A stretch of DNA of 64,000 bases from an uncultured Gammaproteobacteria bacterium (GTDB taxonomy: Bacteria; Pseudomonadota; Gammaproteobacteria; UBA9214): NCBI GenBank assembly GCA_963748215.1, contig CAVVHS010000006.1, positions 864,001 through 928,000 of the forward strand, written 5' to 3'. The position numbers were made by a program, and so were the translations under genes. Positions 1 through 64,000 of the stretch are shown one piece after another; the first letter of the stretch is position 1; each line of letters begins with the position of its first letter. Under the pieces are notes generated by a model. The model did no database searches. It was given only the letters and a program-made list of their open reading frames with translations, and was not told the DNA's origin.

Positions 1-951
1 CATGATGACTTCCAGCCTGGCGGCCACCGCACTGGCGACGGTACGGCTGTTCTCGCCGACCAACATGAACACGGTGCTCATGACGACCTCATGTCCGTCC
101 TGGGTTGCCGCACCCGAGCGCAGCTCCCGGCCCAGGCCCACGGACGCGACGTCCCGGACACGAACCGGCACCCCTGCCTGTTGACTGACCACGATGTCAC
201 CTAATTCGTCCATCGCTCTGGCCTGACCGGGTACCCGCATCAGCAATTGTGCACCGTTGTGCTCAATGAACCCTGCCCCGCGGTTATCATTGTTTTGTTG
301 CAGCGCATTCAGAACATCAGTGTAGGTGAGGCCGAAGGCGAGCAACTTTGCCGGTTCGGGTGCGACCAATATTTCTTTTTTAAAGCCACCGATTGGATTG
401 ACTTCTACGACGCCGGGCACGCGCAACAGCTGTGGACGAATGATCCAGTCGTGGACGGAACGCAGATCGGTGGGCGTCACCGGGCTGCCATCCGGGTTGA
501 GCGCACCCGGCTCGGCATCCACCGTGAACATGAATATTTCACCCAGACCGGTGGCTATCGGTCCCAGCGTCGGCTCGAGCGAGGCAGGTAGATTGCCTTT
601 GGCAGCATTGAGGCGTTCACCCACTTGCTGGCGAGCAAAGTAGATATCGGTACCTTCCTCAAAGATGATGGTGACTTGCGACAGGCCATAGCGTGAAATC
701 GAGCGGGTGTACGCGAGTTGCGGCATTCCCGCCATAGCGGTCTCTACCGGAAAACTGACACGCTGCTCGACTTCCAGTGGTGTGTAACCCGGCGCTGCCG
801 TGTTGACGGTCACCTGGATATTGGTGATGTCGGGTACGGCATCAATCGGTAACTGGGTAAAGTTCCATACACCCAGGCCAGCCAGCACCAGCGTGAGCGC
901 CAGCACCAGCCCGCGTCGTCGCAGTGAGTAATTGATTATGTATTCCAGCAT
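1..951 (-). CDS. czcA: CzcA/CusA heavy-metal RND efflux permease, 5' part (runs off window)
   Basis: Manual translation from ATG at 951: MLEYIINYSLRRRGLVL...LPIDAVPDITNIQVTVNT..PGYTPLEVEQRVSFPVETAMAG, the HME-RND N-terminus; follows czcB. Confidence 0.9.
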   Translation of the reverse strand, partial: MLEYIINYSLRRRGLVLALTLVLAGLGVWNFTQLPIDAVPDITNIQVTVNTAAPGYTPLEVEQRVSFPVETAMAGMPQLAYTRSISRYGLSQVTIIFEEGTDIYFARQQVGERLNAAKGNLPASLEPTLGPIATGLGEIFMFTVDAEPGALNPDGSPVTPTDLRSVHDWIIRPQLLRVPGVVEVNPIGGFKKEILVAPEPAKLLAFGLTYTDVLNALQQNNDNRGAGFIEHNGAQLLMRVPGQARAMDELGDIVVSQQAGVPVRVRDVASVGLGRELRSGAATQDGHEVVMSTVFMLVGENSRTVASAVAARLEVIM

Positions 952-960
952 GACGTGACC

Positions 961-2223
961 TTAGTGATCGTGCGACGCGCCGGATTTTTCGATGTCGGCC
1001 TTGACGAGATAGCTGTTTTTGCTGACGTAATGCATTCCCGGCTCCAGCCCGCCGAGTACCTCTATCCACTCCCGGTCCTGCCTGCCGAGTTCCAGCATGC
1101 GCACTTCATACTCGTCACCGATCTGCGCATAGACCACGGTAAAATCGCGAAACGCTTGCAGACCCGTGCGCATCACCGCCAAAGGCACCGGGTGGGTACC
1201 CACGGTCACTTCAGCAGTCACGAAGGTGCCCGGCAAGAATCGCATTTCTGAGTTATCCAGTACGACGCGTGCCGTCACCGATTGATTGGTTTCTGCCTGG
1301 ACATTCACGCGTGCAATAGTGCTTTCGACAGGCTGACCGCCGGTTGCGGCAGTGATGGTGACAGGAGCACCGGCGATTACGCGTGCGCGATCAGCAGGGA
1401 AAACGGAGAGATCGACCCACACGGATGATGTATCCGTGATGGTGAACAGCGTGCGCCCGTCGGTCTGCTCACCGGGGTTGGCATCGCGCTGAGTGATCAC
1501 ACCGCTGATCGGTGCCTTGATCGTATACGACTTGAGACTTTCATTGCTCTCGATCTTTGCCAGTGTCTGCCCTTCGCGAACGGTGTCGCCAAGCGAGGGA
1601 ATCACCGACTGAATGACGCCATCAAAACGTGCGCTGACTTCACGAACCCGCTCGGTGTTGGTCATGACGCGACCGTATACGGTGACCGTTTCCTGCAACA
1701 CGGCCGGCCCGGCGACCAGTGTTTCCAGTCCAAATGCCTCGGCCACCTCGGCGCTGATCTTCGTACGCCCCTCAAAGTTATCGTACTGCCAACGATGGGT
1801 CTTGCCGTTATAGACGGCCTCGATGGACACCACAAACGAGTGCGGCTCGTAAATGACCGTATCACCGCGCAGGAAATCTTCCTGGGTCTTGAAGCCAATG
1901 GTATCGACGCGATCACCCAGTCGAGTCAGTTTTATAGTGAGATCGACGTCATCGGGTTTGACATGCTGGCCCTGTTCTGTCGCCCAGACACGAAACTCCG
2001 GAGGCACACCGGTCTCGAATATGGCCAGCTCCAGCACAAAGTCGCCATCGGTCAGTAATCGACCTCGATGAGGGCCTTTCTCGGGTTCAGGCTCTGTTTC
2101 CACGCCGTGCCCAAGCTTTGTTGCCGAGTCACGCTCCGAGTCGCCACCGCTGCAGGCCGTGAGCATGACACTCAGACAAATAATCCAGAAAAGGTGTGTT
2201 CGGGTGTTCATAAACGACCTCAT
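961..2223 (-). CDS. czcB: RND periplasmic adaptor (CzcB-like) with lipoprotein-like signal
   Basis: 420-aa ORF, LTAC lipobox, KGPHRGRLL motif, IKAPISGVI lipoyl-like motif, C-terminal GASHDH. Confidence 0.88.
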   Translation of the reverse strand: MRSFMNTRTHLFWIICLSVMLTACSGGDSERDSATKLGHGVETEPEPEKGPHRGRLLTDGDFVLELAIFETGVPPEFRVWATEQGQHVKPDDVDLTIKLTRLGDRVDTIGFKTQEDFLRGDTVIYEPHSFVVSIEAVYNGKTHRWQYDNFEGRTKISAEVAEAFGLETLVAGPAVLQETVTVYGRVMTNTERVREVSARFDGVIQSVIPSLGDTVREGQTLAKIESNESLKSYTIKAPISGVITQRDANPGEQTDGRTLFTITDTSSVWVDLSVFPADRARVIAGAPVTITAATGGQPVESTIARVNVQAETNQSVTARVVLDNSEMRFLPGTFVTAEVTVGTHPVPLAVMRTGLQAFRDFTVVYAQIGDEYEVRMLELGRQDREWIEVLGGLEPGMHYVSKNSYLVKADIEKSGASHDH

Positions 2224-3500
2224 GGCGATATTGCCGATTGCGCGATGCGCATACCGGTCAGGCGTTCAATCTCGATGGTATTGTTGTGTGCGTCAACGCT
2301 TGCCTCGACCAACGCACGGCGTGCCTCGAGCAGGTCTTTCTGCACTGTGTGCCATTCGAAGTAGCTATAGCGGCCGAGCTCATAAGCATTGCGTGTGTCT
2401 GTCAATGCCTGCTCCAGGTGCGGGATCACATCATCACGGAATGCTTTGGCCCGGTGCAGGCTGTGTTGCAGTTCCTGATAGATAACGAACAGTGATGTTT
2501 CGGTACGAATACGCGCGGCGGTGGCATCCGCGTCCGTTTGTGCCAGGCTGGCCTGAGCTTCAGCAATGCGGCCCTGGTTGCGATTGCGCAGCGTCAAGGG
2601 AATAGTTATGTTCGCTACGAGCGCCTCATCATCGCTAATTTCGAACCGGCGCACGCCTGCCGATACGCGCCAGTTTTGCTTGCGCTGCGCCTCAGCCAGG
2701 CGCAACTCCGCCTCGTCCACCCGCTGCTTCGACAGGAATCGGCTAATATCCGGATTGCGTTCAATGCGTGTTTTGAGGGTTGCGAAGGAGTCCGTGGTGG
2801 GGAGCGTCAGTATCTCTCCGTTTACACGCTTGAATCCCGGCTTGGTTTCACCCCACTGCGCGGCCAAACGGCGACTGGCAGATAACAAACTGTGTTCAAA
2901 GTCTTCCTGATTGAGTTTCATACGCGCCAGTTCGGCTTGAGCACGCGCCAATTCTGCCTGTGGCGATTTACCCGCCTGTACTCTGTTTTTGACAGCACTA
3001 ACAGTTTCTTGTGCAAGTTGCACGGCTTCGCTTGCGTTGACCATCTGTGCCTGGTAGGACAAACACGATAAAAACAGCCGGGCAGTTTCGGCGGCCGCAT
3101 CAAGGCGCATAATGTCCGCTTCTACTTCGAGTAGCGATACACCCGCACGGGCCGTCTCTAGACGGCGCTGCCGGACACCGCGCTCCAGAACCCAGGCAAT
3201 ACTCAGGGTGGTTTCCGCACCATCAAAACTCGTAAATTCGCCGGTTCCGAGTGCGTTCTCGACCATAAGGCTCAGTTCCGGATTGGGTGCCAGCCCGGCT
3301 TGCAATACCCGGCCGTCCTGCATCTGGAGCTGATGCCCGAAGGCGACCAGTTCTGGATTACGCACCAGGGTTCTGGCAACTGCTTCATTCAAGCCGATCA
3401 TCTGGCCATCACCAGCCAGGTCGGATTCCGCTTGAGCGATGGTGCCAAACAGCACTAGAAACAGGCATACACCCATCTGGCGTGTGAGATATTTCCACAT
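2220..3500 (-). CDS. czcC: TolC-family outer-membrane channel (CzcC-like)
   Basis: ORF with RNPEL, PNPELSL, IPLTLRNRNQG and YELGRYSYFE motifs; probable start ATG 3500 after GGAGA; overlaps czcB. Confidence 0.88.
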   Translation of the reverse strand: MWKYLTRQMGVCLFLVLFGTIAQAESDLAGDGQMIGLNEAVARTLVRNPELVAFGHQLQMQDGRVLQAGLAPNPELSLMVENALGTGEFTSFDGAETTLSIAWVLERGVRQRRLETARAGVSLLEVEADIMRLDAAAETARLFLSCLSYQAQMVNASEAVQLAQETVSAVKNRVQAGKSPQAELARAQAELARMKLNQEDFEHSLLSASRRLAAQWGETKPGFKRVNGEILTLPTTDSFATLKTRIERNPDISRFLSKQRVDEAELRLAEAQRKQNWRVSAGVRRFEISDDEALVANITIPLTLRNRNQGRIAEAQASLAQTDADATAARIRTETSLFVIYQELQHSLHRAKAFRDDVIPHLEQALTDTRNAYELGRYSYFEWHTVQKDLLEARRALVEASVDAHNNTIEIERLTGMRIAQSAISP

Positions 3501-3598
3501 GAACACGTCTCCCGTGTGCTCTACGGAGCACATATATCAGGCAAAGAACAAGACTGCCGACCGACACGTCAGGCGCTCGTCAGGCTATCTACCAGGAA

Positions 3599-3964
3599 TT
3601 AGAGGACGGGTTGGGGTGGTGCGCGCAGGGGGGGTCGCCAACGGGATCGATGACGTGCGGGAAAACGTTCGACAAGTAGAGGCAGAACCGTCGTGCTTGT
3701 CCGTATTGAGGGCAATAGGACGAATATAAATGCACCGAGAATCGGGATCAGTTTAGACCATGTAACACCCGGTTCGAAGGACGACACGTCGATTTCGTCA
3801 TCATGGCCGTGGCCATGCCCATAAGGGCCCGCATCGTGGAGGTGCATCCGGTGAAGCGCACTGCTCTGGCTATCTAGACTCACATGCAGATGCAATCCGC
3901 TCATCTGCATAGTCAGCAGGCTGAGGCATATGAGGGCAATGAGCAGTGCGGGGGATGAACGCAT
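3599..3964 (-). CDS. Small His-rich membrane protein upstream of czc (CzcI/DUF2946-like)
   Basis: 121 aa, hydrophobic N-terminus, HLH and HGHGHDD, C-terminal RPPLRAPP motif. Confidence 0.6.
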   Translation of the reverse strand: MRSSPALLIALICLSLLTMQMSGLHLHVSLDSQSSALHRMHLHDAGPYGHGHGHDDEIDVSSFEPGVTWSKLIPILGAFIFVLLPSIRTSTTVLPLLVERFPARHRSRWRPPLRAPPQPVL

Positions 3965-4251
3965 CTAGACAACACTACACATCGACTGCTTTTTTGACAA
4001 TAGTCGTATTGTTCTAGCTATCACCTGTCGAGGTCCCTGACGAATTGTTATTCTCACCGAAACAATCCGCTGCAATACGATAGATAAATCCCCATCACAC
4101 AGCGCATGGCACCGGTAGCGCACCTGGTTTTTGACCAGGCGCCGGGTAACGCATTACCCATTGTTTTCAGGAGAGCAGGGAAAATGGTAGAAAACAACAG
4201 CACGTAGAATAGACATGCAAAGTCTATTATAACTTGCTGTTATTATTGTCT

Positions 4252-4544
4252 TTGCACATCCGGTGAGATAACTCACCCCCTACGCGGCTCGCGCGGCGAC
4301 GTTCTCGGCAATGGCTCCCTGCATTGCTCTCGGCTCTGGCATGGCCCAGGCCAGTCTCTCGATCGCTGCGCGATCTCACCTGCTCCTGCTTCGCTCTACC
4401 GAGTCCATCCATGGACTCGTACCTCCTGCATGGCCCAGGCCAGCCTCTCGACCCGGGCTATGCCTGTAATAATGGCTCATCTTCTCCCTGCAGTCGTGCG
4501 CCGCCTTCGGCGGCTTGTCGAACTCCCGACTGCCTGGTTCGTAG
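4252..4544 (-). repeat. tRNA-Arg(ACG) 3'-half module A, T-loop split by about 250 bp of palindromic DNA
   Basis: Degenerate acceptor end ttgcacatccggtgagat at 4252; tcgaactcccgactgcctggttcgtag at 4518-4544. Confidence 0.8.
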
Positions 4545-4652
4545 TTAGCACTTTAGTCGCTGACTGTATGTATTTAATTGACATGCCTGAATTCTTACTC
4601 CGTTTTTTGGTTCACATCGTTTTCAGTTTACACATCAACCAGAAGCCCTGCG

Positions 4653-5018
4653 TCATCCGTCAAAAGCCAGCTTCATCTTCCTGGCTATCTTCTGCAAGCG
4701 CTGGTCGCGTGTCCAGATCAAGGCCATATCCGCTAATGTGGCAGATGCCAGAAGATGGGTATCGATATAACCGACACCCTGCCCCATCAGTTTATTGCTT
4801 TCGATAAAGTGCAACACCTCTTCATGCGAGGCCACTGGCGCCTGGGGCAAATCGTTGAGCAGCCTGATCACATCATCCCGCTTTTGCAGATTCCTACAGG
4901 CCAGCTCACCAATGACAAAGGTGTGCGCCAGTACCTGGCAGCTGTCGAGCAGATCTATAAGACGCTCGTCTCCAGTACGCAGATGATCGATCCAGACCGA
5001 GGTATCAACCAGGATCAT
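4653..5018 (-). CDS. vapC: VapC PIN-domain toxin
   Basis: MILVDTSVWIDHL..VIGELA..GYIDTHLLASA..WTRDQRL. Confidence 0.92.
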   Translation of the reverse strand: MILVDTSVWIDHLRTGDERLIDLLDSCQVLAHTFVIGELACRNLQKRDDVIRLLNDLPQAPVASHEEVLHFIESNKLMGQGVGYIDTHLLASATLADMALIWTRDQRLQKIARKMKLAFDG

Positions 5019-5215
5019 GCTGCCGGATCGGACTGCCGGCGGGGTATCGGTTTCAGTTGTGGTTCGCTGCCCCCCAGCCGGGCCAGTCGGCGGGCGCTCT
5101 CTCGTTCGATCAGGGCGCGCAATCCCTCACGCACCAGCGCGACTTTCTCACTTACCCCGGTAATCCGCTGGGCCTCGGCTAACAATTGGTCATCGATATT
5201 CAGTGTGGTTCTCAC
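5015..5215 (-). CDS. vapB: VapB antitoxin
   Basis: MRTTLNIDDQLLAEAQRITG; 4-nt overlap with vapC. Confidence 0.92.
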   Translation of the reverse strand: MRTTLNIDDQLLAEAQRITGVSEKVALVREGLRALIERESARRLARLGGSEPQLKPIPRRQSDPAA

Positions 5216-5249
5216 GGGCAGCTCCCGTCGTCAGAAGGCACGATTATTA

Positions 5250-5266
5250 ACATCATTTGATGATGT
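5250..5266. promoter_or_regulatory. Probable VapBC operator
   Basis: ACATCA-tttga-TGATGT inverted repeat just upstream of vapB. Confidence 0.5.
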
Positions 5267-5302
5267 ACTGGATGTACTGATTGTGCAAGGGTTGTCGCCT
5301 GA

Positions 5303-5946
5303 CCCGAGCCAGGCGAATTGCTAATTATCACCTGAAAACGGTGAGTTAGGCAGTCGTGTTCATGCTCGCAACCTTACCTACCCTGCTTTGCCATGAAGGA
5401 CCTGCTGATACTCCTCGCCCATCTATCGACTACCGTCGCCAAACTCCTGGGGCCTGGCGCTGCGAGGGCCATTGTCGCTGACAGCCTGCTCATGAAGCAG
5501 CAGCTTCTGGTCATTCATCGTTCGCGGTGACGCGCGCCCAATCTTTCGGCGCTTGATCTGTTTCTGTTTGGCTTCTGGACGCTGTTTCTCGATCCACACG
5601 TTATTCAGCGGGCTGCGGTGATTATTCGGCCATCAACGCTTTTGAAATTTCACGACCTGCTTAAAAATCGTAAGTACCGACTTCTGATTGGAACGATTCG
5701 TCGTGAATACCTGGATCACATCTTTTTCTGGAATGCGCACGACCTGGAGCGAAAACTTGAGGCTTTTAGGAAATACTACAACCAGAATCGGGTTCATCAA
5801 TCGCTAGCCGGTGATGCACCGGCGGTTGTTAGCGGCATTTCTCAAACTCAATGCGCAGATCTCAGCAACTATTCGTGGATGTCACACCGCAATGGACTTT
5901 TTCAAACCCAGGTCGCTGCATAAACAGGAATTCGCCAAGGACAGGG
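5303..5946 (+). mobile_element. Internally deleted integrase-core (DDE) transposase element, family A
   Basis: MKDLLILLAHL start at 5393 with stop/frameshift, fused to LIGTIRREYLDH..YYNQNRVHQSLAG; ends ggcgaatt / aattcgcc. Confidence 0.75.
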
Positions 5947-5996
5947 TCGTTTCCAGACATACCAGATTTAATCTGGCCTGATGTTCCTATACCAAG

Positions 5997-7421
5997 TCAG
6001 AAGCCGCCGCGGGTACGAAAGCCACCACCGCCGCGTCCCGTGCCAGCACCAAAGGTACCGCGCCGACGCGAGGACGGGTTACGCCATACCTTGCGCGAGC
6101 GGCCAAAACCGCCGCTGCCGAAATCCGGATTGGAGCGGGTCTGGCGATAGCGCTGGTTGCGCAGGATGGTACTCCACAGATCATCGGAACTGGCAACACC
6201 GCGCAGGAACTCGTTCAAGATTACGGCCAGCAATCCGGTATTGTCGAATTGGGAATTCATATCGTCGAAGCGTTCGCGCTTGAAGTTGCGCCTGACCCCT
6301 TGTAGTTCCTGCAGACGAGCCAAATGCCGCGTGTGCATCTGCTTGTGATGGTCCAGGGCATCCTGGTGCTGCCTCTTCTCGTTGTCTATATTGACGAGCT
6401 TTTGGATGATAAGGTCATCTTTCGTAGTCATCGTCATCTCGGCATGCTGGCGCAAGGATGAAAAACCTTCACGCTCGAACTCCGCTACCAGAGTGGTGAT
6501 GGCTTTGTTGAAGTACGGATCCTCTGCGGCAGCAAATCGTGCCTGTTCCTGCAATAGCTGGTTGAAGGTCTCTTCTTCCTGCTGGATGCGTTGATCGATC
6601 AGCCGGAGCGCCTGTTCGACCTGCTCCACTGCCGCGCGCAGCGCAGGGATGCCGTCTGCATCCGCAACCGCCGCTTCCATCGCTTCCAGGGCGGCAAAGG
6701 CGGCATCGGCGTCGCTGCGTACCCGCTGTGCATGTTCGCGCAGTCGGACCGGAATCTCGAGCAACATGGCGTAGTTGGGGCGGGCCGCGTGATAATCACA
6801 CAATCGCGCCACCTTCCTGTCGAGAAAGCGGGTCAGGGGCCCGGCCGAATAGCGGGATGTTCCGAAGTGTCTTTTCCACAGATACATGAACAGCGAATCC
6901 GCCTCATAGGGCCCGCCTTTCTCGACCCGGTCTGCCTCTGCCTGTGCCGTCTTTGCTTCCGCCTGTCCGGCAATATCGTCTGCCGCATGCGCGGCAGCGA
7001 GCAGCTCCTTATGGGCCGGGTCCTCCTCCAGGCGCTGCTGTGTCGTGGCTTCCACCGCGTCGAGTCGTTCCGCGGCCTGGTCGGCCTGCTGACGCGAGGT
7101 CTCACGTTCGGTATCCAGATCATCCTGTGCCTGTTGTGATGCCTCGATGCGTGACTGGAGTGTCTGCAACGCCTGCCCGCGTTCGGCCAGCAACGCCTGC
7201 ACGCGCCGATCGGCTGCATCGAGGCCTGTGATGATCTCCCCCCTGATCAGTTGATCAAGCCGCATTTCGGCCAGTTGCCGGTAGCCGTCCGCTTCTTCCT
7301 GCCTCAGGTGCACCAGCTTCCTGCTGGTAATTTGAACCTGGGTATCGAGCTCACGGACCTGCTGGCGCACCTGGCGCAGGCCCTGGTCGATTGAGGTGAG
7401 TGTTTGCGGGCCGCTCCACAT
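5997..7421 (-). CDS. Long coiled-coil protein with Gly-rich tail
   Basis: 474 aa, A/E/Q/R-rich heptads, ends GGGGFRTRGGF; third gene of operon. Confidence 0.8.
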   Translation of the reverse strand: MWSGPQTLTSIDQGLRQVRQQVRELDTQVQITSRKLVHLRQEEADGYRQLAEMRLDQLIRGEIITGLDAADRRVQALLAERGQALQTLQSRIEASQQAQDDLDTERETSRQQADQAAERLDAVEATTQQRLEEDPAHKELLAAAHAADDIAGQAEAKTAQAEADRVEKGGPYEADSLFMYLWKRHFGTSRYSAGPLTRFLDRKVARLCDYHAARPNYAMLLEIPVRLREHAQRVRSDADAAFAALEAMEAAVADADGIPALRAAVEQVEQALRLIDQRIQQEEETFNQLLQEQARFAAAEDPYFNKAITTLVAEFEREGFSSLRQHAEMTMTTKDDLIIQKLVNIDNEKRQHQDALDHHKQMHTRHLARLQELQGVRRNFKRERFDDMNSQFDNTGLLAVILNEFLRGVASSDDLWSTILRNQRYRQTRSNPDFGSGGFGRSRKVWRNPSSRRRGTFGAGTGRGGGGFRTRGGF

Positions 7422-7429
7422 GGTCCGGT

Positions 7430-8344
7430 CTACCAGGCGGTGATCGAGGCGCCGGTCGTCGGCATGGCATATTCGGGTGTGAGCTGGCCACGCCGCTTCA
7501 CGCCAAAGTCGCGCTTCTGGATTATTCCGTCGTCCTTTTTATCGGCGGCGATTTGTTGATACAGCTGCTCGCTTACCCGCAGCGCCCATTTGCTTACCTT
7601 ATAGGTCTTTCCATCCTCTTCATTGCGGACAGGTAACGTCAGCGTGCTGCCATCCGCAATCACCGCCTCGACGATAATGTAGTAGTTACGGGCATTGGGG
7701 TTGAGTTCTGGCATACGCCATACACCACTGGGTTCATCCGGCCGGGATACGATGCGCACGATGTATTCCTGTTCAAGCTGTGCACGCAGGTCCTTCAGTG
7801 AGGCAATTGCTTTCTCGGCTGCTTCGGTATCGTTTTCATGCAAGGCCACCTTGCCCTGTTTAAGGTACTGTTCCGCGCGTTCCCTTGCTTCGGGGAGCGT
7901 GGTTTGTTCGACAATGGCCTGTCGCTGTGTGGCCAGTTCGTCAGGGAGTGTTGCCAGACGGCGTTGTTGCGGGCCGCTGATCAGCGTTGCGTATACAATC
8001 ATTACCGCAGTGATGAGCGCCAGCATCACCAGCAGCGCCTTGCCCCAGGTGCCGCGGCTGATGTAGATGCGTGCGAGGATTACGCGTAAGCCCGGTTCGG
8101 GCGGCGTGTAGACAAAGCGCTCCTCATCCAGGGCCGCAACACCTTCGGCCAGCACATGATCGGGAACATCGATACCCTGGGCGGCATAGATCTCGCGCAG
8201 CCGCTTGATCAGTGTTTGCTCGCGCGCTTCCGTATTCAGTTCACGCTCGACCAGCAGCTGGCGATGCCGTAGTGTATCGACCACATCCATGGCCTGCATG
8301 ACTTCATCGAGTGGATGCCTGGTTGCCGTATTTGTCCCGGCCAT
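7430..8344 (-). CDS. DUF6384-family membrane protein
   Basis: LDEVMQAMDVVDTLRH..LREIYAAQGIDVPD..EGVAAL.EERFVY, one TM, NYYIIVEA. Confidence 0.8.
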   Translation of the reverse strand: MAGTNTATRHPLDEVMQAMDVVDTLRHRQLLVERELNTEAREQTLIKRLREIYAAQGIDVPDHVLAEGVAALDEERFVYTPPEPGLRVILARIYISRGTWGKALLVMLALITAVMIVYATLISGPQQRRLATLPDELATQRQAIVEQTTLPEARERAEQYLKQGKVALHENDTEAAEKAIASLKDLRAQLEQEYIVRIVSRPDEPSGVWRMPELNPNARNYYIIVEAVIADGSTLTLPVRNEEDGKTYKVSKWALRVSEQLYQQIAADKKDDGIIQKRDFGVKRRGQLTPEYAMPTTGASITAW

Positions 8345-8374
8345 GGTTCAGGGCTGCCTGTTGTCCGGGTTCTG

Positions 8375-9550
8375 TTATGACTGCCCTGGCAGCGTCAGCG
8401 GGAATGCCTTGCCTTCTTCGACCAGCCGTGCAAGGCGCTTCTTGCCTTCTTCCACCGCATCGCGGATTTCTTCAGCGTTCTGCGTGCTCAGCTTGCGCAT
8501 TTCCTCGATTATGATGCGCGAGTGTTCCTGGTAACTGACCACCGAATCAACGAGGCGTTTGACAGCATCGGCGCGAATAGTCGGGCCGTAGCCGGCCTTG
8601 ATGGCCTCTTCATGCACCTTGCCGCCGATATCGGCCAGGTCTTCAAGGCTCTTGTTGACACCCTCTTTCATCGCGTTCAGGGTCTCGGTGCTCTCGTGCA
8701 ATCCGTGCAGGCCGGTGAACGACGCACTCAACGCGGTTAATACGGTTTCATTGGTGCCGAAGAAGCTTATCGACTGCTGGTACACGCGCTCCTTGGCATT
8801 GGTGGTCTGGATGAGCCGTGCCATGACAACCTCCGAGGTGTGGTAGCTCACCGTCAGGTTATCGGAGAGATCCTTGCTGATCTGGTAACGCTGATCGGCA
8901 GTCTGAACATCACGCATACGTTCATCGCGCGTGAGTTCCAGGCGTGCGCGTTCGGCAGCATCTTCACCTGTATACTCGCCCAATGTGTTCATCGCAGCCT
9001 GCAGGTCGGCCTTGGCTATATCCAGCTTGCCCTGGGCGGTTTTCAGGACTTCCAGCGCCAGTACTTCGGACTCTTTCAGGGCGCCGCGGAAATCCTGGTA
9101 GGCGGTGAGAATCAGGTGTTCGCGCTGGATCTGATCTTTGGAATCATCAGCCACGTCCAGATACACCTTTTTGATATTATCGAAGCGGTCGGAGATATCG
9201 CCGCGGCTCACCTTCATCCAGACATTCTGTACACGTTCCCAGGTATTGACCTTGCCATCTTCTAATTGCTCGACCATCCCCTTGGCATCTTCGCGAATGC
9301 TGTTAAATGATTTGATTATTTCTTCATAGCGTTCGCCGATTTGCATGGCGCTGACCTGTTCGCGGACCACTTCATTGAATAGCGAGGCCTGGTTCAGTGT
9401 CATGGCGATTGCCACGACCTTCTCTTCATCCAGATCGGTAATCTGATTCAGTAATGCGATAACGGGGGCTTCCTCGTTACCCTCTGGCATCAGGTTGAGA
9501 TCACGCAGCGAGTTGAGCGCCTTGTCGAGATATTTTAAAGGTGTACTCAT
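8375..9550 (-). CDS. Helical protein of the 'cell surface protein' / TelA (toxic anion resistance)-like type
   Basis: 391 aa all-helical; FNEVVREQV, WMKVSRGDISDRF, GYGPTIRADAVKRLVDSVV; family assignment from recall. Confidence 0.65.
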   Translation of the reverse strand: MSTPLKYLDKALNSLRDLNLMPEGNEEAPVIALLNQITDLDEEKVVAIAMTLNQASLFNEVVREQVSAMQIGERYEEIIKSFNSIREDAKGMVEQLEDGKVNTWERVQNVWMKVSRGDISDRFDNIKKVYLDVADDSKDQIQREHLILTAYQDFRGALKESEVLALEVLKTAQGKLDIAKADLQAAMNTLGEYTGEDAAERARLELTRDERMRDVQTADQRYQISKDLSDNLTVSYHTSEVVMARLIQTTNAKERVYQQSISFFGTNETVLTALSASFTGLHGLHESTETLNAMKEGVNKSLEDLADIGGKVHEEAIKAGYGPTIRADAVKRLVDSVVSYQEHSRIIIEEMRKLSTQNAEEIRDAVEEGKKRLARLVEEGKAFPLTLPGQS

Positions 9551-9668
9551 GGGGTATTCCTCACCTGTAGTGGATTGCAGACTTGAGGGTGACCGTGCGG
9601 GTAACCGGGGTAAGCTGATGCATTAGTATAATACCTCCTGGCAGGCGTGTACTTATTCGAATATTCAG

Positions 9669-10461
9669 CCTGTGGGTGGCGAATTCCTGGTTGTCACCTG
9701 AAAACGTTCACCTAGACCGTGTGGGTGACTCAATCATAGTTATCATCTTACAAACGCTGACTTAGACTGGCGTTCAAACGCCAGATGTCAATTGATTCAG
9801 CACCTCTATAAAAAGGGAAACCTGATTCTATTGGACTTCGAACATCTATTGGACAGATAGCAGTTTCAAGGCTCAGCTACGTATTAACAAACCAAACACT
9901 TAATGACTGCTGGCCAGTCGATCACGTGGTTTTTAACCAGGTAGTCGGGTTAGCACTTAATCCTTTGTTTTCGTGAGAACTGGAAAAAGGAAGGATAAAG
10001 ACAGCAAGTAGAAAAGACCTGCAAAATCTTCGCTAACTTGCTGCTTTATAATATGGCGCGCCCGGAGAGATTACTCGGCCAAATTCTACTCGGGGCACTA
10101 CTGCCCCTCGCGCCCGTGCGGGGCCGCCGGCAAAGCCGGCGTTCTCGGCAATTGCTCCCTGCATTGCTCTACCTCGTGCATGGCCCAGGCCAGCCTCTCG
10201 ACCGGTTTCCGGTCTCACCTACTCCCTGCAGTCGTGCGCCGCTGCGCGGCTCGTCGAACTCGACCAATTAGAAACGTCGGGAGTTCGAATGCCTGGTTCG
10301 TAGTGTTATCCCTCAACCTCTCCAACCGTCTAATTTACTTAACAAATCAAGACTTTTCGCCTATATGGCGTTTAATGCGTTGATTTGCGGTTGGTTGGAC
10401 ACTGTTATTGGACAGCAAACCCTCCCCAAGACCATGTGATTATGAATTCGCCATGCACACC
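9669..10461. mobile_element. Family-A IS ends facing each other without a transposase, enclosing tRNA-Arg module B
   Basis: Left cctgtgggtggcgaattc..tcacctgaaaacg (as at 5303-5340); right gaattcgccatgcacac. Confidence 0.55.
10054..10303 (-). repeat. tRNA-Arg(ACG) 3'-half module B
   Basis: tggcgcgcccggagagatt-actc...gtcgggagttcgaat-gcctggttcgtag. Confidence 0.85.
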
Positions 10462-10588
10462 CAACAAACGAGAAATTCCGGACATCTGCGCCATTTTTGC
10501 CACTACCGCAGTAGAATCGGCCTAAGCTGGAAAGACTCCTAGAATACGGACCACGCTGTTACCGAACAGCATCGAATCTACGCAGGAT

Positions 10589-11296
10589 ATGGGAACAGAA
10601 AAGCTACCGACAAAATCCAGTCGTTCAGAGGTCGAGGCGTTTCTGCGCGAGGCGGCATCCACACCCGTTATAAAGTCGTCGACCCAGTTGGGACGGCTGA
10701 TGTTCGCGCTGGATGCCACCGCGAGTCGCGGGCCCACCTGGGACCATGCCTGCCATTTACAGGCCCAGATGTTTGCAGAGACAGCGAACCTTGGCGGCCT
10801 GGAGATCCAACTGTGCTATTACCGCGGATTCAACGAATTCAGGACTACCGGCTGGCTAACTAACACCGTCGATCTCCAGCACCGCATGGCGGCCGTACGA
10901 TGCCTCGGCGGACAGACGCAGATACACAAGGTGCTTCAACATGCGATCAAGGAGACCAGGCAAAAAAAGGTCGACGCGCTGGTATTTGTGGGTGACTGCA
11001 TGGAAGAAGACATTGACGAACTTTGCCAGATTGCGGGTGAACTGGGCATTCATAATGTCCCAGTATTCTTGTTTCACGAGGGCAGCGACCCCGTCGCCGA
11101 ACATGCTTTCAGACAGATCGCGAGACTGACAAAGGGAGTGTATTGCCCGTTTGACGCAGGTAGCGCCGAGCAGCTGCGTGACCTGCTGAGCGCGGTGGCC
11201 GTCTATGCGGCGGGCGGGCGCCGGGCGCTGGAACATTTCAGCAAGACGCGGGGCGAGAAGGTAAAGCTGCTTACCCGGCAGATTAGTCAGGGTTAG
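10589..11296 (+). CDS. VWA-domain protein
   Basis: MIDAS-like FALDATASR, LGGQTQI, VFVGDCMEE. Confidence 0.85.
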   Translation: MGTEKLPTKSSRSEVEAFLREAASTPVIKSSTQLGRLMFALDATASRGPTWDHACHLQAQMFAETANLGGLEIQLCYYRGFNEFRTTGWLTNTVDLQHRMAAVRCLGGQTQIHKVLQHAIKETRQKKVDALVFVGDCMEEDIDELCQIAGELGIHNVPVFLFHEGSDPVAEHAFRQIARLTKGVYCPFDAGSAEQLRDLLSAVAVYAAGGRRALEHFSKTRGEKVKLLTRQISQG

Positions 11297-11301
11297 TCAT
11301 A

Positions 11302-12033
11302 GTGCGCGCACTACTTCTCCTGGCGGCAATTGCCGGGCTCTATCTCGCGTTTCGCTGGTTCCTGACACAACCACGGAGAACCCAGCTTCAGGCGACTGCA
11401 GTGGCCGTCGGCCTCGCGCTGATAGGTTTGGCGGCAACCGGGCGCCTGAACTGGGTGTTCGCAATCTTCGGTGCCCTGCTGCCATTCGTGCGCCGTTTGC
11501 TGCCACTGGCGTCCTACCTGCCGACCTTTCAGCGGGTCTACAGACACTTCAAGAGCGCACGATCCACAGCAGGACAGTCTGCTGGCCAGCAGTCAAAAGT
11601 TGAAACCCGCTTTGTCAGCATGACCCTAGATCACGACACGGGTGAGATGAACGGTAGCGTTCTTGAAGGCCGGTTCGCCGGCAAGGATTTAAAGGCGCTT
11701 TCACTCGACCAACTGGTTGAACTGCTGGCCGAGTGCGTACACGAAGACGAAGAATCGGCAGCACTCTTGCGCGCTTATTTGGACCGGGTGCATGGTGACG
11801 AATGGCAAAAGCGGGAGCAGTCCGAAGCAGGTAATAAGGCCACGGGATTTTCAGCCGAAATGACACGTCACGAGGCCTATGAGATTCTGGGTCTCGATGT
11901 AGGGGCCAGCGAGGAACAGATCATAGAGGCGCACCGGAGACTCATGCAGAAAATCCATCCAGACCGCGGCGGTTCCACCTTCCTGGCATCCAAGATTAAT
12001 CAAGCCAAGCGCCTGCTGCTTGGCAATGGGTAA
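11302..12033 (+). CDS. Membrane-anchored C-terminal J-domain (DnaJ-like) protein
   Basis: N-terminal TMs, MTLDHDTGEMNG, EAYEILGL..AHRRLMQKIHPDRGGS. Confidence 0.88.
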   Translation: MRALLLLAAIAGLYLAFRWFLTQPRRTQLQATAVAVGLALIGLAATGRLNWVFAIFGALLPFVRRLLPLASYLPTFQRVYRHFKSARSTAGQSAGQQSKVETRFVSMTLDHDTGEMNGSVLEGRFAGKDLKALSLDQLVELLAECVHEDEESAALLRAYLDRVHGDEWQKREQSEAGNKATGFSAEMTRHEAYEILGLDVGASEEQIIEAHRRLMQKIHPDRGGSTFLASKINQAKRLLLGNG

Positions 12034-12145
12034 TCGCGGAACCGGAAGTGAATACGTCCCCGCAGGGTCAAAATACACATCCCACTCGCTCGGCTAGTGT
12101 AGGTCGTCAAACAGTTTGTAACTTATAAACACAGGGAATATAGCT

Positions 12146-12590
12146 GTTGCGTGACGTCCAAAATCGCTCCCGGCGATTTTGTCGAACTGTGGAGCCCGAC
12201 TCAGCCCTCGCACAAGCCAAACACAAAACCGGCCTGGAGGCCGGTTTTGTGTTTGGCTTGCCCGGAGAGATTACTCGGCCAAATTCTACTCGGGGCATTA
12301 CTGCCCCTCGCGCCCCTGCGGGGCCGCCGGCAAAGCCGGCGTTCTCGGCAATTGCTCCCTGCATTGCTCTACCTCCTGCATGGCCCAGGCCAGCCTCTCG
12401 ACCGGTTTCCGGTCTCACCTCCTCCCTGCAGTCGTGCGCCGCTGCGCGGCTCGTCGAACTCAACTGAATAGATACGTCGGGAGTTCGAATACCTGCCAGT
12501 ACTTCAAACACACAGAAGCCCGCGCAAGGCGGGCTTCTGTGTGTTTGGCGCGCCCGGAGAGATTCGAACTCCCGACCGCCTGGTTCGCAG
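12146..12590 (-). repeat. tRNA-Arg(ACG) module C: partial unit, expanded unit, hairpin and unexpanded 45-bp 3' half (12546-12590)
   Basis: tggcgcgcccggagagattcgaactcccgaccgcctggttcgcag; hairpins at 12219-12254 and 12506-12546. Confidence 0.88.
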
Positions 12591-12750
12591 CCCTAAATCA
12601 AGGGCTATATCATATTATACAGTCACTTGCGGCGTTTGCCCCTCTCATGCCGCAGTTGACTTATCAATCACTTACGGTTGAGCGTACTTTCAAGTTAGCA
12701 CAAATCTGGCACACTCCACGCAGCAGAATTCCGGTTATTCTCTCCAGAAA

Positions 12751-12798
12751 TTGTATAGACGTCCAATATACAATAATGTATATTGATCATCTATACAA
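12751..12798. promoter_or_regulatory. Operator-like palindrome of TA pair copy 1
   Basis: TTGTATAGA..CAATATACA..TGTATATTG..TCTATACAA nested inverted repeat. Confidence 0.65.
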
Positions 12799-12813
12799 CT
12801 GGAGACTATTCCG

Positions 12814-13092
12814 ATGACTGAAACACAGAACCGTGCAGCACCGATTAATATCCGCGCCCGCCCAACTCAGCGTAACCTGATCGACAAGGCCGCTGCGATG
12901 CTCAACAAGAATCGCTCGGACTTCATGCTGGAAGCGGCCTGCCGTGAGGCCGAGAACGTCTTGCTCGACCAGCGCCTTTTCCTGGTCGACGACAAGGCCT
13001 GGCAGGCATTCGAGACACTCATTGATGCGCCGGTCAAAGACAACCCCGCGCTGCGCAAACTGTTACATGACAAGGCCCCATGGGAGAAGTAA
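12814..13092 (+). CDS. DUF1778 RHH antitoxin (TacA/AtaR-like), copy 1
   Basis: INIRA..QRNLIDKAAA..NRSDFMLEAACREAENVLLDQRLF..KAPWE. Confidence 0.92.
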   Translation: MTETQNRAAPINIRARPTQRNLIDKAAAMLNKNRSDFMLEAACREAENVLLDQRLFLVDDKAWQAFETLIDAPVKDNPALRKLLHDKAPWEK

Positions 13093-13574
13093 CGGCGCCG
13101 GAGCCGATTACAGCGACTCACCTCATTGAGTCGTTCTCATGCGGTGTCCCGGTGCTGGATGACTGGCTTAAACGCCGCGCGCTCAAGAACGAAGTTTCCG
13201 GCGCATCCCGCACCTTCGTCATTTGCCAGGATTCGCAGGTCATCGGTTATTACACGCTGGCCACTGGCAGTATCGAACATCGCAATACACCAGGGAAAAT
13301 ACGCCGCAACATGCCGAATCCGATACCGGTGATGGTGATCGGAAGACTTGCCGTCGATCAGCGGTGGCAGCAGGCAGGCCTGGGTCGCGGCCTGCTGAAA
13401 GATGCCCTGTTGCGCACCCTGTCGGTTTCGAAACAGGCAGGCATCCGGGCATTACTGGTGCATACTCTCTCGGAAGATGCAAAGCACTTCTACACCCGTA
13501 GCGGGTTTATCGAATCTCCGCTTGATCCAATGACCTTGATTATTGCACTGCAGGATGCTGCACATTGCCTGTAG
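13080..13574 (+). CDS. GNAT acetyltransferase toxin (TacT/AtaT-like), copy 1
   Basis: FSCGVPVLDDWL, RRNMPNPIPVMVIGRLAVD, QQAGLGRGLLKDA. Confidence 0.92.
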   Translation: MGEVTAPEPITATHLIESFSCGVPVLDDWLKRRALKNEVSGASRTFVICQDSQVIGYYTLATGSIEHRNTPGKIRRNMPNPIPVMVIGRLAVDQRWQQAGLGRGLLKDALLRTLSVSKQAGIRALLVHTLSEDAKHFYTRSGFIESPLDPMTLIIALQDAAHCL

Positions 13575-13809
13575 CGGCGCGCACGGATAAGACCGTGGAA
13601 ACCGGTCGAACAATGTGGAACGCTATGCTGCGACAAGCTGTGATACGGGTAAAGCCCAACTATTTCGCATTACCCGAAGTCGAATGTGAACATTACCAGC
13701 TGCAGTTGAATGCAGATGATAAAGTCAATACTACAGAGGAGCAGGCCGCGGTACTGGACAGATTTGAGGATAGTCTGTATCTGTTATTGAATAGCATGCT
13801 TTTGCCCTT

Positions 13810-14193
13810 ATGGCATTGACCAAGGAACAATCTTTACGCGAGGCAATCACCCGCGAAGAAGCTCAACTCGCTGAGATTGCACACAGACAGGATGAGAGCC
13901 GAAAACGGTTGGCAGCACCTAAGGAAGAGCTTGCCACCGTGGAATCACCGCATGTAGCTCCTTTCGCCTCTGCAATACACCCTGGCGCCGACGTACCAAC
14001 CACCGCCGAAGGAAAAATCTCATTATTCCGTCAACTATTCCGCGGCCGGGATGATGTATTTCCATTGCTCTGGGTAAGTACAAAGACCGGTCGGAAAGGG
14101 TATTCACCAGCCTGCAGCAATGAATGGGTACGTGGCGTCTGCGAAAAACCCCGTGTGAAAGAGAGCATTTGTCTATTTAAACCGATATTTTAG
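13810..14193 (+). pseudogene. Truncated N-terminus of a TOTE-conflict primase / helicase-type protein
   Basis: KISLFRQLFRGRDDVFP..TGRKGYSPACSNEWVRGVCEKPRVK, then homology appears to stop. Confidence 0.65.
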
Positions 14194-14249
14194 AATCAGA
14201 GTTAAATCTGAATGTCTCCTTTGTACGAATATGCTCACTTTTAGAGATT

Positions 14250-14390
14250 AACTGCCAATGTCTTCGATTACATCGAAATGTTCTACAATCGTACCCGTCG
14301 GCACAGCCATCTTGGCGGGGTCAGTCCGGAGGCATTTGAAAGTGCCTCAAAATGAGGCTGGGAAGTGTCTACTGTATCGGGGGTAGTCCA
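14250..14390 (+). mobile_element. IS3-family 3' remnant
   Basis: [27 protein letters not shown] followed by IR-like gtgtctactgtatcgggggtagtcca. Confidence 0.75.
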
Positions 14391-14753
14391 TTACGCAATA
14401 AGACACTCGTAGGGGATCTTCAAACCTTCATGCAATTTCCGGATCATTGTTAGCGTCAAACTTCGCTTTTTACTCAGCACCTCAGACACACGCCCACTTG
14501 TTCCGATATACGGCTCCAGATCTTTGCGCGACAAGCTGTTCTGCTCCATCAAGAACTTGATCGCTTCTATTGGGTCCGAGGCAGGAATTGCATAGTGCTC
14601 ATCTTCATATTTCTCAACGATCAGCATCAAGACATCCAGCTCATCGCCTCTTGGTGTATTGGGTTTTGCACCCCACAGCTCATCGATACGCTTTAACGCA
14701 CGGTTCAGCTCACGGTCATTTTTAACAGGCTTCAGTTTCATAATAAACCTCAA
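14391..14753 (-). CDS. higA: HigA antitoxin (HTH)
   Basis: DELDVLMLIVEKYEDEH..DPIEAIKFLMEQ..SGRVSEVLSKKRSLTLTMIRKLH. Confidence 0.9.
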   Translation of the reverse strand: MRFIMKLKPVKNDRELNRALKRIDELWGAKPNTPRGDELDVLMLIVEKYEDEHYAIPASDPIEAIKFLMEQNSLSRKDLEPYIGTSGRVSEVLSKKRSLTLTMIRKLHEGLKIPYECLIA

Positions 14754-15061
14754 ATATGTTCAATATCCTCGATCTCGTCATATTCCTTATGGGTCCCCAC
14801 AAATCGAATAAGCATTCCATGCCGAACATAATCCATAAGCACAACAATTCTGTATTTGTTACCGCATAGGTTAAATACAACACGGTTGTTCTTTAAGATG
14901 CTCGCATTACGCAAGTCAGCCTTTAATTTGTGTGGCGTATTCCATTTTGCAGTTGCACAGTAGTTGTACCACTCCGTCATTTGCTTCTTTGCATCTCTGT
15001 ATTTCGGGCTACTCTCCCAAAATTTCCGCAGCATGGACTTTGCGATCACCCTCATCAACAT
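14750..15061 (-). CDS. higB: HigB toxin
   Basis: MRVIAKSMLRKFWE..NASILKNNRVVFNLCGNKYR..IRFVGTHKEYD. Confidence 0.9.
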   Translation of the reverse strand: MLMRVIAKSMLRKFWESSPKYRDAKKQMTEWYNYCATAKWNTPHKLKADLRNASILKNNRVVFNLCGNKYRIVVLMDYVRHGMLIRFVGTHKEYDEIEDIEHI

Positions 15062-15070
15062 ACCCTATCA

Positions 15071-15112
15071 TGCTCCCATCATGGGAGCAATCAGAAATAT
15101 CCCAATATGGGA
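15071..15112. promoter_or_regulatory. Two HigA-type operator palindromes
   Basis: TGCTCCCA-tca-TGGGAGCA and TCCCA-ata-TGGGA upstream of higB. Confidence 0.6.
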
Positions 15113-15433
15113 GGTTTTTACTTCAGACCGGTGACGTCATGCAACAATGGGAACAGGGAAACCACGACTGTATCAGTACCTGAAGCGGGTTTTCACCACA
15201 CTGCCAGCTGAATCTCCACCCAGACGTGCTAACTTCAGCAACTCATTTTCCGGATCACATTGACGCCGATTTTTTGGAACCCTGTCAGTCACTTGATCAC
15301 GGATGCCGTATACACAGGGAAGGTATGCAATGACAGCACCTGTCCAATTAAATGGATGTTTTTAGCTCTATTGGACAGTCACAAAAAAACCGGCCTAGCA
15401 GAACGCTATAATCAGTTGATTTAAATAGTAAAA

Positions 15434-15610
15434 TGGCGCGCCCGGAGAGATTACTCGGGGTTTTGCCCCTCGCCCCTGCGGGGCCGCCGGCAAAGCCGGC
15501 GTTCTGCGCTCCCTGCGGTCGCTGGTCGAACTCAACTGAATAGATACGTCGGGAGTTCGAACCTCTGATGTACCGATAAACCAAAAGACCCGCGCAAGGC
15601 GGGTCTTTTG
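15434..15610 (-). repeat. tRNA-Arg(ACG) module D, cut by an IS481 remnant
   Basis: Near-identical to unit 20160-20343, including the hairpin aaaagacccgcgcaaggcgggtctttt. Confidence 0.88.
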
Positions 15611-15732
15611 TGTAGTACCTGAGAGATAGCATACAGACTATACCGGAGACATGGTTTACACATAAGGGCATTGGGGGGGATCCCGGATGCCATGGAAAGA
15701 GTGTAAACCGATGGATGAACGCCTAAAGTTTG
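15611..15732 (+). mobile_element. IS481-family left-end remnant
   Basis: tgtagt..ccggagacatggtttaca end followed by MPWKECKPMDERLKFV. Confidence 0.7.
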
Positions 15733-15898
15733 TAGCCCCAATCAACGGGATATATTACTCTAACTTACAGTCACTTACGGCGCCTGCCCATCCAATGCCG
15801 CAGTTGACTTATCAATCAGTTACAGCTCACTGTGCATTCGAGTTAGCACAAATCTGGCACACTCCACGTAGTGTAATTCCGGTTATTCTCTCCAGAAA

Positions 15899-15946
15899 TT
15901 GTATAGACCATCGATATACAGTGATGTATATTGATTATCTATACAA
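15899..15946. promoter_or_regulatory. Operator-like palindrome of TA pair copy 2
   Basis: TTGTATAGA...TCTATACAA, homologous to 12751-12798. Confidence 0.65.
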
Positions 15947-15961
15947 CAGGAGACTACCCCA

Positions 15962-16240
15962 ATGGCTGAAACACAGAACCGCGCGGCACCGATTAATATC
16001 CGTGCCCGCGCGACGCAGCGCAACCTGATTGATAAGGCCGCTGCGATACTCAACAAGAATCGCTCGGACTTCATGCTGGAAGCGGCCTGCCGTGAGGCCG
16101 AGAACGTCTTGCTCGACCAGCGCCTCTTCCTGGTCGACGACAAGGCTCGGCAGGCATTCGAGGCACTCATCGACGCGCCGGTCAAAGACAACCCCGCGCT
16201 GCGCAAACTGTTACATGACAAGGCGCCATGGGAGAAGTAA
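15962..16240 (+). CDS. DUF1778 antitoxin, copy 2
   Basis: Near-identical to 12814-13092. Confidence 0.92.
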   Translation: MAETQNRAAPINIRARATQRNLIDKAAAILNKNRSDFMLEAACREAENVLLDQRLFLVDDKARQAFEALIDAPVKDNPALRKLLHDKAPWEK

Positions 16241-16722
16241 CGGCGCCGGAGCCAATTACCGAGACTCACCTCACTGAATCATTCTCGTGCGGCATCCCGG
16301 TGCTGGATGAATGGCTCAAACGCCGCGCACTCAAGAATGAAGTTTCCGGCGCATCCCGCACCTTCGTCATTTGCCAGGATTCGCAGGTCATCGGTTATTA
16401 CACGCTGGCCACTGGAAGTATCGAACATCGCAATGCTCCAGGAAAAATACACCGCAACATGCCGAATCCGATACCGGTGATGGTGCTCGGAAGACTCGCC
16501 GTCGATCAGCGGTGGCAGCAGGCAGGACTGGGGCGGGGTCTGCTGAAAGATGCCCTGTTACGCACCCTGTCGGTGTCGAAACAGGCAGGCATTCGGGCGT
16601 TACTGGTGCATACGCTCTCGGAAGATGCAAAGCGCTTCTACACCCGTAGCGGGTTTATCGAATCTCCACTTGACCCCATGACCTTGGTGATTGCGTTGCA
16701 GGATGCTGCACATTGCCTGTAG
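16228..16722 (+). CDS. GNAT toxin, copy 2
   Basis: Near-identical to 13080-13574. Confidence 0.92.
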   Translation: MGEVTAPEPITETHLTESFSCGIPVLDEWLKRRALKNEVSGASRTFVICQDSQVIGYYTLATGSIEHRNAPGKIHRNMPNPIPVMVLGRLAVDQRWQQAGLGRGLLKDALLRTLSVSKQAGIRALLVHTLSEDAKRFYTRSGFIESPLDPMTLVIALQDAAHCL

Positions 16723-16880
16723 CGGCGCACATGGATAAGACCGTGGAAACCTGTCGAATAATGTGGAACGCTATGCTGCGACAAGCTGTGATACGGGTAA
16801 AGCCCTACTATTTTGCATTACCTGTGCATGGCGAATTACGAGTTTGTACCATGAAAGAGGCGGGCCTTCTTGTTTATATC

Positions 16881-16989
16881 GCGCGCCCGGAGAGATTACT
16901 CGGCCAAATTCTTCTCGGGGCATTACTGCCCCTCGCACCCTGCGGGCCGCCGCCTTCGGTGGCTTGTCGAACTCAGCTGAATAGATACG
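16881..16989 (-). repeat. tRNA-Arg(ACG) module E (truncated)
   Basis: gcgcgcccggagagattactcggcc...tcgaactcagctgaatagatacg. Confidence 0.8.
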
Positions 16990-17038
16990 AGAATAAGGTG
17001 ACGGAGGCGTTTTATTCCTTCACGCATGAAAAGAAATA

Positions 17039-17088
17039 GTGTCAGAGCACATTTTCTCATTATATTCGCGGAAAATGTGCTCTGACAC
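17039..17088. repeat. 18-bp perfect inverted repeat (REP/STIR-like)
   Basis: gtgtcagagcacattttc ... gaaaatgtgctctgacac; related half copy at 17809. Confidence 0.8.
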
Positions 17089-17099
17089 CAATTAGCAGA

Positions 17100-17663
17100 T
17101 CAGAAATCGTAACGTCCGCTGATGTATGGCCCGTCCAGCTCCTGGTCGGAGGCAGCGCCTACCGCCAGGGACATCTGCGGCGCTGGATAGAAGCGTACAC
17201 CGGCCTTGATACCCAGCTCGTCGTCATCCCAGAAGTCGTTGGAGATGTACGAGATGTCACCTTCCAGGTGCAGGTTCTGCTGCAGCGCATAGCGGAGGCC
17301 GCCGCGCAGCAGCACGCCGGTGTCGTCATTGTTGCCGAACCCGAAGTCCGCATCGGCATTGATCAGCTGCACGCTGCCGACAAAATCCAACTGGTTGTTT
17401 AGCGGGGTGTGAAACTGCACACCGATGGTGAAGATGTCCAGATCGCCGTCTGCTAATGGACCGCGGTCGAAATCCATCGCGTAATAGGAACCGATAATGC
17501 CGAAGCCCTGGTTAAGATCGACGGCACCACCGATGAACAGGCCGTCGCCATCGCCCCGACCCTCGCCATAGCCGATTTCCACGTAGGTGTATCTGAAATC
17601 CCCGGCCATGGCCGGTGCGGTTGCCAGCAGTATCGCGCCGGCCAGAAGTGCCTTCTTGTTCAT
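17100..17663 (-). CDS. Outer-membrane beta-barrel protein
   Basis: Signal peptide, FRYTYVEIGY, alternating beta strands, C-terminal GRYDF. Confidence 0.85.
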   Translation of the reverse strand: MNKKALLAGAILLATAPAMAGDFRYTYVEIGYGEGRGDGDGLFIGGAVDLNQGFGIIGSYYAMDFDRGPLADGDLDIFTIGVQFHTPLNNQLDFVGSVQLINADADFGFGNNDDTGVLLRGGLRYALQQNLHLEGDISYISNDFWDDDELGIKAGVRFYPAPQMSLAVGAASDQELDGPYISGRYDF

Positions 17664-17775
17664 GTGCGTCCCTCTACGAATGGTCTGAAATGCGCGGTTT
17701 GATTAGTGTACCTTAAACCAGCAGCCGCGTCGTTTGCGAACAGGTGTGCAAAGAATAAACACTTTTATGCAAGAA

Positions 17776-17950
17776 TAAAGGGGACGGAGGAGTTATTTTC
17801 CAACTAATGGTGTCAGCACATTTTCTCCTTGATCGCGAAAAACCGACTCAAAGGGGACGGAGGATATAAAGTGGGGATTACTAAAGGGGACGGATGAGTT
17901 TTATTCATTCTGGGATTTCGCTTGAGAATATAACTCCTCCGTCCCCTATT
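17776..17950. repeat. Cluster of AAAGGGGACGGA repeats (three direct, one inverted)
   Basis: Copies at 17776, 17850, 17882 and inverted at 17927-17950; related copies at 16994, 19452, 19652 and inverted at 19771-19793. Confidence 0.8.
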
Positions 17951-18036
17951 ACTCAATCCGCAGTTCGAGTAAAAAACCGAACAAGCCAGCTGTCATTGCA
18001 AAATTCTGAACACAGGCGATTCAATAGAGATTTGTA

Positions 18037-18744
18037 ATGGACAAACAAGCCCCACAATTCAATCCGGTATTGTTGTGGTTACGTTTTGTCATTCGCATGA
18101 GTTTATTTGCTCTCGCCCTGATGTGGCCGGCAGGCACCTGGCACTGGCGGGAAGCCTGGGTGGTGGTAGGACTGTGGTCACTCTTTGGCCTGGTCATGCA
18201 ACATTATCTGATGCACAACGACCCCGCCTTGTTAGCAGAGCGATTAAAGCTGGTTCCGATACACAAGGATCAGAAGACTTGGGACAAGGCACTCATGGCT
18301 ATATTTTTTATAGCAGGGATTTCACTTTATATCGTTCCCGGTTTTGATGTCGTGCGTTATGGCTGGAGTGAGCCATTACCCTTGTGGTTGAAGATAGTGG
18401 CCTTCACCATACACATTCCCTGTTTTATCGGTTTGGGATGGGTGATGCGTGAAAATACGTATCTGGCACAGGTTGTAAAAATTGACGAACAACGAGGTCA
18501 TCAGGTGATTACGACAGGTCCTTATGCATTGGTACGGCATCCAATGTATGCCATCGTTATCATTTTACTGTTCGCAGTGCCCGTAGCACTTGGATCACGC
18601 TATGCCCTGATCCTCTCCGTATTTTTAACACTATTATTGATTATACGAACATATCTTGAAGATCGGACTTTGCATGATGAACTTGATGGGTATGCAGCGT
18701 ATGCCAAACAAACCCCTTACAGGCTGATTCCTGGAATATGGTAA
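18037..18744 (+). CDS. Isoprenylcysteine carboxyl methyltransferase (ICMT/PEMT) family membrane protein
   Basis: HQVITTGPYALVRHPMY, RTYLEDRTL..ELDGYAAY..YRLIPGIW. Confidence 0.9.
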   Translation: MDKQAPQFNPVLLWLRFVIRMSLFALALMWPAGTWHWREAWVVVGLWSLFGLVMQHYLMHNDPALLAERLKLVPIHKDQKTWDKALMAIFFIAGISLYIVPGFDVVRYGWSEPLPLWLKIVAFTIHIPCFIGLGWVMRENTYLAQVVKIDEQRGHQVITTGPYALVRHPMYAIVIILLFAVPVALGSRYALILSVFLTLLLIIRTYLEDRTLHDELDGYAAYAKQTPYRLIPGIW

Positions 18745-18746
18745 AC

Positions 18747-18773
18747 CAATCAATGGGGTCAGACTCGATTGAT
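18747..18773 (+). repeat. 27-bp direct repeat, copy 1
   Basis: caatcaatggggtcagactcgattgat. Confidence 0.85.
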
Positions 18774-18791
18774 TACAGAAGGCAGACTGCC

Positions 18792-19433
18792 ATGAAGAGA
18801 ACTTACTCGACGGCCAGGCACCCTCCCCTGCGTACCCTGCCAGGACTGGCTGTCATGGCACTCGTCGTGCTGCCGTTGCTCGCCTCCTGCGACGCCGTCT
18901 GCAAGGCTGTCTGCGAAACATCCCAACCCGCCGGGGAAATCGGCCAACCCAGGGATATCGGCTATGCCGTTCTGAAAAAGCTGCTCGACGACGAGCAGCA
19001 TGTCAAGACGCTCCGCATCGTCAAGTCCATCATCACCTTAAGCAAGGCCAGTGATCCGACAGCCGAGCTGATCGATGACATCGCCACGGTTTCCGCCCGG
19101 GGACTGGACGACCTGGAGACGCTGGTCGCACTCAGGCCCGCAATCAACCTGGACACGTCCAGCCAGGAGCAGCTCGGCAGCGACATTTTTAACGCATTGC
19201 GCGTGGCTACCGCCAGGGAACTGATCACCGCGACGGGTGACGACTTCGAACTCAGCCTCGTGCTCAGCCAGATCCAGGCGCTGCGCCTGATCGGCCAGTT
19301 ACTCAAGGAAATCCAGGAACTGGACCCGAACCCGAAGCGACAGGCCTGGCTTGCGCATCTGGCCAGTGACTACGAAACTCTTTACAGTCGTGCCGTTGCA
19401 CGCCTGTCAATCAATGGGGCCAGACTCGATTGA
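18792..19433 (+). CDS. Hypothetical lipoprotein-like protein
   Basis: LLASC lipobox-like motif; last residues and stop come from repeat copy 2. Confidence 0.7.
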   Translation: MKRTYSTARHPPLRTLPGLAVMALVVLPLLASCDAVCKAVCETSQPAGEIGQPRDIGYAVLKKLLDDEQHVKTLRIVKSIITLSKASDPTAELIDDIATVSARGLDDLETLVALRPAINLDTSSQEQLGSDIFNALRVATARELITATGDDFELSLVLSQIQALRLIGQLLKEIQELDPNPKRQAWLAHLASDYETLYSRAVARLSINGARLD

Positions 19434-19434
19434 T
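19408..19434 (+). repeat. 27-bp direct repeat, copy 2 (one mismatch)
   Basis: caatcaatggggccagactcgattgat. Confidence 0.85.
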
Positions 19435-19465
19435 CTGACAACCTTGACCGGAATAAAGGGGACGG

Positions 19466-19650
19466 CGTATAGGAAGCATAACCCACGTATTTCGCGAGAA
19501 TCCACCCGGGAACCGGCCTTCTCACCGGCATCCCTGCCCCTGAATCCCCGCACTCCAGCCGCCTGCAGGCCGCTCCCGGCCCTCTGCCACCGGCTTCCGC
19601 TGGCCTCCTCCTTTTTGTAACAGACATGGCCCGGCCCACCCACCGGGTAT
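19466..19650 (-). mobile_element. IS91/ISCR oriIS-end remnant
   Basis: Reverse complement GTGGGTTATGCTTCCTATACG resembles the ISCR oriIS end; about 40 bp shared with 42351-42389; inner boundary uncertain. Confidence 0.6.
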
Positions 19651-19799
19651 TCAGGGGACGGTTACTAATTTCCACTCAATGCCCCGAACATTTACCTGTC
19701 TCGACTGAGTGCTTGTAAACGGACATCTGTTGCCGCATGGAAAATATTCCTCTGCGCCCGTAAAACTCAGATAAATAGGTATACTGTCCCCTGACTCTT

Positions 19800-20388
19800 C
19801 GCCGCCATCGCGGCTCGTCGAACGCAACCGATTAGATAAGTCGGGAGTTCGAATACCATTCCAGACCTCAAACAAACAAAAGCCCGCACAAGGCGGGGCT
19901 CGGTTGTTTTGTGCGCGACCAGAACGAGCGTAGCGAGTTCAGGAAGTACTTGATGAAACGCCGCAGGCGGTTCTGAAGTACCCGGAGAGATTACTCGGGG
20001 CTGCGCCCCTCGCCCTGCGGGCCGCCGCCGCTGCGCGTCGACGTTCTGCGCTCCCTGCGGTCGCTGGTCGAACTCAACTGAATAGACACGTCGGGAGTTC
20101 GAACCTCTGGTAAACCGATAAACCAAAAGACCCGCGCAAGGCGGGTCTTTTGGTTTATATGGCGCGCCCGGAGAGATTACTCGGGGCTTTGCCCCTCGCC
20201 CCTGCGGGGCCGCCGGCAAAGCCGGCGTTCTGCGCTCCCTGCGGTCGCTGGTCGAACTCAACTGAATAGATACGTCGGGAGTTCGAACCTCTGATGTACC
20301 GATAAACCAAAAGACCCGCGCAAGGCGGGTCTTTTGGTTTATATGGCGCGCCCGGAGAGATTCGAACTCCCGACCGCCTGGTTCGTAG
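19800..20388 (-). repeat. Tandem tRNA-Arg units of about 185 bp (F, G, H) ending in an unexpanded 45-bp 3' half (20344-20388)
   Basis: Reverse complement CTACGAACCAGGCGGTCGGGAGTTCGAATCTCTCCGGGCGCGCCA; units start at about 19974, 20160 and 20344. Confidence 0.92.
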
Positions 20389-20515
20389 TTAGCAAGTGAA
20401 TCGCTAACTTTTTGTTTCTTAAAGTAGATTACTGGAATGCCCGTTGCCCATTTTGCCTAACAAAGCAGGACGATGCATAACTGAATCCCGCAAAAGTCCC
20501 GCAAGCCATTTCATG

Positions 20516-23032
20516 CCCGTCTGGTCAAAATATTCATGCGGCCTCCCGATGGTAATACTTCAGCAGCCCACCTAACCGTTCCTTACAAACGACCGATCCG
20601 TTACCACGATTCATTGCCTTCGTAGTCCTGGAAATAACAGTACGTTGTCTTTACCTTGATGATTTCGCTCAGCATGATAATGGACCAGATACTCTCGCAG
20701 GGCACGTCTTAAGGATGTTTCGCCAAACAGAATTAACTTCGATAAACAGTCGTCCTTGACCGATTTCACCCAGCGTTCAGAAAACGCATTCAGATTCGGA
20801 CTACGCGCAGGAAGCTGGAACGTTTTGACATCGCCGGATTCGATGATGTCCCGAAATGACTCACAGTACTTGGTATCACGGTCATGGATGAGATAGCTGC
20901 AACTTTCAAGAAAACCCCCTCCATCCATGGTCACATTCCGGGCGATTTGTTTCATCCACTGCTCGTTCGGATGTGGCGTGATGCCGACTACCTCGACTTT
21001 GCGACTCTCAAGCTGGATAAAGAATAGTACGTAATAAGTGACCAACTCGGAATCCGCGCAGCGTCAGTACCTCCACGCAGAAAAAGTCGGTCCCCGCAAG
21101 AGACAGAGCATAGAGGTGGACCCCGGTAGCCGGACAGGGGTGAGGAAAGTTTAAGTGTCTTCTGCGAAGATAATTGGGATAGAGACAGGAGCAGAAGATG
21201 AAGAGGAAACGTCGTAATCATTCAGCGAGCTTCAAGGCGAAGGTAGCGGTCGCTGCCATCCGGGGAGACAAGACGCTGGCGGAATTATCCGAGCAGTTTG
21301 ATGTACATCAGAACCAGATTCAGGACTGGCGGCGGAAGTTGCTGGACCAGGCGGATCAGGTCTTTGGGCGTGGAGGTGGTTCGCCGTCCGAGTCGGAACA
21401 CAAGGTCAAGGAGCTGCATGCCAAGATTGGTCAGCTGACGATGGAACGGGATTTTTTAGAACAAGGGCTGGAAAGGATTTCACGGCCGAGAGGCAAAAAA
21501 TGATTGATTGGACGCATTCGTTGCCTGTGACCCGCCAGTGTCGTTGCTCATTCTCAATCGATCCTCGGTGTATTACCAACCGACCGGTGTTTCTGATGAG
21601 GATTTGAGGCTGATGCGGCTCATCGATGAGATCCATCTCAAGCGCCCGTTCTACGGCAGCCGCCGGATTCGGGTAATCTGCAGGATTACTGGGACACCCG
21701 GTCAATCGCAAGAAGGTGCAACGCCTGATGCAGCTGATGGGGATTTCTGCCCTCTATCCGAAGGCTAATACCAGTCGGCCGGGTAAGGGGCACAGGATCT
21801 TATTCCGTACCTGCTGAAAGGCTTGAATATAGACAGACCGAACCAGGTCTGGGCGACTGACATCAGCTATATCCCCATGGCCAGGGGCTTCGTGTATGTC
21901 GTGGCCATCATGGACTCGTACAGCCGCAAGGTCTTGGCTTGGCGGGTATCCAACAGCATGGATGCGGACTTCTGCGTGGATGCCCTGGAAGAGGCTATCA
22001 GTCGCTATGGAGCACCTGATATCTTCAACACCGATCAGGGGGCCCAGTTTACCAGTGAGGCCTTCACCGACGTTCTCAAGTCGGCAGGTATCCGGATCAG
22101 CATGGACGGCAAGGGTCGTTGGGTGGACAATGTGTTTGTGGAACGGCTGTGGCGCAGCCTGAAATACGAAGAGGTGTACCTCAAGGCATACGAAACGGTA
22201 GCCGAGGCCCGACTGGGTATTGGCAACTACTTCCAGTTCTACAATTGTGAACGCAGGCACGACAGCCTGGACCGGCAGACGCCGGATCAGGTCTATGAAG
22301 GGAGTGTAATGTGGCCGGTCGCAGCATGATCAGGCCGCAGGATGTGTGGGGAGAATACACTTAAACGGCTGTCCAAAAATCGGGGTCCATTTCTCATGTG
22401 TGCGCGGATGAAGTCCGCCCAGGTTGTGTACGCCGGCGCTCGGCGCTGGCAGGATGTCATGGCGTTGCAGAATATTGCCAACCGTTTGATCGGATAGCGT
22501 GTAGCCGAGATTCGCCATGGCGCCCACAATGCGGTCATAGCCCCAATCTGAATTCTCTTTGGCCATGCGCACTACCAGTTGCTCGGTTTCGTGATCAATT
22601 CTGGGTCGGCCGGGATATTGGCGTGACTGGGAACCATCGAATTTGCTGGCTATCAGCTTTCGATACCAGCCAGGATAGTGTTCGGGCTTTGGCATTGGCC
22701 ACATCCTCAAGGGCTTTACGGCCAAGACGATGGGCGATTTCTGCAAGTGTGATCCTCTCCCCGTCAGTGAGTCGAAGCGGCGTCTTGAGTTGAGCTTTGA
22801 GGATCCGGTTTTCGGCAGCAAGATACTCATTACGCAAAAGGAGTTCCTGGTTCACTGTCCCAGTGATGTAAGCCAGCATGCGTGCCCAATCCATAATTAT
22901 CCCCACGAGCGATTAGCATTAGCCGATAGATTGTAGGCTTAATGTGAGGGAATTTTCAAAAGCACTGTAACCAGTACGCCATATGTTAAGATGCTGATAT
23001 ATCAACAAGGATGACTTTTTTGACCACACGAG
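20516..23032 (-). mobile_element. Family-B integrase-core IS, copy 2, frameshifted and interrupted by IS3
   Basis: Near-identical to 25174-26400; ends cccgtctggtcaaaa / ttttgaccacacg. Confidence 0.88.
21112..22394 (+). mobile_element. IS3-family element (orfA 21198-21503, frameshifted orfB to 22329)
   Basis: MKRKRRNHSASFKAKVA; RPNQVWATDISY, NTDQGAQF, DNVFVERLWRSLKYE; IRs agaggtggaccccg / cggggtccatttct, apparent CAT target duplication. Confidence 0.9.
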
Positions 23033-23041
23033 GGGAAGTCG

Positions 23042-23490
23042 ATGGTGTCGCCCTCTGTCGGATGTTCAACACCGCCATCTTCTAATTATAGAGTCCCACA
23101 CTACCTGAGCTCCGACCATGATCCGCTATTCCTGTATCACCAATGGCAAGCCAACTTACGGATTCTCGAGATCAAGAAAATCAAGTCCATCCCGCATACC
23201 CCTGTATCGCACCCCTTCGTTGAGCGACTGATCGGAACGGTTCGGCGGGAATACCTTGACCATGTCTTCTCTGGAATGCGCAGGAGATCGTGAACGGAAA
23301 CTTGGCACGTTTCTACAGTATTACAACCATACCCGTGCTGATCAGTCTCTCGATGGGAACGCACCCGCTGAAGTTAGCGGCGCAGCATCAACCACCAACT
23401 GCAAAACTCTGCAACTATTCATGGATACCACACTGTAATGGCCTTTTTCAGACGCCAATTGCTGCATGAATAGGAATTCGCCTAGGACAG
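23042..23490 (+). mobile_element. Family-A integrase-core transposase 3' remnant
   Basis: YLSSDHDPLF..SHPFVERLIGTVRREYLD; end ggaattcgcctaggacag as at 5927-5946. Confidence 0.75.
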
Positions 23491-24204
23491 CACGATTATC
23501 ATCGAGCAGCGCACTTGTTAAGCCACTACCCAGTAGATTTGGTAATCCTGTATTCGGATTTGGTTTACTATTGTAGGCTAGCGACAATAACGCCAGCCGC
23601 TCATTACTATCCATGAAGTTTAATTCTGGTCGAACCAGGTCTAGGCCAGTGCTTACGAGCCAGTCATCAAGAACCGCTTCATACCCATCAAAAGATATTG
23701 TCACGCCGTTTGCATCAGTTGTGCTATATCCGTCAAACGACAGCGTCGTTAAATAATCGCGCACATTCGAATCATCTATTCGCAACTCGTATTTACGAAC
23801 CAATTCAAACTGAAAATCATCATATGCCTGTTGACTAGTAAAATTTGTTGGGTCGTAGCCAAGCTGCGAGAAATAGGCAAGCCTTGCCTGCAGAATCGAA
23901 TCAAAGGCCTGCTTGGCCTGATTATTTTCTAGCTCACTTGGAGAATACGTTAAGGTAAATGCCGCAATTAATTGTCTAGCGAAGTCTTGCTCAGCAGCAA
24001 ATGCCGTGCCTACCAATTTTCGTGACCACCCAAATCGAAACCAAGCGTTTCTAATACTAGTAATCCATGATCTCTGAGATTCAGTCCTATACCGAATGTT
24101 GGTATACCCACACTATCGACGTACGCCCAGGCAATATCTCCCTCTAAGCGCTTTAGTAAGTCGATTCTGGTCGAGTTATAATTACTTTGTAGATGCAATT
24201 GCAT
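23491..24204 (-). pseudogene. Lysozyme-like (GH24-type) domain protein, frameshifted near 24013 and truncated by an IS
   Basis: LKRLEG..AYVDSVGIPTFGIGLNL and ERLALLSLAYN..L.SAL..DNRA. Confidence 0.65.
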
Positions 24205-24244
24205 ATTATCCTCCGTTATACAATTGATATTCTGTTACAGAATG

Positions 24245-25102
24245 TCATTGTAAGAACCTATAACTACACACCTGAGCAATACCACCGGATGTAAGTTGAT
24301 AGACTCGTAACTTACCCATCACAATAGGTGACTTTCCCAGAAAGTCTGGATGATTTCTCCACCATTGATCAATGTATGTTTCGCCTTTGTAGTGAAAGAC
24401 ATCATAATCAACGTCGTGAATGGCATCTTCCACAGCTGTATAACCTCGTTTTACATCGCTTGGCGCAATACCCCAATCACCTTTTTTCACAGGTCTAAAT
24501 ACTTCACGCCCCTTTTTATTCAATGGCGGATGAGGCATGAGCATTTCAGTTTTCTTTAGATCAATGTGCTTGTAATCTGTGCTCAATACCGCCAATAATG
24601 ATCCGTACACACTACCGCACGGTTGCTCGAAGTAGACCGGCTCTTTTTTACCGTCATTATCGATATCAAATTCCGACAAAAAAGGCAGATACCCATATCT
24701 CTGGCGATCTGCTATATAAGCCCCATGCGCCTCTTCGACCTGTAGCATCGTTGCTTGCCATTGCGGCCATTTGTCCACACGATAATATTTAACAGGATTG
24801 ACATCTTGCTCCCATAGCAGCGCTGTCATTTCATTCCTGAATGCTTGTATTGGCTTCCCTGATGGAGTTAAATCACCTTGATACGAAGACCACTCAGGCT
24901 TAGAAAAGCCATAATCCGTATTAACCTTACGTCCACAAGACATAGGCACCTTGGGATTAAATGAATTCAAATTTCTTTCATAGGCCTCACATATTTGCAC
25001 ATTTTTGCCTTCGAGCAATTTGTATTGGCCACTCAACGCTACAGTTGGCGTGCAACCCCACGTTAGAATTACTACCGCCAATATTACAATATACATATTC
25101 AT
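24245..25102 (-). CDS. Secreted/periplasmic hypothetical protein (possible immunity partner)
   Basis: Hydrophobic N-terminus from ATG 25102, paired Cys, FDIDNDGKKE loop; AT-rich. Confidence 0.65.
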   Translation of the reverse strand: MNMYIVILAVVILTWGCTPTVALSGQYKLLEGKNVQICEAYERNLNSFNPKVPMSCGRKVNTDYGFSKPEWSSYQGDLTPSGKPIQAFRNEMTALLWEQDVNPVKYYRVDKWPQWQATMLQVEEAHGAYIADRQRYGYLPFLSEFDIDNDGKKEPVYFEQPCGSVYGSLLAVLSTDYKHIDLKKTEMLMPHPPLNKKGREVFRPVKKGDWGIAPSDVKRGYTAVEDAIHDVDYDVFHYKGETYIDQWWRNHPDFLGKSPIVMGKLRVYQLTSGGIAQVCSYRFLQ

Positions 25103-25173
25103 AATGTGACCACTCACTAGTAAATGATATGCCGATTGAAATTGATGGGTAAAAATTGCCGCCAATAGCTGTG

Positions 25174-26400
25174 CCCGTCTGGTCAAAATATTCATGCGGC
25201 CTCCCGATGGTAATACTTCAGCAGCCCACCTAACCGTTCCTTACAAACGACCGATCCGTTACCACGATTCATTGCCTTCGTAGTAGCTGGAAATAACAGT
25301 ACGTTGTCTTTACCTTGATGATTTCGCTCAGCATGATAATGGACCAGATACTCTCGCAGGGCACGTCTTAAGGATGTTTCGCCAAACAGAATTAACTTCG
25401 ATAAACAGTCGTCCTTGACCGATTTCACCCAGCGTTCAGAAAACGCATTCAGATTCGGACTACGCGCAGGAAGTGGCAACGTTTTGACATCGCCGGATTC
25501 GATGATGTCCCGAAATGACTCACAGTACTTGGTATCACGGTCATGGATGAGATAGCTGCAACTTTCAAGAAAACCCCACTCATCCATGGTCACATTCCGG
25601 GCGATTTGTTTCATCCACTGCTCGTTCGGATGTGGCGTGATGCCGACTATCTCGACTTTGCGACTCTCAAGCTGGATAAAGAATAGCACGTAATAAGTGA
25701 CCAATCCGCGCAGCGTCAGTACCTCCACTGAGAAAAAGTCGGTCCCCGCAAGAACAGACATGTGTGCGCGTATGAAGTCCGCCCAGGTTGTAGTACGCTG
25801 GCGCTCCGGCGCTGGCAGGATGTCATGGCGTTGCAGAATATTGCCAACCGTTTGATCGGATAGCGTGTAGCCGAGATTCGCCATGGCGCCCACAATGCGG
25901 TCATAGCCCCAATCTGAATTCTCTTTGGCCATGCGCACTACCAGTTGCTCGGTTTCGTGATCAATTCTGGGTCGGCCGGGATATTGGCGTGACTGGGAAC
26001 CATCGAATTTGCGGGCTATCAGCTTTCGATACCAGCCCAGGATAGTGTCGGGCTTTGCGGCATTGGCCACATCCTCAAGGGCTTTACGGCCAAGACGATG
26101 GGCGATTTCTGCAAGTGTAATCCTCTCCCCGTCAGTGAGTCGCAGCGGCGTCTTGAGTTGAGCTTTGAGGATCCGGTTTTCGGCAGCAAGATACTCATTA
26201 CGCAAAAGGAGTTCCTGGTTCACTGTCCCAGTGATGTAAGCCAGCATGCGTGCCCAATCCATAATTATCCCCACGAGCGATTAGCATTAGCCGATAGATT
26301 GTAGGCTTAATGTGAGGGAATTTTCAAAAGCACTGTAACCAGTACGCCATATGTTAAGATGTTGATATATCAACACGGATGAGTTTTTTGACCACACGGG
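25174..26400 (-). mobile_element. Family-B integrase-core IS, intact copy
   Basis: 15-bp IRs cccgtctggtcaaaa / ttttgaccacacggg around a single transposase. Confidence 0.88.
25192..26274 (-). CDS. DDE (rve/integrase core) transposase
   Basis: [54 protein letters not shown]. Confidence 0.9.
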   Translation of the reverse strand: MGIIMDWARMLAYITGTVNQELLLRNEYLAAENRILKAQLKTPLRLTDGERITLAEIAHRLGRKALEDVANAAKPDTILGWYRKLIARKFDGSQSRQYPGRPRIDHETEQLVVRMAKENSDWGYDRIVGAMANLGYTLSDQTVGNILQRHDILPAPERQRTTTWADFIRAHMSVLAGTDFFSVEVLTLRGLVTYYVLFFIQLESRKVEIVGITPHPNEQWMKQIARNVTMDEWGFLESCSYLIHDRDTKYCESFRDIIESGDVKTLPLPARSPNLNAFSERWVKSVKDDCLSKLILFGETSLRRALREYLVHYHAERNHQGKDNVLLFPATTKAMNRGNGSVVCKERLGGLLKYYHREAA

Positions 26401-26559
26401 ATCACGACACACTACTCAGCGGCCGAATTGCACAACCTGATTGCGGCCGCAAACAGGGTGTCGGACGAAAAGTCCCGCAAAAGTCCCGCACTGACAATTT
26501 TGAACAGGAAGACTGGTTAGAGAAAGTGGCTCTAACCAACTGAGTGGTATAGGGAAAAA

Positions 26560-26637
<78 letters not shown>

Positions 26638-26716
26638 AAGTGAAGTGTGCGCTTCGCGCACCAGGCACATGTTAACAATAAAAGCAGGTGCGCACAGCGC
26701 ACCCTGCGATAAATAA

Positions 26717-27073
26717 CTACCGTTTCAGAAGATGCAGCACGTCCTCGAGTTCGACGCGGATCTGGTGCACGATCTGCAGGCTCTGGGTGACGTCTTCCTT
26801 CGCGTCCTCGCCGGACATCTTCTGGCGCGCGCCACCGATGGTGAAGCCCTGTTCGTACAGCAGGCTGCGGATCTGGCGGATCATCAGCACGTCCTGGCGC
26901 TGGTAATAACGCCGGTTGCCACGCCGCTTGACCGGTTTCAGCTGCGGAAATTCCTGTTCCCAGTAACGCAGCACGTGCGGCTTCACGCCGCACAGATCAC
27001 TTACTTCACCGATGGTGAAATAGCGCTTGCCCGGGATGACTGGAAGTTCGTTGTTATTGCTCACTTCCAGCAT
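26717..27073 (-). CDS. MerR-family regulator
   Basis: [25 protein letters not shown]; conserved ihfA-merR-tRNA-Pro synteny. Confidence 0.93.
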
Positions 27074-27353
27074 ACGCTTCTACCCTCGCCTTGAGTTTCT
27101 GACCAGACCGGAAGGTGACGACGCGTCGTGCGGAAATCGGTATTTCTTCACCCGTTTTCGGATTACGGCCGGGACGCTCGTTTTTTTCTCGCAGGTCGAA
27201 ATTCCCGAACCCGGAAAGCTTCACCTGGCGTCCGTTCTCCAGTGCCGCGCGAATCTCCTCGAAAAAGAGTTCGACCAGTTCCTTGGCCTCGCGCTTGTTC
27301 AATCCCAGCTCCTCAAACAGCCTTTCTGCCATGTCGGCTTTGGTTAGTGCCAT
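27054..27353 (-). CDS. ihfA: Integration host factor alpha
   Basis: [36 protein letters not shown]. Confidence 0.97.
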
Positions 27354-27357
27354 AGCG

Positions 27358-29733
27358 TTACTCTCTCAGTGATGCCCCAAGTTTTTTACCGAGCCCCTCG
27401 GTGATCCGGCCAACCGCGGATTCGATATCATCCTCGGTAAGTGTGCGGGAATAATCCTGTAGAATCAAGCCGAAAGCCATGCTTTTTCGCCCCTTTTCTA
27501 CTCCCTGTCCCTGATAAATGTCAAAAATTACCAGCTCCTGCAGCAGTTCGCCGGCGGCCTCGCGCACCACCTCCAGCACGGCATCGGCCCCGATGTCGAC
27601 GTCCACCACCACCGCCAGGTCGCGGCGGATCGACGGGAAGCGCGAGATCGCGGCAAAGCTTGCCAGCCTTCCGCTGCCGAGTGCCGCATAGTCCAGTTCG
27701 AACACACAGGTGGCCGGATCGAGGTCGAGCTGCCTGGCCAGCTGCGGGTGCAGCCGACCCAGCCAGCCGACTGTAACGTCGTCCACACGGATCGCCGCTG
27801 ACTGCCCCGGATGCAGTGCCGGGTGTGCGTCCGCGACGAAACGGAAATCGTTACCGGCACGCGCCAGCAGTGTTTCGACATCCTGTTTCAGGTCATAGAA
27901 GTCTACCGGTGTGCCCTTGCCATCCCAGTGTTCGGGCAGGCGCGAACCGGTGGCGATGCCGGCCAGCACCGGGTCCTGCTGTATCTCGCCGGACTCGCGC
28001 CAGAAGCGCAGTCCGTATTCGAACAGGCGCACGCGTGTCTTCTGGCGGTTGATATTATGCTGCACGGCCTTCAGCAGACCCGGCCACAGGCTGGTGCGCA
28101 TGGCGGCCATCTCCGAGGAAATCGGGTTGGCCAGCAGTACCGCTTCCCGTTCCGGGTTCACGGCCTGCTGCAACTGCGGATCGACGAAGCTGTAGGTTAT
28201 GACCTCCTGGAAACCGCGCGCCACGAGCAGGTCACTGTAGTGTTCGATGCTGCGCGCCGTCTCGGCCAGTGGCCGCACATCGAGACTGCCCTGCATGGCG
28301 ATGCTGGGCAGACGGTTGTAGCCGTAGATGCGTCCGACCTCCTCGATGAGGTCGGCCTCGATGGCGATATCGAAACGGAACGACGGCGGCAGCACGCGCC
28401 AGCCCGTCGCGTCCTGCATCTCGACCTGCATACCGAGGCGTTGCAGGATCTCGCTGATCTCGCGGTCCGCCGGCAGCATGCCGAGCACGCGTTCGATACG
28501 CTGCTTGCGCAGGATGATCGATTCGCGCGCCGGCAACTGTGCCGGCGCCACACGTTCGATCACCGGACCGGCCGCGCCGCCGCAAATCGCCAGCAACAGT
28601 GCCGTGGCACGCTCGATGGCGCGGGCCTGCAGCTGCGGGTCGACACCGCGCTCGAAGCGGTGCGCCGAATCGGTATGCATCGCATAGCGACGTGCACAGC
28701 CGGCGATCGACTCGGGCGGGAAAAACGCACATTCCAGGAATACATCCGCGGTAGCATCCGTGACACCGGAATCCATGCCGCCCATGACGCCGGCTATGGC
28801 CAGCACCTTGTCGTGATCGGCGATCACCAGCGTGTCTGCGTCCAGCTCGATCTCGCGTTCGTCCAGCAGGGTCAGCCGCTCACCCTGCCCTGCAAAACGG
28901 ACGCGGATGCCGCCGGACAGACGCGCCAGGTCGAAGGCATGCATCGGCTGGCCGAGCTCGAGCATGACGTAGTTGGTGACATCCACCAGCGGACCCAGGC
29001 TGCGCAGACCGCTGCGCCGCAGGCGCTCCTGCATCCACAACGGCGTCTCCGCCGTGGCCTGCACACCGCGCAAGACGCGGCCGAGGTAGCGCGGACAGGC
29101 CTGCGGTACCTGTACCTCAACGTCGTAGCTGTCATCGATGCTCGCCGCTACCGGCGCAATGTCCACGGTATTGACTGGCGTGCGGGTCAGCGTACCGACC
29201 TCGCGCGCCACGCCTTCCAGGCCCAGGCAGTCGCCGCGGTTCGGGGTGAGGTCGATCTCGATCAGCGTATCGTCGAGGCCGAGCGCATCGACCAGCGACT
29301 GCCCGGCGTGCACCGTGGCCGGCAGGTCCATCAGGCCCTGGCTGTCCTCGCTCAGACCGAGCTCCTTCGCCGAACAGAGCATGCCGAACGACTCCACGCC
29401 GCGCAGCTTGCTTTTCTTTATTCTGAAATCGCCGGGCAGTTTCGCACCCACCGGCGCCAGCGGATACTTGCCGCCGACCGCGACATTGGGCGCGCCGCAC
29501 ACCACCTGCAGGGGCTCACCCTCGCCCAGCGATACGCGGCAAACGCGCAGCTTGTCGGCATCGGGATGTTTTTCGAGCGCAATAACCTCACCGACACGCA
29601 GGTCGGCCAGCCCCGTGCCCAGGCGCTCGACCGAGTCGACTTCCAGACCGGCCATGGTCAGCTGTGCAACCAGTTCGTCGGTCGAAACCGGCGGGTTGAC
29701 CCATTCCCGCAGCCATTGTTCGCTGAATTTCAT
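27358..29733 (-). CDS. pheT: Phenylalanyl-tRNA synthetase beta
   Basis: [40 protein letters not shown]. Confidence 0.97.
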
Positions 29734-29959
29734 AATTGCTATGTCTTAAACCAGTTTATTCTCGCGCAGAGACGCAAAGGACGCAGAGAATTTCAATTTC
29801 ATCACGATGGATCTGAAATCATGCGAGCTCTACAAGAAGCACACATCTTTCCCTGCGCATTTTTTTACAAAAACAATCGCGCTTGCGAAGCGCTCCTACA
29901 ACATCACTTAGCACAGCATATTTATACATGATTTTCTCTGCGTCTCTGCGCGAGGCTTC

Positions 29960-31003
<1,044 letters not shown>

Positions 31004-31331
31004 TCATGCAGTGATCGATTCGCTGCAATCCACTTGCTTTCACATCGGTATCAGCCAGTCAAGCTCGCCTGCTCAAGATTGAATCCGTACGACTGATGCA
31101 TCTTACCCAGCCCCGCACACTCCGGGTAAAGATTGGGGTATGGAGATAAAATCGGTGCAGTCAACTGCGTCTCTTGTATCCCCTCCAGGACTCCTGTTCT
31201 TATTAATCCTGCAACCGTCGCTGCATACAACATGCTGCTCGATTGGTGTCAGCCCCCTCTCACTCCGGTCTATACTCTCCCGGAGGGAGAGGGGATGGCA
31301 GTCTCAAACGCCTGCGACAGCCGGATTGAAC

Positions 31332-31364
31332 AAAAAAGGGGAAAGACTTTCGTCCTTCCCCTTT
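31332..31364 (-). terminator. Rho-independent terminator after rplT
   Basis: aaaaaaggggaaagac-tttc-gtccttcccc hairpin with U tract on the minus strand. Confidence 0.6.
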
Positions 31365-31388
31365 CTGGCAGCCATCTGCAAGCGGGGC

Positions 31389-31748
31389 TTAGGCAGACAA
31401 TCCGGCCTTGGCCTTTTCCGCCAGCGCACTGAAGCCGGCTGCGTCGAATACGGCCAGATCGGCCATCACCTTGCGGTCGACCTCGATATTGGCCTTGCTC
31501 AGACCCTCGATCAGGCGGCTGTAGGACATACCGTTCTCGCGGGCCGCGGCGTTGATACGCGCAATCCACAAGGCACGGAACTGGCGCTTTCTTTGACGCC
31601 GGTCGCGATAGGCATACTGGCCGGCCTTGATGACCGCCTGCTTGGCAACACGGTAAACCTTGCTGCGCGCACCGTAGTAACCCTTCGCCTTGTCCAGCAC
31701 CTTCTTGTGCCGGGCGTGAGCGGTTACACCACGTTTAACTCTTGGCAT
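31389..31748 (-). CDS. rplT: 50S ribosomal protein L20
   Basis: [27 protein letters not shown]. Confidence 0.98.
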
Positions 31749-31772
31749 GACTGACTACCTCGAAAAATGAAT

Positions 31773-31970
31773 TCAGACAAAGGGCAGCATGCGGCGCACC
31801 ATGGCCACGTCGGCCTCGTGCACCTGCGCCGGCGAACCGAGCTGGCGTTTACGCTTGCTGCTCTTCTTGGTCAGGATGTGACGCAGGTGCGACTGGCCGC
31901 GCTTGAAGCCGCCGGAGCCGGTCTTCTTGAAGCGCTTGGCAGCACCGCGATTGGTTTTTAACTTGGGCAT
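31773..31970 (-). CDS. rpmI: 50S ribosomal protein L35
   Basis: [20 protein letters not shown]. Confidence 0.98.
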
Positions 31971-32005
31971 TGTCGTTCTACTCCAATACTATAAAAAAAT
32001 ACCGT

Positions 32006-32091
32006 GTCATTCCGGCGAATGCCGGAATCCAGTTACCGCACACTTATCAAGACTGGATTCCGGGTCTGCGCTTCGCTTCGCCCGGAATGAC
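32006..32091. repeat. REP-like inverted pair (GTCATTCC..GGAATCCAG)
   Basis: gtcattccggcgaatgccggaatccag ... ctggattccggg..cccggaatgac; related copy at 34690. Confidence 0.65.
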
Positions 32092-32102
32092 GGACTTATC
32101 CG

Positions 32103-32627
32103 TCACCTGTTTTTCTTCGGCGCCAGCACCATGACCATCAGGCGTCCTTCCATTCTCGGTTCCTGTTCAACGACACCGTATTCCTCGAGATCGGCCTTCA
32201 CTCGCATCAGCAACTGCATGCCGAGTTCCTGGTGTGCCATCTCCCGGCCGCGAAAGCGCAGCGTCACCTTGGTGCGATCGCCTTCACCGAGAAACTCGAT
32301 CAGCTTGCGCAGCTTGATCTTGTAGTCGCCGATGTCGGTACCCGGCCGGAACTTGATTTCCTTGACCTGGGTCTGCTTCGTTTTCTTGCGCTGGGTCTGA
32401 AGTTTCTTGTTCTCTTCAAACCGGAACTTGCCGTAATCCATGATCCGGCATACCGGGGGTTCAGCGTTCGGCGAGATTTCCACCAGGTCCAGGCTGGCTT
32501 CGCCGGCAAGGTTGATTGCCTCGCTCGCTGCCATGATACCGACCTGTTCACCATCCTCGCCGATAACCCGTACCTCGGGCGCGAGGATTTTCTCGTTGAT
32601 CCGATGTAGATTCTTTTTCGCGCTGAT
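32103..32627 (-). CDS. infC: Translation initiation factor IF-3, probable ATC start
   Basis: [22 protein letters not shown]; frame extends to ATC at 32627 ([14 protein letters not shown]) after GGAGGG. Confidence 0.93.
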
Positions 32628-32630
32628 ACG

Positions 32631-34562
32631 TCAACCCTCCAAAACATTACGGCCGTGGCTCGCGATCTCGGTTTGCAGACTCCGGGCCAGCTGCTCCAAC
32701 GGCATGCTGCCCAGGTCCGCACCGCCTCGCGTGCGCACGGCCACGGTACCCGCTTCCGCCTCCCTGTCGCCGATTACCAGCAGATAGGGAACGCGTCTAA
32801 TCGTGTGCTCGCGGATTTTAAAGCCGATCTTCTCATTTCTCAAGTCGGATTTGACCCTCAATCCCTGATTTCTCAAGGATTCTTCGACCTGCCGGGCATA
32901 GTCGGCCTGATTGTCGGTAATATTGAGCACCACCGCCTGTACCGGGGCCAGCCAGAGCGGCAGCGAGCCGGCGTGATGCTCGATCAGGATGCCGATAAAG
33001 CGCTCCAGCGAGCCGAGGATGGCCCGGTGCAGCATGACCGGCACCTGCTTGCTGCCGTCCTCGGCAATATAGTGGGCACCGAGCCGGTCGGGCATGGAGA
33101 AATCCAGCTGGATGGTGCCGAGCTGCCAGACCCGGTCCAGGCAGTCCTTCAGGGTGAACTCGATCTTCGGCCCGTAGAAGGCCCCTTCCCCGGGCTGCAG
33201 TTGCCAGTCCAGCTGCTTGTGGTCGAGCACTGCCTGCAGGGCGGCTTCGGCCTTGTCCCACAGGGCGTCGTCACCGACCCGGCTTTCCGGCCGGGTGGAG
33301 AATTTCACGCTGACCTCGTCAAAGCCGAAATCGGCATAGACCTCGAACAGCAGGTCGATGAAATCCGACACCTCGCCCTCGATCTGGTCTTCCGTGCAGA
33401 AAATATGGGCATCGTCCTGGACGAAGTTGCGCACCCGCATCAGCCCGTGCAGGGTGCCGGACGGCTCGTTGCGGGTGCAGGAACCGAACTCGGCCAGCCG
33501 CAACGGCAGGTCACGGTAGCTCTTCAGGCCCTGGTTGTAGATCTGGATATGCGCCGGGCAGTTCATCGGCTTGATGGCGTAGGTGCGGTTTTCCGACTCG
33601 GTGGTGAACATGTCGGCGTGGAATTTCTCCCAGTGGCCGGACTTCTCCCACAGCGAGCGGTCGATGATCTGCGGCGTGTGGACTTCCTGGTAGCCGTGCC
33701 GACGCAGCTGGCCGCGGATGTAGTCCTGGATCACCAGGTAGATCTGCCAGCCGTCGTCGTGCCAGAACACCATGCCCGGCGCCTCTTCCTGGGTATGGAA
33801 CAGATCCATCACCTTGCCCAGCTTGCGGTGGTCGCGCTTTTCGGCCTCTTCCAGGCGATGGAGATAGGCCTCCAGCTCCTTCTTGTCGCGCCAGGCGGTG
33901 CCGTAGATGCGCTGCAGCATTTCGTTGTCGGAATCGCCGCGCCAGTAGGCGCCGGCCAGCTTCATCAGCTTGAAGCCCTTGCCGAGCTTGCCGGTGCCGG
34001 GCAGGTGCGGCCCGCGGCAGACGTCGAACCAGTCGCCCTGCCGGTACACCGAAACCTCTTCGCCCTCGGGAATGATGTCCTCGATGATCTCGACCTTGTA
34101 GGTCTCGCCGATCTCGCCGAACACCTGGATGGCCTGTGCGCGGTCCCAGACCTCGCGCACGATCGGCAGGTCGCGCTTGACGATCTCGCGCATGCGCGCC
34201 TCGATCCTGCCCAGGTCGTCCGGGGTGAACGGGGTGTCACGCGCGAAATCGTAATAGAAGCCGTTTTCGATGGCCGGCCCGATGGTCACCTGGGTACCGG
34301 GCTAGAGTTCCTGCACCGCCTGCGCCATGATGTGCGCGGCGTCGTGGCGCAGCAGCTCCAGCGCCTCCTCATTCTTGACGGTGATGATCGCCAGTTCGGC
34401 ATCCTGATCGATCAGGTAGCTGGTATCGACCAGGCGGCCGTCCACCTTGCCGGCCAGCGCGGCCTTGGCCAGGCCCGGACCGATATCGGCGGCCACGTCA
34501 TGGACGGTGACCGGCTGGTCGAATTTGCGGGTACTGCCATCGGGAAGGGTAACTGTGGGCAT
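32631..34562 (-). CDS. thrS: Threonyl-tRNA synthetase with one in-frame TAG at 34302-34304
   Basis: TGS domain, [27 protein letters not shown]; both ORF pieces are in the same frame. Confidence 0.93.
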
Positions 34563-34724
34563 GGCTGTCTCCAGTGGTGACCGATACGAGGGGCCACATG
34601 ATTACCAATAACAAGAAAGCATCGGCAGGCCGCTGCTTTCGGTAAATGACGGCTCGGGGGGAGCCCGGAAACCGTTTCTTCATTCAAAGCTGGATTCCCG
34701 CCTGCGCGGGAATGACAGCGGGAT

Positions 34725-34927
34725 TGGTAGGCGCGATTGGATTACTCCGGGCATGGCCCAGGCCAGTCTCTCGACCCGGGCTATGCCCGTAAAAATGGTC
34801 TCACCTTCTCCTGCCCTTCGCCCCTGCGGGGCCAGCGTCGCTGCGCTCCGCTGTTCAAATCGCTCCCGGCGATTTGGTCGAACTCCGTTCTCATCCCATC
34901 GCGGCAACCGCCACGCAACAATCAATT
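34725..34927 (-). repeat. tRNA-Val 3'-end duplication with expanded T-loop (203-bp unit)
   Basis: tggtaggcgcgattggatt-actcc...ggtcgaac. Confidence 0.85.
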
Positions 34928-35004
34928 TGGTAGGCGCGATTGGATTCGAACCAACGACCCCCACCATGTCAAGGTGGTGCTCTAACCAACTGAGCTACGC
35001 GCCT
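34928..35004 (-). tRNA. tRNA-Val(GAC)
   Basis: AGGCGCGTAGCTCAGTTGGTTAGAGCACCACCTTGACATGGTGGGGGTCGTTGGTTCGAATCCAATCGCGCCTACCA. Confidence 0.97.
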
Positions 35005-35128
35005 GCGAGGCCGAAAACGATACCGGGAGCGCCCGCCGGTTGCAAGGGATTCTCGCCCGCCAGCAGAGAGACGCTGCTTTCCGCAAAGTGCCCCCTCAGG
35101 CGCGGGATATATTTCGCACACGGGAAAG

Positions 35129-35201
35129 GGTGCGCAGAGCGCACCCTACCGGCTTCTGGATCCTGACCCTGCCCCGGACCGTAGGGTGCGTTTCACGCAC
35201 C
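35129..35201. repeat. GTAG-type REP pair
   Basis: ggtgcgcagagcgcaccctac ... gtagggtgcgtttcacgcacc; similar pair at 26647-26707. Confidence 0.7.
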
Positions 35202-35257
35202 GGGAGCGGAGTGGACGGCGCACCCTGCCTGACGAGCGGCACAGGATCCCAACTCGC

Positions 35258-38540
<3,283 letters not shown>

Positions 38541-38678
38541 CCCGCCCTCCTCCGACCTGACCGGCCGGCATCGGTTGCTGGCCGGCGCACTGTCGCCTGT
38601 CCAGAATGAATCCGTACCCGGCGGCCGGCGACTGCTGTAACCGACCCGCATGCCGGCACAGGTGCAGGGAGGACATGG

Positions 38679-39215
38679 GTGAACAAACCGCACAGCCAGA
38701 CCGGCATGACCCTGGCGGAACTGCTGATCACGCTGGCGGTGGCGGCCATCCTCGTCGTCGGCAGCACGACAGCACTGCCGCGCTTCATCCAGGAAGGCCG
38801 CATGGTCACCGAGGTCAACCACTTCACGACCGCGCTTGCGCTCGCGCGCAGCACAGCCATCATGCAGGATCACCGCGTGGTGCTGTGCCCGAGCCGGGAC
38901 CGCAGCAGCTGCGGGAGCAGCCAGGACTGGACCAGCGGCTGGCTGCTGTTCGCCAGCGACGACCGCAAGCGCGATCCTGACGAGCCGGTGCTGCAGGCCG
39001 GTGAACTGATGGGCACCGGCATCACCCTGCACGCCGGCAACCAGCGCCGGCATATCGTCTACCAGCCCGACGGCAGCAGCGGCGGTACGAACGCCTCGTT
39101 CACCTTTTGCGACCGCCGCCATCACGCCCGGCCACGGGTCATCTGCCTGTCGAATACGGGCCGGTCCCGCCTGTCACGTCGGACCTGCGGCGGTCAGCCC
39201 GTGCGCTGCCCCTGA
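38679..39215 (+). CDS. GspH/FimT-family minor pilin
   Basis: G-MTLAELLITLAV prepilin motif, LARSTA, VVLCPS, W.SGWLLF. Confidence 0.88.
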   Translation: MNKPHSQTGMTLAELLITLAVAAILVVGSTTALPRFIQEGRMVTEVNHFTTALALARSTAIMQDHRVVLCPSRDRSSCGSSQDWTSGWLLFASDDRKRDPDEPVLQAGELMGTGITLHAGNQRRHIVYQPDGSSGGTNASFTFCDRRHHARPRVICLSNTGRSRLSRRTCGGQPVRCP

Positions 39216-39295
39216 AAAATCAGGCTGATCCCCGCATCCGCGTTGACCGAAAACCCGGAAAGCCGGTATGATGCGCCCCTTTACAGCTTCTCAAT

Positions 39296-39371
39296 TCCCC
39301 GGTAGCTCAGTCGGTAGAGCGGGTGACTGTTAATCACTAGGTCGGCGGTTCGAGCCCGTCCCGGGGAGCCA
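39296..39371 (+). tRNA. tRNA-Asn(GTT)
   Basis: TCCCCGGTAGCTCAGTCGGTAGAGCGGGTGACTGTTAATCACTAGGTCGGCGGTTCGAGCCCGTCCCGGGGAGCCA. Confidence 0.97.
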
Positions 39372-39488
39372 TTAATTTTCTTGCGCTTAGTGATCCCATC
39401 GGGCGGCATCGGCATGCCATCGAGTGACCCATAGACGGAAAGTCACCGAGCCACCCCAAAAACGCACCACCGCCATATAATTGAAGCC

Positions 39489-40226
39489 ATGATATTGGCA
39501 GGCATCGATCTCGCTTGGGCGTGCACAAAGAATCCAACCGCCATCGCCTTCGGTGCATACGATGGCGACACCCTTCAAGTCACCCATGTCGACGCCTCCG
39601 TGTTAACTGTGGATGACATCGTTGATCGATTCCAGAGCACACAAGATCTTACCGGCGTCGCGATCGACGCGTCGCTGATCATCCCGAATGTCACCGGCCA
39701 AAGAGCCTGCGAGCATGAGCTGTCAGCTCATTACGGCAAGATGGGCGCCTCATGCCACTCGTCCAACCTCACCCTGTACCCCGATTCGGCCAGTGTGGCG
39801 TTATCCAGGAAGCTGGAGAAGCACGACTTCAAGCATCTAGGCTCAGAGAAATGGCAGATTGAGTGCTATCCGCATCCGGCGATAATCGAGATCTTCGGCC
39901 TACCTGAGAGGCTGAAATACAAAAAGGGACGCGTCGCCGAGAAGAAGGCCGGCCAGAAACAGTTGGCGAGTCTTATATCGGGCCTCTACATCAGCACCGT
40001 CCTGCCCTTGCAGCTGGGATCAGACGTTCGAGAGCTCATCGACCCGGCCCACATTGATGCTCTGCGCGGGAAGGCACTGAAGTCCAACGAGGATATGCTC
40101 GATGCAATTATATGCCTGTACGTGGCTGGACTGTATGCGATCGGTGCCAGGCATAGGGTTTTCGGGAATGCCTCTGAGGGGTACATCTGGGTGCCGGCAG
40201 GTAAAGTCACCGGGCCAAGCGGATGA
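39489..40226 (+). CDS. DUF429 RNase H-fold predicted nuclease
   Basis: MILAGIDLAW, VAIDASL, IECYPHPA, YKKG, EDMLDAIIC. Confidence 0.85.
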   Translation: MILAGIDLAWACTKNPTAIAFGAYDGDTLQVTHVDASVLTVDDIVDRFQSTQDLTGVAIDASLIIPNVTGQRACEHELSAHYGKMGASCHSSNLTLYPDSASVALSRKLEKHDFKHLGSEKWQIECYPHPAIIEIFGLPERLKYKKGRVAEKKAGQKQLASLISGLYISTVLPLQLGSDVRELIDPAHIDALRGKALKSNEDMLDAIICLYVAGLYAIGARHRVFGNASEGYIWVPAGKVTGPSG

Positions 40227-40368
40227 CAGCTTTGTAATTCCGGTGACAGCACACCTATTTCTCATACAACCACTTTTTCGTCGCCGGTTTGCAACACTGA
40301 CAGGACACGCACTAACTGGAAGCACACTAATTGCTCTGAGTTTAATACGTATACTGTCCCCGGATTTG

Positions 40369-40584
40369 TTATTTCCAACCTTGAAGCCATGCGTCACTGT
40401 TATTAAGATCCTTCCACTCTATAGGCACAGAGCGATTGGATATAACAGCCTCTATTGCACAATGAATTACGTTACCCTCTTCATCAAATTTTAGTTCTGT
40501 TATAAGAAAATGTTTTTCCTTGTTAACGGGATTTACAGCCGTCCATTTGCTATTGAGTAATTTTCTGGGATTGATTTTATTCAT
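40369..40584 (-). CDS. TIGR02450 Trp-rich protein
   Basis: MNKINPRKLLNSKWTAVNP..KEKHF..WLQGWK. Confidence 0.88.
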   Translation of the reverse strand: MNKINPRKLLNSKWTAVNPVNKEKHFLITELKFDEEGNVIHCAIEAVISNRSVPIEWKDLNNSDAWLQGWK

Positions 40585-40674
40585 CGGTAATCTTTTGATA
40601 ACAGAGCAGAGGGGTTGATCTGCTAATGCTTAATGCGTGGGCTGACTTTTTTCCAAAATTAAACTTCGATGAAT

Positions 40675-41331
40675 TCACATGGTTGATTTAGGTGCCGGGG
40701 CCAACATCGGATCTGCCTTGTTTTCCAGCAGTTTGGAAAACAACGCCAGACGTTGTTTAACCGTGGGCGACTCCAGCAGTTGCTGCTTGCTATCGATATC
40801 CAGACTGAGAACCAGAATAAGATTATTAGCGACCTGTTCGATAGGTAGCTTGTCAAGGACTTCCCAGTCTACCTGCATATTATGCCGATCGAAGTAATGG
40901 CGTAAGGTTGCCTGGAAGCTTTCAATGTTTGTCGATTCAACGTCTTCGGTTTGGTAATCATGTTCGAAATCTCGCCAGTCAACTCTGGCTAGCGTATAAC
41001 CTTCTTTCTGGGGCTCTTTTTCGATTATTTTGTAACGGCATATTCCGGTTAGCATAACGTTCAGGCGTCCGTCTTTTCGTTCCCGGTATTGCCTGATCCT
41101 GCCGGCACATCCTGTCTGATAGGTATTCCATTCCGGGTTGTTGCGTTGAGGTTGCACCATGCCGATTAGCTGGTCGGTTTTAAGCGCTTTCATAAATAAT
41201 GCCAGCGCACCCGGTTCAGAGATCTCCAGCGGAAGTTCACCACCAGGCAGCAATGCATTTTCCAAAGAATAAAGGGGGAGTTGCTCGGGCAACTGATCAA
41301 AGGTTTGAGTAAATGGCGATTTGGGTTTCAT
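40675..41331 (-). CDS. Stand-alone Lon N-terminal substrate-binding domain protein
   Basis: LPEQLPLY, LLPGGELPL, IGMVQP, TGCAGRI, DGRLNVMLTGICRY, KQQLLE. Confidence 0.85.
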   Translation of the reverse strand: MKPKSPFTQTFDQLPEQLPLYSLENALLPGGELPLEISEPGALALFMKALKTDQLIGMVQPQRNNPEWNTYQTGCAGRIRQYRERKDGRLNVMLTGICRYKIIEKEPQKEGYTLARVDWRDFEHDYQTEDVESTNIESFQATLRHYFDRHNMQVDWEVLDKLPIEQVANNLILVLSLDIDSKQQLLESPTVKQRLALFSKLLENKADPMLAPAPKSTM

Positions 41332-41382
41332 AGTATAACGATACCGCTTTCCTGCTATTGCGCAATGCGCCAGTGGTTTAAT

Positions 41383-42315
41383 TTAATTTTCGATAATCCG
41401 CATATCCTTGCTCAGCGGAGCGGTGGTTGTTGATTTTTCTTGCTTGCTAGATCCAGGTGCCTGAGGCGCAGCACGCCTTAATCGTGCTTCTACCAGAATG
41501 GCCTCCATTAATTGCTGATCATTGACCTCTGGATACATCGGGTAATATTGCTCGACCTCAAATACATGTTGCCTGGCGGCCACTTCCAGGCGGTCACGCT
41601 GATCGCTTGATAAACTCTGAAGCATTAACAGGCGCGGTGCCTTGCGTAACAGGTAACGCTGGCACAGATCATGGTCAGCTTGCTGTTGCCATTCATCTCG
41701 AACTAGCAGGCCGGGAAAATCATCCGTGTCATTTTGTTCTCTTTTAAACCAGGCAGCACGTCGATTGATGCCCGCCCGACTGGCTATCAGGCCCTGAAAA
41801 CGGTCATTCACCGGTGGTTCGCTGCGCGCCTGTTCATACTCCGTATTATCAATATCCATTTTTGAATGCGGTAAGGCCGTCCAATGGGTCTGATCGGGGA
41901 AAGTGTTCATCAGTGACTCATCACAGCAGGAGTAAATCAACGCCAGGGGAGATTCATCGGTGCCGTCGAGTAGCCAGTACTCGTAGATGTCTCCGGCAGC
42001 AAACGGTACATCCGCGGTAGAGAGAAATTCTGTCAGTTCATAAATACTTTCTGATACTTGATCGTGATCCACGCACGACGGGAAGGCGAAGGTCTTTAAT
42101 TCTCCGTTTTTCAGGCTGGCAACATGGTAATAACCTCGATCAAGCCCGTAACCTTGCACACGGAACTTGGGATCGTTTGTCTGATGATTACCTGATAAAT
42201 AATGAATTTCCCAGTTTACCCCGTCAAAACTTTGCGCACGTGCACGCTCCGACTCAGTAATCTGTACACACCCTGAAAAAGGTGGCAGCAAGCGTTGTGA
42301 ATAGGCGCGTATCAT
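41383..42315 (-). CDS. Hypothetical protein (paralog of 43180-44052)
   Basis: 310 aa; shares RAYS.RLL, YEYWLLD, PLAL..SC, PPVN, PRLLM and LVEARL motifs. Confidence 0.8.
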   Translation of the reverse strand: MIRAYSQRLLPPFSGCVQITESERARAQSFDGVNWEIHYLSGNHQTNDPKFRVQGYGLDRGYYHVASLKNGELKTFAFPSCVDHDQVSESIYELTEFLSTADVPFAAGDIYEYWLLDGTDESPLALIYSCCDESLMNTFPDQTHWTALPHSKMDIDNTEYEQARSEPPVNDRFQGLIASRAGINRRAAWFKREQNDTDDFPGLLVRDEWQQQADHDLCQRYLLRKAPRLLMLQSLSSDQRDRLEVAARQHVFEVEQYYPMYPEVNDQQLMEAILVEARLRRAAPQAPGSSKQEKSTTTAPLSKDMRIIEN

Positions 42316-42344
42316 AGTTGTTGACTACCACAAGTGTTTTTGGG

Positions 42345-42575
42345 CGCACAGGAAGCATAACCCACGTATTCCGTGAGAATCCACCCGGGCACTGCACAGC
42401 ACCTTCGCCAGACCGGTCTCATCCGCCGGCTCCAGCGCCAGGTAGCTGTTGTACAGATCGCGCACCAGCAGTCCCTGGCGCTCCAGGTACTGCCCGGTCC
42501 GTTCGCTGATGGTGTAGAAACAAGATGTTCCAGTTCGGCCCGGTCTGGCGTCTTCAGCCGCTGGAAACACGGCTG
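42345..42575 (-). mobile_element. IS91/ISCR transposase fragment plus degenerate oriIS
   Basis: FQRLKTPDRAELEHLV / ISERTGQYLERQGLLVRD..YLALEP; end shared with 19472-19510. Confidence 0.65.
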
Positions 42576-42693
42576 GACAGGACTGGATGTCTGAACGCAG
42601 AGAACGTTTAATGTTGAGCTGTGTAAAATACTTATACCCTGCAAGCAGGTATCAACGATTTATCGAATCACTGAAGCATATGCTGAATAGAAA

Positions 42694-43026
42694 ATGAGGA
42701 ATAAAATCAAACAATTCGTATTGGTTTATCTGGGCGGTAATCAGCCATCCAGCGAAGAAGACGCCAAAAATCACTTTAACAAATACACGGAATGGTTATC
42801 ATTGCTCGGTGATGCCGTTGTTATTCCTACCATTCCATTAAAAGATACAATCACCGTAAGCCCTGATGTATCTGTACATGAAGGTGGCAGTAGTGCCATG
42901 TCCGGGTTCTCGATTATTAAGGCAGACTCAATGGAAGCTGCACTATCGATAGCACAAAGCTGCCCTTTTCTGGAAATTGAGGGTTCACTTGAGGTATCCG
43001 AGATGATGCAAATGCCTGCTCAGTAA
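42694..43026 (+). CDS. YciI-like protein
   Basis: MSGFSIIKADSMEAALSIAQSCPFL..GSLEVSE. Confidence 0.75.
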   Translation: MRNKIKQFVLVYLGGNQPSSEEDAKNHFNKYTEWLSLLGDAVVIPTIPLKDTITVSPDVSVHEGGSSAMSGFSIIKADSMEAALSIAQSCPFLEIEGSLEVSEMMQMPAQ

Positions 43027-43179
43027 TAGATTAATATGAGCCACTTTTTCTATGCCTTGATTACTGATGGTATATTTCTGGCGATGATCAACAAAAGAGC
43101 AACAGTGATTCAACCGGCAGGTCTGCGGTTCACGAATGTATCCGGTCAAGTCATTTAAACAGTAAGGAAAGTATTACAG

Positions 43180-44052
43180 ATGCTCAGAGCGTATTCCAGG
43201 AGATTGCTGTCGCCTTATGTCGGCATGGTCCAGGTTGTTGAACTGGGCTGGGCACGGGCGCTGAGTCTTGACGGACAAAATTGGGCCATTCGTTATACCG
43301 AGCACGAAAACAAACAAACCAGTCATGCACGCCATAGTCATGATCCGAGAGTGAATCTTTCCATGATATTGAGTATCAAGGACGATCAACCAAAAACTCG
43401 CGTCATACGATTAGCCATGGATCCCGAACAGGTACGCCAGGACAGCGAGCGACTTTTCGAAGTGCTGCTTGATATCACCGCACCATTAAAAGCCGCTGAC
43501 TGTTACGAGTACTGGCTTCTGGATAGCCATGATAATAAACCGCTTGCCTTGTTGCATTCCTGCGTTGATGAAGAAGATATGCATAAGCCTGTGCCACATT
43601 CCGAGTGGTTTGCCGCCATCCCTGCCGCGGAACTTGCGATTCCTGACCCGGACGCTTCTGATACGGGACTCTATCAACCACCGGTTAACTATCGCTTGCA
43701 ACAGTGTATTGAAGAAATTGCCGGCCCTAAGCCACAAGCATCCTGGTTCAAACGCACAGAGCCGGCCACGGTCGATTTACCACCCTGCCTGATGAATGAT
43801 GGATGGGGAGACCCGGAATACCAGAGACTTTGTGATTTATATTTGCAGCGGCTCTCACCACGCTTGTTAATGATGCACAACCTTCCGCGCACGACCAGGG
43901 AAAAACTTGAGCAAGCCGCTGTTAAATACGTATTTGAAGTAGAAATGTATCATCAATTGTATCCGGAAGTGGTCGATAACACGCTGTTGAATGCTGCTCT
44001 GGTTGAGGCCCGCCTGAAACGCACTAACGATGGAGAACCCCAAAGGTCTTGA
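43180..44052 (+). CDS. Hypothetical protein (paralog of 41383-42315)
   Basis: 290 aa with the same motif series. Confidence 0.8.
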   Translation: MLRAYSRRLLSPYVGMVQVVELGWARALSLDGQNWAIRYTEHENKQTSHARHSHDPRVNLSMILSIKDDQPKTRVIRLAMDPEQVRQDSERLFEVLLDITAPLKAADCYEYWLLDSHDNKPLALLHSCVDEEDMHKPVPHSEWFAAIPAAELAIPDPDASDTGLYQPPVNYRLQQCIEEIAGPKPQASWFKRTEPATVDLPPCLMNDGWGDPEYQRLCDLYLQRLSPRLLMMHNLPRTTREKLEQAAVKYVFEVEMYHQLYPEVVDNTLLNAALVEARLKRTNDGEPQRS

Positions 44053-44303
44053 TATTTAGATATTTAATCCGCTCAATATTATGTCTTGTCGCACAACGCC
44101 TGCCTTTAATGTCGAGACCTCCCCCGGTGAGAATTATAGGGAAATCTCTGACTCAATCTGGTTACCACCCTGGCGGGCAAAGGTCGCCGGCGTGAGCGGG
44201 CGTGAAATCCTCGCAGGATGCAGGTCGTCTGTGATATTCATCTCTGGAAACTTTTTCCTGTCCTTTGCATCCAATCGTTCATAGCCGACACGGGAGCCGC
44301 CAC

Positions 44304-44942
44304 ATGACAGAAGTTACCCGCAGACATTTTCTCCAGGGCGCCGCCGCATTTCTGGCGAGCCAATCCCTTCCACTCTATGCCGGCATGCTGACGGCCACAC
44401 CACGCCAGTCGGCCGGCCCGTTCTATCCACTCACGCCGCCACTGGATGACGACAACGACCTGACTCAAATCAGGGGTGAGGCGCAGCGTGCGCTGGGACA
44501 AATCTCCGATCTCGGCGGCCGGCTCCTCGACCGCAACGGCCAGCCACTCGCCGGCATGCGCATCGAGATCTGGCAGTGCGATGCCAATGGCCGCTACCGG
44601 CACCCCCGCGATCCGGGGCGCAGTGCCATCGACCCCAACTTTCAGGGCTTCGGGCACACCGTGACCGACAGTGAAGGCCGGTACCGGTTCCGGACCATTC
44701 GTCCGCAACCCTATCCCGGACGCACGCCGCACATTCATGTCGCCGTGCTGCCTGCGAACGAAGAGGCCTTCATCACCCAGCTCTATGTCGCTGACGAGCC
44801 GCGCAATGCCGACGATTTCCTCTACCAGCGCGTACCCGAGGCACAGCGTCACCTAGTGACGGCCGCGTTCACGCCATCCGGCACGGTGGATGCCGAGCTG
44901 GCGGCAGACTGGGATATTGTCCTCGGCATCACGCCGGCCTGA
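44304..44942 (+). CDS. Intradiol ring-cleavage dioxygenase family protein with Tat signal
   Basis: TRRHFL, GPFYP, EIWQCDANGRY.H, FRTIRP.PY..RTPHIH. Confidence 0.88.
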   Translation: MTEVTRRHFLQGAAAFLASQSLPLYAGMLTATPRQSAGPFYPLTPPLDDDNDLTQIRGEAQRALGQISDLGGRLLDRNGQPLAGMRIEIWQCDANGRYRHPRDPGRSAIDPNFQGFGHTVTDSEGRYRFRTIRPQPYPGRTPHIHVAVLPANEEAFITQLYVADEPRNADDFLYQRVPEAQRHLVTAAFTPSGTVDAELAADWDIVLGITPA

Positions 44943-45017
44943 CACCGCAGGCCTGCTACCCACTTGCAGTCAGAGAACAACTACGCCTGTTGCCGGAGCA
45001 GCGCCCTGGTCAGGATC

Positions 45018-45062
45018 CTGTTAATCACTAGGTCGGCGGTTCGAGCCCGTCCCGGGGAGCCA
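45018..45062 (+). repeat. att-like duplication of the tRNA-Asn 3' half; shorter copy at 45172-45189
   Basis: ctgttaatcactaggtcggcggttcgagcccgtcccggggagcca is identical to the tRNA 3' half. Confidence 0.93.
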
Positions 45063-45564
45063 TTCAAATTCTTCGGCTTACGCCCCCATCGTCCGGCAGC
45101 TGGGGGCGATCATAAGACCAATAGTCACCGGGTCGGTCATCAGACTGCGGCCGACCCGGATGTCCGATCGCGCCCGTCCCGGGGAGCCAATTTCATCGCT
45201 CGACCGTCAAACCGGCAGCTTCATTGCCCCTTCCCCGACCGCACCCCTGGATGGTGAACGGTTAACTCATAATTGAACATTCGCTTGAACCGCTGCACCG
45301 AGGTCATTGCGTCCGGCATTGCTTTTAGCTTTGGCGATTCGTCGCGCATCGATGTGCCCCAGTGCCATTAACCAGGCATGACCTGCCCGCACTGCAGGAG
45401 GTTACACTCGAAGGACATAATGGCACGGACACCCCATGCTTGCAGGGTAGCTACGCCCGGGACTGGGAACCAGCGCCGCCCTTTCTACAACGATGGATGA
45501 TACGCTATTCATTTGTTACAGGCCCTGATCACATGACTGACGCAACTGAGCGGGATAAGGCAGC

Positions 45565-46467
45565 ATGAAGAACACCATTGACCAGATCGTCACAAGAGCC
45601 AATACGATTATTTTCGGCAAAGAACGCCAGATCCGCCTTGCCCTCGCCTGCCTGCTGGCAAGGGGTCATCTGCTTATCGAGGACCTGCCTGGCATGGGCA
45701 AGACCACGCTCTCACACCTGCTGGCCAGCCTGCTGGGCCTCGCATTCCAACGTATACAGTTTACCAGTGACCTGTTACCGGCCGACATCCTGGGAATCTC
45801 CGTCTACGACAGGCAACGCAACACCTTCTCATTCCACCCTGGACCGATCTTCTCGCAGGTCATCCTCGCCGATGAGGTCAACCGCACCACGCCCAAAACG
45901 CAAAGCGCCCTGCTAGAGGCGATGGAAGAGCATCAGGTGACCATCGAGGGGGAGACCCGTCAACTGGTTGAACCGTTTTTTGTGATTGCCACGCAAAATC
46001 CCGGGCACCACATTGGCACCTTTCCCCTGCCCGAGTCCCAGCTCGACCGTTTTCTGATGCGCATAGAGATGGGTTATCCGGACAGTGATGCTGAACGCAT
46101 GCTGCTGCGTGGAGAGAACCCTCGGGATCTGCTCAAGGAGATCAGGCCGGTCACCTCAGCCGAAGAACTTCAGCGTATGCAGCGGCAGATACCCGGTACC
46201 ACCGTCTCAGACGCACTGCTCGACTACCTTCAGGCGCTGGTCACTTTCTCGCGTGAAGCCCCGCAATTCGAGAACGGACTCTCACCACGCGCCGCGCTCT
46301 CACTATTGCGCGCCTCTCAGGCCTGGGCCCGGATTGAAGGCCGGGATTTTGTCATCCCTGAAGATATTCAGAGCGTACTGCCCGCTGTCGTCAGCCATCG
46401 TCTCAGCGGTGGCGATCCCGCTGTATCCGCCAGTGATCTGCTCCTGTCCTCGGTCACCATTCCCTGA
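45565..46467 (+). CDS. MoxR-family AAA ATPase
   Basis: GHLLIEDLPGMGKT, RIQFTSDLLPAD, ADEVNR, ATQNP. Confidence 0.93.
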   Translation: MKNTIDQIVTRANTIIFGKERQIRLALACLLARGHLLIEDLPGMGKTTLSHLLASLLGLAFQRIQFTSDLLPADILGISVYDRQRNTFSFHPGPIFSQVILADEVNRTTPKTQSALLEAMEEHQVTIEGETRQLVEPFFVIATQNPGHHIGTFPLPESQLDRFLMRIEMGYPDSDAERMLLRGENPRDLLKEIRPVTSAEELQRMQRQIPGTTVSDALLDYLQALVTFSREAPQFENGLSPRAALSLLRASQAWARIEGRDFVIPEDIQSVLPAVVSHRLSGGDPAVSASDLLLSSVTIP

Positions 46468-46470
46468 ACG

Positions 46471-47448
46471 ATGCTGGGCGAACAACTACTCAAATTTCCC
46501 GCCTTTCGACGCCGCCTGATCAATCGTGGCACACAAACCGATGAAGTAGAGATCGACAACAGTCATCTCTACATCCTGCCATCGCGCCATGGCCTGATGT
46601 TTGCCGTGGTCTTGCTGGTGATGCTGATCGGTGCGATCAATTACGACAACAGCATGGGTTTCATCCTCACCTTTCTGCTGGGCAGTCTGGTGACTGTCTC
46701 GATTCTGCATACCTACAGAAATCTGAAGGGGATTACCCTTCGGGCCGGGCGGAACCTACCGGTATTCGCCGGAGAATACGCCAAGTGTCTTATCCACCTG
46801 GACAATCCTGGCAGGACGGCCCGCCACCTGCTCACGCTGCAGTGCGAGGGTGAGTCCCGTGAGGCCAGCAAGATCGATCCACTGCGACATGGCAGTGTTG
46901 AGTTCCTGCTCAAGAGTACCCATCGAGGCTGGCGACAGCCCGGGCGGATCAGGATCGAATCGACATTCCCGCTGGGACTGTTTCGCGCATGGAGCTGGAT
47001 CGAGCTGGACAGCCGCTGCCTGATCTATCCCCGACTGGAACAGAATCCACCCTTCCCTCCGTTTGAGTCGGGTGAAACCGAACACGGGGCACACCAGGGC
47101 GAGGGCATGGAGGACTTCGCCGGGCTACGCCGGTATCGAAGCGGTGACCCAATGGGCCACATCGCATGGAAAGCGGTGGCGCGTGGACAACCCATGCTGA
47201 TCAAGCAGTTTTCCGGAAGCGGTGGTGGAAGCGCCTGGTTCGTCTGGGACGAACTGGTCGGACTCGACCTTGAACAGCGACTTTCGCGTCTCTGCCGCTG
47301 GATCGTCGATGCCGATCGTGAGGGCATGGAGTATGGCCTGAGAATGCCGGAACGGACCTTTGCGCTCAACAGCGGTGAACACCACCGTCACCAGATTCTT
47401 CAACACCTGGCGCTGTACGGACTCGACACAGCAAAGCCGGAGCGCTAG
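46471..47448 (+). CDS. DUF58 family protein
   Basis: FPLGLFRAW, EDFAGLRRYRSGD..HIAWKA. Confidence 0.9.
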   Translation: MLGEQLLKFPAFRRRLINRGTQTDEVEIDNSHLYILPSRHGLMFAVVLLVMLIGAINYDNSMGFILTFLLGSLVTVSILHTYRNLKGITLRAGRNLPVFAGEYAKCLIHLDNPGRTARHLLTLQCEGESREASKIDPLRHGSVEFLLKSTHRGWRQPGRIRIESTFPLGLFRAWSWIELDSRCLIYPRLEQNPPFPPFESGETEHGAHQGEGMEDFAGLRRYRSGDPMGHIAWKAVARGQPMLIKQFSGSGGGSAWFVWDELVGLDLEQRLSRLCRWIVDADREGMEYGLRMPERTFALNSGEHHRHQILQHLALYGLDTAKPER

Positions 47449-47450
47449 CC

Positions 47451-49424
47451 ATGTATACCCTGCGCTCATCCATCCATCCCGAAACGATTGCCTGGCTGAT
47501 CCTCTCGCTTGTCCTGGTCACGGCGCCCCACCTGCTGCGCCTCCCCGTCTGGATACCGATCATCGCACTCATCTTCGGCCTGTGGCGATGGCTTGCAGCA
47601 AAACGGCAATTTCCACTACCGGGCATGTTGATACGCGTGATTCTGATGACTGCCATCCCTGTTGGCATATTTCTCAGCTACGGCCGGCTGTTTGGACGTG
47701 ATGCCGGGACGGCCTGGCTGATCGCCCTCATTGCCCTCAAGCTGATTGAACTGCGCACCCACCGCGACGCCATCATCGTCGTGCTGATCGCCTACTTCCT
47801 TGTCATCACCAACTTTCTGTTTACCCAGACGATACCCACTGCCCTGTATATGGTATTGACCGTTACCATCATCACTTCGACGCTGATCGCGATCAACTAC
47901 ACCACACGCGAGCCGCCCCCGCTCCGGGAGCGTTTACGACTCTCGGTGACACTGCTGGCGCAGGCGGTACCGATCATGTTGATTCTGTTCGTGCTGTTTC
48001 CCCGCGTACCCGGACCGCTGTGGAGCCTTCCCGAGGATGCCCACGGCGGCATCAGCGGACTTGATGACGAGATGAGTCCCGGCTCGATCAGTGAGCTGAT
48101 TCAGTCAGCAGGTACCGCGTTTCGTGTCGACTTTATCGATCCCCCGCCAACCGAGGCACAGCGCTACTGGCGCGGGCCCGTGCTGTGGCACTTCGATGGG
48201 CGGCGCTGGCGCAGCGGCTACGGCAATTTCCCCTTGCCACCCGAAGACTTCACCCCGCTCGGTGAACCGTTGCGTTACCGGGTAACGCTGGAGCCCCATA
48301 ACCGGCGCTGGCTGTATGCACTGGAGCTGCCCGATACGCTGCCACCGGGCGGTACGCTCACGAGTGACTACCGTTTGATGGCCTTGGAACCGGTACGTGA
48401 GCGGATTCGCTACGATCTCACCTCCTATCCCGACTTCTTGGTGGGCAAATTTCTATCCAGGCATGCAAGGAAGGCTGCGCTGCAGCTGCCTGAAACGGGT
48501 ATTGATGAGAGCACTGCACTGGCGAGGCGCTGGCGCGATGAATCGCAGAGTGATCGCGAAATTGTCCAGCGCGCACTGCGATTCTTCAATGAGCAACCCT
48601 TCGTCTATACCCTGCGTCCCCCGCTGCTCGGCATTCGGCCGGTGGATGAGTTCCTGTTCGAGACCCGGCGCGGCTTTTGCGAGCACTATGCGGGCGCCTT
48701 CACGATCCTGATGCGTGCCGCAGGCATTCCTGCCCGGGTCGTCACCGGTTATCTTGGCGGGGAACAGAACCCGATCGATGACTACTATACCGTGCGTCAG
48801 TCTGACGCCCACGCCTGGACAGAGGTCTGGTATGCCGATCAGGGCTGGGTCCGTATCGATCCGACGACCGCGGTGGCACCGCAACGTGTTGAACAGGGCA
48901 TCGGGGGCTCGGTTTCCGACACCGATGCCCTGCCCATCTTTGTCCGCACCAGGAGTAATCTTCTGAAACAGTTCCGCTACACGTTCGAGGCCGTCAACAA
49001 TGGCTGGAATCAGTGGGTCATCGGCTACGGCGAACGGACACAGCGCGAGCTGCTTGCAAAACTGGGTATCGGCCTCGACAGCTGGAAAGGGATGGCGGTC
49101 GGCCTGCTCGTCTCTATCGGTGTGGTTTTTTCCATGGTTGCAACAGCCATGCTTTGGCGACACTCTGGCAGGAATAAAACCACAACAGAGGTTCGCCTCT
49201 ACCAGCAGTTCTGCCGAAAACTGGAAAGCATCGGCATCCACCGCACGGCTAGCGAGGGGCACTCTGATTTTGCCGTTCGTGCATGCTCACTGCGCCCGGA
49301 GGCCACTGCGGCGATACGTGAAATAACAGATCTTTTCCTCTCGATTCGTTATGGCAACCACCGCACAAACCAGAAGCTTGCTGATTTCAGTCAGGCAGTA
49401 AAGGATTTTTCCCTGAAGAGATAA
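47451..49424 (+). CDS. DUF3488/transglutaminase (TgpA-like) membrane protein
   Basis: Multiple TMs, YWRGPVL, GFCEHYA, DAHAWTEVW, DPT. Confidence 0.9.
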   Translation: MYTLRSSIHPETIAWLILSLVLVTAPHLLRLPVWIPIIALIFGLWRWLAAKRQFPLPGMLIRVILMTAIPVGIFLSYGRLFGRDAGTAWLIALIALKLIELRTHRDAIIVVLIAYFLVITNFLFTQTIPTALYMVLTVTIITSTLIAINYTTREPPPLRERLRLSVTLLAQAVPIMLILFVLFPRVPGPLWSLPEDAHGGISGLDDEMSPGSISELIQSAGTAFRVDFIDPPPTEAQRYWRGPVLWHFDGRRWRSGYGNFPLPPEDFTPLGEPLRYRVTLEPHNRRWLYALELPDTLPPGGTLTSDYRLMALEPVRERIRYDLTSYPDFLVGKFLSRHARKAALQLPETGIDESTALARRWRDESQSDREIVQRALRFFNEQPFVYTLRPPLLGIRPVDEFLFETRRGFCEHYAGAFTILMRAAGIPARVVTGYLGGEQNPIDDYYTVRQSDAHAWTEVWYADQGWVRIDPTTAVAPQRVEQGIGGSVSDTDALPIFVRTRSNLLKQFRYTFEAVNNGWNQWVIGYGERTQRELLAKLGIGLDSWKGMAVGLLVSIGVVFSMVATAMLWRHSGRNKTTTEVRLYQQFCRKLESIGIHRTASEGHSDFAVRACSLRPEATAAIREITDLFLSIRYGNHRTNQKLADFSQAVKDFSLKR

Positions 49425-49853
49425 TGTCCGCCCGTGATGTCCTGTCATGAGTTATGGCCTGTATGCCATTCAACCAAATTTTCTGACACTCTGTAAGACA
49501 GCCCTGACCTCCGGGGGCGGTGCTATGCAGAGAGTTCGATATGCGTCAACGATGGGGAGCCAGTTAAAACAGATAGTTAGGAAACTCCCCCGCTCTACCA
49601 ACTCAACGCAAACCCCTTCATTGTCACATCTGTTGTCACTTTCAGATCAGGCAGTTTGGCCCATATATAAAGTGGTTCCGTCGCGAAACTGGTTCTCCCT
49701 CCCCATAAAGACAAAGGCCGCCCCATGGACGGCCTCTGCACCCCATCACCTGATTTTTACCATGGCTTAACACGCCTTCTATCGCGCTGCGGCTGGTTTG
49801 CTTGTATGTTTTGGCCAACATCATATAAAAATTATATATCAGGGGAGGCAGAC

Positions 49854-50051
49854 ATGATCCCGCTATTCTACTTATTCGGCATCTGTTGGCTGATTGCGGC
49901 CACGTTTAACCCGATGGCATTCATTCCAGCAACCATGTGCTTCATTGCGGCAGGCGTCTCACATTGGGAATACATGCGAACACCCCGCCACAACGACAAG
50001 GCAGCACCCTCTTCCAATAATTCCCGGCTCTCGCCCCGGCCGGATCGCTGA
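49854..50051 (+). CDS. Small hydrophobic hypothetical protein
   Basis: GGAGG RBS then MIPLFYLFGICWLIAATF..; no family recognised. Confidence 0.4.
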   Translation: MIPLFYLFGICWLIAATFNPMAFIPATMCFIAAGVSHWEYMRTPRHNDKAAPSSNNSRLSPRPDR

Positions 50052-50287
50052 CAGCCCCGGCCTATGGCCTCGGTCGCTCGGGTGCCTGATCAATCTACCC
50101 GCCAGCCTGATCCAGGCCTGTAAGACATTGCCGACTGTGGCCGTCAGCTAGTACAGATGTATTAGTTGGGCCATCACGTTGATCTATATCAGTCGCCACC
50201 TGCCATTCCTGCTGATAGTCCTGATATGACCAGTCAGCAGCAAGATAAATGAGGCTGGAATAATTGGAATTTACGGAGAGATCATCA

Positions 50288-50425
50288 TGAAGAAGTCTCG
50301 TCTGTTGAGTGCGGCGTGCACGGGTGTTTGTATATTCCTTTCAACGACAACGTCAGCAGTGTTGTTGATAACGGCGGCGGATTGATTTATGTCACCATGC
50401 TGGATATCACGTGGGCGCAGACCGA
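50288..50425 (+). pseudogene. Remnant N-terminus of a secreted (CTERM-type) protein
   Basis: MKKSRLLSAAC.. signal then shifted DNGGGLIY..LDITWAQ. Confidence 0.4.
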
Positions 50426-50606
50426 TGCGCAAAGAACCTGGATGTGTCTACTGTTCTGGGGGAAGTCCGATGCTGCAGTATTCCCTTGCTTGTTCAAGGA
50501 TGGCGCGTTCCTTGCCTGTATTGCGATAAGGAATGGTGTCATTCCTATAGCCTTCGTTCATTCTCATTTGACAACACCCCTCGACAGGTTGAACGGCCAA
50601 CGGGGT

Positions 50607-50638
50607 AAAAAAACGGCGGCGTATTTAACGCCGCCGTT
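50607..50638 (-). terminator. Terminator-like hairpin after katG
   Basis: aaaaaaacggcggcg-tattta-acgccgccgtt. Confidence 0.55.
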
Positions 50639-50742
50639 GGTGTTTTCATGAGTTACGAAAAGCCTTGACTGCTTTTTTCAGGACCAGACCCGGCGCTCTG
50701 TGAGCTGTATTTCAGGGCTTTCGAGCACCTTTTCCGCCCGTA

Positions 50743-52969
<2,227 letters not shown>

Positions 52970-53884
52970 CGTAAACGCCTCCTTTGGGGAAATAAATAAC
53001 GCGGCTGTACGCCACTCTCGCTACACTGGGTAATCTTCAGGTCCAGATTCGCACCGGCAGTGAACAGGTATACCTGAAACGTGGTGACACTATACAAGTT
53101 GGCGCATCGATTGGGCTAATTGGTTTTTTCGAACGGAATCATTGAAAACGTCTATCGATCAGCCGCGAAGCTGTCCCGCAGGGATCGCCCACGCCCGTTA
53201 CTGCGGTCTCCGCCTTACGCCTGGTTACTCGCGCAGGCCAGCCGCCTGGATCGACCGAAAGCAGCGCAAATCCGGACAAGTGCGAGGCACTTTGCCGACA
53301 TTTATTTCTTTTATTTCATCATGTTACAAGTATCAAGCCCGGCTTCTGTCAAACGGCGGGCCGCTGGGTCGAAGCCGGCAGGCGGGCTACAGGCGGGCAC
53401 TCCGTGGCGATTGCCCGGATGGTCCCGAAAACTGCCAGAACCTCTGGCGACGGAGCGATACAAACAGTTCTATCTATGTCCACGAAGGGGGAGTCATGAA
53501 TTTCCAGAACCGAGGATTCACCCGCCCTGGTTGTTCAGCAGGACGCGCTGTCGCGCCGGGTTGTCAGTCATCTCCATTCGGCGGGGACGGCCACCCGGGC
53601 AACGCAGGCGACATCGTCATGCACGGCTTCCGTTTTTTCGAATAATGCCTGCAAACCGCTACGCGCAGAATCTGCCCGGCACTAACAAACGGTTTTCAAT
53701 CCGGCTGCAGCAGGCCTCAGGGAACAACAACGACCTCGACCGCATCGCGCGTGAGCGCTGCGCCGTCGGATGCGCGCAGCTCGAGCATGCGATGGCCCGG
53801 CAGGGAAAAGTGCGCATTCAGCCCTAAAAGCTATCTGATTCAGTCGTTGCGCTACAGTCGCGCGACGCAATTACGACAGGCCGC

Positions 53885-54793
53885 TTACTGCATCGCGCCC
53901 AGGATTTTCTTCGCGCGCTGGCCGAATTCGCTTACCAGGTATTCGAGGAACGGTTCACGCAGGTCCGGGTGCAGCAGCGCATATTCGACGGTCGCCTTCA
54001 GATAGCCCAGCTTGCTGCCGCAATCGTAACGCTTGCCCTCGAACTTGTAGGCCAGCACCACCTCGCTTTCGAGCAGACGCTGGATAGCGTCGGTCAGCTG
54101 GATTTCGCCGCCGGCACCGCGTGGAATGGTCTCGAGATATCTGAAGATGGCCGGGGTCAGCACGTAGCGGCCGACCACGGCAAGGTTGGAACGGGCGTCC
54201 GCCGGCTTGGGTTTCTCGACAATACTCTTGATCTTGGTGACGCGGCCATCCGATTCCATCGGGTCGACGATGCCATACTTGTCGGTCTCGTCGCGCGGCA
54301 CTTCCTCTACGCCGAGTATGCTGCAGTTGCGATCGTTGAACACCGACAGCATCTGGCCCAGTACGCAATTCTTGCCGGTATGGATCAGGTCATCGGCAAG
54401 AATCACGGCAAACGGCTCGTTACCGACCACGGATTTCGCGCACAGCACGGCATGGCCCAGGCCCAGCGCCTCGGGCTGGCGCACATAGACGCAGGTCACG
54501 TGCGGCGGCACCACCTCCCGCACGATCTTCAGCAGGTTGTGCTTGCCCTTGCGTTCCAGCTCCGCTTCCAGTTCGTAGTTCTTGTCGAAGTGATCCTCGA
54601 TGGCGCGCTTGCTGCTGCTGGTGACGAATACCAGTTCCTCGATGCCCGCGTTGACCGCTTCCTCGGCGGCGTACTGGATCAGCGGCTTGTCGACGATGGT
54701 CAGCATTTCCTTGGGATTGGCCTTGGTGGCCGGCAGGAAGCGTGTGCCGAGACCGGCTACCGGGAATACTGCCTTGCGTACTTTCTGTTCCAT
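53885..54793 (-). CDS. galU: UTP--glucose-1-phosphate uridylyltransferase
   Basis: [43 protein letters not shown]. Confidence 0.96.
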
Positions 54794-54806
54794 ATTCAGT
54801 CCTTCT

Positions 54807-56231
54807 TTATCCTTGCTGTACCCTGTCATAAACGTCTTCAAACCGCACGATATCGTCCTCGCCCAGGTAACTGCCGGACTGGATCTCGATCACCTCGAGC
54901 GGGATGGTGCCGGGGTTCTCCAGGCGATGACGTTCACCCATTGGTATATAGGTGGACTCGTTTTCGTGCAGGTTGAACACCTGTTCGCCGCAGGTCACCC
55001 GCGCGGTCCCCTTCACCACCACCCAGTGTTCAGCGCGGTGATGGTGCATTTGCAGTGACAGCCGCGCACCCGGCTTGACCGTAAGCCGCTTGACCTGGAA
55101 ACGCGAACCGGCATCGATGCCTTCGTAGGAACCCCACGGCCGGTAGACCTGGCGATGCACCTTGAATTCCTCACGCTTGTCCTGCTTCAGGCGGTTGACG
55201 ATTGCCTTGACGTTCTGGGCCTTGTCCCTGCTTGCCACCAGTACGGCATCAGCCGTCTCCACGACGATGATATTGTCGAGGCCGACAGTCGCCACGCAGC
55301 GGTGCTGTGCAATCAGGAACGCGTTGTGCGTGTCTTCCGCGATTACGTCGCCCTGCATGACATTGCCGTGCGCATCGCGCGGGCAGACGTCCCAGAGTGC
55401 CGGCCATGCGCCCACATCCGACCAGCCCGCGTTGAGCGGCACGACCACCGCGCGGTCGGTTTTCTCCATCACGGCATAGTCGATTGAATCACTCGGACAG
55501 GCGACGAACTCTGCCTTGCCCACCCGGAAGAAGTCGCTATCCTGCCTGCCACCATCCATGGCCCGGCGGCAACGTTCCAGGATATCGGGCCGGTGGTGAG
55601 CGATCTCTTCCAGCCAGCGATCGGCGCGCATCATGAATATGCCGCTGTTCCAGTAATAGTCACCTGCCGCGAGATACTGCGCCGCCGTATCGAGGTCCGG
55701 TTTTTCCACGAAGGCACCGACGGCAAACACGCCGTCGTCTGCCGCCGGACTGCCGCGTTTGATATAGCCGTAACCCGTCTCCGGCCGGCCCGGCACGATG
55801 CCGAACGTGACCAGCGCGCCGCTGGCGGCCTGATTGCGCCCCTGCTGCACTGCGGCCATGAAACCGGCCGGCTCCTGCATGACGTGGTCCGCCGGCATCA
55901 CGATCATCAGCGCCTCCGGGTCATGACCGACGAGGTACAGGGCGGCCAGCGTCAGCGCCGGCGCCGTGTTGCGGCCCTCCGGTTCGAGGATGATGGTGGA
56001 CGGGGTCTTGCCGATCTCTGTGACCTGCTCGGCCAGCAGGAAGCGATGCTCCTCGTTGCACACGTAGACCGCGTTACCCTGGTCCGGCACGCCATCAAGC
56101 CGGATGGCGGTGTCCTGCAGCAGGGTCTTGTCCGTCACCAGCGGCAGCAGCGGTTTCGGATAATGTTCGCGCGACAATGGCCAGAGACGGGAACCTGATC
56201 CACCCGACAGGATTACCGGATACAGTGTCAT
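54807..56231 (-). CDS. manC: Mannose-1-phosphate guanylyltransferase / mannose-6-phosphate isomerase
   Basis: [50 protein letters not shown]. Confidence 0.93.
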
Positions 56232-56513
56232 AGACTTTCCTTTTGTTTGACCGGGACGGCGGTGCGTCCCGTTATGACTGAATAGTAAACAATAGTCGAC
56301 AATTAAACCTGAAAATTGACGGCACTGTCATGTCTATCGCCGGCGCGGAATGCCGCCGCCCATGACGGATCGTGGACCAGGCCGGGTCACGCCCGGCCAT
56401 GCTCCGGGAGACGGCTGTTTTATATAGTATTTTATATTTCCTGCCGACCAGGGTGCCGGCAAGAACGCCATCCCCGACCGACCGGCCGGGGATGGCATCA
56501 GGACGACGGCCGG

Positions 56514-56786
56514 TTATCGCGAATCCGGAGCGACCATGAGATTGTGACGGTTCTTCTCGATGGTGGCGGACCCGATGCCCTTCACCCGGGCAAGCTCCTC
56601 GACACTCGCAAACGGGCCATTCGCATCGCGGTACGCGATGATCGAGGCGGCCTTCTTGTCGCCGATACCGACGATTGCCGCAGCCAGGCCGGCCGCATCG
56701 GCACTGTTGATATCCACCGGCCCGGCGTGTACCTGCGCCGCCGCCAGCATCAGCAATGAAACAAACAACGTGGTTATGTAACGCAT
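56514..56786 (-). CDS. comEA: ComEA helix-hairpin-helix DNA-binding protein
   Basis: VDINSADA..GIGDKKAASIIAYRDANGPF..VKGIG. Confidence 0.9.
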   Translation of the reverse strand: MRYITTLFVSLLMLAAAQVHAGPVDINSADAAGLAAAIVGIGDKKAASIIAYRDANGPFASVEELARVKGIGSATIEKNRHNLMVAPDSR

Positions 56787-56886
56787 AACTGCCTCCTGTC
56801 GTGTGTGATGCTACCCTGTTTCCAGTTCTGCATGCCGCCACCGCTCGCGGTGCGGCATGCAGGTCACAGGGTGCACGGCAGGCAGC

Positions 56887-57603
56887 TCAGCCCAAATCGG
56901 ACAGCTCTGAATTGATGGTACGCAATACGCCGAGCGGATCGTCAGCCTGGGTGACCGGACGTCCGATCACCAGGAAGCTGGAACCGTTGTTGATGGCATC
57001 GACCGGCGTCATCACGCGACGCTGATCGTCGCTGGCAGCGCCAGCCGGCCGGATGCCAGGCGTCACCAGCAGGAAGTCACTGCCAAACCGTGCGCGCAAG
57101 CCGGCGGTTTCACGCGAGGAACATACCACCCCGTCGAGCTCGCAGGCCCGGGCCAGCGTGGCCAGGCGCATCACATTTTCCGCCGGCGTTCCCGCCAGAC
57201 CGACACCGGCGAGATCGTGCTCGTCCATGCTGGTCAGGATAGTGACGGCAATCAGCAGCGGCTGGTGCCCGGCACGTGCGAGCCCTTCGCGCGCGGCCCG
57301 CAGCATGCGTTCACCGCCCAGCGCATGCACGTTGATCATCCACACGCCCAGTTCGGCTGCAGCATGACAGGCGCTGGCCACGGTATTCGGGATATCATGG
57401 AATTTCAGGTCGAGAAAGATCTCGAAACCGCGCGCCACCAGGCCCTCGACGAAGCGCGGGCCGGCACGGGTAAACAGTTCCTTGCCAACCTTGAGACGGC
57501 AATGGCCGGGTTCGACGCGGTCGACGAACGCCAGTGCCTGTTCCGCATCGGGATAATCCAGCGCCACGATGACTCTTGAACCGGTGCTTTGTTGTCCGCT
57601 CAT
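56887..57603 (-). CDS. pyrF: Orotidine-5'-phosphate decarboxylase
   Basis: [36 protein letters not shown]. Confidence 0.96.
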
Positions 57604-57627
57604 GGTTCGTCCCCTCGTCCGCGCGGG

Positions 57628-58794
57628 TTATTCGCCTTCCACGCCGTGAATTGGCCGGATGCTGTTCCAGTGCTTGCAGCCCGGACACTGCCAGTGCAGT
57701 GTCTTGCCGTAGAAGCCGCAGTCGATGCACTTGTAGACCGGCTTGTTCTCCAGCAACTGGTCGGTCATGTTCTTGAGGATAAGCAGGTTGTCATGGGCTG
57801 TGCCCTTGCTGCCGGCCAGACTGAGTTCGATAAAACGCGACAGGCCGCGTACCGACGGCCGCTTGCCGAGCTCACCGGCGATGAACTCCGCCGCGGCAAG
57901 CTCACCGGACTCGCGGTGCATGATATCAGCCAGCGCCAGCACCGGTGAAATACCCTCGTACTGGGTTATGGCCCGCTGCAGGAACGGCATCATGTCGCGC
58001 TCGGTGTCCAGCACCATGTGGCAGGCGTGCATGTGATCGAGTATCTCCGGCAGCAGTTCGATATCGCGTTCCGCCACCTGCTCGTAGGCCGCCAGGGCCG
58101 TCGGATAATCTCCCTTCTGCCGGGCGATATGCGCGCGGATCAGGCTGGCGCGCGCACAGTGCGGGTTGTACTCACCCGCCTGTGCCAGCAGATGCATGGC
58201 TTCGTCGATGTTCTCGCGTGCCCGCGCGTTTTCGGCGAGCTCGCAATAGTACTGCGCAATTACCGAGCGCGCGGGCTGCTCTCCCACGTAACCCATCTGC
58301 TCGGCAATGGCGATGGCATTCTCCCAGTCCTTTTCCTGCTGGTAGATATCCAGCAACTGCGGCAACACGCTGGACAGGTGCACGTTGTTGTCGATCAGCT
58401 CCCTGAACAGGCCCTCGGCACGGTCATACAGGCCGGCCTTCATGTAATCCTGCCCCAGCTCCAGCAGTGCATCGGTGCGCTGCTCATTGCTGAGACTGGG
58501 CCGCGCCACCAGGTTCTGGTGGATACGTATGGCACGATCGACCTCACCGCGCTTGCGGAACAGATTACCGAGCGCAAGATGGGTCTCGACGGTATCGCTG
58601 TTGACTTCGAGCATGCGAATGAAGACATCGATGGCCTTGTCCTGCTGCTCGTTGAGCAGGTAGTTGAGGCCCTTGAAATATTCGGAACCGAGAATGGACG
58701 CCGTGCGTTTGCCGGACTTGCCGGTGCGATGACTTGCCGCGAGCCAGCCCAGCACGGCGGCGAGCGGAAGCAATAACCAGTACAGTTCCTGCAT
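57628..58794 (-). CDS. lapB: LPS assembly protein B
   Basis: YFKGLNYLLNEQQDKAI, TPRs, C-terminal CxxCG..WQCPGC. Confidence 0.95.
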   Translation of the reverse strand: MQELYWLLLPLAAVLGWLAASHRTGKSGKRTASILGSEYFKGLNYLLNEQQDKAIDVFIRMLEVNSDTVETHLALGNLFRKRGEVDRAIRIHQNLVARPSLSNEQRTDALLELGQDYMKAGLYDRAEGLFRELIDNNVHLSSVLPQLLDIYQQEKDWENAIAIAEQMGYVGEQPARSVIAQYYCELAENARARENIDEAMHLLAQAGEYNPHCARASLIRAHIARQKGDYPTALAAYEQVAERDIELLPEILDHMHACHMVLDTERDMMPFLQRAITQYEGISPVLALADIMHRESGELAAAEFIAGELGKRPSVRGLSRFIELSLAGSKGTAHDNLLILKNMTDQLLENKPVYKCIDCGFYGKTLHWQCPGCKHWNSIRPIHGVEGE

Positions 58795-58826
58795 CGGTCA
58801 GGCGCGAAGTCGAATGGGTGCAGGAC

Positions 58827-58860
58827 AGAAAGAAACCCGCGCGGCGCATGCCGCGCGGGT
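58827..58860 (-). terminator. Terminator-like hairpin between ihfB and lapB
   Basis: acccgcgcggc-gcat-gccgcgcgggt followed by TTCTTTCT on the minus strand. Confidence 0.5.
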
Positions 58861-59009
58861 CGTGACTGACAACCGTGTTGTTCTGAAACTGGATGCAGCA
58901 TGCATACCGTCAGACCGCCTGTCCTGGCCTGCCGGCCGGTTTAAACGCCGTCCGAAACACCGCCCGGCATGCCCGGGCGGTGAATATCCCGGTACCACCG
59001 GGTTGACGC

Positions 59010-59336
59010 CTATAGCTGCTGCGGTTGCTGCTGTTGCTGTTCCTTTTCCCTGGCCAGTCCGGCGTTGACCCGCTCTCTGAGCTCCTTGCCAGGCTTGAAA
59101 TGCGGCACATGCTTGGCTGCCAGTGCGACTGAATCCCCCGTCTTGGGATTCCTGCCGATACGCGGCGGCCGGTAGTGCAGGGAAAAACTGCCGAATCCCC
59201 TGATTTCAATTCGCTGGCCAGTGGCCAGCGCCCAGCTCATTTGCTCGAGAAGACTCTTGACGGCGAGTTCAACATCCTTGTAATTCAGATGCGTGTTCTT
59301 TGCCGCCAGTATCTCTATCAGTTCAGACTTTGTCAT
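59010..59336 (-). CDS. ihfB: Integration host factor beta
   Basis: [30 protein letters not shown]. Confidence 0.97.
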
Positions 59337-59414
59337 TTTTTTCCACCATCCCGGAGTAGCTATTCCGATCCAGTAAACCCCAACGAATAAGTCACCGCCC
59401 CCAAAGGCTGCCGA

Positions 59415-61091
59415 CTATCCCTCGTCCCCGTCCAGGTGCTTTTTCAGCACATCACCAAAGCTGGTCGTCGCCTCCGATACATTGGAACCGTAGTCCTGGA
59501 TCATTGCCGCCTCGTCGTCCGAGTCCTTGGCCTTGATCGACAGCATGATGGCGCGGCTCTTGCGATCGACGCCCATGAACTTCGCCTCGATCTCGTCACC
59601 GACGGACAGGATGGTCCTGGCGTCCTCGATGCGGTCGCGTGACAGCTCGGAGGCTCGCAGCGTGCCATCCACGCCGTCACCCAGATCGATGATGGCCGCC
59701 TTGGCATCCACTTCCCTGACCGTACCCTTCACGATGCTGCCCTTGCTGTGCTCGGCAACGAAATTCGAGAACGGGTCCTTTTCGAGCTGCTTGATACCGA
59801 GCGAAATGCGCTCCCGCTCGGGATCGACCGACAGCACCACGGCCTCGATCTCGTCACCCTTGGTGAAGCTGCGCACCGCCTCCTCGCCCGGCTCGTGCCA
59901 GGAGATGTCGGACAGGTGCACCAGGCCGTCGATATCGCCTTCCAGGCCGATGAAGATGCCGAAATCGGTGATCGACTTGATCGTGCCCTTGACCACGTCG
60001 CCCTTGTTGCGGGTGGCGCCGAACTCGTCCCAGGGATTGGGAAAGCACTGCTTGACGCCCAGCGAGATGCGGCGACGTTCCTCGTCGATATCCAGCACCA
60101 TGACCTCGACTTCCTGGCCAATGTGCACAACCTTGGACGGGTTGACGTTCTTGTTGGTCCAGTCCATTTCGGAGACATGCACCAGGCCTTCCACGCCTTC
60201 CTCGATTTCGACGAAGCAGCCGTAGTCGGCGATGTTGGTGACCTTGCCGAACAGTCGGGTGTTCGCCGGATAACGGCGCGCGAGGTCTGCCCACGGATCC
60301 TGGCCCAGCTGTTTCATGCCGAGCGAGACGCGGTTGCGCTCGCGGTCGAACTTGAGCACCTTGACATCGATTTCATCGCCGACATTGACGATCTCGGACG
60401 GGTGCTTGACGCGCTTCCACGCCATGTCGGTGATGTGCAGCAGGCCATCGATGCCGCCGAGGTCGACGAATACACCGTAATCGGTAAGGTTCTTGACGAT
60501 ACCCTTGACGACCATGCCTTCTTCCAGGTTCTCGAGCAGCGCCTCGCGTTCGGCGCTGAACTCGGTTTCCACCACGGCACGGCGCGACACGACCACGTTG
60601 TTGCGGCGCTTGTCGAGCTTGATGACCTTGAATTCCAGTTCCTTGCCTTCCAGGAACACCGGGTCGCGCACCGGTCGCACATCCACCAGCGAACCCGGCA
60701 GGAAGGCACGGATGTCGTCGATGTCGACAGTGAACCCGCCCTTGACCTTGCCGCTGATCATGCCCTTGACGATGTCCTCGTTTTCGAAGGCCTTTTCCAG
60801 ACGGCGCCAGACCTGATCGCGTTTTGCCTTTTCACGGGACAGCTTGGTTTCACCAAAACCGTCTTCCACCGCTTCCAGTGTTACCTCGACCTGGTCGCCG
60901 ACGACGACTTCCAGTTCACCCGAGGCATTCTTGAATTCTTCAATTGGAATCACACCTTCCGACTTCAAACCGGCGTTCACGATGACGCTGTCCGGTTGAA
61001 TCTCGATGACCGTTCCGATTACCACTGCGCCCCGATTCATCTCCTGGTGTGCGAGGCTTTCTTCAAACATTTCAGCAAAACTTTGAGTCAT
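59415..61091 (-). CDS. rpsA: 30S ribosomal protein S1
   Basis: [12 protein letters not shown] start, repeated S1 domains. Confidence 0.97.
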
Positions 61092-61247
61092 GGGAAAATT
61101 CATCCTGGTACCGCTTGTGCGGCCCATATTTGTTTCCGCGGCATCTGACGATGACGCAGGTCAGGTTAAAAGAACCGGGCGAGTCAGCGGACCCGTCCAG
61201 GCAGGGCCCTGATTATACGTGTATCTGCTTAATCGTACAGGGGTTTT

Positions 61248-61946
61248 TTAAATCTTCTTGTGGACTGCGTCCAGCACGGCCGCGAGCGTCTGGGCCTCGT
61301 TCAGTGCACTGTTATCCAGCAGGATGGCATCCCCGGCCGGCCGCAGGGGTGCCGTGGCGCGCTCCGAATCGCGTCGGTCGCGCGCCTCGACCTCCGCCAC
61401 CAGCGCCTCGAGATCGGCCTCTTTTCCCATATTTTTCAATTGATTATAGCGCCTTTCTGCACGCACGCGCGGGCTTGCGGTGAGAAAAATCTTGAGTTCC
61501 GCCGTGGGGAACACCACGGTCCCCATGTCGCGGCCGTCGGCAACCAGCCCGGGCGCCTGGCGACAGTTCCGCTGCCAGTCCAGCAGCGCCGCCCGTACCG
61601 TCGGCAGGACGGCGATCCGGGAGGCGGCGTCGCCGGCGGCCTCGGTGCGCAGTTCACGCCTGACATCCTGACCGTCCAGCAATACGGCCGGGTCACCGGC
61701 GGCAGGCAGGCGGCAGGTGGTGCCAAGCCGCGCGACCAGCGCCACCAGCCCCGGCGCGTCATCCAGCGCCACGCCGTTACGCAGTGCGGCAAGGGCCAGC
61801 AGGCGGTACAGCGAGCCGCTGTCCAGATAATGCCAGCCCAGGTGTGCCGACAGTGCCTGACAGATGGTGCCCTTGCCGGAACCACTCGGACCATCGATGG
61901 TGATGACCGGCGCGCCTTCGGCAGTCGTGTCGTCAGTTGCTGTCAC
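61248..61946 (-). CDS. cmk: Cytidylate kinase
   Basis: ITIDGPSGSGKGT, LVADGRDMGTVVFP. Confidence 0.96.
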   Translation of the reverse strand: MTATDDTTAEGAPVITIDGPSGSGKGTICQALSAHLGWHYLDSGSLYRLLALAALRNGVALDDAPGLVALVARLGTTCRLPAAGDPAVLLDGQDVRRELRTEAAGDAASRIAVLPTVRAALLDWQRNCRQAPGLVADGRDMGTVVFPTAELKIFLTASPRVRAERRYNQLKNMGKEADLEALVAEVEARDRRDSERATAPLRPAGDAILLDNSALNEAQTLAAVLDAVHKKI

Positions 61947-61961
61947 AGGTGGCCCCGGTGC

Positions 61962-63272
<1,311 letters not shown>

Positions 63273-63290
63273 CCGCTGGCATCCGGCAGG

Positions 63291-64000
63291 TTATTTTTCA
63301 ACAAAACGGTCGCGCGCCGCCCTGGCGTCGCCGAAGATCTGCAGCAGGCGCTCGCCGTCACGCGCCTCAACGGCACGGTCCAGCGCCTGCAGGTCGCCGA
63401 TAAAGCGTTCGATCATCGCCTGGATGGCGGCATTGTTGGCCAGGCAGATATCGCGCCACATCACCGGGTCGCTGGAGGCGATGCGCGTGAAATCGCGGAA
63501 GCCGCCGGCGGCATATTCGAAGATTTCTCTCTTGTCCTGCAGACGCGCCAGGCTTTCCACCAGGGTAAATGCCAGTACGTGTGGCAGGTGACTGGTTGCG
63601 GCCAGCACCTCGTCGTGATGCACCGGCTCCATCTCCACCACACGTGCGCCGGCGGCTTCCCACATGACGCGCACCCGTGCGATGGCGGTGGCAGCCGTTT
63701 CCGGCAGCGGTGTCAGGATGACCCGGCGCCCCTGGTAGAGTTCCGCGAACGAGGCGCTGACCCCGCTGCGCTCGGTGCCCGCGATCGGGTGGCCCGGCAC
63801 GAAAAAATCCGCCGCTGCACCGAACACCCGCTGTGCGGAGGCGATCACGCTGCCCTTGGCGCTGCCGGCATCGGTGAGCACGGCACCGTCGGCGAGGTGA
63901 TCCGCAATGGCGGCGAACACCCCTTCCATCGCACCGAGCGGCACCGCGACCAGCACCATGTCGGCACCCTCGACGGCGCGCGCGACATCGGTCTCGTAGC
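63291..64000 (-). CDS. tyrA: Prephenate/arogenate dehydrogenase (5' end beyond window)
   Basis: TDAGSAK, GHPIAGTE, HDEVLAATSHLPH, GFRDFTRIASSDP. Confidence 0.92.
   Translation of the reverse strand, partial: YETDVARAVEGADMVLVAVPLGAMEGVFAAIADHLADGAVLTDAGSAKGSVIASAQRVFGAAADFFVPGHPIAGTERSGVSASFAELYQGRRVILTPLPETAATAIARVRVMWEAAGARVVEMEPVHHDEVLAATSHLPHVLAFTLVESLARLQDKREIFEYAAGGFRDFTRIASSDPVMWRDICLANNAAIQAMIERFIGDLQALDRAVEARDGERLLQIFGDARAARDRFVEK

Follow-up and report, generated by a model that had tools for sequence, protein, structure and literature searches.

Described systems close to the locus studied here include the tDNA islands of the Islander collection. Integration there regenerates the tRNA gene, and the island ends at a displaced 3′ fragment of like orientation; the anticodon-centred attP class predominates, with 2083 of 3919 islands, and tandem arrays are described as accepted only where each member has its own integrase, with 4 cases of three or more members among the 3919 islands (PMC4383910). 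In Dehalococcoides, tandem islands at the ssrA (tmRNA) gene leave direct repeats of the tDNA 3′ end within ~100 kb downstream of the gene, and the account of them discusses 15 islands without an integration module as possible cis-mobilizable elements (PMC3146451). CIMEs of the ICESt1/ICESt3 family of Streptococcus are described as having lost integration and transfer genes and kept attL and attR; they stand in pairs or triplets beside a functional ICE or IME, and their cis-mobilisation has been experimentally shown (PMC5704250). RtT RNAs, repeats associated with tRNA genes, are reported to be released from tRNA operon transcripts (PMC4986893).

We analysed a window of 64,000 nucleotides on contig C6 of an uncultured gammaproteobacterium (G000; metagenome-type assembly, 9 contigs; positions without a contig name are those of the window). 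The best overall explanation, to which we assign a probability of about 0.6, is that elements accreted in tandem at a tRNA-Arg(ACG) integration hot spot and that the region holds the distal part of the resulting array. It shares tRNA regeneration and a displaced same-orientation 3′ fragment with the Islander islands, and would go uncalled there because an integrase is needed for each member (PMC4383910). As in Dehalococcoides, where cargo is strain-specific, many tDNA 3′ repeats of one direction separate the islands; the system described there has a serine integrase, a 20 bp repeat and a T-loop crossover, whereas here we find a tyrosine recombinase, 45-nt halves and the anticodon loop, together with RtT-type units, islets holding toxin-antitoxin (TA) pairs only, and an array no longer joined to its tRNA (PMC3146451). 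Like CIMEs, the elements now lack integration genes and are lined up in tandem at a target gene's 3′ end; unlike those described in Streptococcus, they occupy at least 10 sites in a genome without any functional partner, and are known from sequence alone (PMC5704250).

Displaced tRNA-Arg halves and trailer units

Genome-wide, the terminal 19 nt of the tRNA (nt 59-77 as read on the + strand) have ten forward and no reverse copies, with 0/0 matches for the backwards-read control. Nine copies lie within C6:807087-884362 and the remaining one is the intact gene; the array, earlier estimated at 16 kb, spans ~77 kb (C6:807087-884388) and continues 57 kb leftward beyond the window. BLAST with the intact tRNA-Arg places all window fragments on the minus strand, at 4518-4544 (nt 33-59), 10054-10072 with 10291-10303, 12260-12272, 12546-12592 (nt 31-77), 15434-15452, 16881-16897, 20160-20178 and 20344-20388, the last being an uninterrupted displaced half (nt 33-77) identical to the intact gene at 45/45 positions. 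Together with two repeat families, one of 178 nt (copies at 15433, 19975 and 20159, the first and third 99% identical) and one of 242 nt (10054 versus 12254, 95% identical), this confirms the one-orientation 3′ fragments of the first-pass annotation. Its further observation that surviving halves end in the anticodon loop also stands: identity to the tRNA begins at nt 33 for the junctions at 4544, 10303 and 20388 (class A for the last), and at nt 31, with one loop mismatch, for that at 12592 (class B). As it had also stated, no tRNA-Arg gene was found in the window, and the sole intact tRNA-Arg(ACG) is on contig C5 (C5:c2666-2742).

The tRNA was matched in all 37 genomes of the genus, and at least 20 of the 37, among the matches listed, have partial Arg(ACG) fragments that begin between nt 29 and 33. 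Many genomes and several tRNAs show halves whose start falls precisely in the anticodon loop, which is the signature of site-specific crossover; we regard these halves as genuine integration scars of the anticodon-loop type.

The modules built on these fragments are two-layered, combining displaced tRNA halves from anticodon-loop integration with RtT-type tRNA-trailer units (Rfam AaHKsRNA22/RtT-like). Such a unit has first a terminator and a T-arm-like hairpin, next a conserved insert of four hairpins, placed between T-loop nt 58 and 59, and finally the terminal 19 nt of the tRNA. Matches to AaHKsRNA22 here are at or above the gathering score, while those to RtT cover the full model length at 19.5-26.1 bits, below its gathering score of 45. 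On the minus strand, a complete unit lies at 15434-15610 (terminator, inverted T-arm hairpin, four-hairpin insert, tRNA nt 59-77; AaHKsRNA22 41.5 bits, RtT a sub-threshold 19.5 bits), and two units follow each other at 19975-20343 with a 184-nt period (AaHKsRNA22 40.5 bits; RtT 26.1 and 22.5 bits along the whole model). The module at 12254-12592 joins an RtT-type unit (12254-12545; AaHKsRNA22 40.1 bits at 12275-12364) to the uninterrupted class B half. Truncated units, also on the minus strand, lie at 16881-16990 (5′-truncated, ending in tRNA nt 59-75) and 19800-19911 (3′-truncated, with terminator, inverted T-arm hairpin and the start of the insert). Of the same strand are the module at 4262-4544, with the displaced half of nt 33-59, a hairpin/REP-like T-loop insert and a degenerate 3′ end, and that at 10054-10303, with tRNA nt 59-77, a REP-like hairpin insert, an inverted T-arm piece and a remnant of nt 33-45. 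Several module interiors are a REP-like repeat scattered genome-wide.

The tyrT repeats of E. coli have a period of 178 bp. As in these repeats (RtT RNA, RF00391) and in AaHKsRNA22 (RF02902), the units close with ~19 nt of tRNA 3′ end, CCA included, carry in alignments the same short junction motif before the tRNA end with GC-rich hairpins upstream, and follow tRNA genes, frequently as tandem copies. They differ from RtT in that, in this uncultured genus of Gammaproteobacteria, they go with the Arg, Pro, Lys, Ser, Glu and Gln tRNAs, and in that they occupy displaced halves within island arrays as well. Like-built units stand in tandem after the intact tRNA-Ser(CGA), Ser(GGA), Glu and Arg(CCG) genes of the genome under study, and after Ser(GCT) and Gln in two others (G017 and G024, respectively); 17 of the 43 tRNAs of the genome under study have extra copies of their own last 19 nt. 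The tRNA-Arg junction is common to 42 loci in diverse Gammaproteobacteria, with an intact tRNA-Arg at most 1.5 kb away in 17 of them. Of 49 units examined, 39 were parsed, and in 30 of these the last hairpin retains its pairing, its stem taking at least 15 different sequences. Most modules are not att cores, as they had at first been taken to be, but trailer units of a family that also follows intact tRNAs without cargo.

Cargo between the modules

Cargo was annotated by Pfam and NCBIfam profile searches. A conserved non-coding arm (repeat family D10) adjoins the tRNA-3′-end side of an islet at 4144-4239 and has a second copy at 9948-10043; homologous arms adjoin tRNA-Arg or its halves in eight relatives. 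Next come a vapC (PIN) and vapB pair (4653-5215, − strand; PF01850 36 bits, PF09957 68 bits), an IS fragment (rve_3, 5311-5943), a repeat of which genomes of the genus each carry several copies, and a three-gene operon (5997-9550, − strand) for proteins of 474 aa, 304 aa (DUF6384, PF19911 413.8 bits) and 391 aa. A first label of TelA-like for this operon gives way to the DUF6384 match and two proteins without family, and no NCBIfam or PADLOC family matches the operon; its block is 88% identical in three relatives (G017, G015 and G012), with no adjoining tRNA fragments there. Two co-directional genes (10589-12033, + strand) encode a 235-aa protein without family and a 243-aa protein with a C-terminal J-domain (PF00226 32.7 bits); a VWA label given to this block has no profile match.

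A tacA/tacT-like pair (DUF1778 antitoxin and GNAT toxin; 12814-13574, + strand; PF08681 85.6 bits, GNAT families) is ~80% identical, half included, to a locus of another relative (L022 of G013). It precedes a truncated PrimPol (AEP) gene of 127 aa (13810-14193, + strand; PF22548 57.9 bits, PADLOC PrimPol 48.6 bits), which covers profile positions 2-53 of 230 and is debris of a replication module, and a higB/higA (HTH) pair (14391-15061, − strand; PF09907 94.2 bits), 94% identical to the sole cargo of a 1.3 kb tRNA-Arg islet in G019. A second tacA/tacT-like pair (15962-16722, + strand) is a paralogue of the first (repeat D3, 86%), and 17100-19433 holds an OMP beta-barrel gene (−), an ICMT-family methyltransferase gene (+) and a gene for a 231-aa protein (+). 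The remaining labels (PIN and VapB, J-domain, TacA/GNAT twice, HigB/HTH, OMP beta-barrel, ICMT) hold, as does the enrichment in TA pairs, with four in 16 kb. Beyond the last half, a distal arm (20389-20510), with a short doubled motif common to integrase 3′ ends, is 75-82% identical over 65-68 nt to tRNA-Lys array arms on contig C9; it is followed by an IS481-like copy (20514-23030) split by an IS3-family insertion (21102-22394) that one contig in each of runs X1-X3 skips. The truncated PrimPol gene and the IS fragments are signs of decay in the window.

In chromosomal integrons, TA pairs are thought to guard the array against loss, and the long accessory-gene array interspersed with TA pairs is a likeness to those described with TA cassettes; here, however, there is no intI, attI or attC, and the blocks are neither co-oriented nor single promoterless ORFs (PMC13108822). 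The integron analogy drawn in the first-pass annotation is not borne out, the boundaries being heterogeneous (two classes of halves; whole, truncated and collapsed RtT-type units) and the cargo multi-gene, in both orientations, with IS debris and the truncated PrimPol gene.

Integrase, tRNA-Pro and related genomes

Beside the intact tRNA-Arg on C5 lies a tyrosine integrase gene with two frameshifts (single-base insertions), 91-93% identical to the gene of G017, which is intact and encodes 367 aa; in both G017 and G049 the homologue adjoins tRNA-Arg (PF00589 60.6 and 61.2 bits, respectively). Intact 367-aa integrases adjoining tRNA-Arg occur in few genomes only, and the family (E ≤ 1e-10) in only 8 of the 37 genus genomes, as against halves in at least 20. 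The initial finding of no tyrosine integrase holds for intact genes in or near the array, but not entirely for the window: a 3′ remnant of 37 codons of the same family (26401-26511, + strand; residues 322-358, 76% identity by tblastn) lies beside tRNA-Pro(GGG), where a second IS481-like copy (25172-26398, − strand) truncates the integrase gene. Remnants of 37-58 codons are found in the genome at C6:48932, C6:57893, C6:890401 and C8:211573; in relatives, a tRNA-Pro higBA islet of G016 has its integrase gene reduced to the last ~40 nt, and G048 has stop-interrupted integrase fragments and a 73-aa C-terminal ORF. Since tblastn (E<0.01) detected no integrase remnants inside the Arg array (C6:807-884 kb), we infer integrase decay there from the other arrays and from relatives.

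The intact tRNA-Pro(GGG) (26561-26637, − strand; C6:890561) now heads the orphaned tRNA-Arg array, while eight tRNA-Pro(GGG) 3′ fragments lie inverted, 0.8 Mb away, on the + strand of C6:13141-74445. This swapped pattern agrees with a reciprocal inversion: one of ~0.87 Mb between the two arrays would have exchanged their distal parts, placing the Arg array behind tRNA-Pro and leaving the intact tRNA-Arg and frameshifted integrase elsewhere. The putative join of C5 and C6 is drawn from synteny rather than assembled, homologues of the two contig starts lying at most 1.7 kb apart in G049.

The comparison with relatives that had been proposed as a check shows varying cargo with breakpoints at the halves. 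The tRNA-Arg arrays of relatives hold other cargo between the same halves, among it higBA-only islets of 1.0-1.3 kb (1.3 kb in G019; a 1 kb islet in G051). G008 has the native layout, with tRNA-Ser, tRNA-Arg and two 45/45 halves over 16 kb, metal efflux cargo and no integrase.

Formation of the array

In the accretion reading, elements of the 367-aa tyrosine integrase family, with the gene end adjoining the tRNA 3′ end, would have integrated by crossover in the anticodon loop, each newcomer restoring the tRNA with its own 3′ half and shoving the previous half and its trailer downstream. The older elements, now without integrase and replication genes, may have lost them or never carried them, leaving short islets between tRNA halves as CIME-like remnants, of which stubs with TA pairs would have been preferentially kept. 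RtT-type trailer units would be native to tRNA loci generally and may have reached displaced halves by deletion or gene conversion. Blocks 15611-16880 and 16991-19799, bounded by RtT-type units only, count against this scheme, being unexplained by anticodon-loop crossover, as does the lack of tblastn-detected integrase remnants inside the Arg array.

Unlikely, though the most serious of the alternatives, is that the islets are active non-autonomous cassettes with functional attL/attR arms, moved among tRNA-Arg, Pro, Lys and Met genes by an integrase acting in trans from the minority of elements or cells that carry one, with TA pairs stabilising the array; this is the idea of the first-pass annotation in a CIME-like form. 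D10-arm islets lack an integrase within 1.5 kb at 13 of 13 loci in eight relatives, and a TA pair adjoins the arm at 5 of the 13 (48 of 75 ORFs scanned), so that natively non-autonomous elements fit as well as decay. The scarcity of the integrase family relative to halves points the same way, as do one higBA type found at tRNA-Arg (G019) and tRNA-Pro (G008, G016) with matching tRNA repeats each time, several displaced halves still identical to the tRNA at 45/45 positions, and tRNA-Lys array arms conserved over ~100-130 nt, which could reflect selection for recombination. Against it, the genome under study lacks an intact cognate integrase, its array no longer adjoins the tRNA, the window boundaries are heterogeneous and partly truncated, the higBA homology with G019 ends at the genes and excludes the arms, IS and PrimPol debris is present, and no excision junction is supported, the contig joints lying in repeats, with a shorter flank of no more than 48 nt.

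It is improbable that homologous recombination mainly built or shuffled the array, near-identical RtT-type units and arms serving as portable homology by which unit-bearing DNA or circles enter Campbell-style or swap blocks by double crossover, an integrase being unnecessary. The 99% identical 178-nt units flanking 4.5 kb (15433-15610 versus 20159-20336), the 95% identical 242-nt pair, the blocks bounded by units without anticodon-loop halves, a chimaeric module of tRNA-Met and tRNA-Lys parts on C9 and the exchanged distal parts of the Arg and Pro arrays would all suit it; the exact start of halves in the anticodon loop (nt 29-33) in many genomes and several tRNAs, and the cognate integrase adjoining the tRNA, do not. 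Mis-joining at repeats as long as 340 nt, which would make the block order or tRNA-Pro junction unreal, is hardly credible: the assembly is of metagenome type in 9 contigs, none of the compared run contigs bridges a module, and C5 and contig C26 of G017 start within ~190 nt of one homologous position, but like arrays and islets recur in relatives' independent assemblies, pieces at least 99% identical cover 30/30 bins in 3 of 4 runs, and the reciprocity of the two chimaeric junction islands is what a real inversion would produce.

Tandem accretion remains our preferred explanation, and the islets are best read as integrative elements now without integrases, CIME-like, whose TA-bearing stubs may have been preferentially kept. 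The tRNA-Arg array is a hot spot of a known kind, here of unusual length and probably severed from its own tRNA by a large inversion.

Displaced tRNA-Arg halves and RtT-type trailer units

ARAGORN and Rfam identify three tRNA genes in the window, for tRNA-Pro(GGG), tRNA-Val(GAC) and tRNA-Asn(GTT), and no tRNA-Arg, in keeping with the first-pass annotation. That annotation had also described modules built on the tRNA-Arg 3' part and recurring in one orientation, and BLAST with the intact tRNA-Arg(ACG) gene recovers fragments at all the places concerned (about 4252, 10054, 12254/12546, 15434, 16881 and 19974/20160/20344), every one on the minus strand. The 19-nt tRNA-Arg 3' end is present in 10 copies on one strand of the genome and in none on the other, and a backwards-read control gave no copies. 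Displaced 3' parts that start in the anticodon loop (hereafter, halves) had been thought to end exactly at this loop; this holds for those at 4544, 10303 and 20388, which start at nt 33, and less exactly for the one at 12592, which starts at nt 31 and carries one changed loop base. Displaced 3' fragments in the same orientation, with starts in the canonical crossover sublocation (here one strand, nt 29-33), are one feature by which tandem arrays of tRNA-integrated islands are recognised. The array is thus real, but not its proposed extent of 4121..20388, as tRNA-Arg(ACG) fragments span C6:807087 to C6:884388 on the contig that holds the window (itself C6:864001-928000), so that the array measures about 77 kb and has at least 10 fragment sites, in a genome of 3.52 Mb and nine contigs. 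Over window positions 4-27 kb the G+C content is 0.42-0.60, against about 0.60 for the contigs.

The modules between cargo blocks share homology among themselves (a 178-nt family, 99% identical between 15433 and 20159, and a 242-nt pair at 95%), and most of their length is made up of RtT-type trailer units. A full unit, in the sense of the tRNA, consists of a terminator hairpin, a hairpin formed by an inverted T-arm copy and the first half of the T-arm, a GC-rich four-hairpin insert, and tRNA nt 59-77, with the insert placed exactly between T-loop nt 58 and 59. Three units score 40.1-41.5 bits against the AaHKsRNA22 model (RF02902; gathering score 39.8) and a fourth 33.4, while matches to RtT (RF00391) reach 19.5-26.1 bits against a gathering score of 45, with alignment over the full length of the model and a shared junction before the tRNA 3' end. 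As in RtT and AaHKsRNA22, the units lie downstream of a tRNA gene and end with the 3' end of that very tRNA. Tandem units built alike, each with the 3' end of the local tRNA, are found in this genome behind the intact genes for tRNA-Ser(CGA), -Ser(GGA), -Glu(TTC) and -Arg(CCG), and in two related genomes behind Ser(GCT) (G017) and Gln(TTG) (G024); in a census of the genome, the last 19 nt are present in extra copies for 17 of 43 tRNA genes. The tRNA-Val(GAC) gene in the window (34928-35004, minus strand) likewise has a copy of its 19 final nt about 200 nt downstream, at 34725-34743, which follows a hairpin-rich stretch and is thus part of another such unit.

In an exact scan that took one genome per species, the tRNA-Arg version of this junction turned up in 42 stretches, from Ectothiorhodospiraceae, Chromatiales, Sedimenticola, Marinobacterium, Arenicella and many gammaproteobacterial MAGs, with an intact tRNA-Arg no more than 1.5 kb away in 17 of them. 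In an anchored parse of 49 units, 30 of the 39 that could be parsed form at least three pairs of the last hairpin directly between the two conserved flanks, and do so with at least 15 different stem sequences, so it is the structure that is conserved and not the sequence. The hairpins were not recovered by MAFFT and RNAalifold on 37 or on 17 units, as hairpins of variable length misalign. The release of RtT RNAs from the transcripts of tRNA operons has been described (PMC4986893), and a covarying pair is mentioned for RtT RNA (PMC7657543). The longer modules at 4262, 10054 and 12254 are made up in part of a REP-like repeat with units of about 50-120 nt (4297-4475, 10137-10225, 12337-12425), found at dozens of sites on all nine contigs and in many copies in relatives. 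Y1/RAYT transposases were considered as a source of the T-loop insert and rejected, since nothing connects the six Y1_Tnp (IS200/RAYT-like) matches in the genome, five of them over the cut-off, with the insert. The modules are therefore displaced tRNA halves plus tRNA-trailer units of a widespread family, and not uniform att sites.

The insert follows the order of the arrays. The halves nearest the array head are uninterrupted, both for tRNA-Arg (window 20344 and 12546) and for a second array, of tRNA-Pro(GGG) fragments (C6 13141 and 17057), and the more distal ones carry the four-hairpin insert at nt 58/59 (Arg: C6 807087, 836610 and 859 kb, and window 4262-4544; Pro: C6 41023 and 57612). In the Arg array, a half followed by a trailer unit could collapse to the insert form through deletion between the two copies of the T-arm first half. 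The same insert position is seen in all five modules of an array headed by the tRNA-Lys(TTT) gene on another contig (C9:310571-375700, 65 kb), each with a half starting in the anticodon loop and flanked by conserved arms; as the intact tRNA-Lys has no trailer, gene conversion between modules sharing arms, or active insertion, would be needed there. At C9:375400-375620 we also observed a chimaeric module, in which nt 32-58 resemble tRNA-Met(CAT) and the hairpin insert is followed by nt 59-76 of tRNA-Lys.

The intact tRNA-Arg gene, its integrase and a probable inversion between arrays

The sole intact tRNA-Arg(ACG) gene of the genome is found on contig C5 (c2666-2742), together with the neighbouring integrase that the first-pass annotation had suggested looking for. 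This tyrosine-integrase gene (C5:1540-2647) ends 19 nt from the 3' end of the tRNA, shares 91-93% identity with the intact 367-aa gene of G017, and is frameshifted by two single-base insertions, neither in a long homopolymer. The homologues in G017 and in a further relative, G049, have the hallmarks of tRNA-targeting tyrosine integrases, a PF00589 domain (60.6 and 61.2 bits, Pfam cut-off 27.1) and an abutting target tRNA, likewise tRNA-Arg at 19 nt. The family is sparse, with members at E<=1e-10 in 8 of 37 genomes of the genus, and is apparently intact in these two and in G024, where it lies beside tRNA-Met; in the latter genome, the gene abuts tRNA-Met(CAT) in locus L047 (G024:C16:46001-66000), and an integrase remnant and a tRNA-Met half are retained in the genome under study at C8:211573-211809. 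That the array itself lacks a tyrosine integrase was correctly anticipated: the PF00589 profile has no match in C6:807-890 kb, and tblastn finds no integrase remnant in C6:807-884 kb, although a family remnant of 37 codons lies at window 26401-26511, beside tRNA-Pro(GGG). PF00589 has no match on the whole of contig C9 either.

In this genome, the array is not headed by its cognate tRNA, which occurs on C5 alone, but follows tRNA-Pro(GGG), whereas in the relatives G008, G019 and G051 an intact tRNA-Arg stands at the head. The intact tRNA-Pro(GGG) gene (C6:c890561-890637, window 26561-26637) has its own array of eight 3' fragments, on the opposite strand to the intact gene, at C6:13141-74445, with three integrase remnants among them. 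The 6.2 kb between tRNA-Pro and the Arg fragments hold a distal island arm, an integrase remnant and two IS481-like copies in direct repeat (20514-23030, split by an IS3-family element, and 25172-26398). In G049, homologues of the starts of C6 (618-12887) and C5 (from 1051) lie within 1.7 kb of each other beside tRNA-Arg, so that the start of C6 is probably the continuation of the island next to the intact tRNA-Arg, which would end at a tRNA-Pro half. Both junction islands would then be chimaeric, and each array would have the tRNA of the other at its head, with the C5-C6 join taken from synteny. Such a pattern is expected from a reciprocal inversion, of about 0.87 Mb, between two convergent arrays, and this inversion would explain why the array lacks its own tRNA-Arg at the head. 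An IS-mediated inversion was rejected, as both IS481-like copies are direct and on the tRNA-Pro side, with none at the other junction, and this layout makes recombination between related islands the preferred route. There is a precedent for reading tRNA fragments as signs of rearrangement (PMC9897764).

The arrangement might also stem from a mis-joining of repeats during assembly; the reciprocal Arg/Pro structure and the arrays of relatives count against this. Between 66 and 77% of the words sampled from window 11500-21400 are present in five public sequencing runs, and four runs, three of these five and one more (X7, 0.23), were compared as short contigs. These cover the cargo blocks with 0-5 differences; none of them bridges a module. 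The joints between modules that they contain (e.g., 12310 to 20011, or 4547 to 19467) have a shorter side of 25-48 nt that lies within repeats, and thus count neither for nor against excision, and the tRNA 5' half into which loose contig ends run at 20388 and 12592 is probably that of intact tRNA-Arg genes of the same samples. A single joint is well supported: in one contig of each of three runs, the IS3-family element at 21102-22394 is skipped, which makes this element polymorphic in natural populations; its genes are orfA (21198-21503) and rve (21823-22329).

The tRNA-Asn(GTT) gene of the window (39296-39371) has a 3'-part repeat 5.6 kb downstream (45018-45062), also starting in the anticodon loop, and the islet so delimited carries DUF429, a Lon substrate-binding domain and a dioxygenase, among others, and no integrase.

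Cargo, relatives and the lack of integrases

The blocks between modules hold 2-6 genes on both strands. The cargo labels proposed at first largely hold, as matches in Pfam and NCBIfam bear out VapBC, a J-domain protein, two DUF1778/GNAT (TacA/GNAT) pairs, HigBA, an outer membrane protein and an ICMT-family enzyme, and fall short for the "TelA-like" operon, which matches DUF6384 next to two proteins with no family, and for "VWA", which neither database reproduces. PADLOC assigns neither the DUF6384 operon nor the J-domain pair to a defence system. Adjacent small toxin and antitoxin genes, as in type II toxin-antitoxin (TA) systems, are found as PIN with VapB, HigB_toxin with HTH, and, twice, TacA1 with GNAT. 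The left part of the array contains a capsule cluster, a 2553-aa polyketide synthase (PKS), glycosyltransferases, an RND efflux operon and IS debris; its most distal islet (C6:807600-836311) bears a group-2-like cluster for capsule export and synthesis, and its PKS is of type I, with the domain order KS-AT-DH-MT-ER-KR-ACP.

The tRNA is matched in all 37 genomes of the genus; among the matches listed, at least 20 genomes have partial fragments of Arg(ACG) with a start at nt 29-33. As the first-pass annotation had proposed to check, cargo varies between relatives and breakpoints fall at halves. G008 shows a native layout of tRNA-Ser(GCT), tRNA-Arg and two perfect halves 3.7 and 15.9 kb downstream, with CDF and RND metal efflux genes as cargo and no integrase. 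G019 has a 1.3 kb islet of tRNA-Arg, one trailer unit, the conserved non-coding arm that flanks islets on the side of the tRNA 3' end ("D10"), a higBA pair 94% identical to that at window 14391-15137, and a half. A 1 kb islet is found at tRNA-Arg in G051, and three halves at a contig end in G048, whose intact tRNA lies on a different contig with integrase fragments. A higBA pair 75% identical to that of the window is found at tRNA-Pro(GGG) in G008 and G016, and the islet in the latter measures 1.0 kb, has a tRNA-Pro fragment (nt 38-77) on one side and the intact gene on the other, and retains just the last ~40 nt of the integrase gene.

Signs of decay are a truncated PrimPol gene (13810-14193), IS fragments and four integrase remnants in the genome, 37-58 codons long, one of which is at window 26401-26511. 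Nine of the 37 genomes carry "D10" arms, which for the most part directly adjoin tRNA-Arg or its halves; of the 75 ORFs of 55 aa or more at 13 loci in eight relatives, 48 were scanned and no integrase was among them, and five loci have a TA pair next to the arm (HigB-type with HTH, Gp49 with HTH_37, or AbiEi), which counts against simple decay. The islets are either remnants or natively non-autonomous, and in both cases TA pairs sit at islet ends and are most often left.

Probable accretion at a tRNA hot spot and its implications

We read the region, with a probability of roughly 0.6, as an array of integrase-less islets that built up in tandem by accretion at a tRNA hot spot and was orphaned from its tRNA by a large inversion. 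The closest parallel is the island array at ssrA in Dehalococcoides, described as having more than a dozen repeats in 100 kb, where 15 islands have no integration module and are discussed as possible cis-mobilizable elements (CIMEs) (PMC3146451), and the logic of the accretion/CIME model for streptococcal ICEs also fits (PMC5704250). The array displays the first of the features quoted as defining a CIME; as for attL and attR, core repeats are present and arms are recognisable only at some boundaries (D10 at 4144 and 9948, and the distal island arm at 20389), the others being truncated. Islander, as described, requires one integrase per member and lists four arrays of at least three members among 3919 islands (PMC4383910), and the Arg array, whose members have none, would escape it for this reason.

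That the array serves as a cassette platform is possible, with a modest chance. A wider form of this reading, in which the integrase-less islets at tRNA-Arg, -Pro, -Lys, -Asn and -Met would form a working tRNA-anchored cassette system, with units of arm, TA pair (or other cargo) and arm moved in trans by the 367-aa integrase of a minority of genomes, and in which the RtT-type four-hairpin insert would be an active element or conversion tract specific to the T-loop of displaced halves, marking or locking old att sites, we regard as unlikely; if true, it would likewise account for the tyrT repeats long known from E. coli. The integron-like array originally proposed fails, as integrons have an IntI-type integrase, attI and a head promoter, and single, co-oriented, mostly promoterless cassettes at uniform attC-type sites, whereas here there is no intI, no attC and no tyrosine recombinase gene in or beside the array, and heterogeneous boundaries, made of halves and RtT-type units in several states, enclose multi-gene blocks on both strands.

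The Arg array, 77 kb long and with 10 or more fragment sites, shows the reach of accretion at a single tRNA. Together, the Arg, Pro and Lys arrays take up about 200 kb of 3.5 Mb in a genome with no working integrase of the 367-aa family, and tools that expect an integrase per island would miss all three entirely. They may offer a concrete case of TA-bearing stubs that outlast the rest of their islands, and of two island arrays as substrates of a probable megabase-scale inversion. Of interest to tRNA and sRNA biology, RtT-type units, with covarying hairpins, are widespread behind the tRNA genes of uncultured Gammaproteobacteria and recur at a fixed T-loop position within displaced tRNA halves.

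Follow-up and report, generated by a model that had tools for sequence, protein, structure and literature searches.

tRNA-linked repeats (TLRs) have been known in Escherichia coli since 1978, without a known function, and are defined through an identity of 18-19 bp to the end of the upstream tRNA or 5S RNA, according to PMC8144298. The same paper describes RrA, RrB and RrF, the TLRs behind the 5S rRNA in three rrn operons of E. coli, as transcribed and processed and as binding Hfq and CsrA in vitro, and gives the 19 tRNA-linked TLRs an algorithmic CsrA-binding probability score of <0.01. A resemblance of rtT to BIME elements is noted in another study (Naville and Gautheret, 2010; PMC2965389). 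In the Rfam consensus of RtT, the tRNA-derived 3' end already pairs with a complementary segment to form the closing helix. REP/BIME sequences and derivatives of the IS200/IS605 type are small non-autonomous elements that have a fixed short target and produce no target duplication.

Here, we analyse a window (that is, the whole stretch of 64,000 nt, from an uncultured gammaproteobacterium of the UBA9214 lineage) that holds several copies of a ~184-nt unit. These units are probably TLRs, of the kind represented in Rfam by RtT and AaHKsRNA22, and of tRNA-Arg(ACG) type. The element is not new, since the family is already known, and what is added concerns the generality of an inverted T-arm and the insertion of the core. 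The preliminary description of this DNA had allowed for a family already described under another explanation, which is the case in part (TLR/RtT RNA), and the Rfam search that it proposed placed three units over the cut-off of RF02902 (AaHKsRNA22, 39.8 bits): the unit at 15434-15612 scored 41.5 bits, the core at 20178-20251 40.5 bits and the unit at 12254-12590 40.1 bits, followed by 33.4 bits for a fourth unit at 10054-10304. With RF00391 (RtT, cut-off 45 bits), the window units stay below the cut-off at 19.5-26.1 bits, and 7 other tRNA-linked places in the same genome exceed it (45.9-61.2 bits). Readings as a tmRNA-like RNA, a group I intron or a ribozyme were rejected, as no such Rfam match was found at E up to 1, and matches to microRNA families were far under their cut-offs.

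A model of the core alone, R1, was built from 22 copies. With it, 44 copies are detected in this genome and 12 in E. coli K-12 (at tyrT, proK, argVYZQ, the lysine tRNA operons and the ends of three rrn operons), and 33 of 150 other genomes of the class contain copies; the core is shared with the E. coli TLRs, as the window units score 59-66 bits, tyrT 58-61, proK 50.7, argVYZQ 33.4 and rrn 32.9. In the model hairpins 94.9% of the cells are paired, and double-sided changes occupy 166 cells versus 48.6 +/- 6.4 in shuffles and <=30 in slid controls, in an alignment fitted to the model. As for the hallmark of the family, the 18-19 bp of a tRNA 3' end, both 20160-20178 and 15434-15452 agree with the tRNA-Arg(ACG) of the genome in 19 of 19 bases. 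The Arg units of the window do not lie directly downstream of their tRNA; that placement is found for the same type of unit in a congener, where an intact tRNA-Arg(ACG) is followed by a terminator, the same inverted T-arm, a linker and the core, and for the tRNA-Val unit of the window. Family membership, architecture and conserved hairpins are shown for these units. As for transcription, assembled metatranscriptome contigs (four runs) cover 20067-20235 and 20109-20235 in two runs of two studies, where DNA carry-over is possible and strand and ends are invisible; most RNA contigs cover 20346-20388 only and continue into the intact tRNA-Arg of other organisms.

In the tRNA sense (- strand), a unit contains first a terminator hairpin and then an inverted variable loop plus T-arm; a short linker leads to GAGTTCGA, the 5' half of a T-arm, after which come the core of 74 nt and the last 19 nt of the tRNA, comprising the remaining T-loop, the 3' strands of T-stem and acceptor stem, and CCA. 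The motif of the preliminary description is the antisense view of the 5' part. For example, the unit that ends at 20160 is preceded by a 45-nt 3' half of tRNA-Arg(ACG), from anticodon loop to CCA (20344-20388, - strand), an attachment-site-like remnant and no gene: all 45 nt are identical by eye to positions 33-77 of the intact tRNA on contig C5, and neither ARAGORN nor Rfam calls a tRNA there. Between this half and the unit stands a G+C-rich hairpin with T and A runs on both sides, terminator-like in both directions (20302-20342, inverted repeat I2), which in the computed fold lies at the tip of the long hairpin. Next come the variable loop and T-arm of tRNA-Arg(ACG) in inverted copy (20274-20293, + strand, 18 of 19 bases identical), for which the cognate tRNA ranks 2nd of 43 with a tied top score; a 14-nt linker (20260-20273, + strand), D-arm-like in this lineage only; and the split T-arm 5' half (20252-20259, - strand), directly against the core. 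The core (20178-20251, - strand) has hairpins Hb, Hc and Hd and the conserved GAACG...GAG...GAGTA, scores 66.4 bits with R1 and has compensatory changes in its hairpins, and it leads into the 19-nt copy of the tRNA-Arg(ACG) 3' end (AATCTCTCCGGGCGCGCCA; 20160-20178, - strand).

The other Arg-type units, all on the - strand, vary on this plan. The second unit of the tandem (19975-20158; terminator hairpin 20118-20158, inverted T-arm 20090-20109, linker 20076-20089, core 19992-20067) has a tRNA-end block that ends after 12 nt, and scores 59.4 bits with R1 and, as a weak match, 26.1 bits with RtT; its repeat copy D1 (19975-20152) shows 73% identity ungapped and 91% over 184 nt with gaps (blastn). 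A truncated unit at 19799-19911 retains the inverted T-arm, a variant linker that is not D-arm-like, and the terminator hairpin, and another at 16866-16990 has a mutated tRNA-end block, a short core and the split T-arm half, lacks the inverted T-arm, and carries the most D-arm-like linker of all. The full unit at 15434-15612 is 99% identical to 20159-20336 (R1, 65.1 bits). The unit at 12254-12590 includes a nested dispersed repeat of ~100 nt, the terminator hairpin and a second tRNA-Arg 3' half (12546-12590), whose anticodon loop is altered to CTGCGAA. The nested repeat recurs in the unit at 10054-10304, where the inverted T-arm is fused straight to an anticodon-stem remnant (10291-10304), as if the intervening hairpin had been deleted. 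One TLR is in its native place: 34725-34927 (- strand), with a nested dispersed repeat in hairpin Hd, lies directly downstream of the intact tRNA-Val(GAC) at 34928-35004 and has the same build as the Arg-type units. The latter stand behind no intact tRNA within the window, the intact tRNA-Arg(ACG) being on C5 and only 3' halves being here; they are displaced relics.

The motif from which this work started, CTCAACTGAATAGATAC at 20257-20273 followed by GTCGGGAGTTCGAACCTCT at 20274-20292 on the + strand, is real and not due to chance. It runs opposite to the tRNA-Arg 3' half at 20344-20388, with the placing, strand and orientation that had been stated, and the copies listed earlier are the seven members of a 42-nt family that share its first part (at 10235, 12435, 15507, 16948, 19799, 20049 and 20233). 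With at most one mismatch, GTCGGGAGTTCGAA occurs 9 times within the window versus 0.04 expected, a count of at least 9 being reached in 0 of 100 shuffles: six occurrences are on the + strand (10276, 12476, 15548, 19840, 20090, 20274) and three on the - strand, at 12563 and 20361 in the tRNA halves and, with 1 mismatch, at 4517. The copy at 16972 has only the first part, the T-arm part being cut off at 16990. ARAGORN and Rfam find no intact tRNA-Arg within the window, and the single tRNA-Arg(ACG) of the whole genome is on contig C5, c[2666-2742]. Its D-arm is CTCAGCTGGATAGAGTAC, in agreement with the usual D-arm given in the preliminary description, and the assignment of the second part to the T-arm is borne out by 18 of 19 identical bases at 20274-20292.

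The D-arm part needs qualification. Compared with tRNA-Arg(ACG), 20257-20273 agrees in 15 of 17 letters with 1 gap, and the copy at 16972 in 16 of 17. When a 22-nt + strand segment was scored against the 5' part of the tRNA, the observed score was reached by 0-1 of 2000 shuffles in five of the seven copies, and the copies at 10254 and 19818 were no better than shuffles (1517 and 1561 of 2000); for the 14-nt linker at 20260-20273 the shuffle p is about 2e-4. It should be noted that CTC, the first three letters of the "D-arm", belongs to the octamer TCGAACTC at 20252-20259, which is the antisense of the split T-arm half adjoining the core. Neither ARAGORN nor Rfam calls a tRNA gene or pseudogene on the + strand here, and no acceptor-like sequence is present on either side of the motif.

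Then, how general are the two parts? TLRs in general have an inverted T-arm, and it is specific to the cognate tRNA. In this genome that tRNA takes rank 1-2 among 43 for 10 of 11 units; in 12 other genomes the match is significant for 13 of 13 units, and E. coli tyrT likewise carries a cognate inverted T-arm. The preliminary description had proposed to test whether the antisense part co-varies with its tRNA. The T-arm portion does so; the D-arm portion does not, being absent from the Arg(ACG) units of the congener and of four further genomes, as well as from units of the Ser, Glu and Gln types. Only the Arg copies of this genome show the D-arm likeness: it is absent in the congener (L065) and in 11 other units, and 31-nt and 22-nt patterns of the D-arm/T-arm junction gave 0 matches each in 185,579 species genomes, a collection that does not include the genome of the window. 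A general D-arm ancestry of the linker was rejected after a softer alignment test on 11 units outside the Arg copies of this genome (Fisher p = 0.79). The D-arm-like linker is left without explanation by the TLR and insertion model. The comparison shows that the complementary 5' arm of the family corresponds to an inverted T-arm, one that tracks its cognate tRNA even between distant genomes.

The position of the core points to a possible origin of the family. As a new point, the conserved core of 70-95 nt sits exactly within a T-loop, as GGTTCGA/core/ATCC (slashes mark the junctions), and 11 of the 44 cores of this genome lie within otherwise unbroken sense tRNA sequence. One precise insertion can be seen together with its empty site. 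At C6:837421-837491, a 71-nt core lies inside a gene fragment of an IS91-type Y2_Tnp, where the pieces on either side align to positions 85-146 and 151-179 of the Pfam profile, which continues across the site; the empty paralog at C6:845098-845177 has the uninterrupted GGTTCGA/AAATGACG, which encodes THVIFEPLDF. The filled copy (C6:837381-837531) differs from it by exactly the 71-nt core, with, by eye, 1 substitution per 40-nt flank, as expected of a small insertion element with a specific target. This is the one clean filled/empty pair, in addition to one nested copy read by eye. Three cores of this genome are found within the D-loop of a tRNA-Ser, where GGTCGA/ or GGTTGA/ precedes them. Of 82 cores examined, 47 have TTCGA at their left junction, 21 have a related pentamer and 14 have no T-loop-like pentamer there, some of the last being broken by a nested repeat or runs of N; in the 5S-linked TLR of E. 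coli the site is GTAGGA/, not TTCGA/.

The core is most plausibly a small insertion element that lands at GGTTCGA/A without target duplication. In our estimate the chances are about even that the TLR core is, or was, a small site-specific mobile element targeting T-loop DNA (GGTTCGA/A), as well as look-alikes such as tRNA-Ser D-loops; all TLRs would then have arisen by such insertion. Insertion within the T-loop would explain the hallmark 18-19-nt tRNA end of the family: if true, landing in spare 3' parts of tRNAs would account for the exact ends noted since 1978, for the gathering of cores in tRNA halves left by islands, and for an RNA that is a tRNA-like acceptor/T-stem helix with extra hairpins and a CCA end, and the inverted T-arm would help to make a landed copy a stable RNA. 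The insertion model alone gives no account of the inverted T-arm upstream. No enzyme moving the core was found among the Y1 transposases near the copies: of the five Y1_Tnp matches of this genome, the two nearest to the cores, identical genes ~1.1 kb from two tRNA-Lys-type copies, are flanked by unrelated repeats (GGGGACAGACCACG), and a link to a Y1 (REP-associated) transposase was rejected. TLR mobility is untreated in the literature found using the term, and Rudd 1999 and the papers of 1978-1991, beyond that literature, may already discuss the origin.

What the inverted T-arm does as RNA can be approached through its pairing options. In a sense transcript three partners are available to it: the split half of the T-arm (UCGAACUC : GAGUUCGA), the 3' end derived from the tRNA, a pairing that closes the Rfam RtT model, and, across the terminator, the T-arm of an upstream tRNA; such RNA pairings may well matter. 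The third option underlies a reading, the second one offered in the preliminary description, in which, on a read-through transcript, the T-arm-complementary segment would fold back over the terminator hairpin, hide the T-arm and 3' end of the tRNA, and modulate precursor processing or termination. The predicted fold-back does appear in silico, where the long hairpin is strongly favoured: tRNA half, terminator hairpin and inverted arm give -73.3 kcal/mol (z = -9.1), and the intact tRNA-Arg of the congener with its downstream part gives -82.3 kcal/mol (z = -7.9), the cloverleaf being broken. The complementarity also follows the cognate tRNA. However, it equally suits the tRNA-derived 3' end of the unit itself, so that covariation cannot separate the two partners. 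Besides, the arm is placed behind a terminator, tRNAs fold during synthesis, no intact tRNA stands upstream of the Arg units of the window, the D-arm part required by the earlier model is lineage-specific, and E. coli tyrT has ~60 nt without a hairpin between tRNA and arm. We regard such an anti-tRNA role as unlikely.

The displacement of the Arg units could also be traced to islands. The displaced tRNA-Arg 3' ends would then stem from successive integrations at the anticodon loop, and the inverted stretch would be a decayed tRNA fragment without a role. Three tRNA-Arg remnants (10291-10304, 12546-12590 and 20344-20388) do begin at the anticodon loop, on C5 an integrase fragment comes after the intact tRNA, remnants of both tRNA-Arg and tRNA-Lys have the direct motif TGCGGGAnTTTTGCGGGA beside them in a manner resembling arm-type sites, and the D-arm likeness is significant in this lineage only. 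Such a history accounts for the scatter of the units but not for their build, since units with an inverted T-arm sit behind intact tRNAs without an island, the arm matches its cognate tRNA across many genomes, and the core hairpins are maintained by compensatory changes; as an explanation of the units it is quite improbable. Tandem islands with one integrase per unit were rejected, as no integrases are present in the arrays, and are retained only to explain the tRNA halves.

The neighbours of the units are toxin-antitoxin and other small modules (TacA/GNAT pairs, HigB/HTH, OMP, methyltransferase), and this setting, together with the imperfect palindromes of the units and the arrays of similar units that the Arg, Lys and Pro types form over 60-90 kb, recalls attC sites; the units would then bound gene cassettes and be substrates, folded and single-stranded, for an integron-like integrase. 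This attC-like reading, offered in the preliminary description, finds no support near the units: there are 4 Phage_integrase matches genome-wide, 0 near the Arg, Lys and Pro arrays and none integron-like by position. In addition, single units of the same kind, without cassettes, stand directly behind ordinary tRNA genes here, in other genomes and in E. coli, and the array arose partly by segmental duplication (a 300-nt repeat of 86% identity at a spacing of about 3.1 kb), which makes the reading very improbable. Finally, a chance likeness is scarcely credible and is refuted for the T-arm part: a reverse-complemented hairpin retains its stems, the near-palindromic T-loop TTCGAA is self-complementary, so that some likeness is built in, and two of the seven linker copies are no better than shuffles, but the T-stem G-U pair and the flanking GTC fix the inverted orientation, and the excess of matches (9 vs 0.04), the rank of the cognate tRNA (1-2 of 43) and the shuffle tests all speak against chance.

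Taken as TLRs of tRNA-Arg(ACG) type, the window units by themselves are ordinary members of a repeat family known for more than 40 years. The genome is unusually rich in cores (44 copies) and offers a clean filled/empty pair at a T-loop-like heptamer, and the insertion reading, if correct, would make the origin of the family testable. Among the known systems, integron attC sites are likewise imperfect palindromes between small gene modules, whereas the window units lack an integron integrase, are built on a tRNA 3' end and occur singly behind ordinary tRNAs. With elements of the IS200/IS605 type and REP/BIME, the core shares its richness in hairpins, its length of 70-95 nt, its one orientation to the target and its precise insertion 3' of a fixed pentamer without duplication; it differs in that a linked transposase was not found, the Y1 genes nearby having repeats of their own, and in that the target is a T-loop-coding heptamer. 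AaHKsRNA22 (RF02902, Aggregatibacter sRNA 22), of which a literature search found no paper that names it, is known as an sRNA candidate only. Its whole model is matched by the core just over the cut-off, with Hb, Hc and the GAG...GAGUA frame kept, and it has no tRNA-derived end.

RrA, RrB and RrF of E. coli belong to the same core subfamily as the window units (CAAATCC..GGATTTGAACG...). As given in PMC8144298, their 3' end repeats the final 18 nt of the stable RNA upstream, and they lie between two terminators; they are 5S-linked with the junction GTAGGA/, whereas the window units are of tRNA type with TTCGA/. The closest likeness is to the TLRs of E. coli K-12 at tyrT, the 178-bp repeats with rttR (RF00391, RtT). 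There, as here, copies stand in tandem, the 3' 18-19 nt are a tRNA 3' end, and the order is the same: a segment complementary to the 3' strand of T-stem and acceptor, GGTTCGA, the core with GAACG...GAG...GAGTA, and ATCC with the tRNA end. In contrast to tyrT/rttR, the window units are of tRNA-Arg(ACG) type in an unrelated genome of 60% G+C, carry the extra 14-nt D-arm-like linker, keep GTTCGAA in the T-loop of the inverted arm where tyrT/rttR has ATGAGAA, score under the RtT gathering score, and are displaced from their intact tRNA. The core itself is common by descent, with R1 scores of 58-61 bits at tyrT and 66 bits here.

The inverted tRNA-Arg motif in the window is a real, non-random feature, as had been claimed in the preliminary description. 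On the + strand, it is composed of a D-arm-like first part (CTCAACTGAATAGATAC, 20257-20273) and a T-arm-like second part (GTCGGGAGTTCGAACCTCT, 20274-20292), followed by a terminator-like hairpin (20302-20342), beyond which a 45-nt tRNA-Arg 3' half starting at the anticodon loop is located on the - strand (20344-20388). No tRNA-Arg gene was found in the window. The genome contains 43 tRNA genes and one tmRNA gene, and its single tRNA-Arg(ACG) gene is located on contig C5, adjoining an integrase fragment; the D-arm sequence given in the preliminary description is indeed the D-arm of this tRNA. The + strand motif is identical to the variable loop and T-arm of tRNA-Arg(ACG) at 18 of 19 bases and, when one gap is allowed, matches its D-arm at 15 of 17 letters. 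The first part lies within a 42-nt family with seven copies in the window, and GTCGGGAGTTCGAA occurs nine times there at no more than one mismatch (six on the + strand), versus a chance expectation of 0.04, while nine occurrences were reached in 0 of 100 shuffles. The D-arm score was reached by 0-1 of 2000 shuffles for five of the seven copies, and was matched by 1517 and 1561 of 2000 for those at 10254 and 19818, respectively. The inverted orientation is genuine rather than the self-symmetry of a hairpin, because of the T-stem G-U pair and the flanking GTC. At 10276-10304, the inverted T-arm directly abuts the anticodon stem in antisense (GTCGGGAGTTCGAAT-G-CCTGGTTCGTAG), which looks as if the entire hairpin that separates inverted arm and tRNA half, kept at 12476-12590, had been deleted.

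The feature is a member of the known family of tRNA-linked repeats (TLRs). Each unit of about 184 nt contains a conserved hairpin core of 70-95 nt, an inverted copy of the tRNA variable loop and T-arm (the inverted arm) and a short linker. The match to the RtT family of Rfam is weak (26.1 bits versus the cut-off of 45), and the middle part of each of three units was assigned to RF02902 (AaHKsRNA22), barely over the cut-off. The RtT cut-off was passed at seven tRNA-linked places of the genome, and like units were found behind its Arg-CCG, Ser-CGA (three in tandem), Ser-GGA, Ser-TGA, Ser-GCT, Gln-TTG, Gln-CTG and Glu-TTC genes. A core model (R1), built from an alignment of 22 cores (A1), identified 44 copies in the genome, including that behind the intact tRNA-Val(GAC) of the window at 34725-34927, as well as 12 in E. 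coli K-12; when 150 other genomes were sampled from the same class, one per family, 33 had copies. In 83 R1 matches (79 distinct), standard pairs occupy 94.9% of the pair cells; both-side changes were counted in 166 cells, compared with 48.6 +/- 6.4 for shuffles and a maximum of 30 with the partners slid, a count biased towards structure because the alignment was fitted to R1.

The expected covariation of the antisense part with the cognate tRNA was borne out for the T-arm part and failed for the D-arm part. In 11 TLR-type units of the genome, the 60 nt preceding the core were reverse-complemented and compared with all 43 tRNAs. Against tRNA 3' halves, the cognate ranked first or second in 10 of 11 units (seventh for Ser-CGA); against 5' halves, the Arg units of the window were the only ones in which it came top, and it ranked from 3 to 41 in the other eight. 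Elsewhere, 13 units located next to their cognate tRNA in 12 other genomes were tested, and their T-arm likeness exceeded that of shuffles in all 13 (0/1000 in nine; 3, 4, 12 and 15/1000 in the rest), and the 5'-half likeness was not above shuffles in 12, the one exception being a match of GGTCGAAC to a tRNA-Ser D-loop. When the linkers alone were considered in a softer test, p was about 2e-4 for both the main variant in the window and that at 16972, and the Fisher combined p for D-arm likeness was 0.79 over 11 units excluding the genome's Arg copies. In a congener (L065), the intact tRNA-Ser(GCT)-tRNA-Arg(ACG) pair has behind it, in this order, a terminator, the inverted arm CAGAGGTTCGAACTCCCGAC, which is the same as in the window units, the linker TTATACATGGTT and the core. 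This locus is the native place of the Arg(ACG) unit, and its linker is not D-arm-like. Therefore, from the rank, shuffle, linker and L065 tests, the T-arm part co-varies with the tRNA, whereas the D-arm part is lineage-specific. The first three letters of the latter are antisense to the split T-arm half, and the D-arm-like linker may be due to a recent conversion from a tRNA, or to lucky drift.

The core separates the 5' half of the T-loop from its 3' half (GGTTCGA/C...GAGTA/ATCC), and downstream of ATCC come the 3' strands of the T-stem and of the acceptor stem, and then CCA. As a new lead, the TLR core may be a precise insertion into T-loop-like DNA. The 71-nt core at 837421-837491 of contig C6 is located inside an IS91-type transposase gene fragment, where the piece on one side covers positions 85-146 of Pfam Y2_Tnp (residues 64-126 of 128) and that on the other side positions 151-179 (residues 2-31); with the split codon counted, the profile is continuous without gap across the core. 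A paralog 8 kb off is uninterrupted (...CCAGCGGTTCGAAAATGACG..., encoding THVIFEPLDF), while the filled copy reads ...GGCTCGA/core/ACATGACG...; the site is a T-loop-like heptamer, with no duplication and one base difference per flank. A second case was identified by eye alone: a core in opposite orientation, nested within another TLR (genome L050). No mover of the core was found; Y1 transposase genes near two Lys-type copies were rejected, being flanked by their own repeats. These are two identical copies of a REP-associated tyrosine transposase-like gene (Y1_Tnp), at 315959-316801 and 333292-334134 of contig C9, and are bounded by inverted GGGGACAGACCACG repeats; a similar GGGGACGGAGG repeat family is present in the window at 16993-17906.

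Classed by flanking sequence, 20 of the genome's 44 cores have the TLR build with the inverted arm upstream, 11 interrupt otherwise continuous sense tRNA sequence (eight tRNA-Lys halves, one Pro half, one Arg half and one full pseudo-tRNA-Gln), three are located in tRNA-Ser D-loops after GGTCGA or GGTTGA, six have a left flank interrupted by a nested dispersed repeat, one lies within a protein gene and three are unclear. The left junction was compared across 82 cores, drawn from the genome, 28 others of its class, one congener and E. coli: 47 have TTCGA there, 21 have a related pentamer and 14 have neither, the pentamers being picked by script with four rows hand-corrected where an earlier pentamer had been taken. 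The target rule is not strict, because the core of the E. coli 5S-linked TLR is located behind GTAGGA, within a copy of the 5S end. The full-length pseudo-tRNA-Gln, with the core in its T-loop and the acceptor 3' strand lost, is located at 225180-225253 of contig C8, just upstream of the intact tRNA-Gln(TTG); the same arrangement occurs in L037, L047 and L053, three other genomes that belong to different families, and L054 has the same pseudo-tRNA-Gln with a core, no tRNA gene being called in that locus. Similarly, at least six genomes have, upstream of intact tRNA-Ser genes, 5' fragments of tRNA-Ser whose D-loop holds a core. At locus L035 (genome G098), the core 3' flank GTTCCCGCCGCCTCCACCA resembles, by eye, the tmRNA end, which suggests that TLRs could be linked to ssrA too. 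A G+C-rich dispersed repeat of about 100 nt (GGCAATTGCTCCCTGCATTGC...GGCCAGCCTCTCGACCGG...) is nested in several TLR units including the tRNA-Val unit; it occurs in the window at 10140-10235, 12340-12435 and 34751-34812, at 153000-153190 of contig C2 and at about 100 other places on all nine contigs.

The window contains three tRNA-Arg remnants between 10 and 20.4 kb, each starting at the anticodon loop, together with two TacA-antitoxin/GNAT-acetyltransferase pairs (12814-13574 and 15962-16722), a HigB-like toxin with its HTH partner (14391-15061), a short TOTE-type primase-domain fragment (13810-14193), an OMP and a methyltransferase, and IS remnants lie just past 20.6 kb. The two TacA/GNAT pairs belong to a duplicated segment with a promoter-side repeat of 86% identity, and segmental duplication is shown by a 300-nt repeat that is 86% identical at a spacing of about 3.1 kb. 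Further Arg-type units are found on the contig as far as 77 kb upstream, and similar arrays exist for tRNA-Pro(GGG) and for tRNA-Lys (8 copies, 90 kb), the Lys copies having about 150 nt of upstream and 180-270 nt of downstream sequence in common. A direct motif, TGCGGGAnTTTTGCGGGA, is present on both sides of each of the eight tRNA-Lys halves (C9, 317923-408680), next to the tRNA half of the window (at about 20480-20510 on the other strand) and just behind the intact tRNA-Arg(ACG) on C5. Around the tRNA-Arg and tRNA-Lys remnants, these motifs resemble the arm-type sites of a single integrative-element family, and the arrangement looks like integrative-element junctions. We read the scatter of units as old integrations and rearrangements that carried native units along. 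Alternatively, the units themselves might conceivably recombine. The attC-like recombination structure suggested in the preliminary description found no support, with no integrase gene in the 60-90-kb arrays.

In the tRNA-sense RNA, the inverted arm could pair with three alternative partners. The first would be the split T-arm half, with 8 bp (UCGAACUC : GAGUUCGA); the second, as in the RtT model, the tRNA-derived 3' end, a pairing that is weak (4-5 bp) in the window units; and the third the T-arm of the upstream tRNA or tRNA half, which would form a long hairpin across the terminator. Covariation is unable to separate these partners because they share the same sequence. The fold-back of the inverted arm onto the tRNA, as first proposed, is predicted by computation, with -73.3 kcal/mol (z = -9.1) for the window and -82.3 kcal/mol (z = -7.9) for the intact tRNA of the congener, the cloverleaf of which is lost in silico. 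The minimum-energy fold of the unit alone (-64.4 kcal/mol, z = -2.8) has a different closing helix, in which the core 5'-end segment GCG.CCG.AGGGA pairs with the tRNA end UCUCU.CGG.CGC, leaving GCCA unpaired; this predicted fold resembles an acceptor/T-stem helix bearing the core hairpins.

TLRs were first observed in 1978, number 22 across ten loci in E. coli K-12, and are defined by 18-19 bp that are identical to the 3' terminus of the tRNA or 5S rRNA located upstream (PMC8144298). According to the same source, they have no known function, an early link to the stringent response having been withdrawn, and the three 5S-linked TLRs bind Hfq and CsrA in vitro (PMC8144298). Northern signals from RtT members have been described in Actinobacillus pleuropneumoniae (PMC4986893), RtT is annotated with level changes in Thioalkalivibrio (PMC8092127), and the RtT structure, with a tandem GA motif, is supported by covariation (PMC7657543). 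In the Rfam RtT consensus, the closing helix is formed by a 5' segment (GgGaaGG) with the tRNA-derived 3' end (CCuuCcC), and in the tyrT-tyrV-rttR region of E. coli, the order of parts is the same as in the window-type units.
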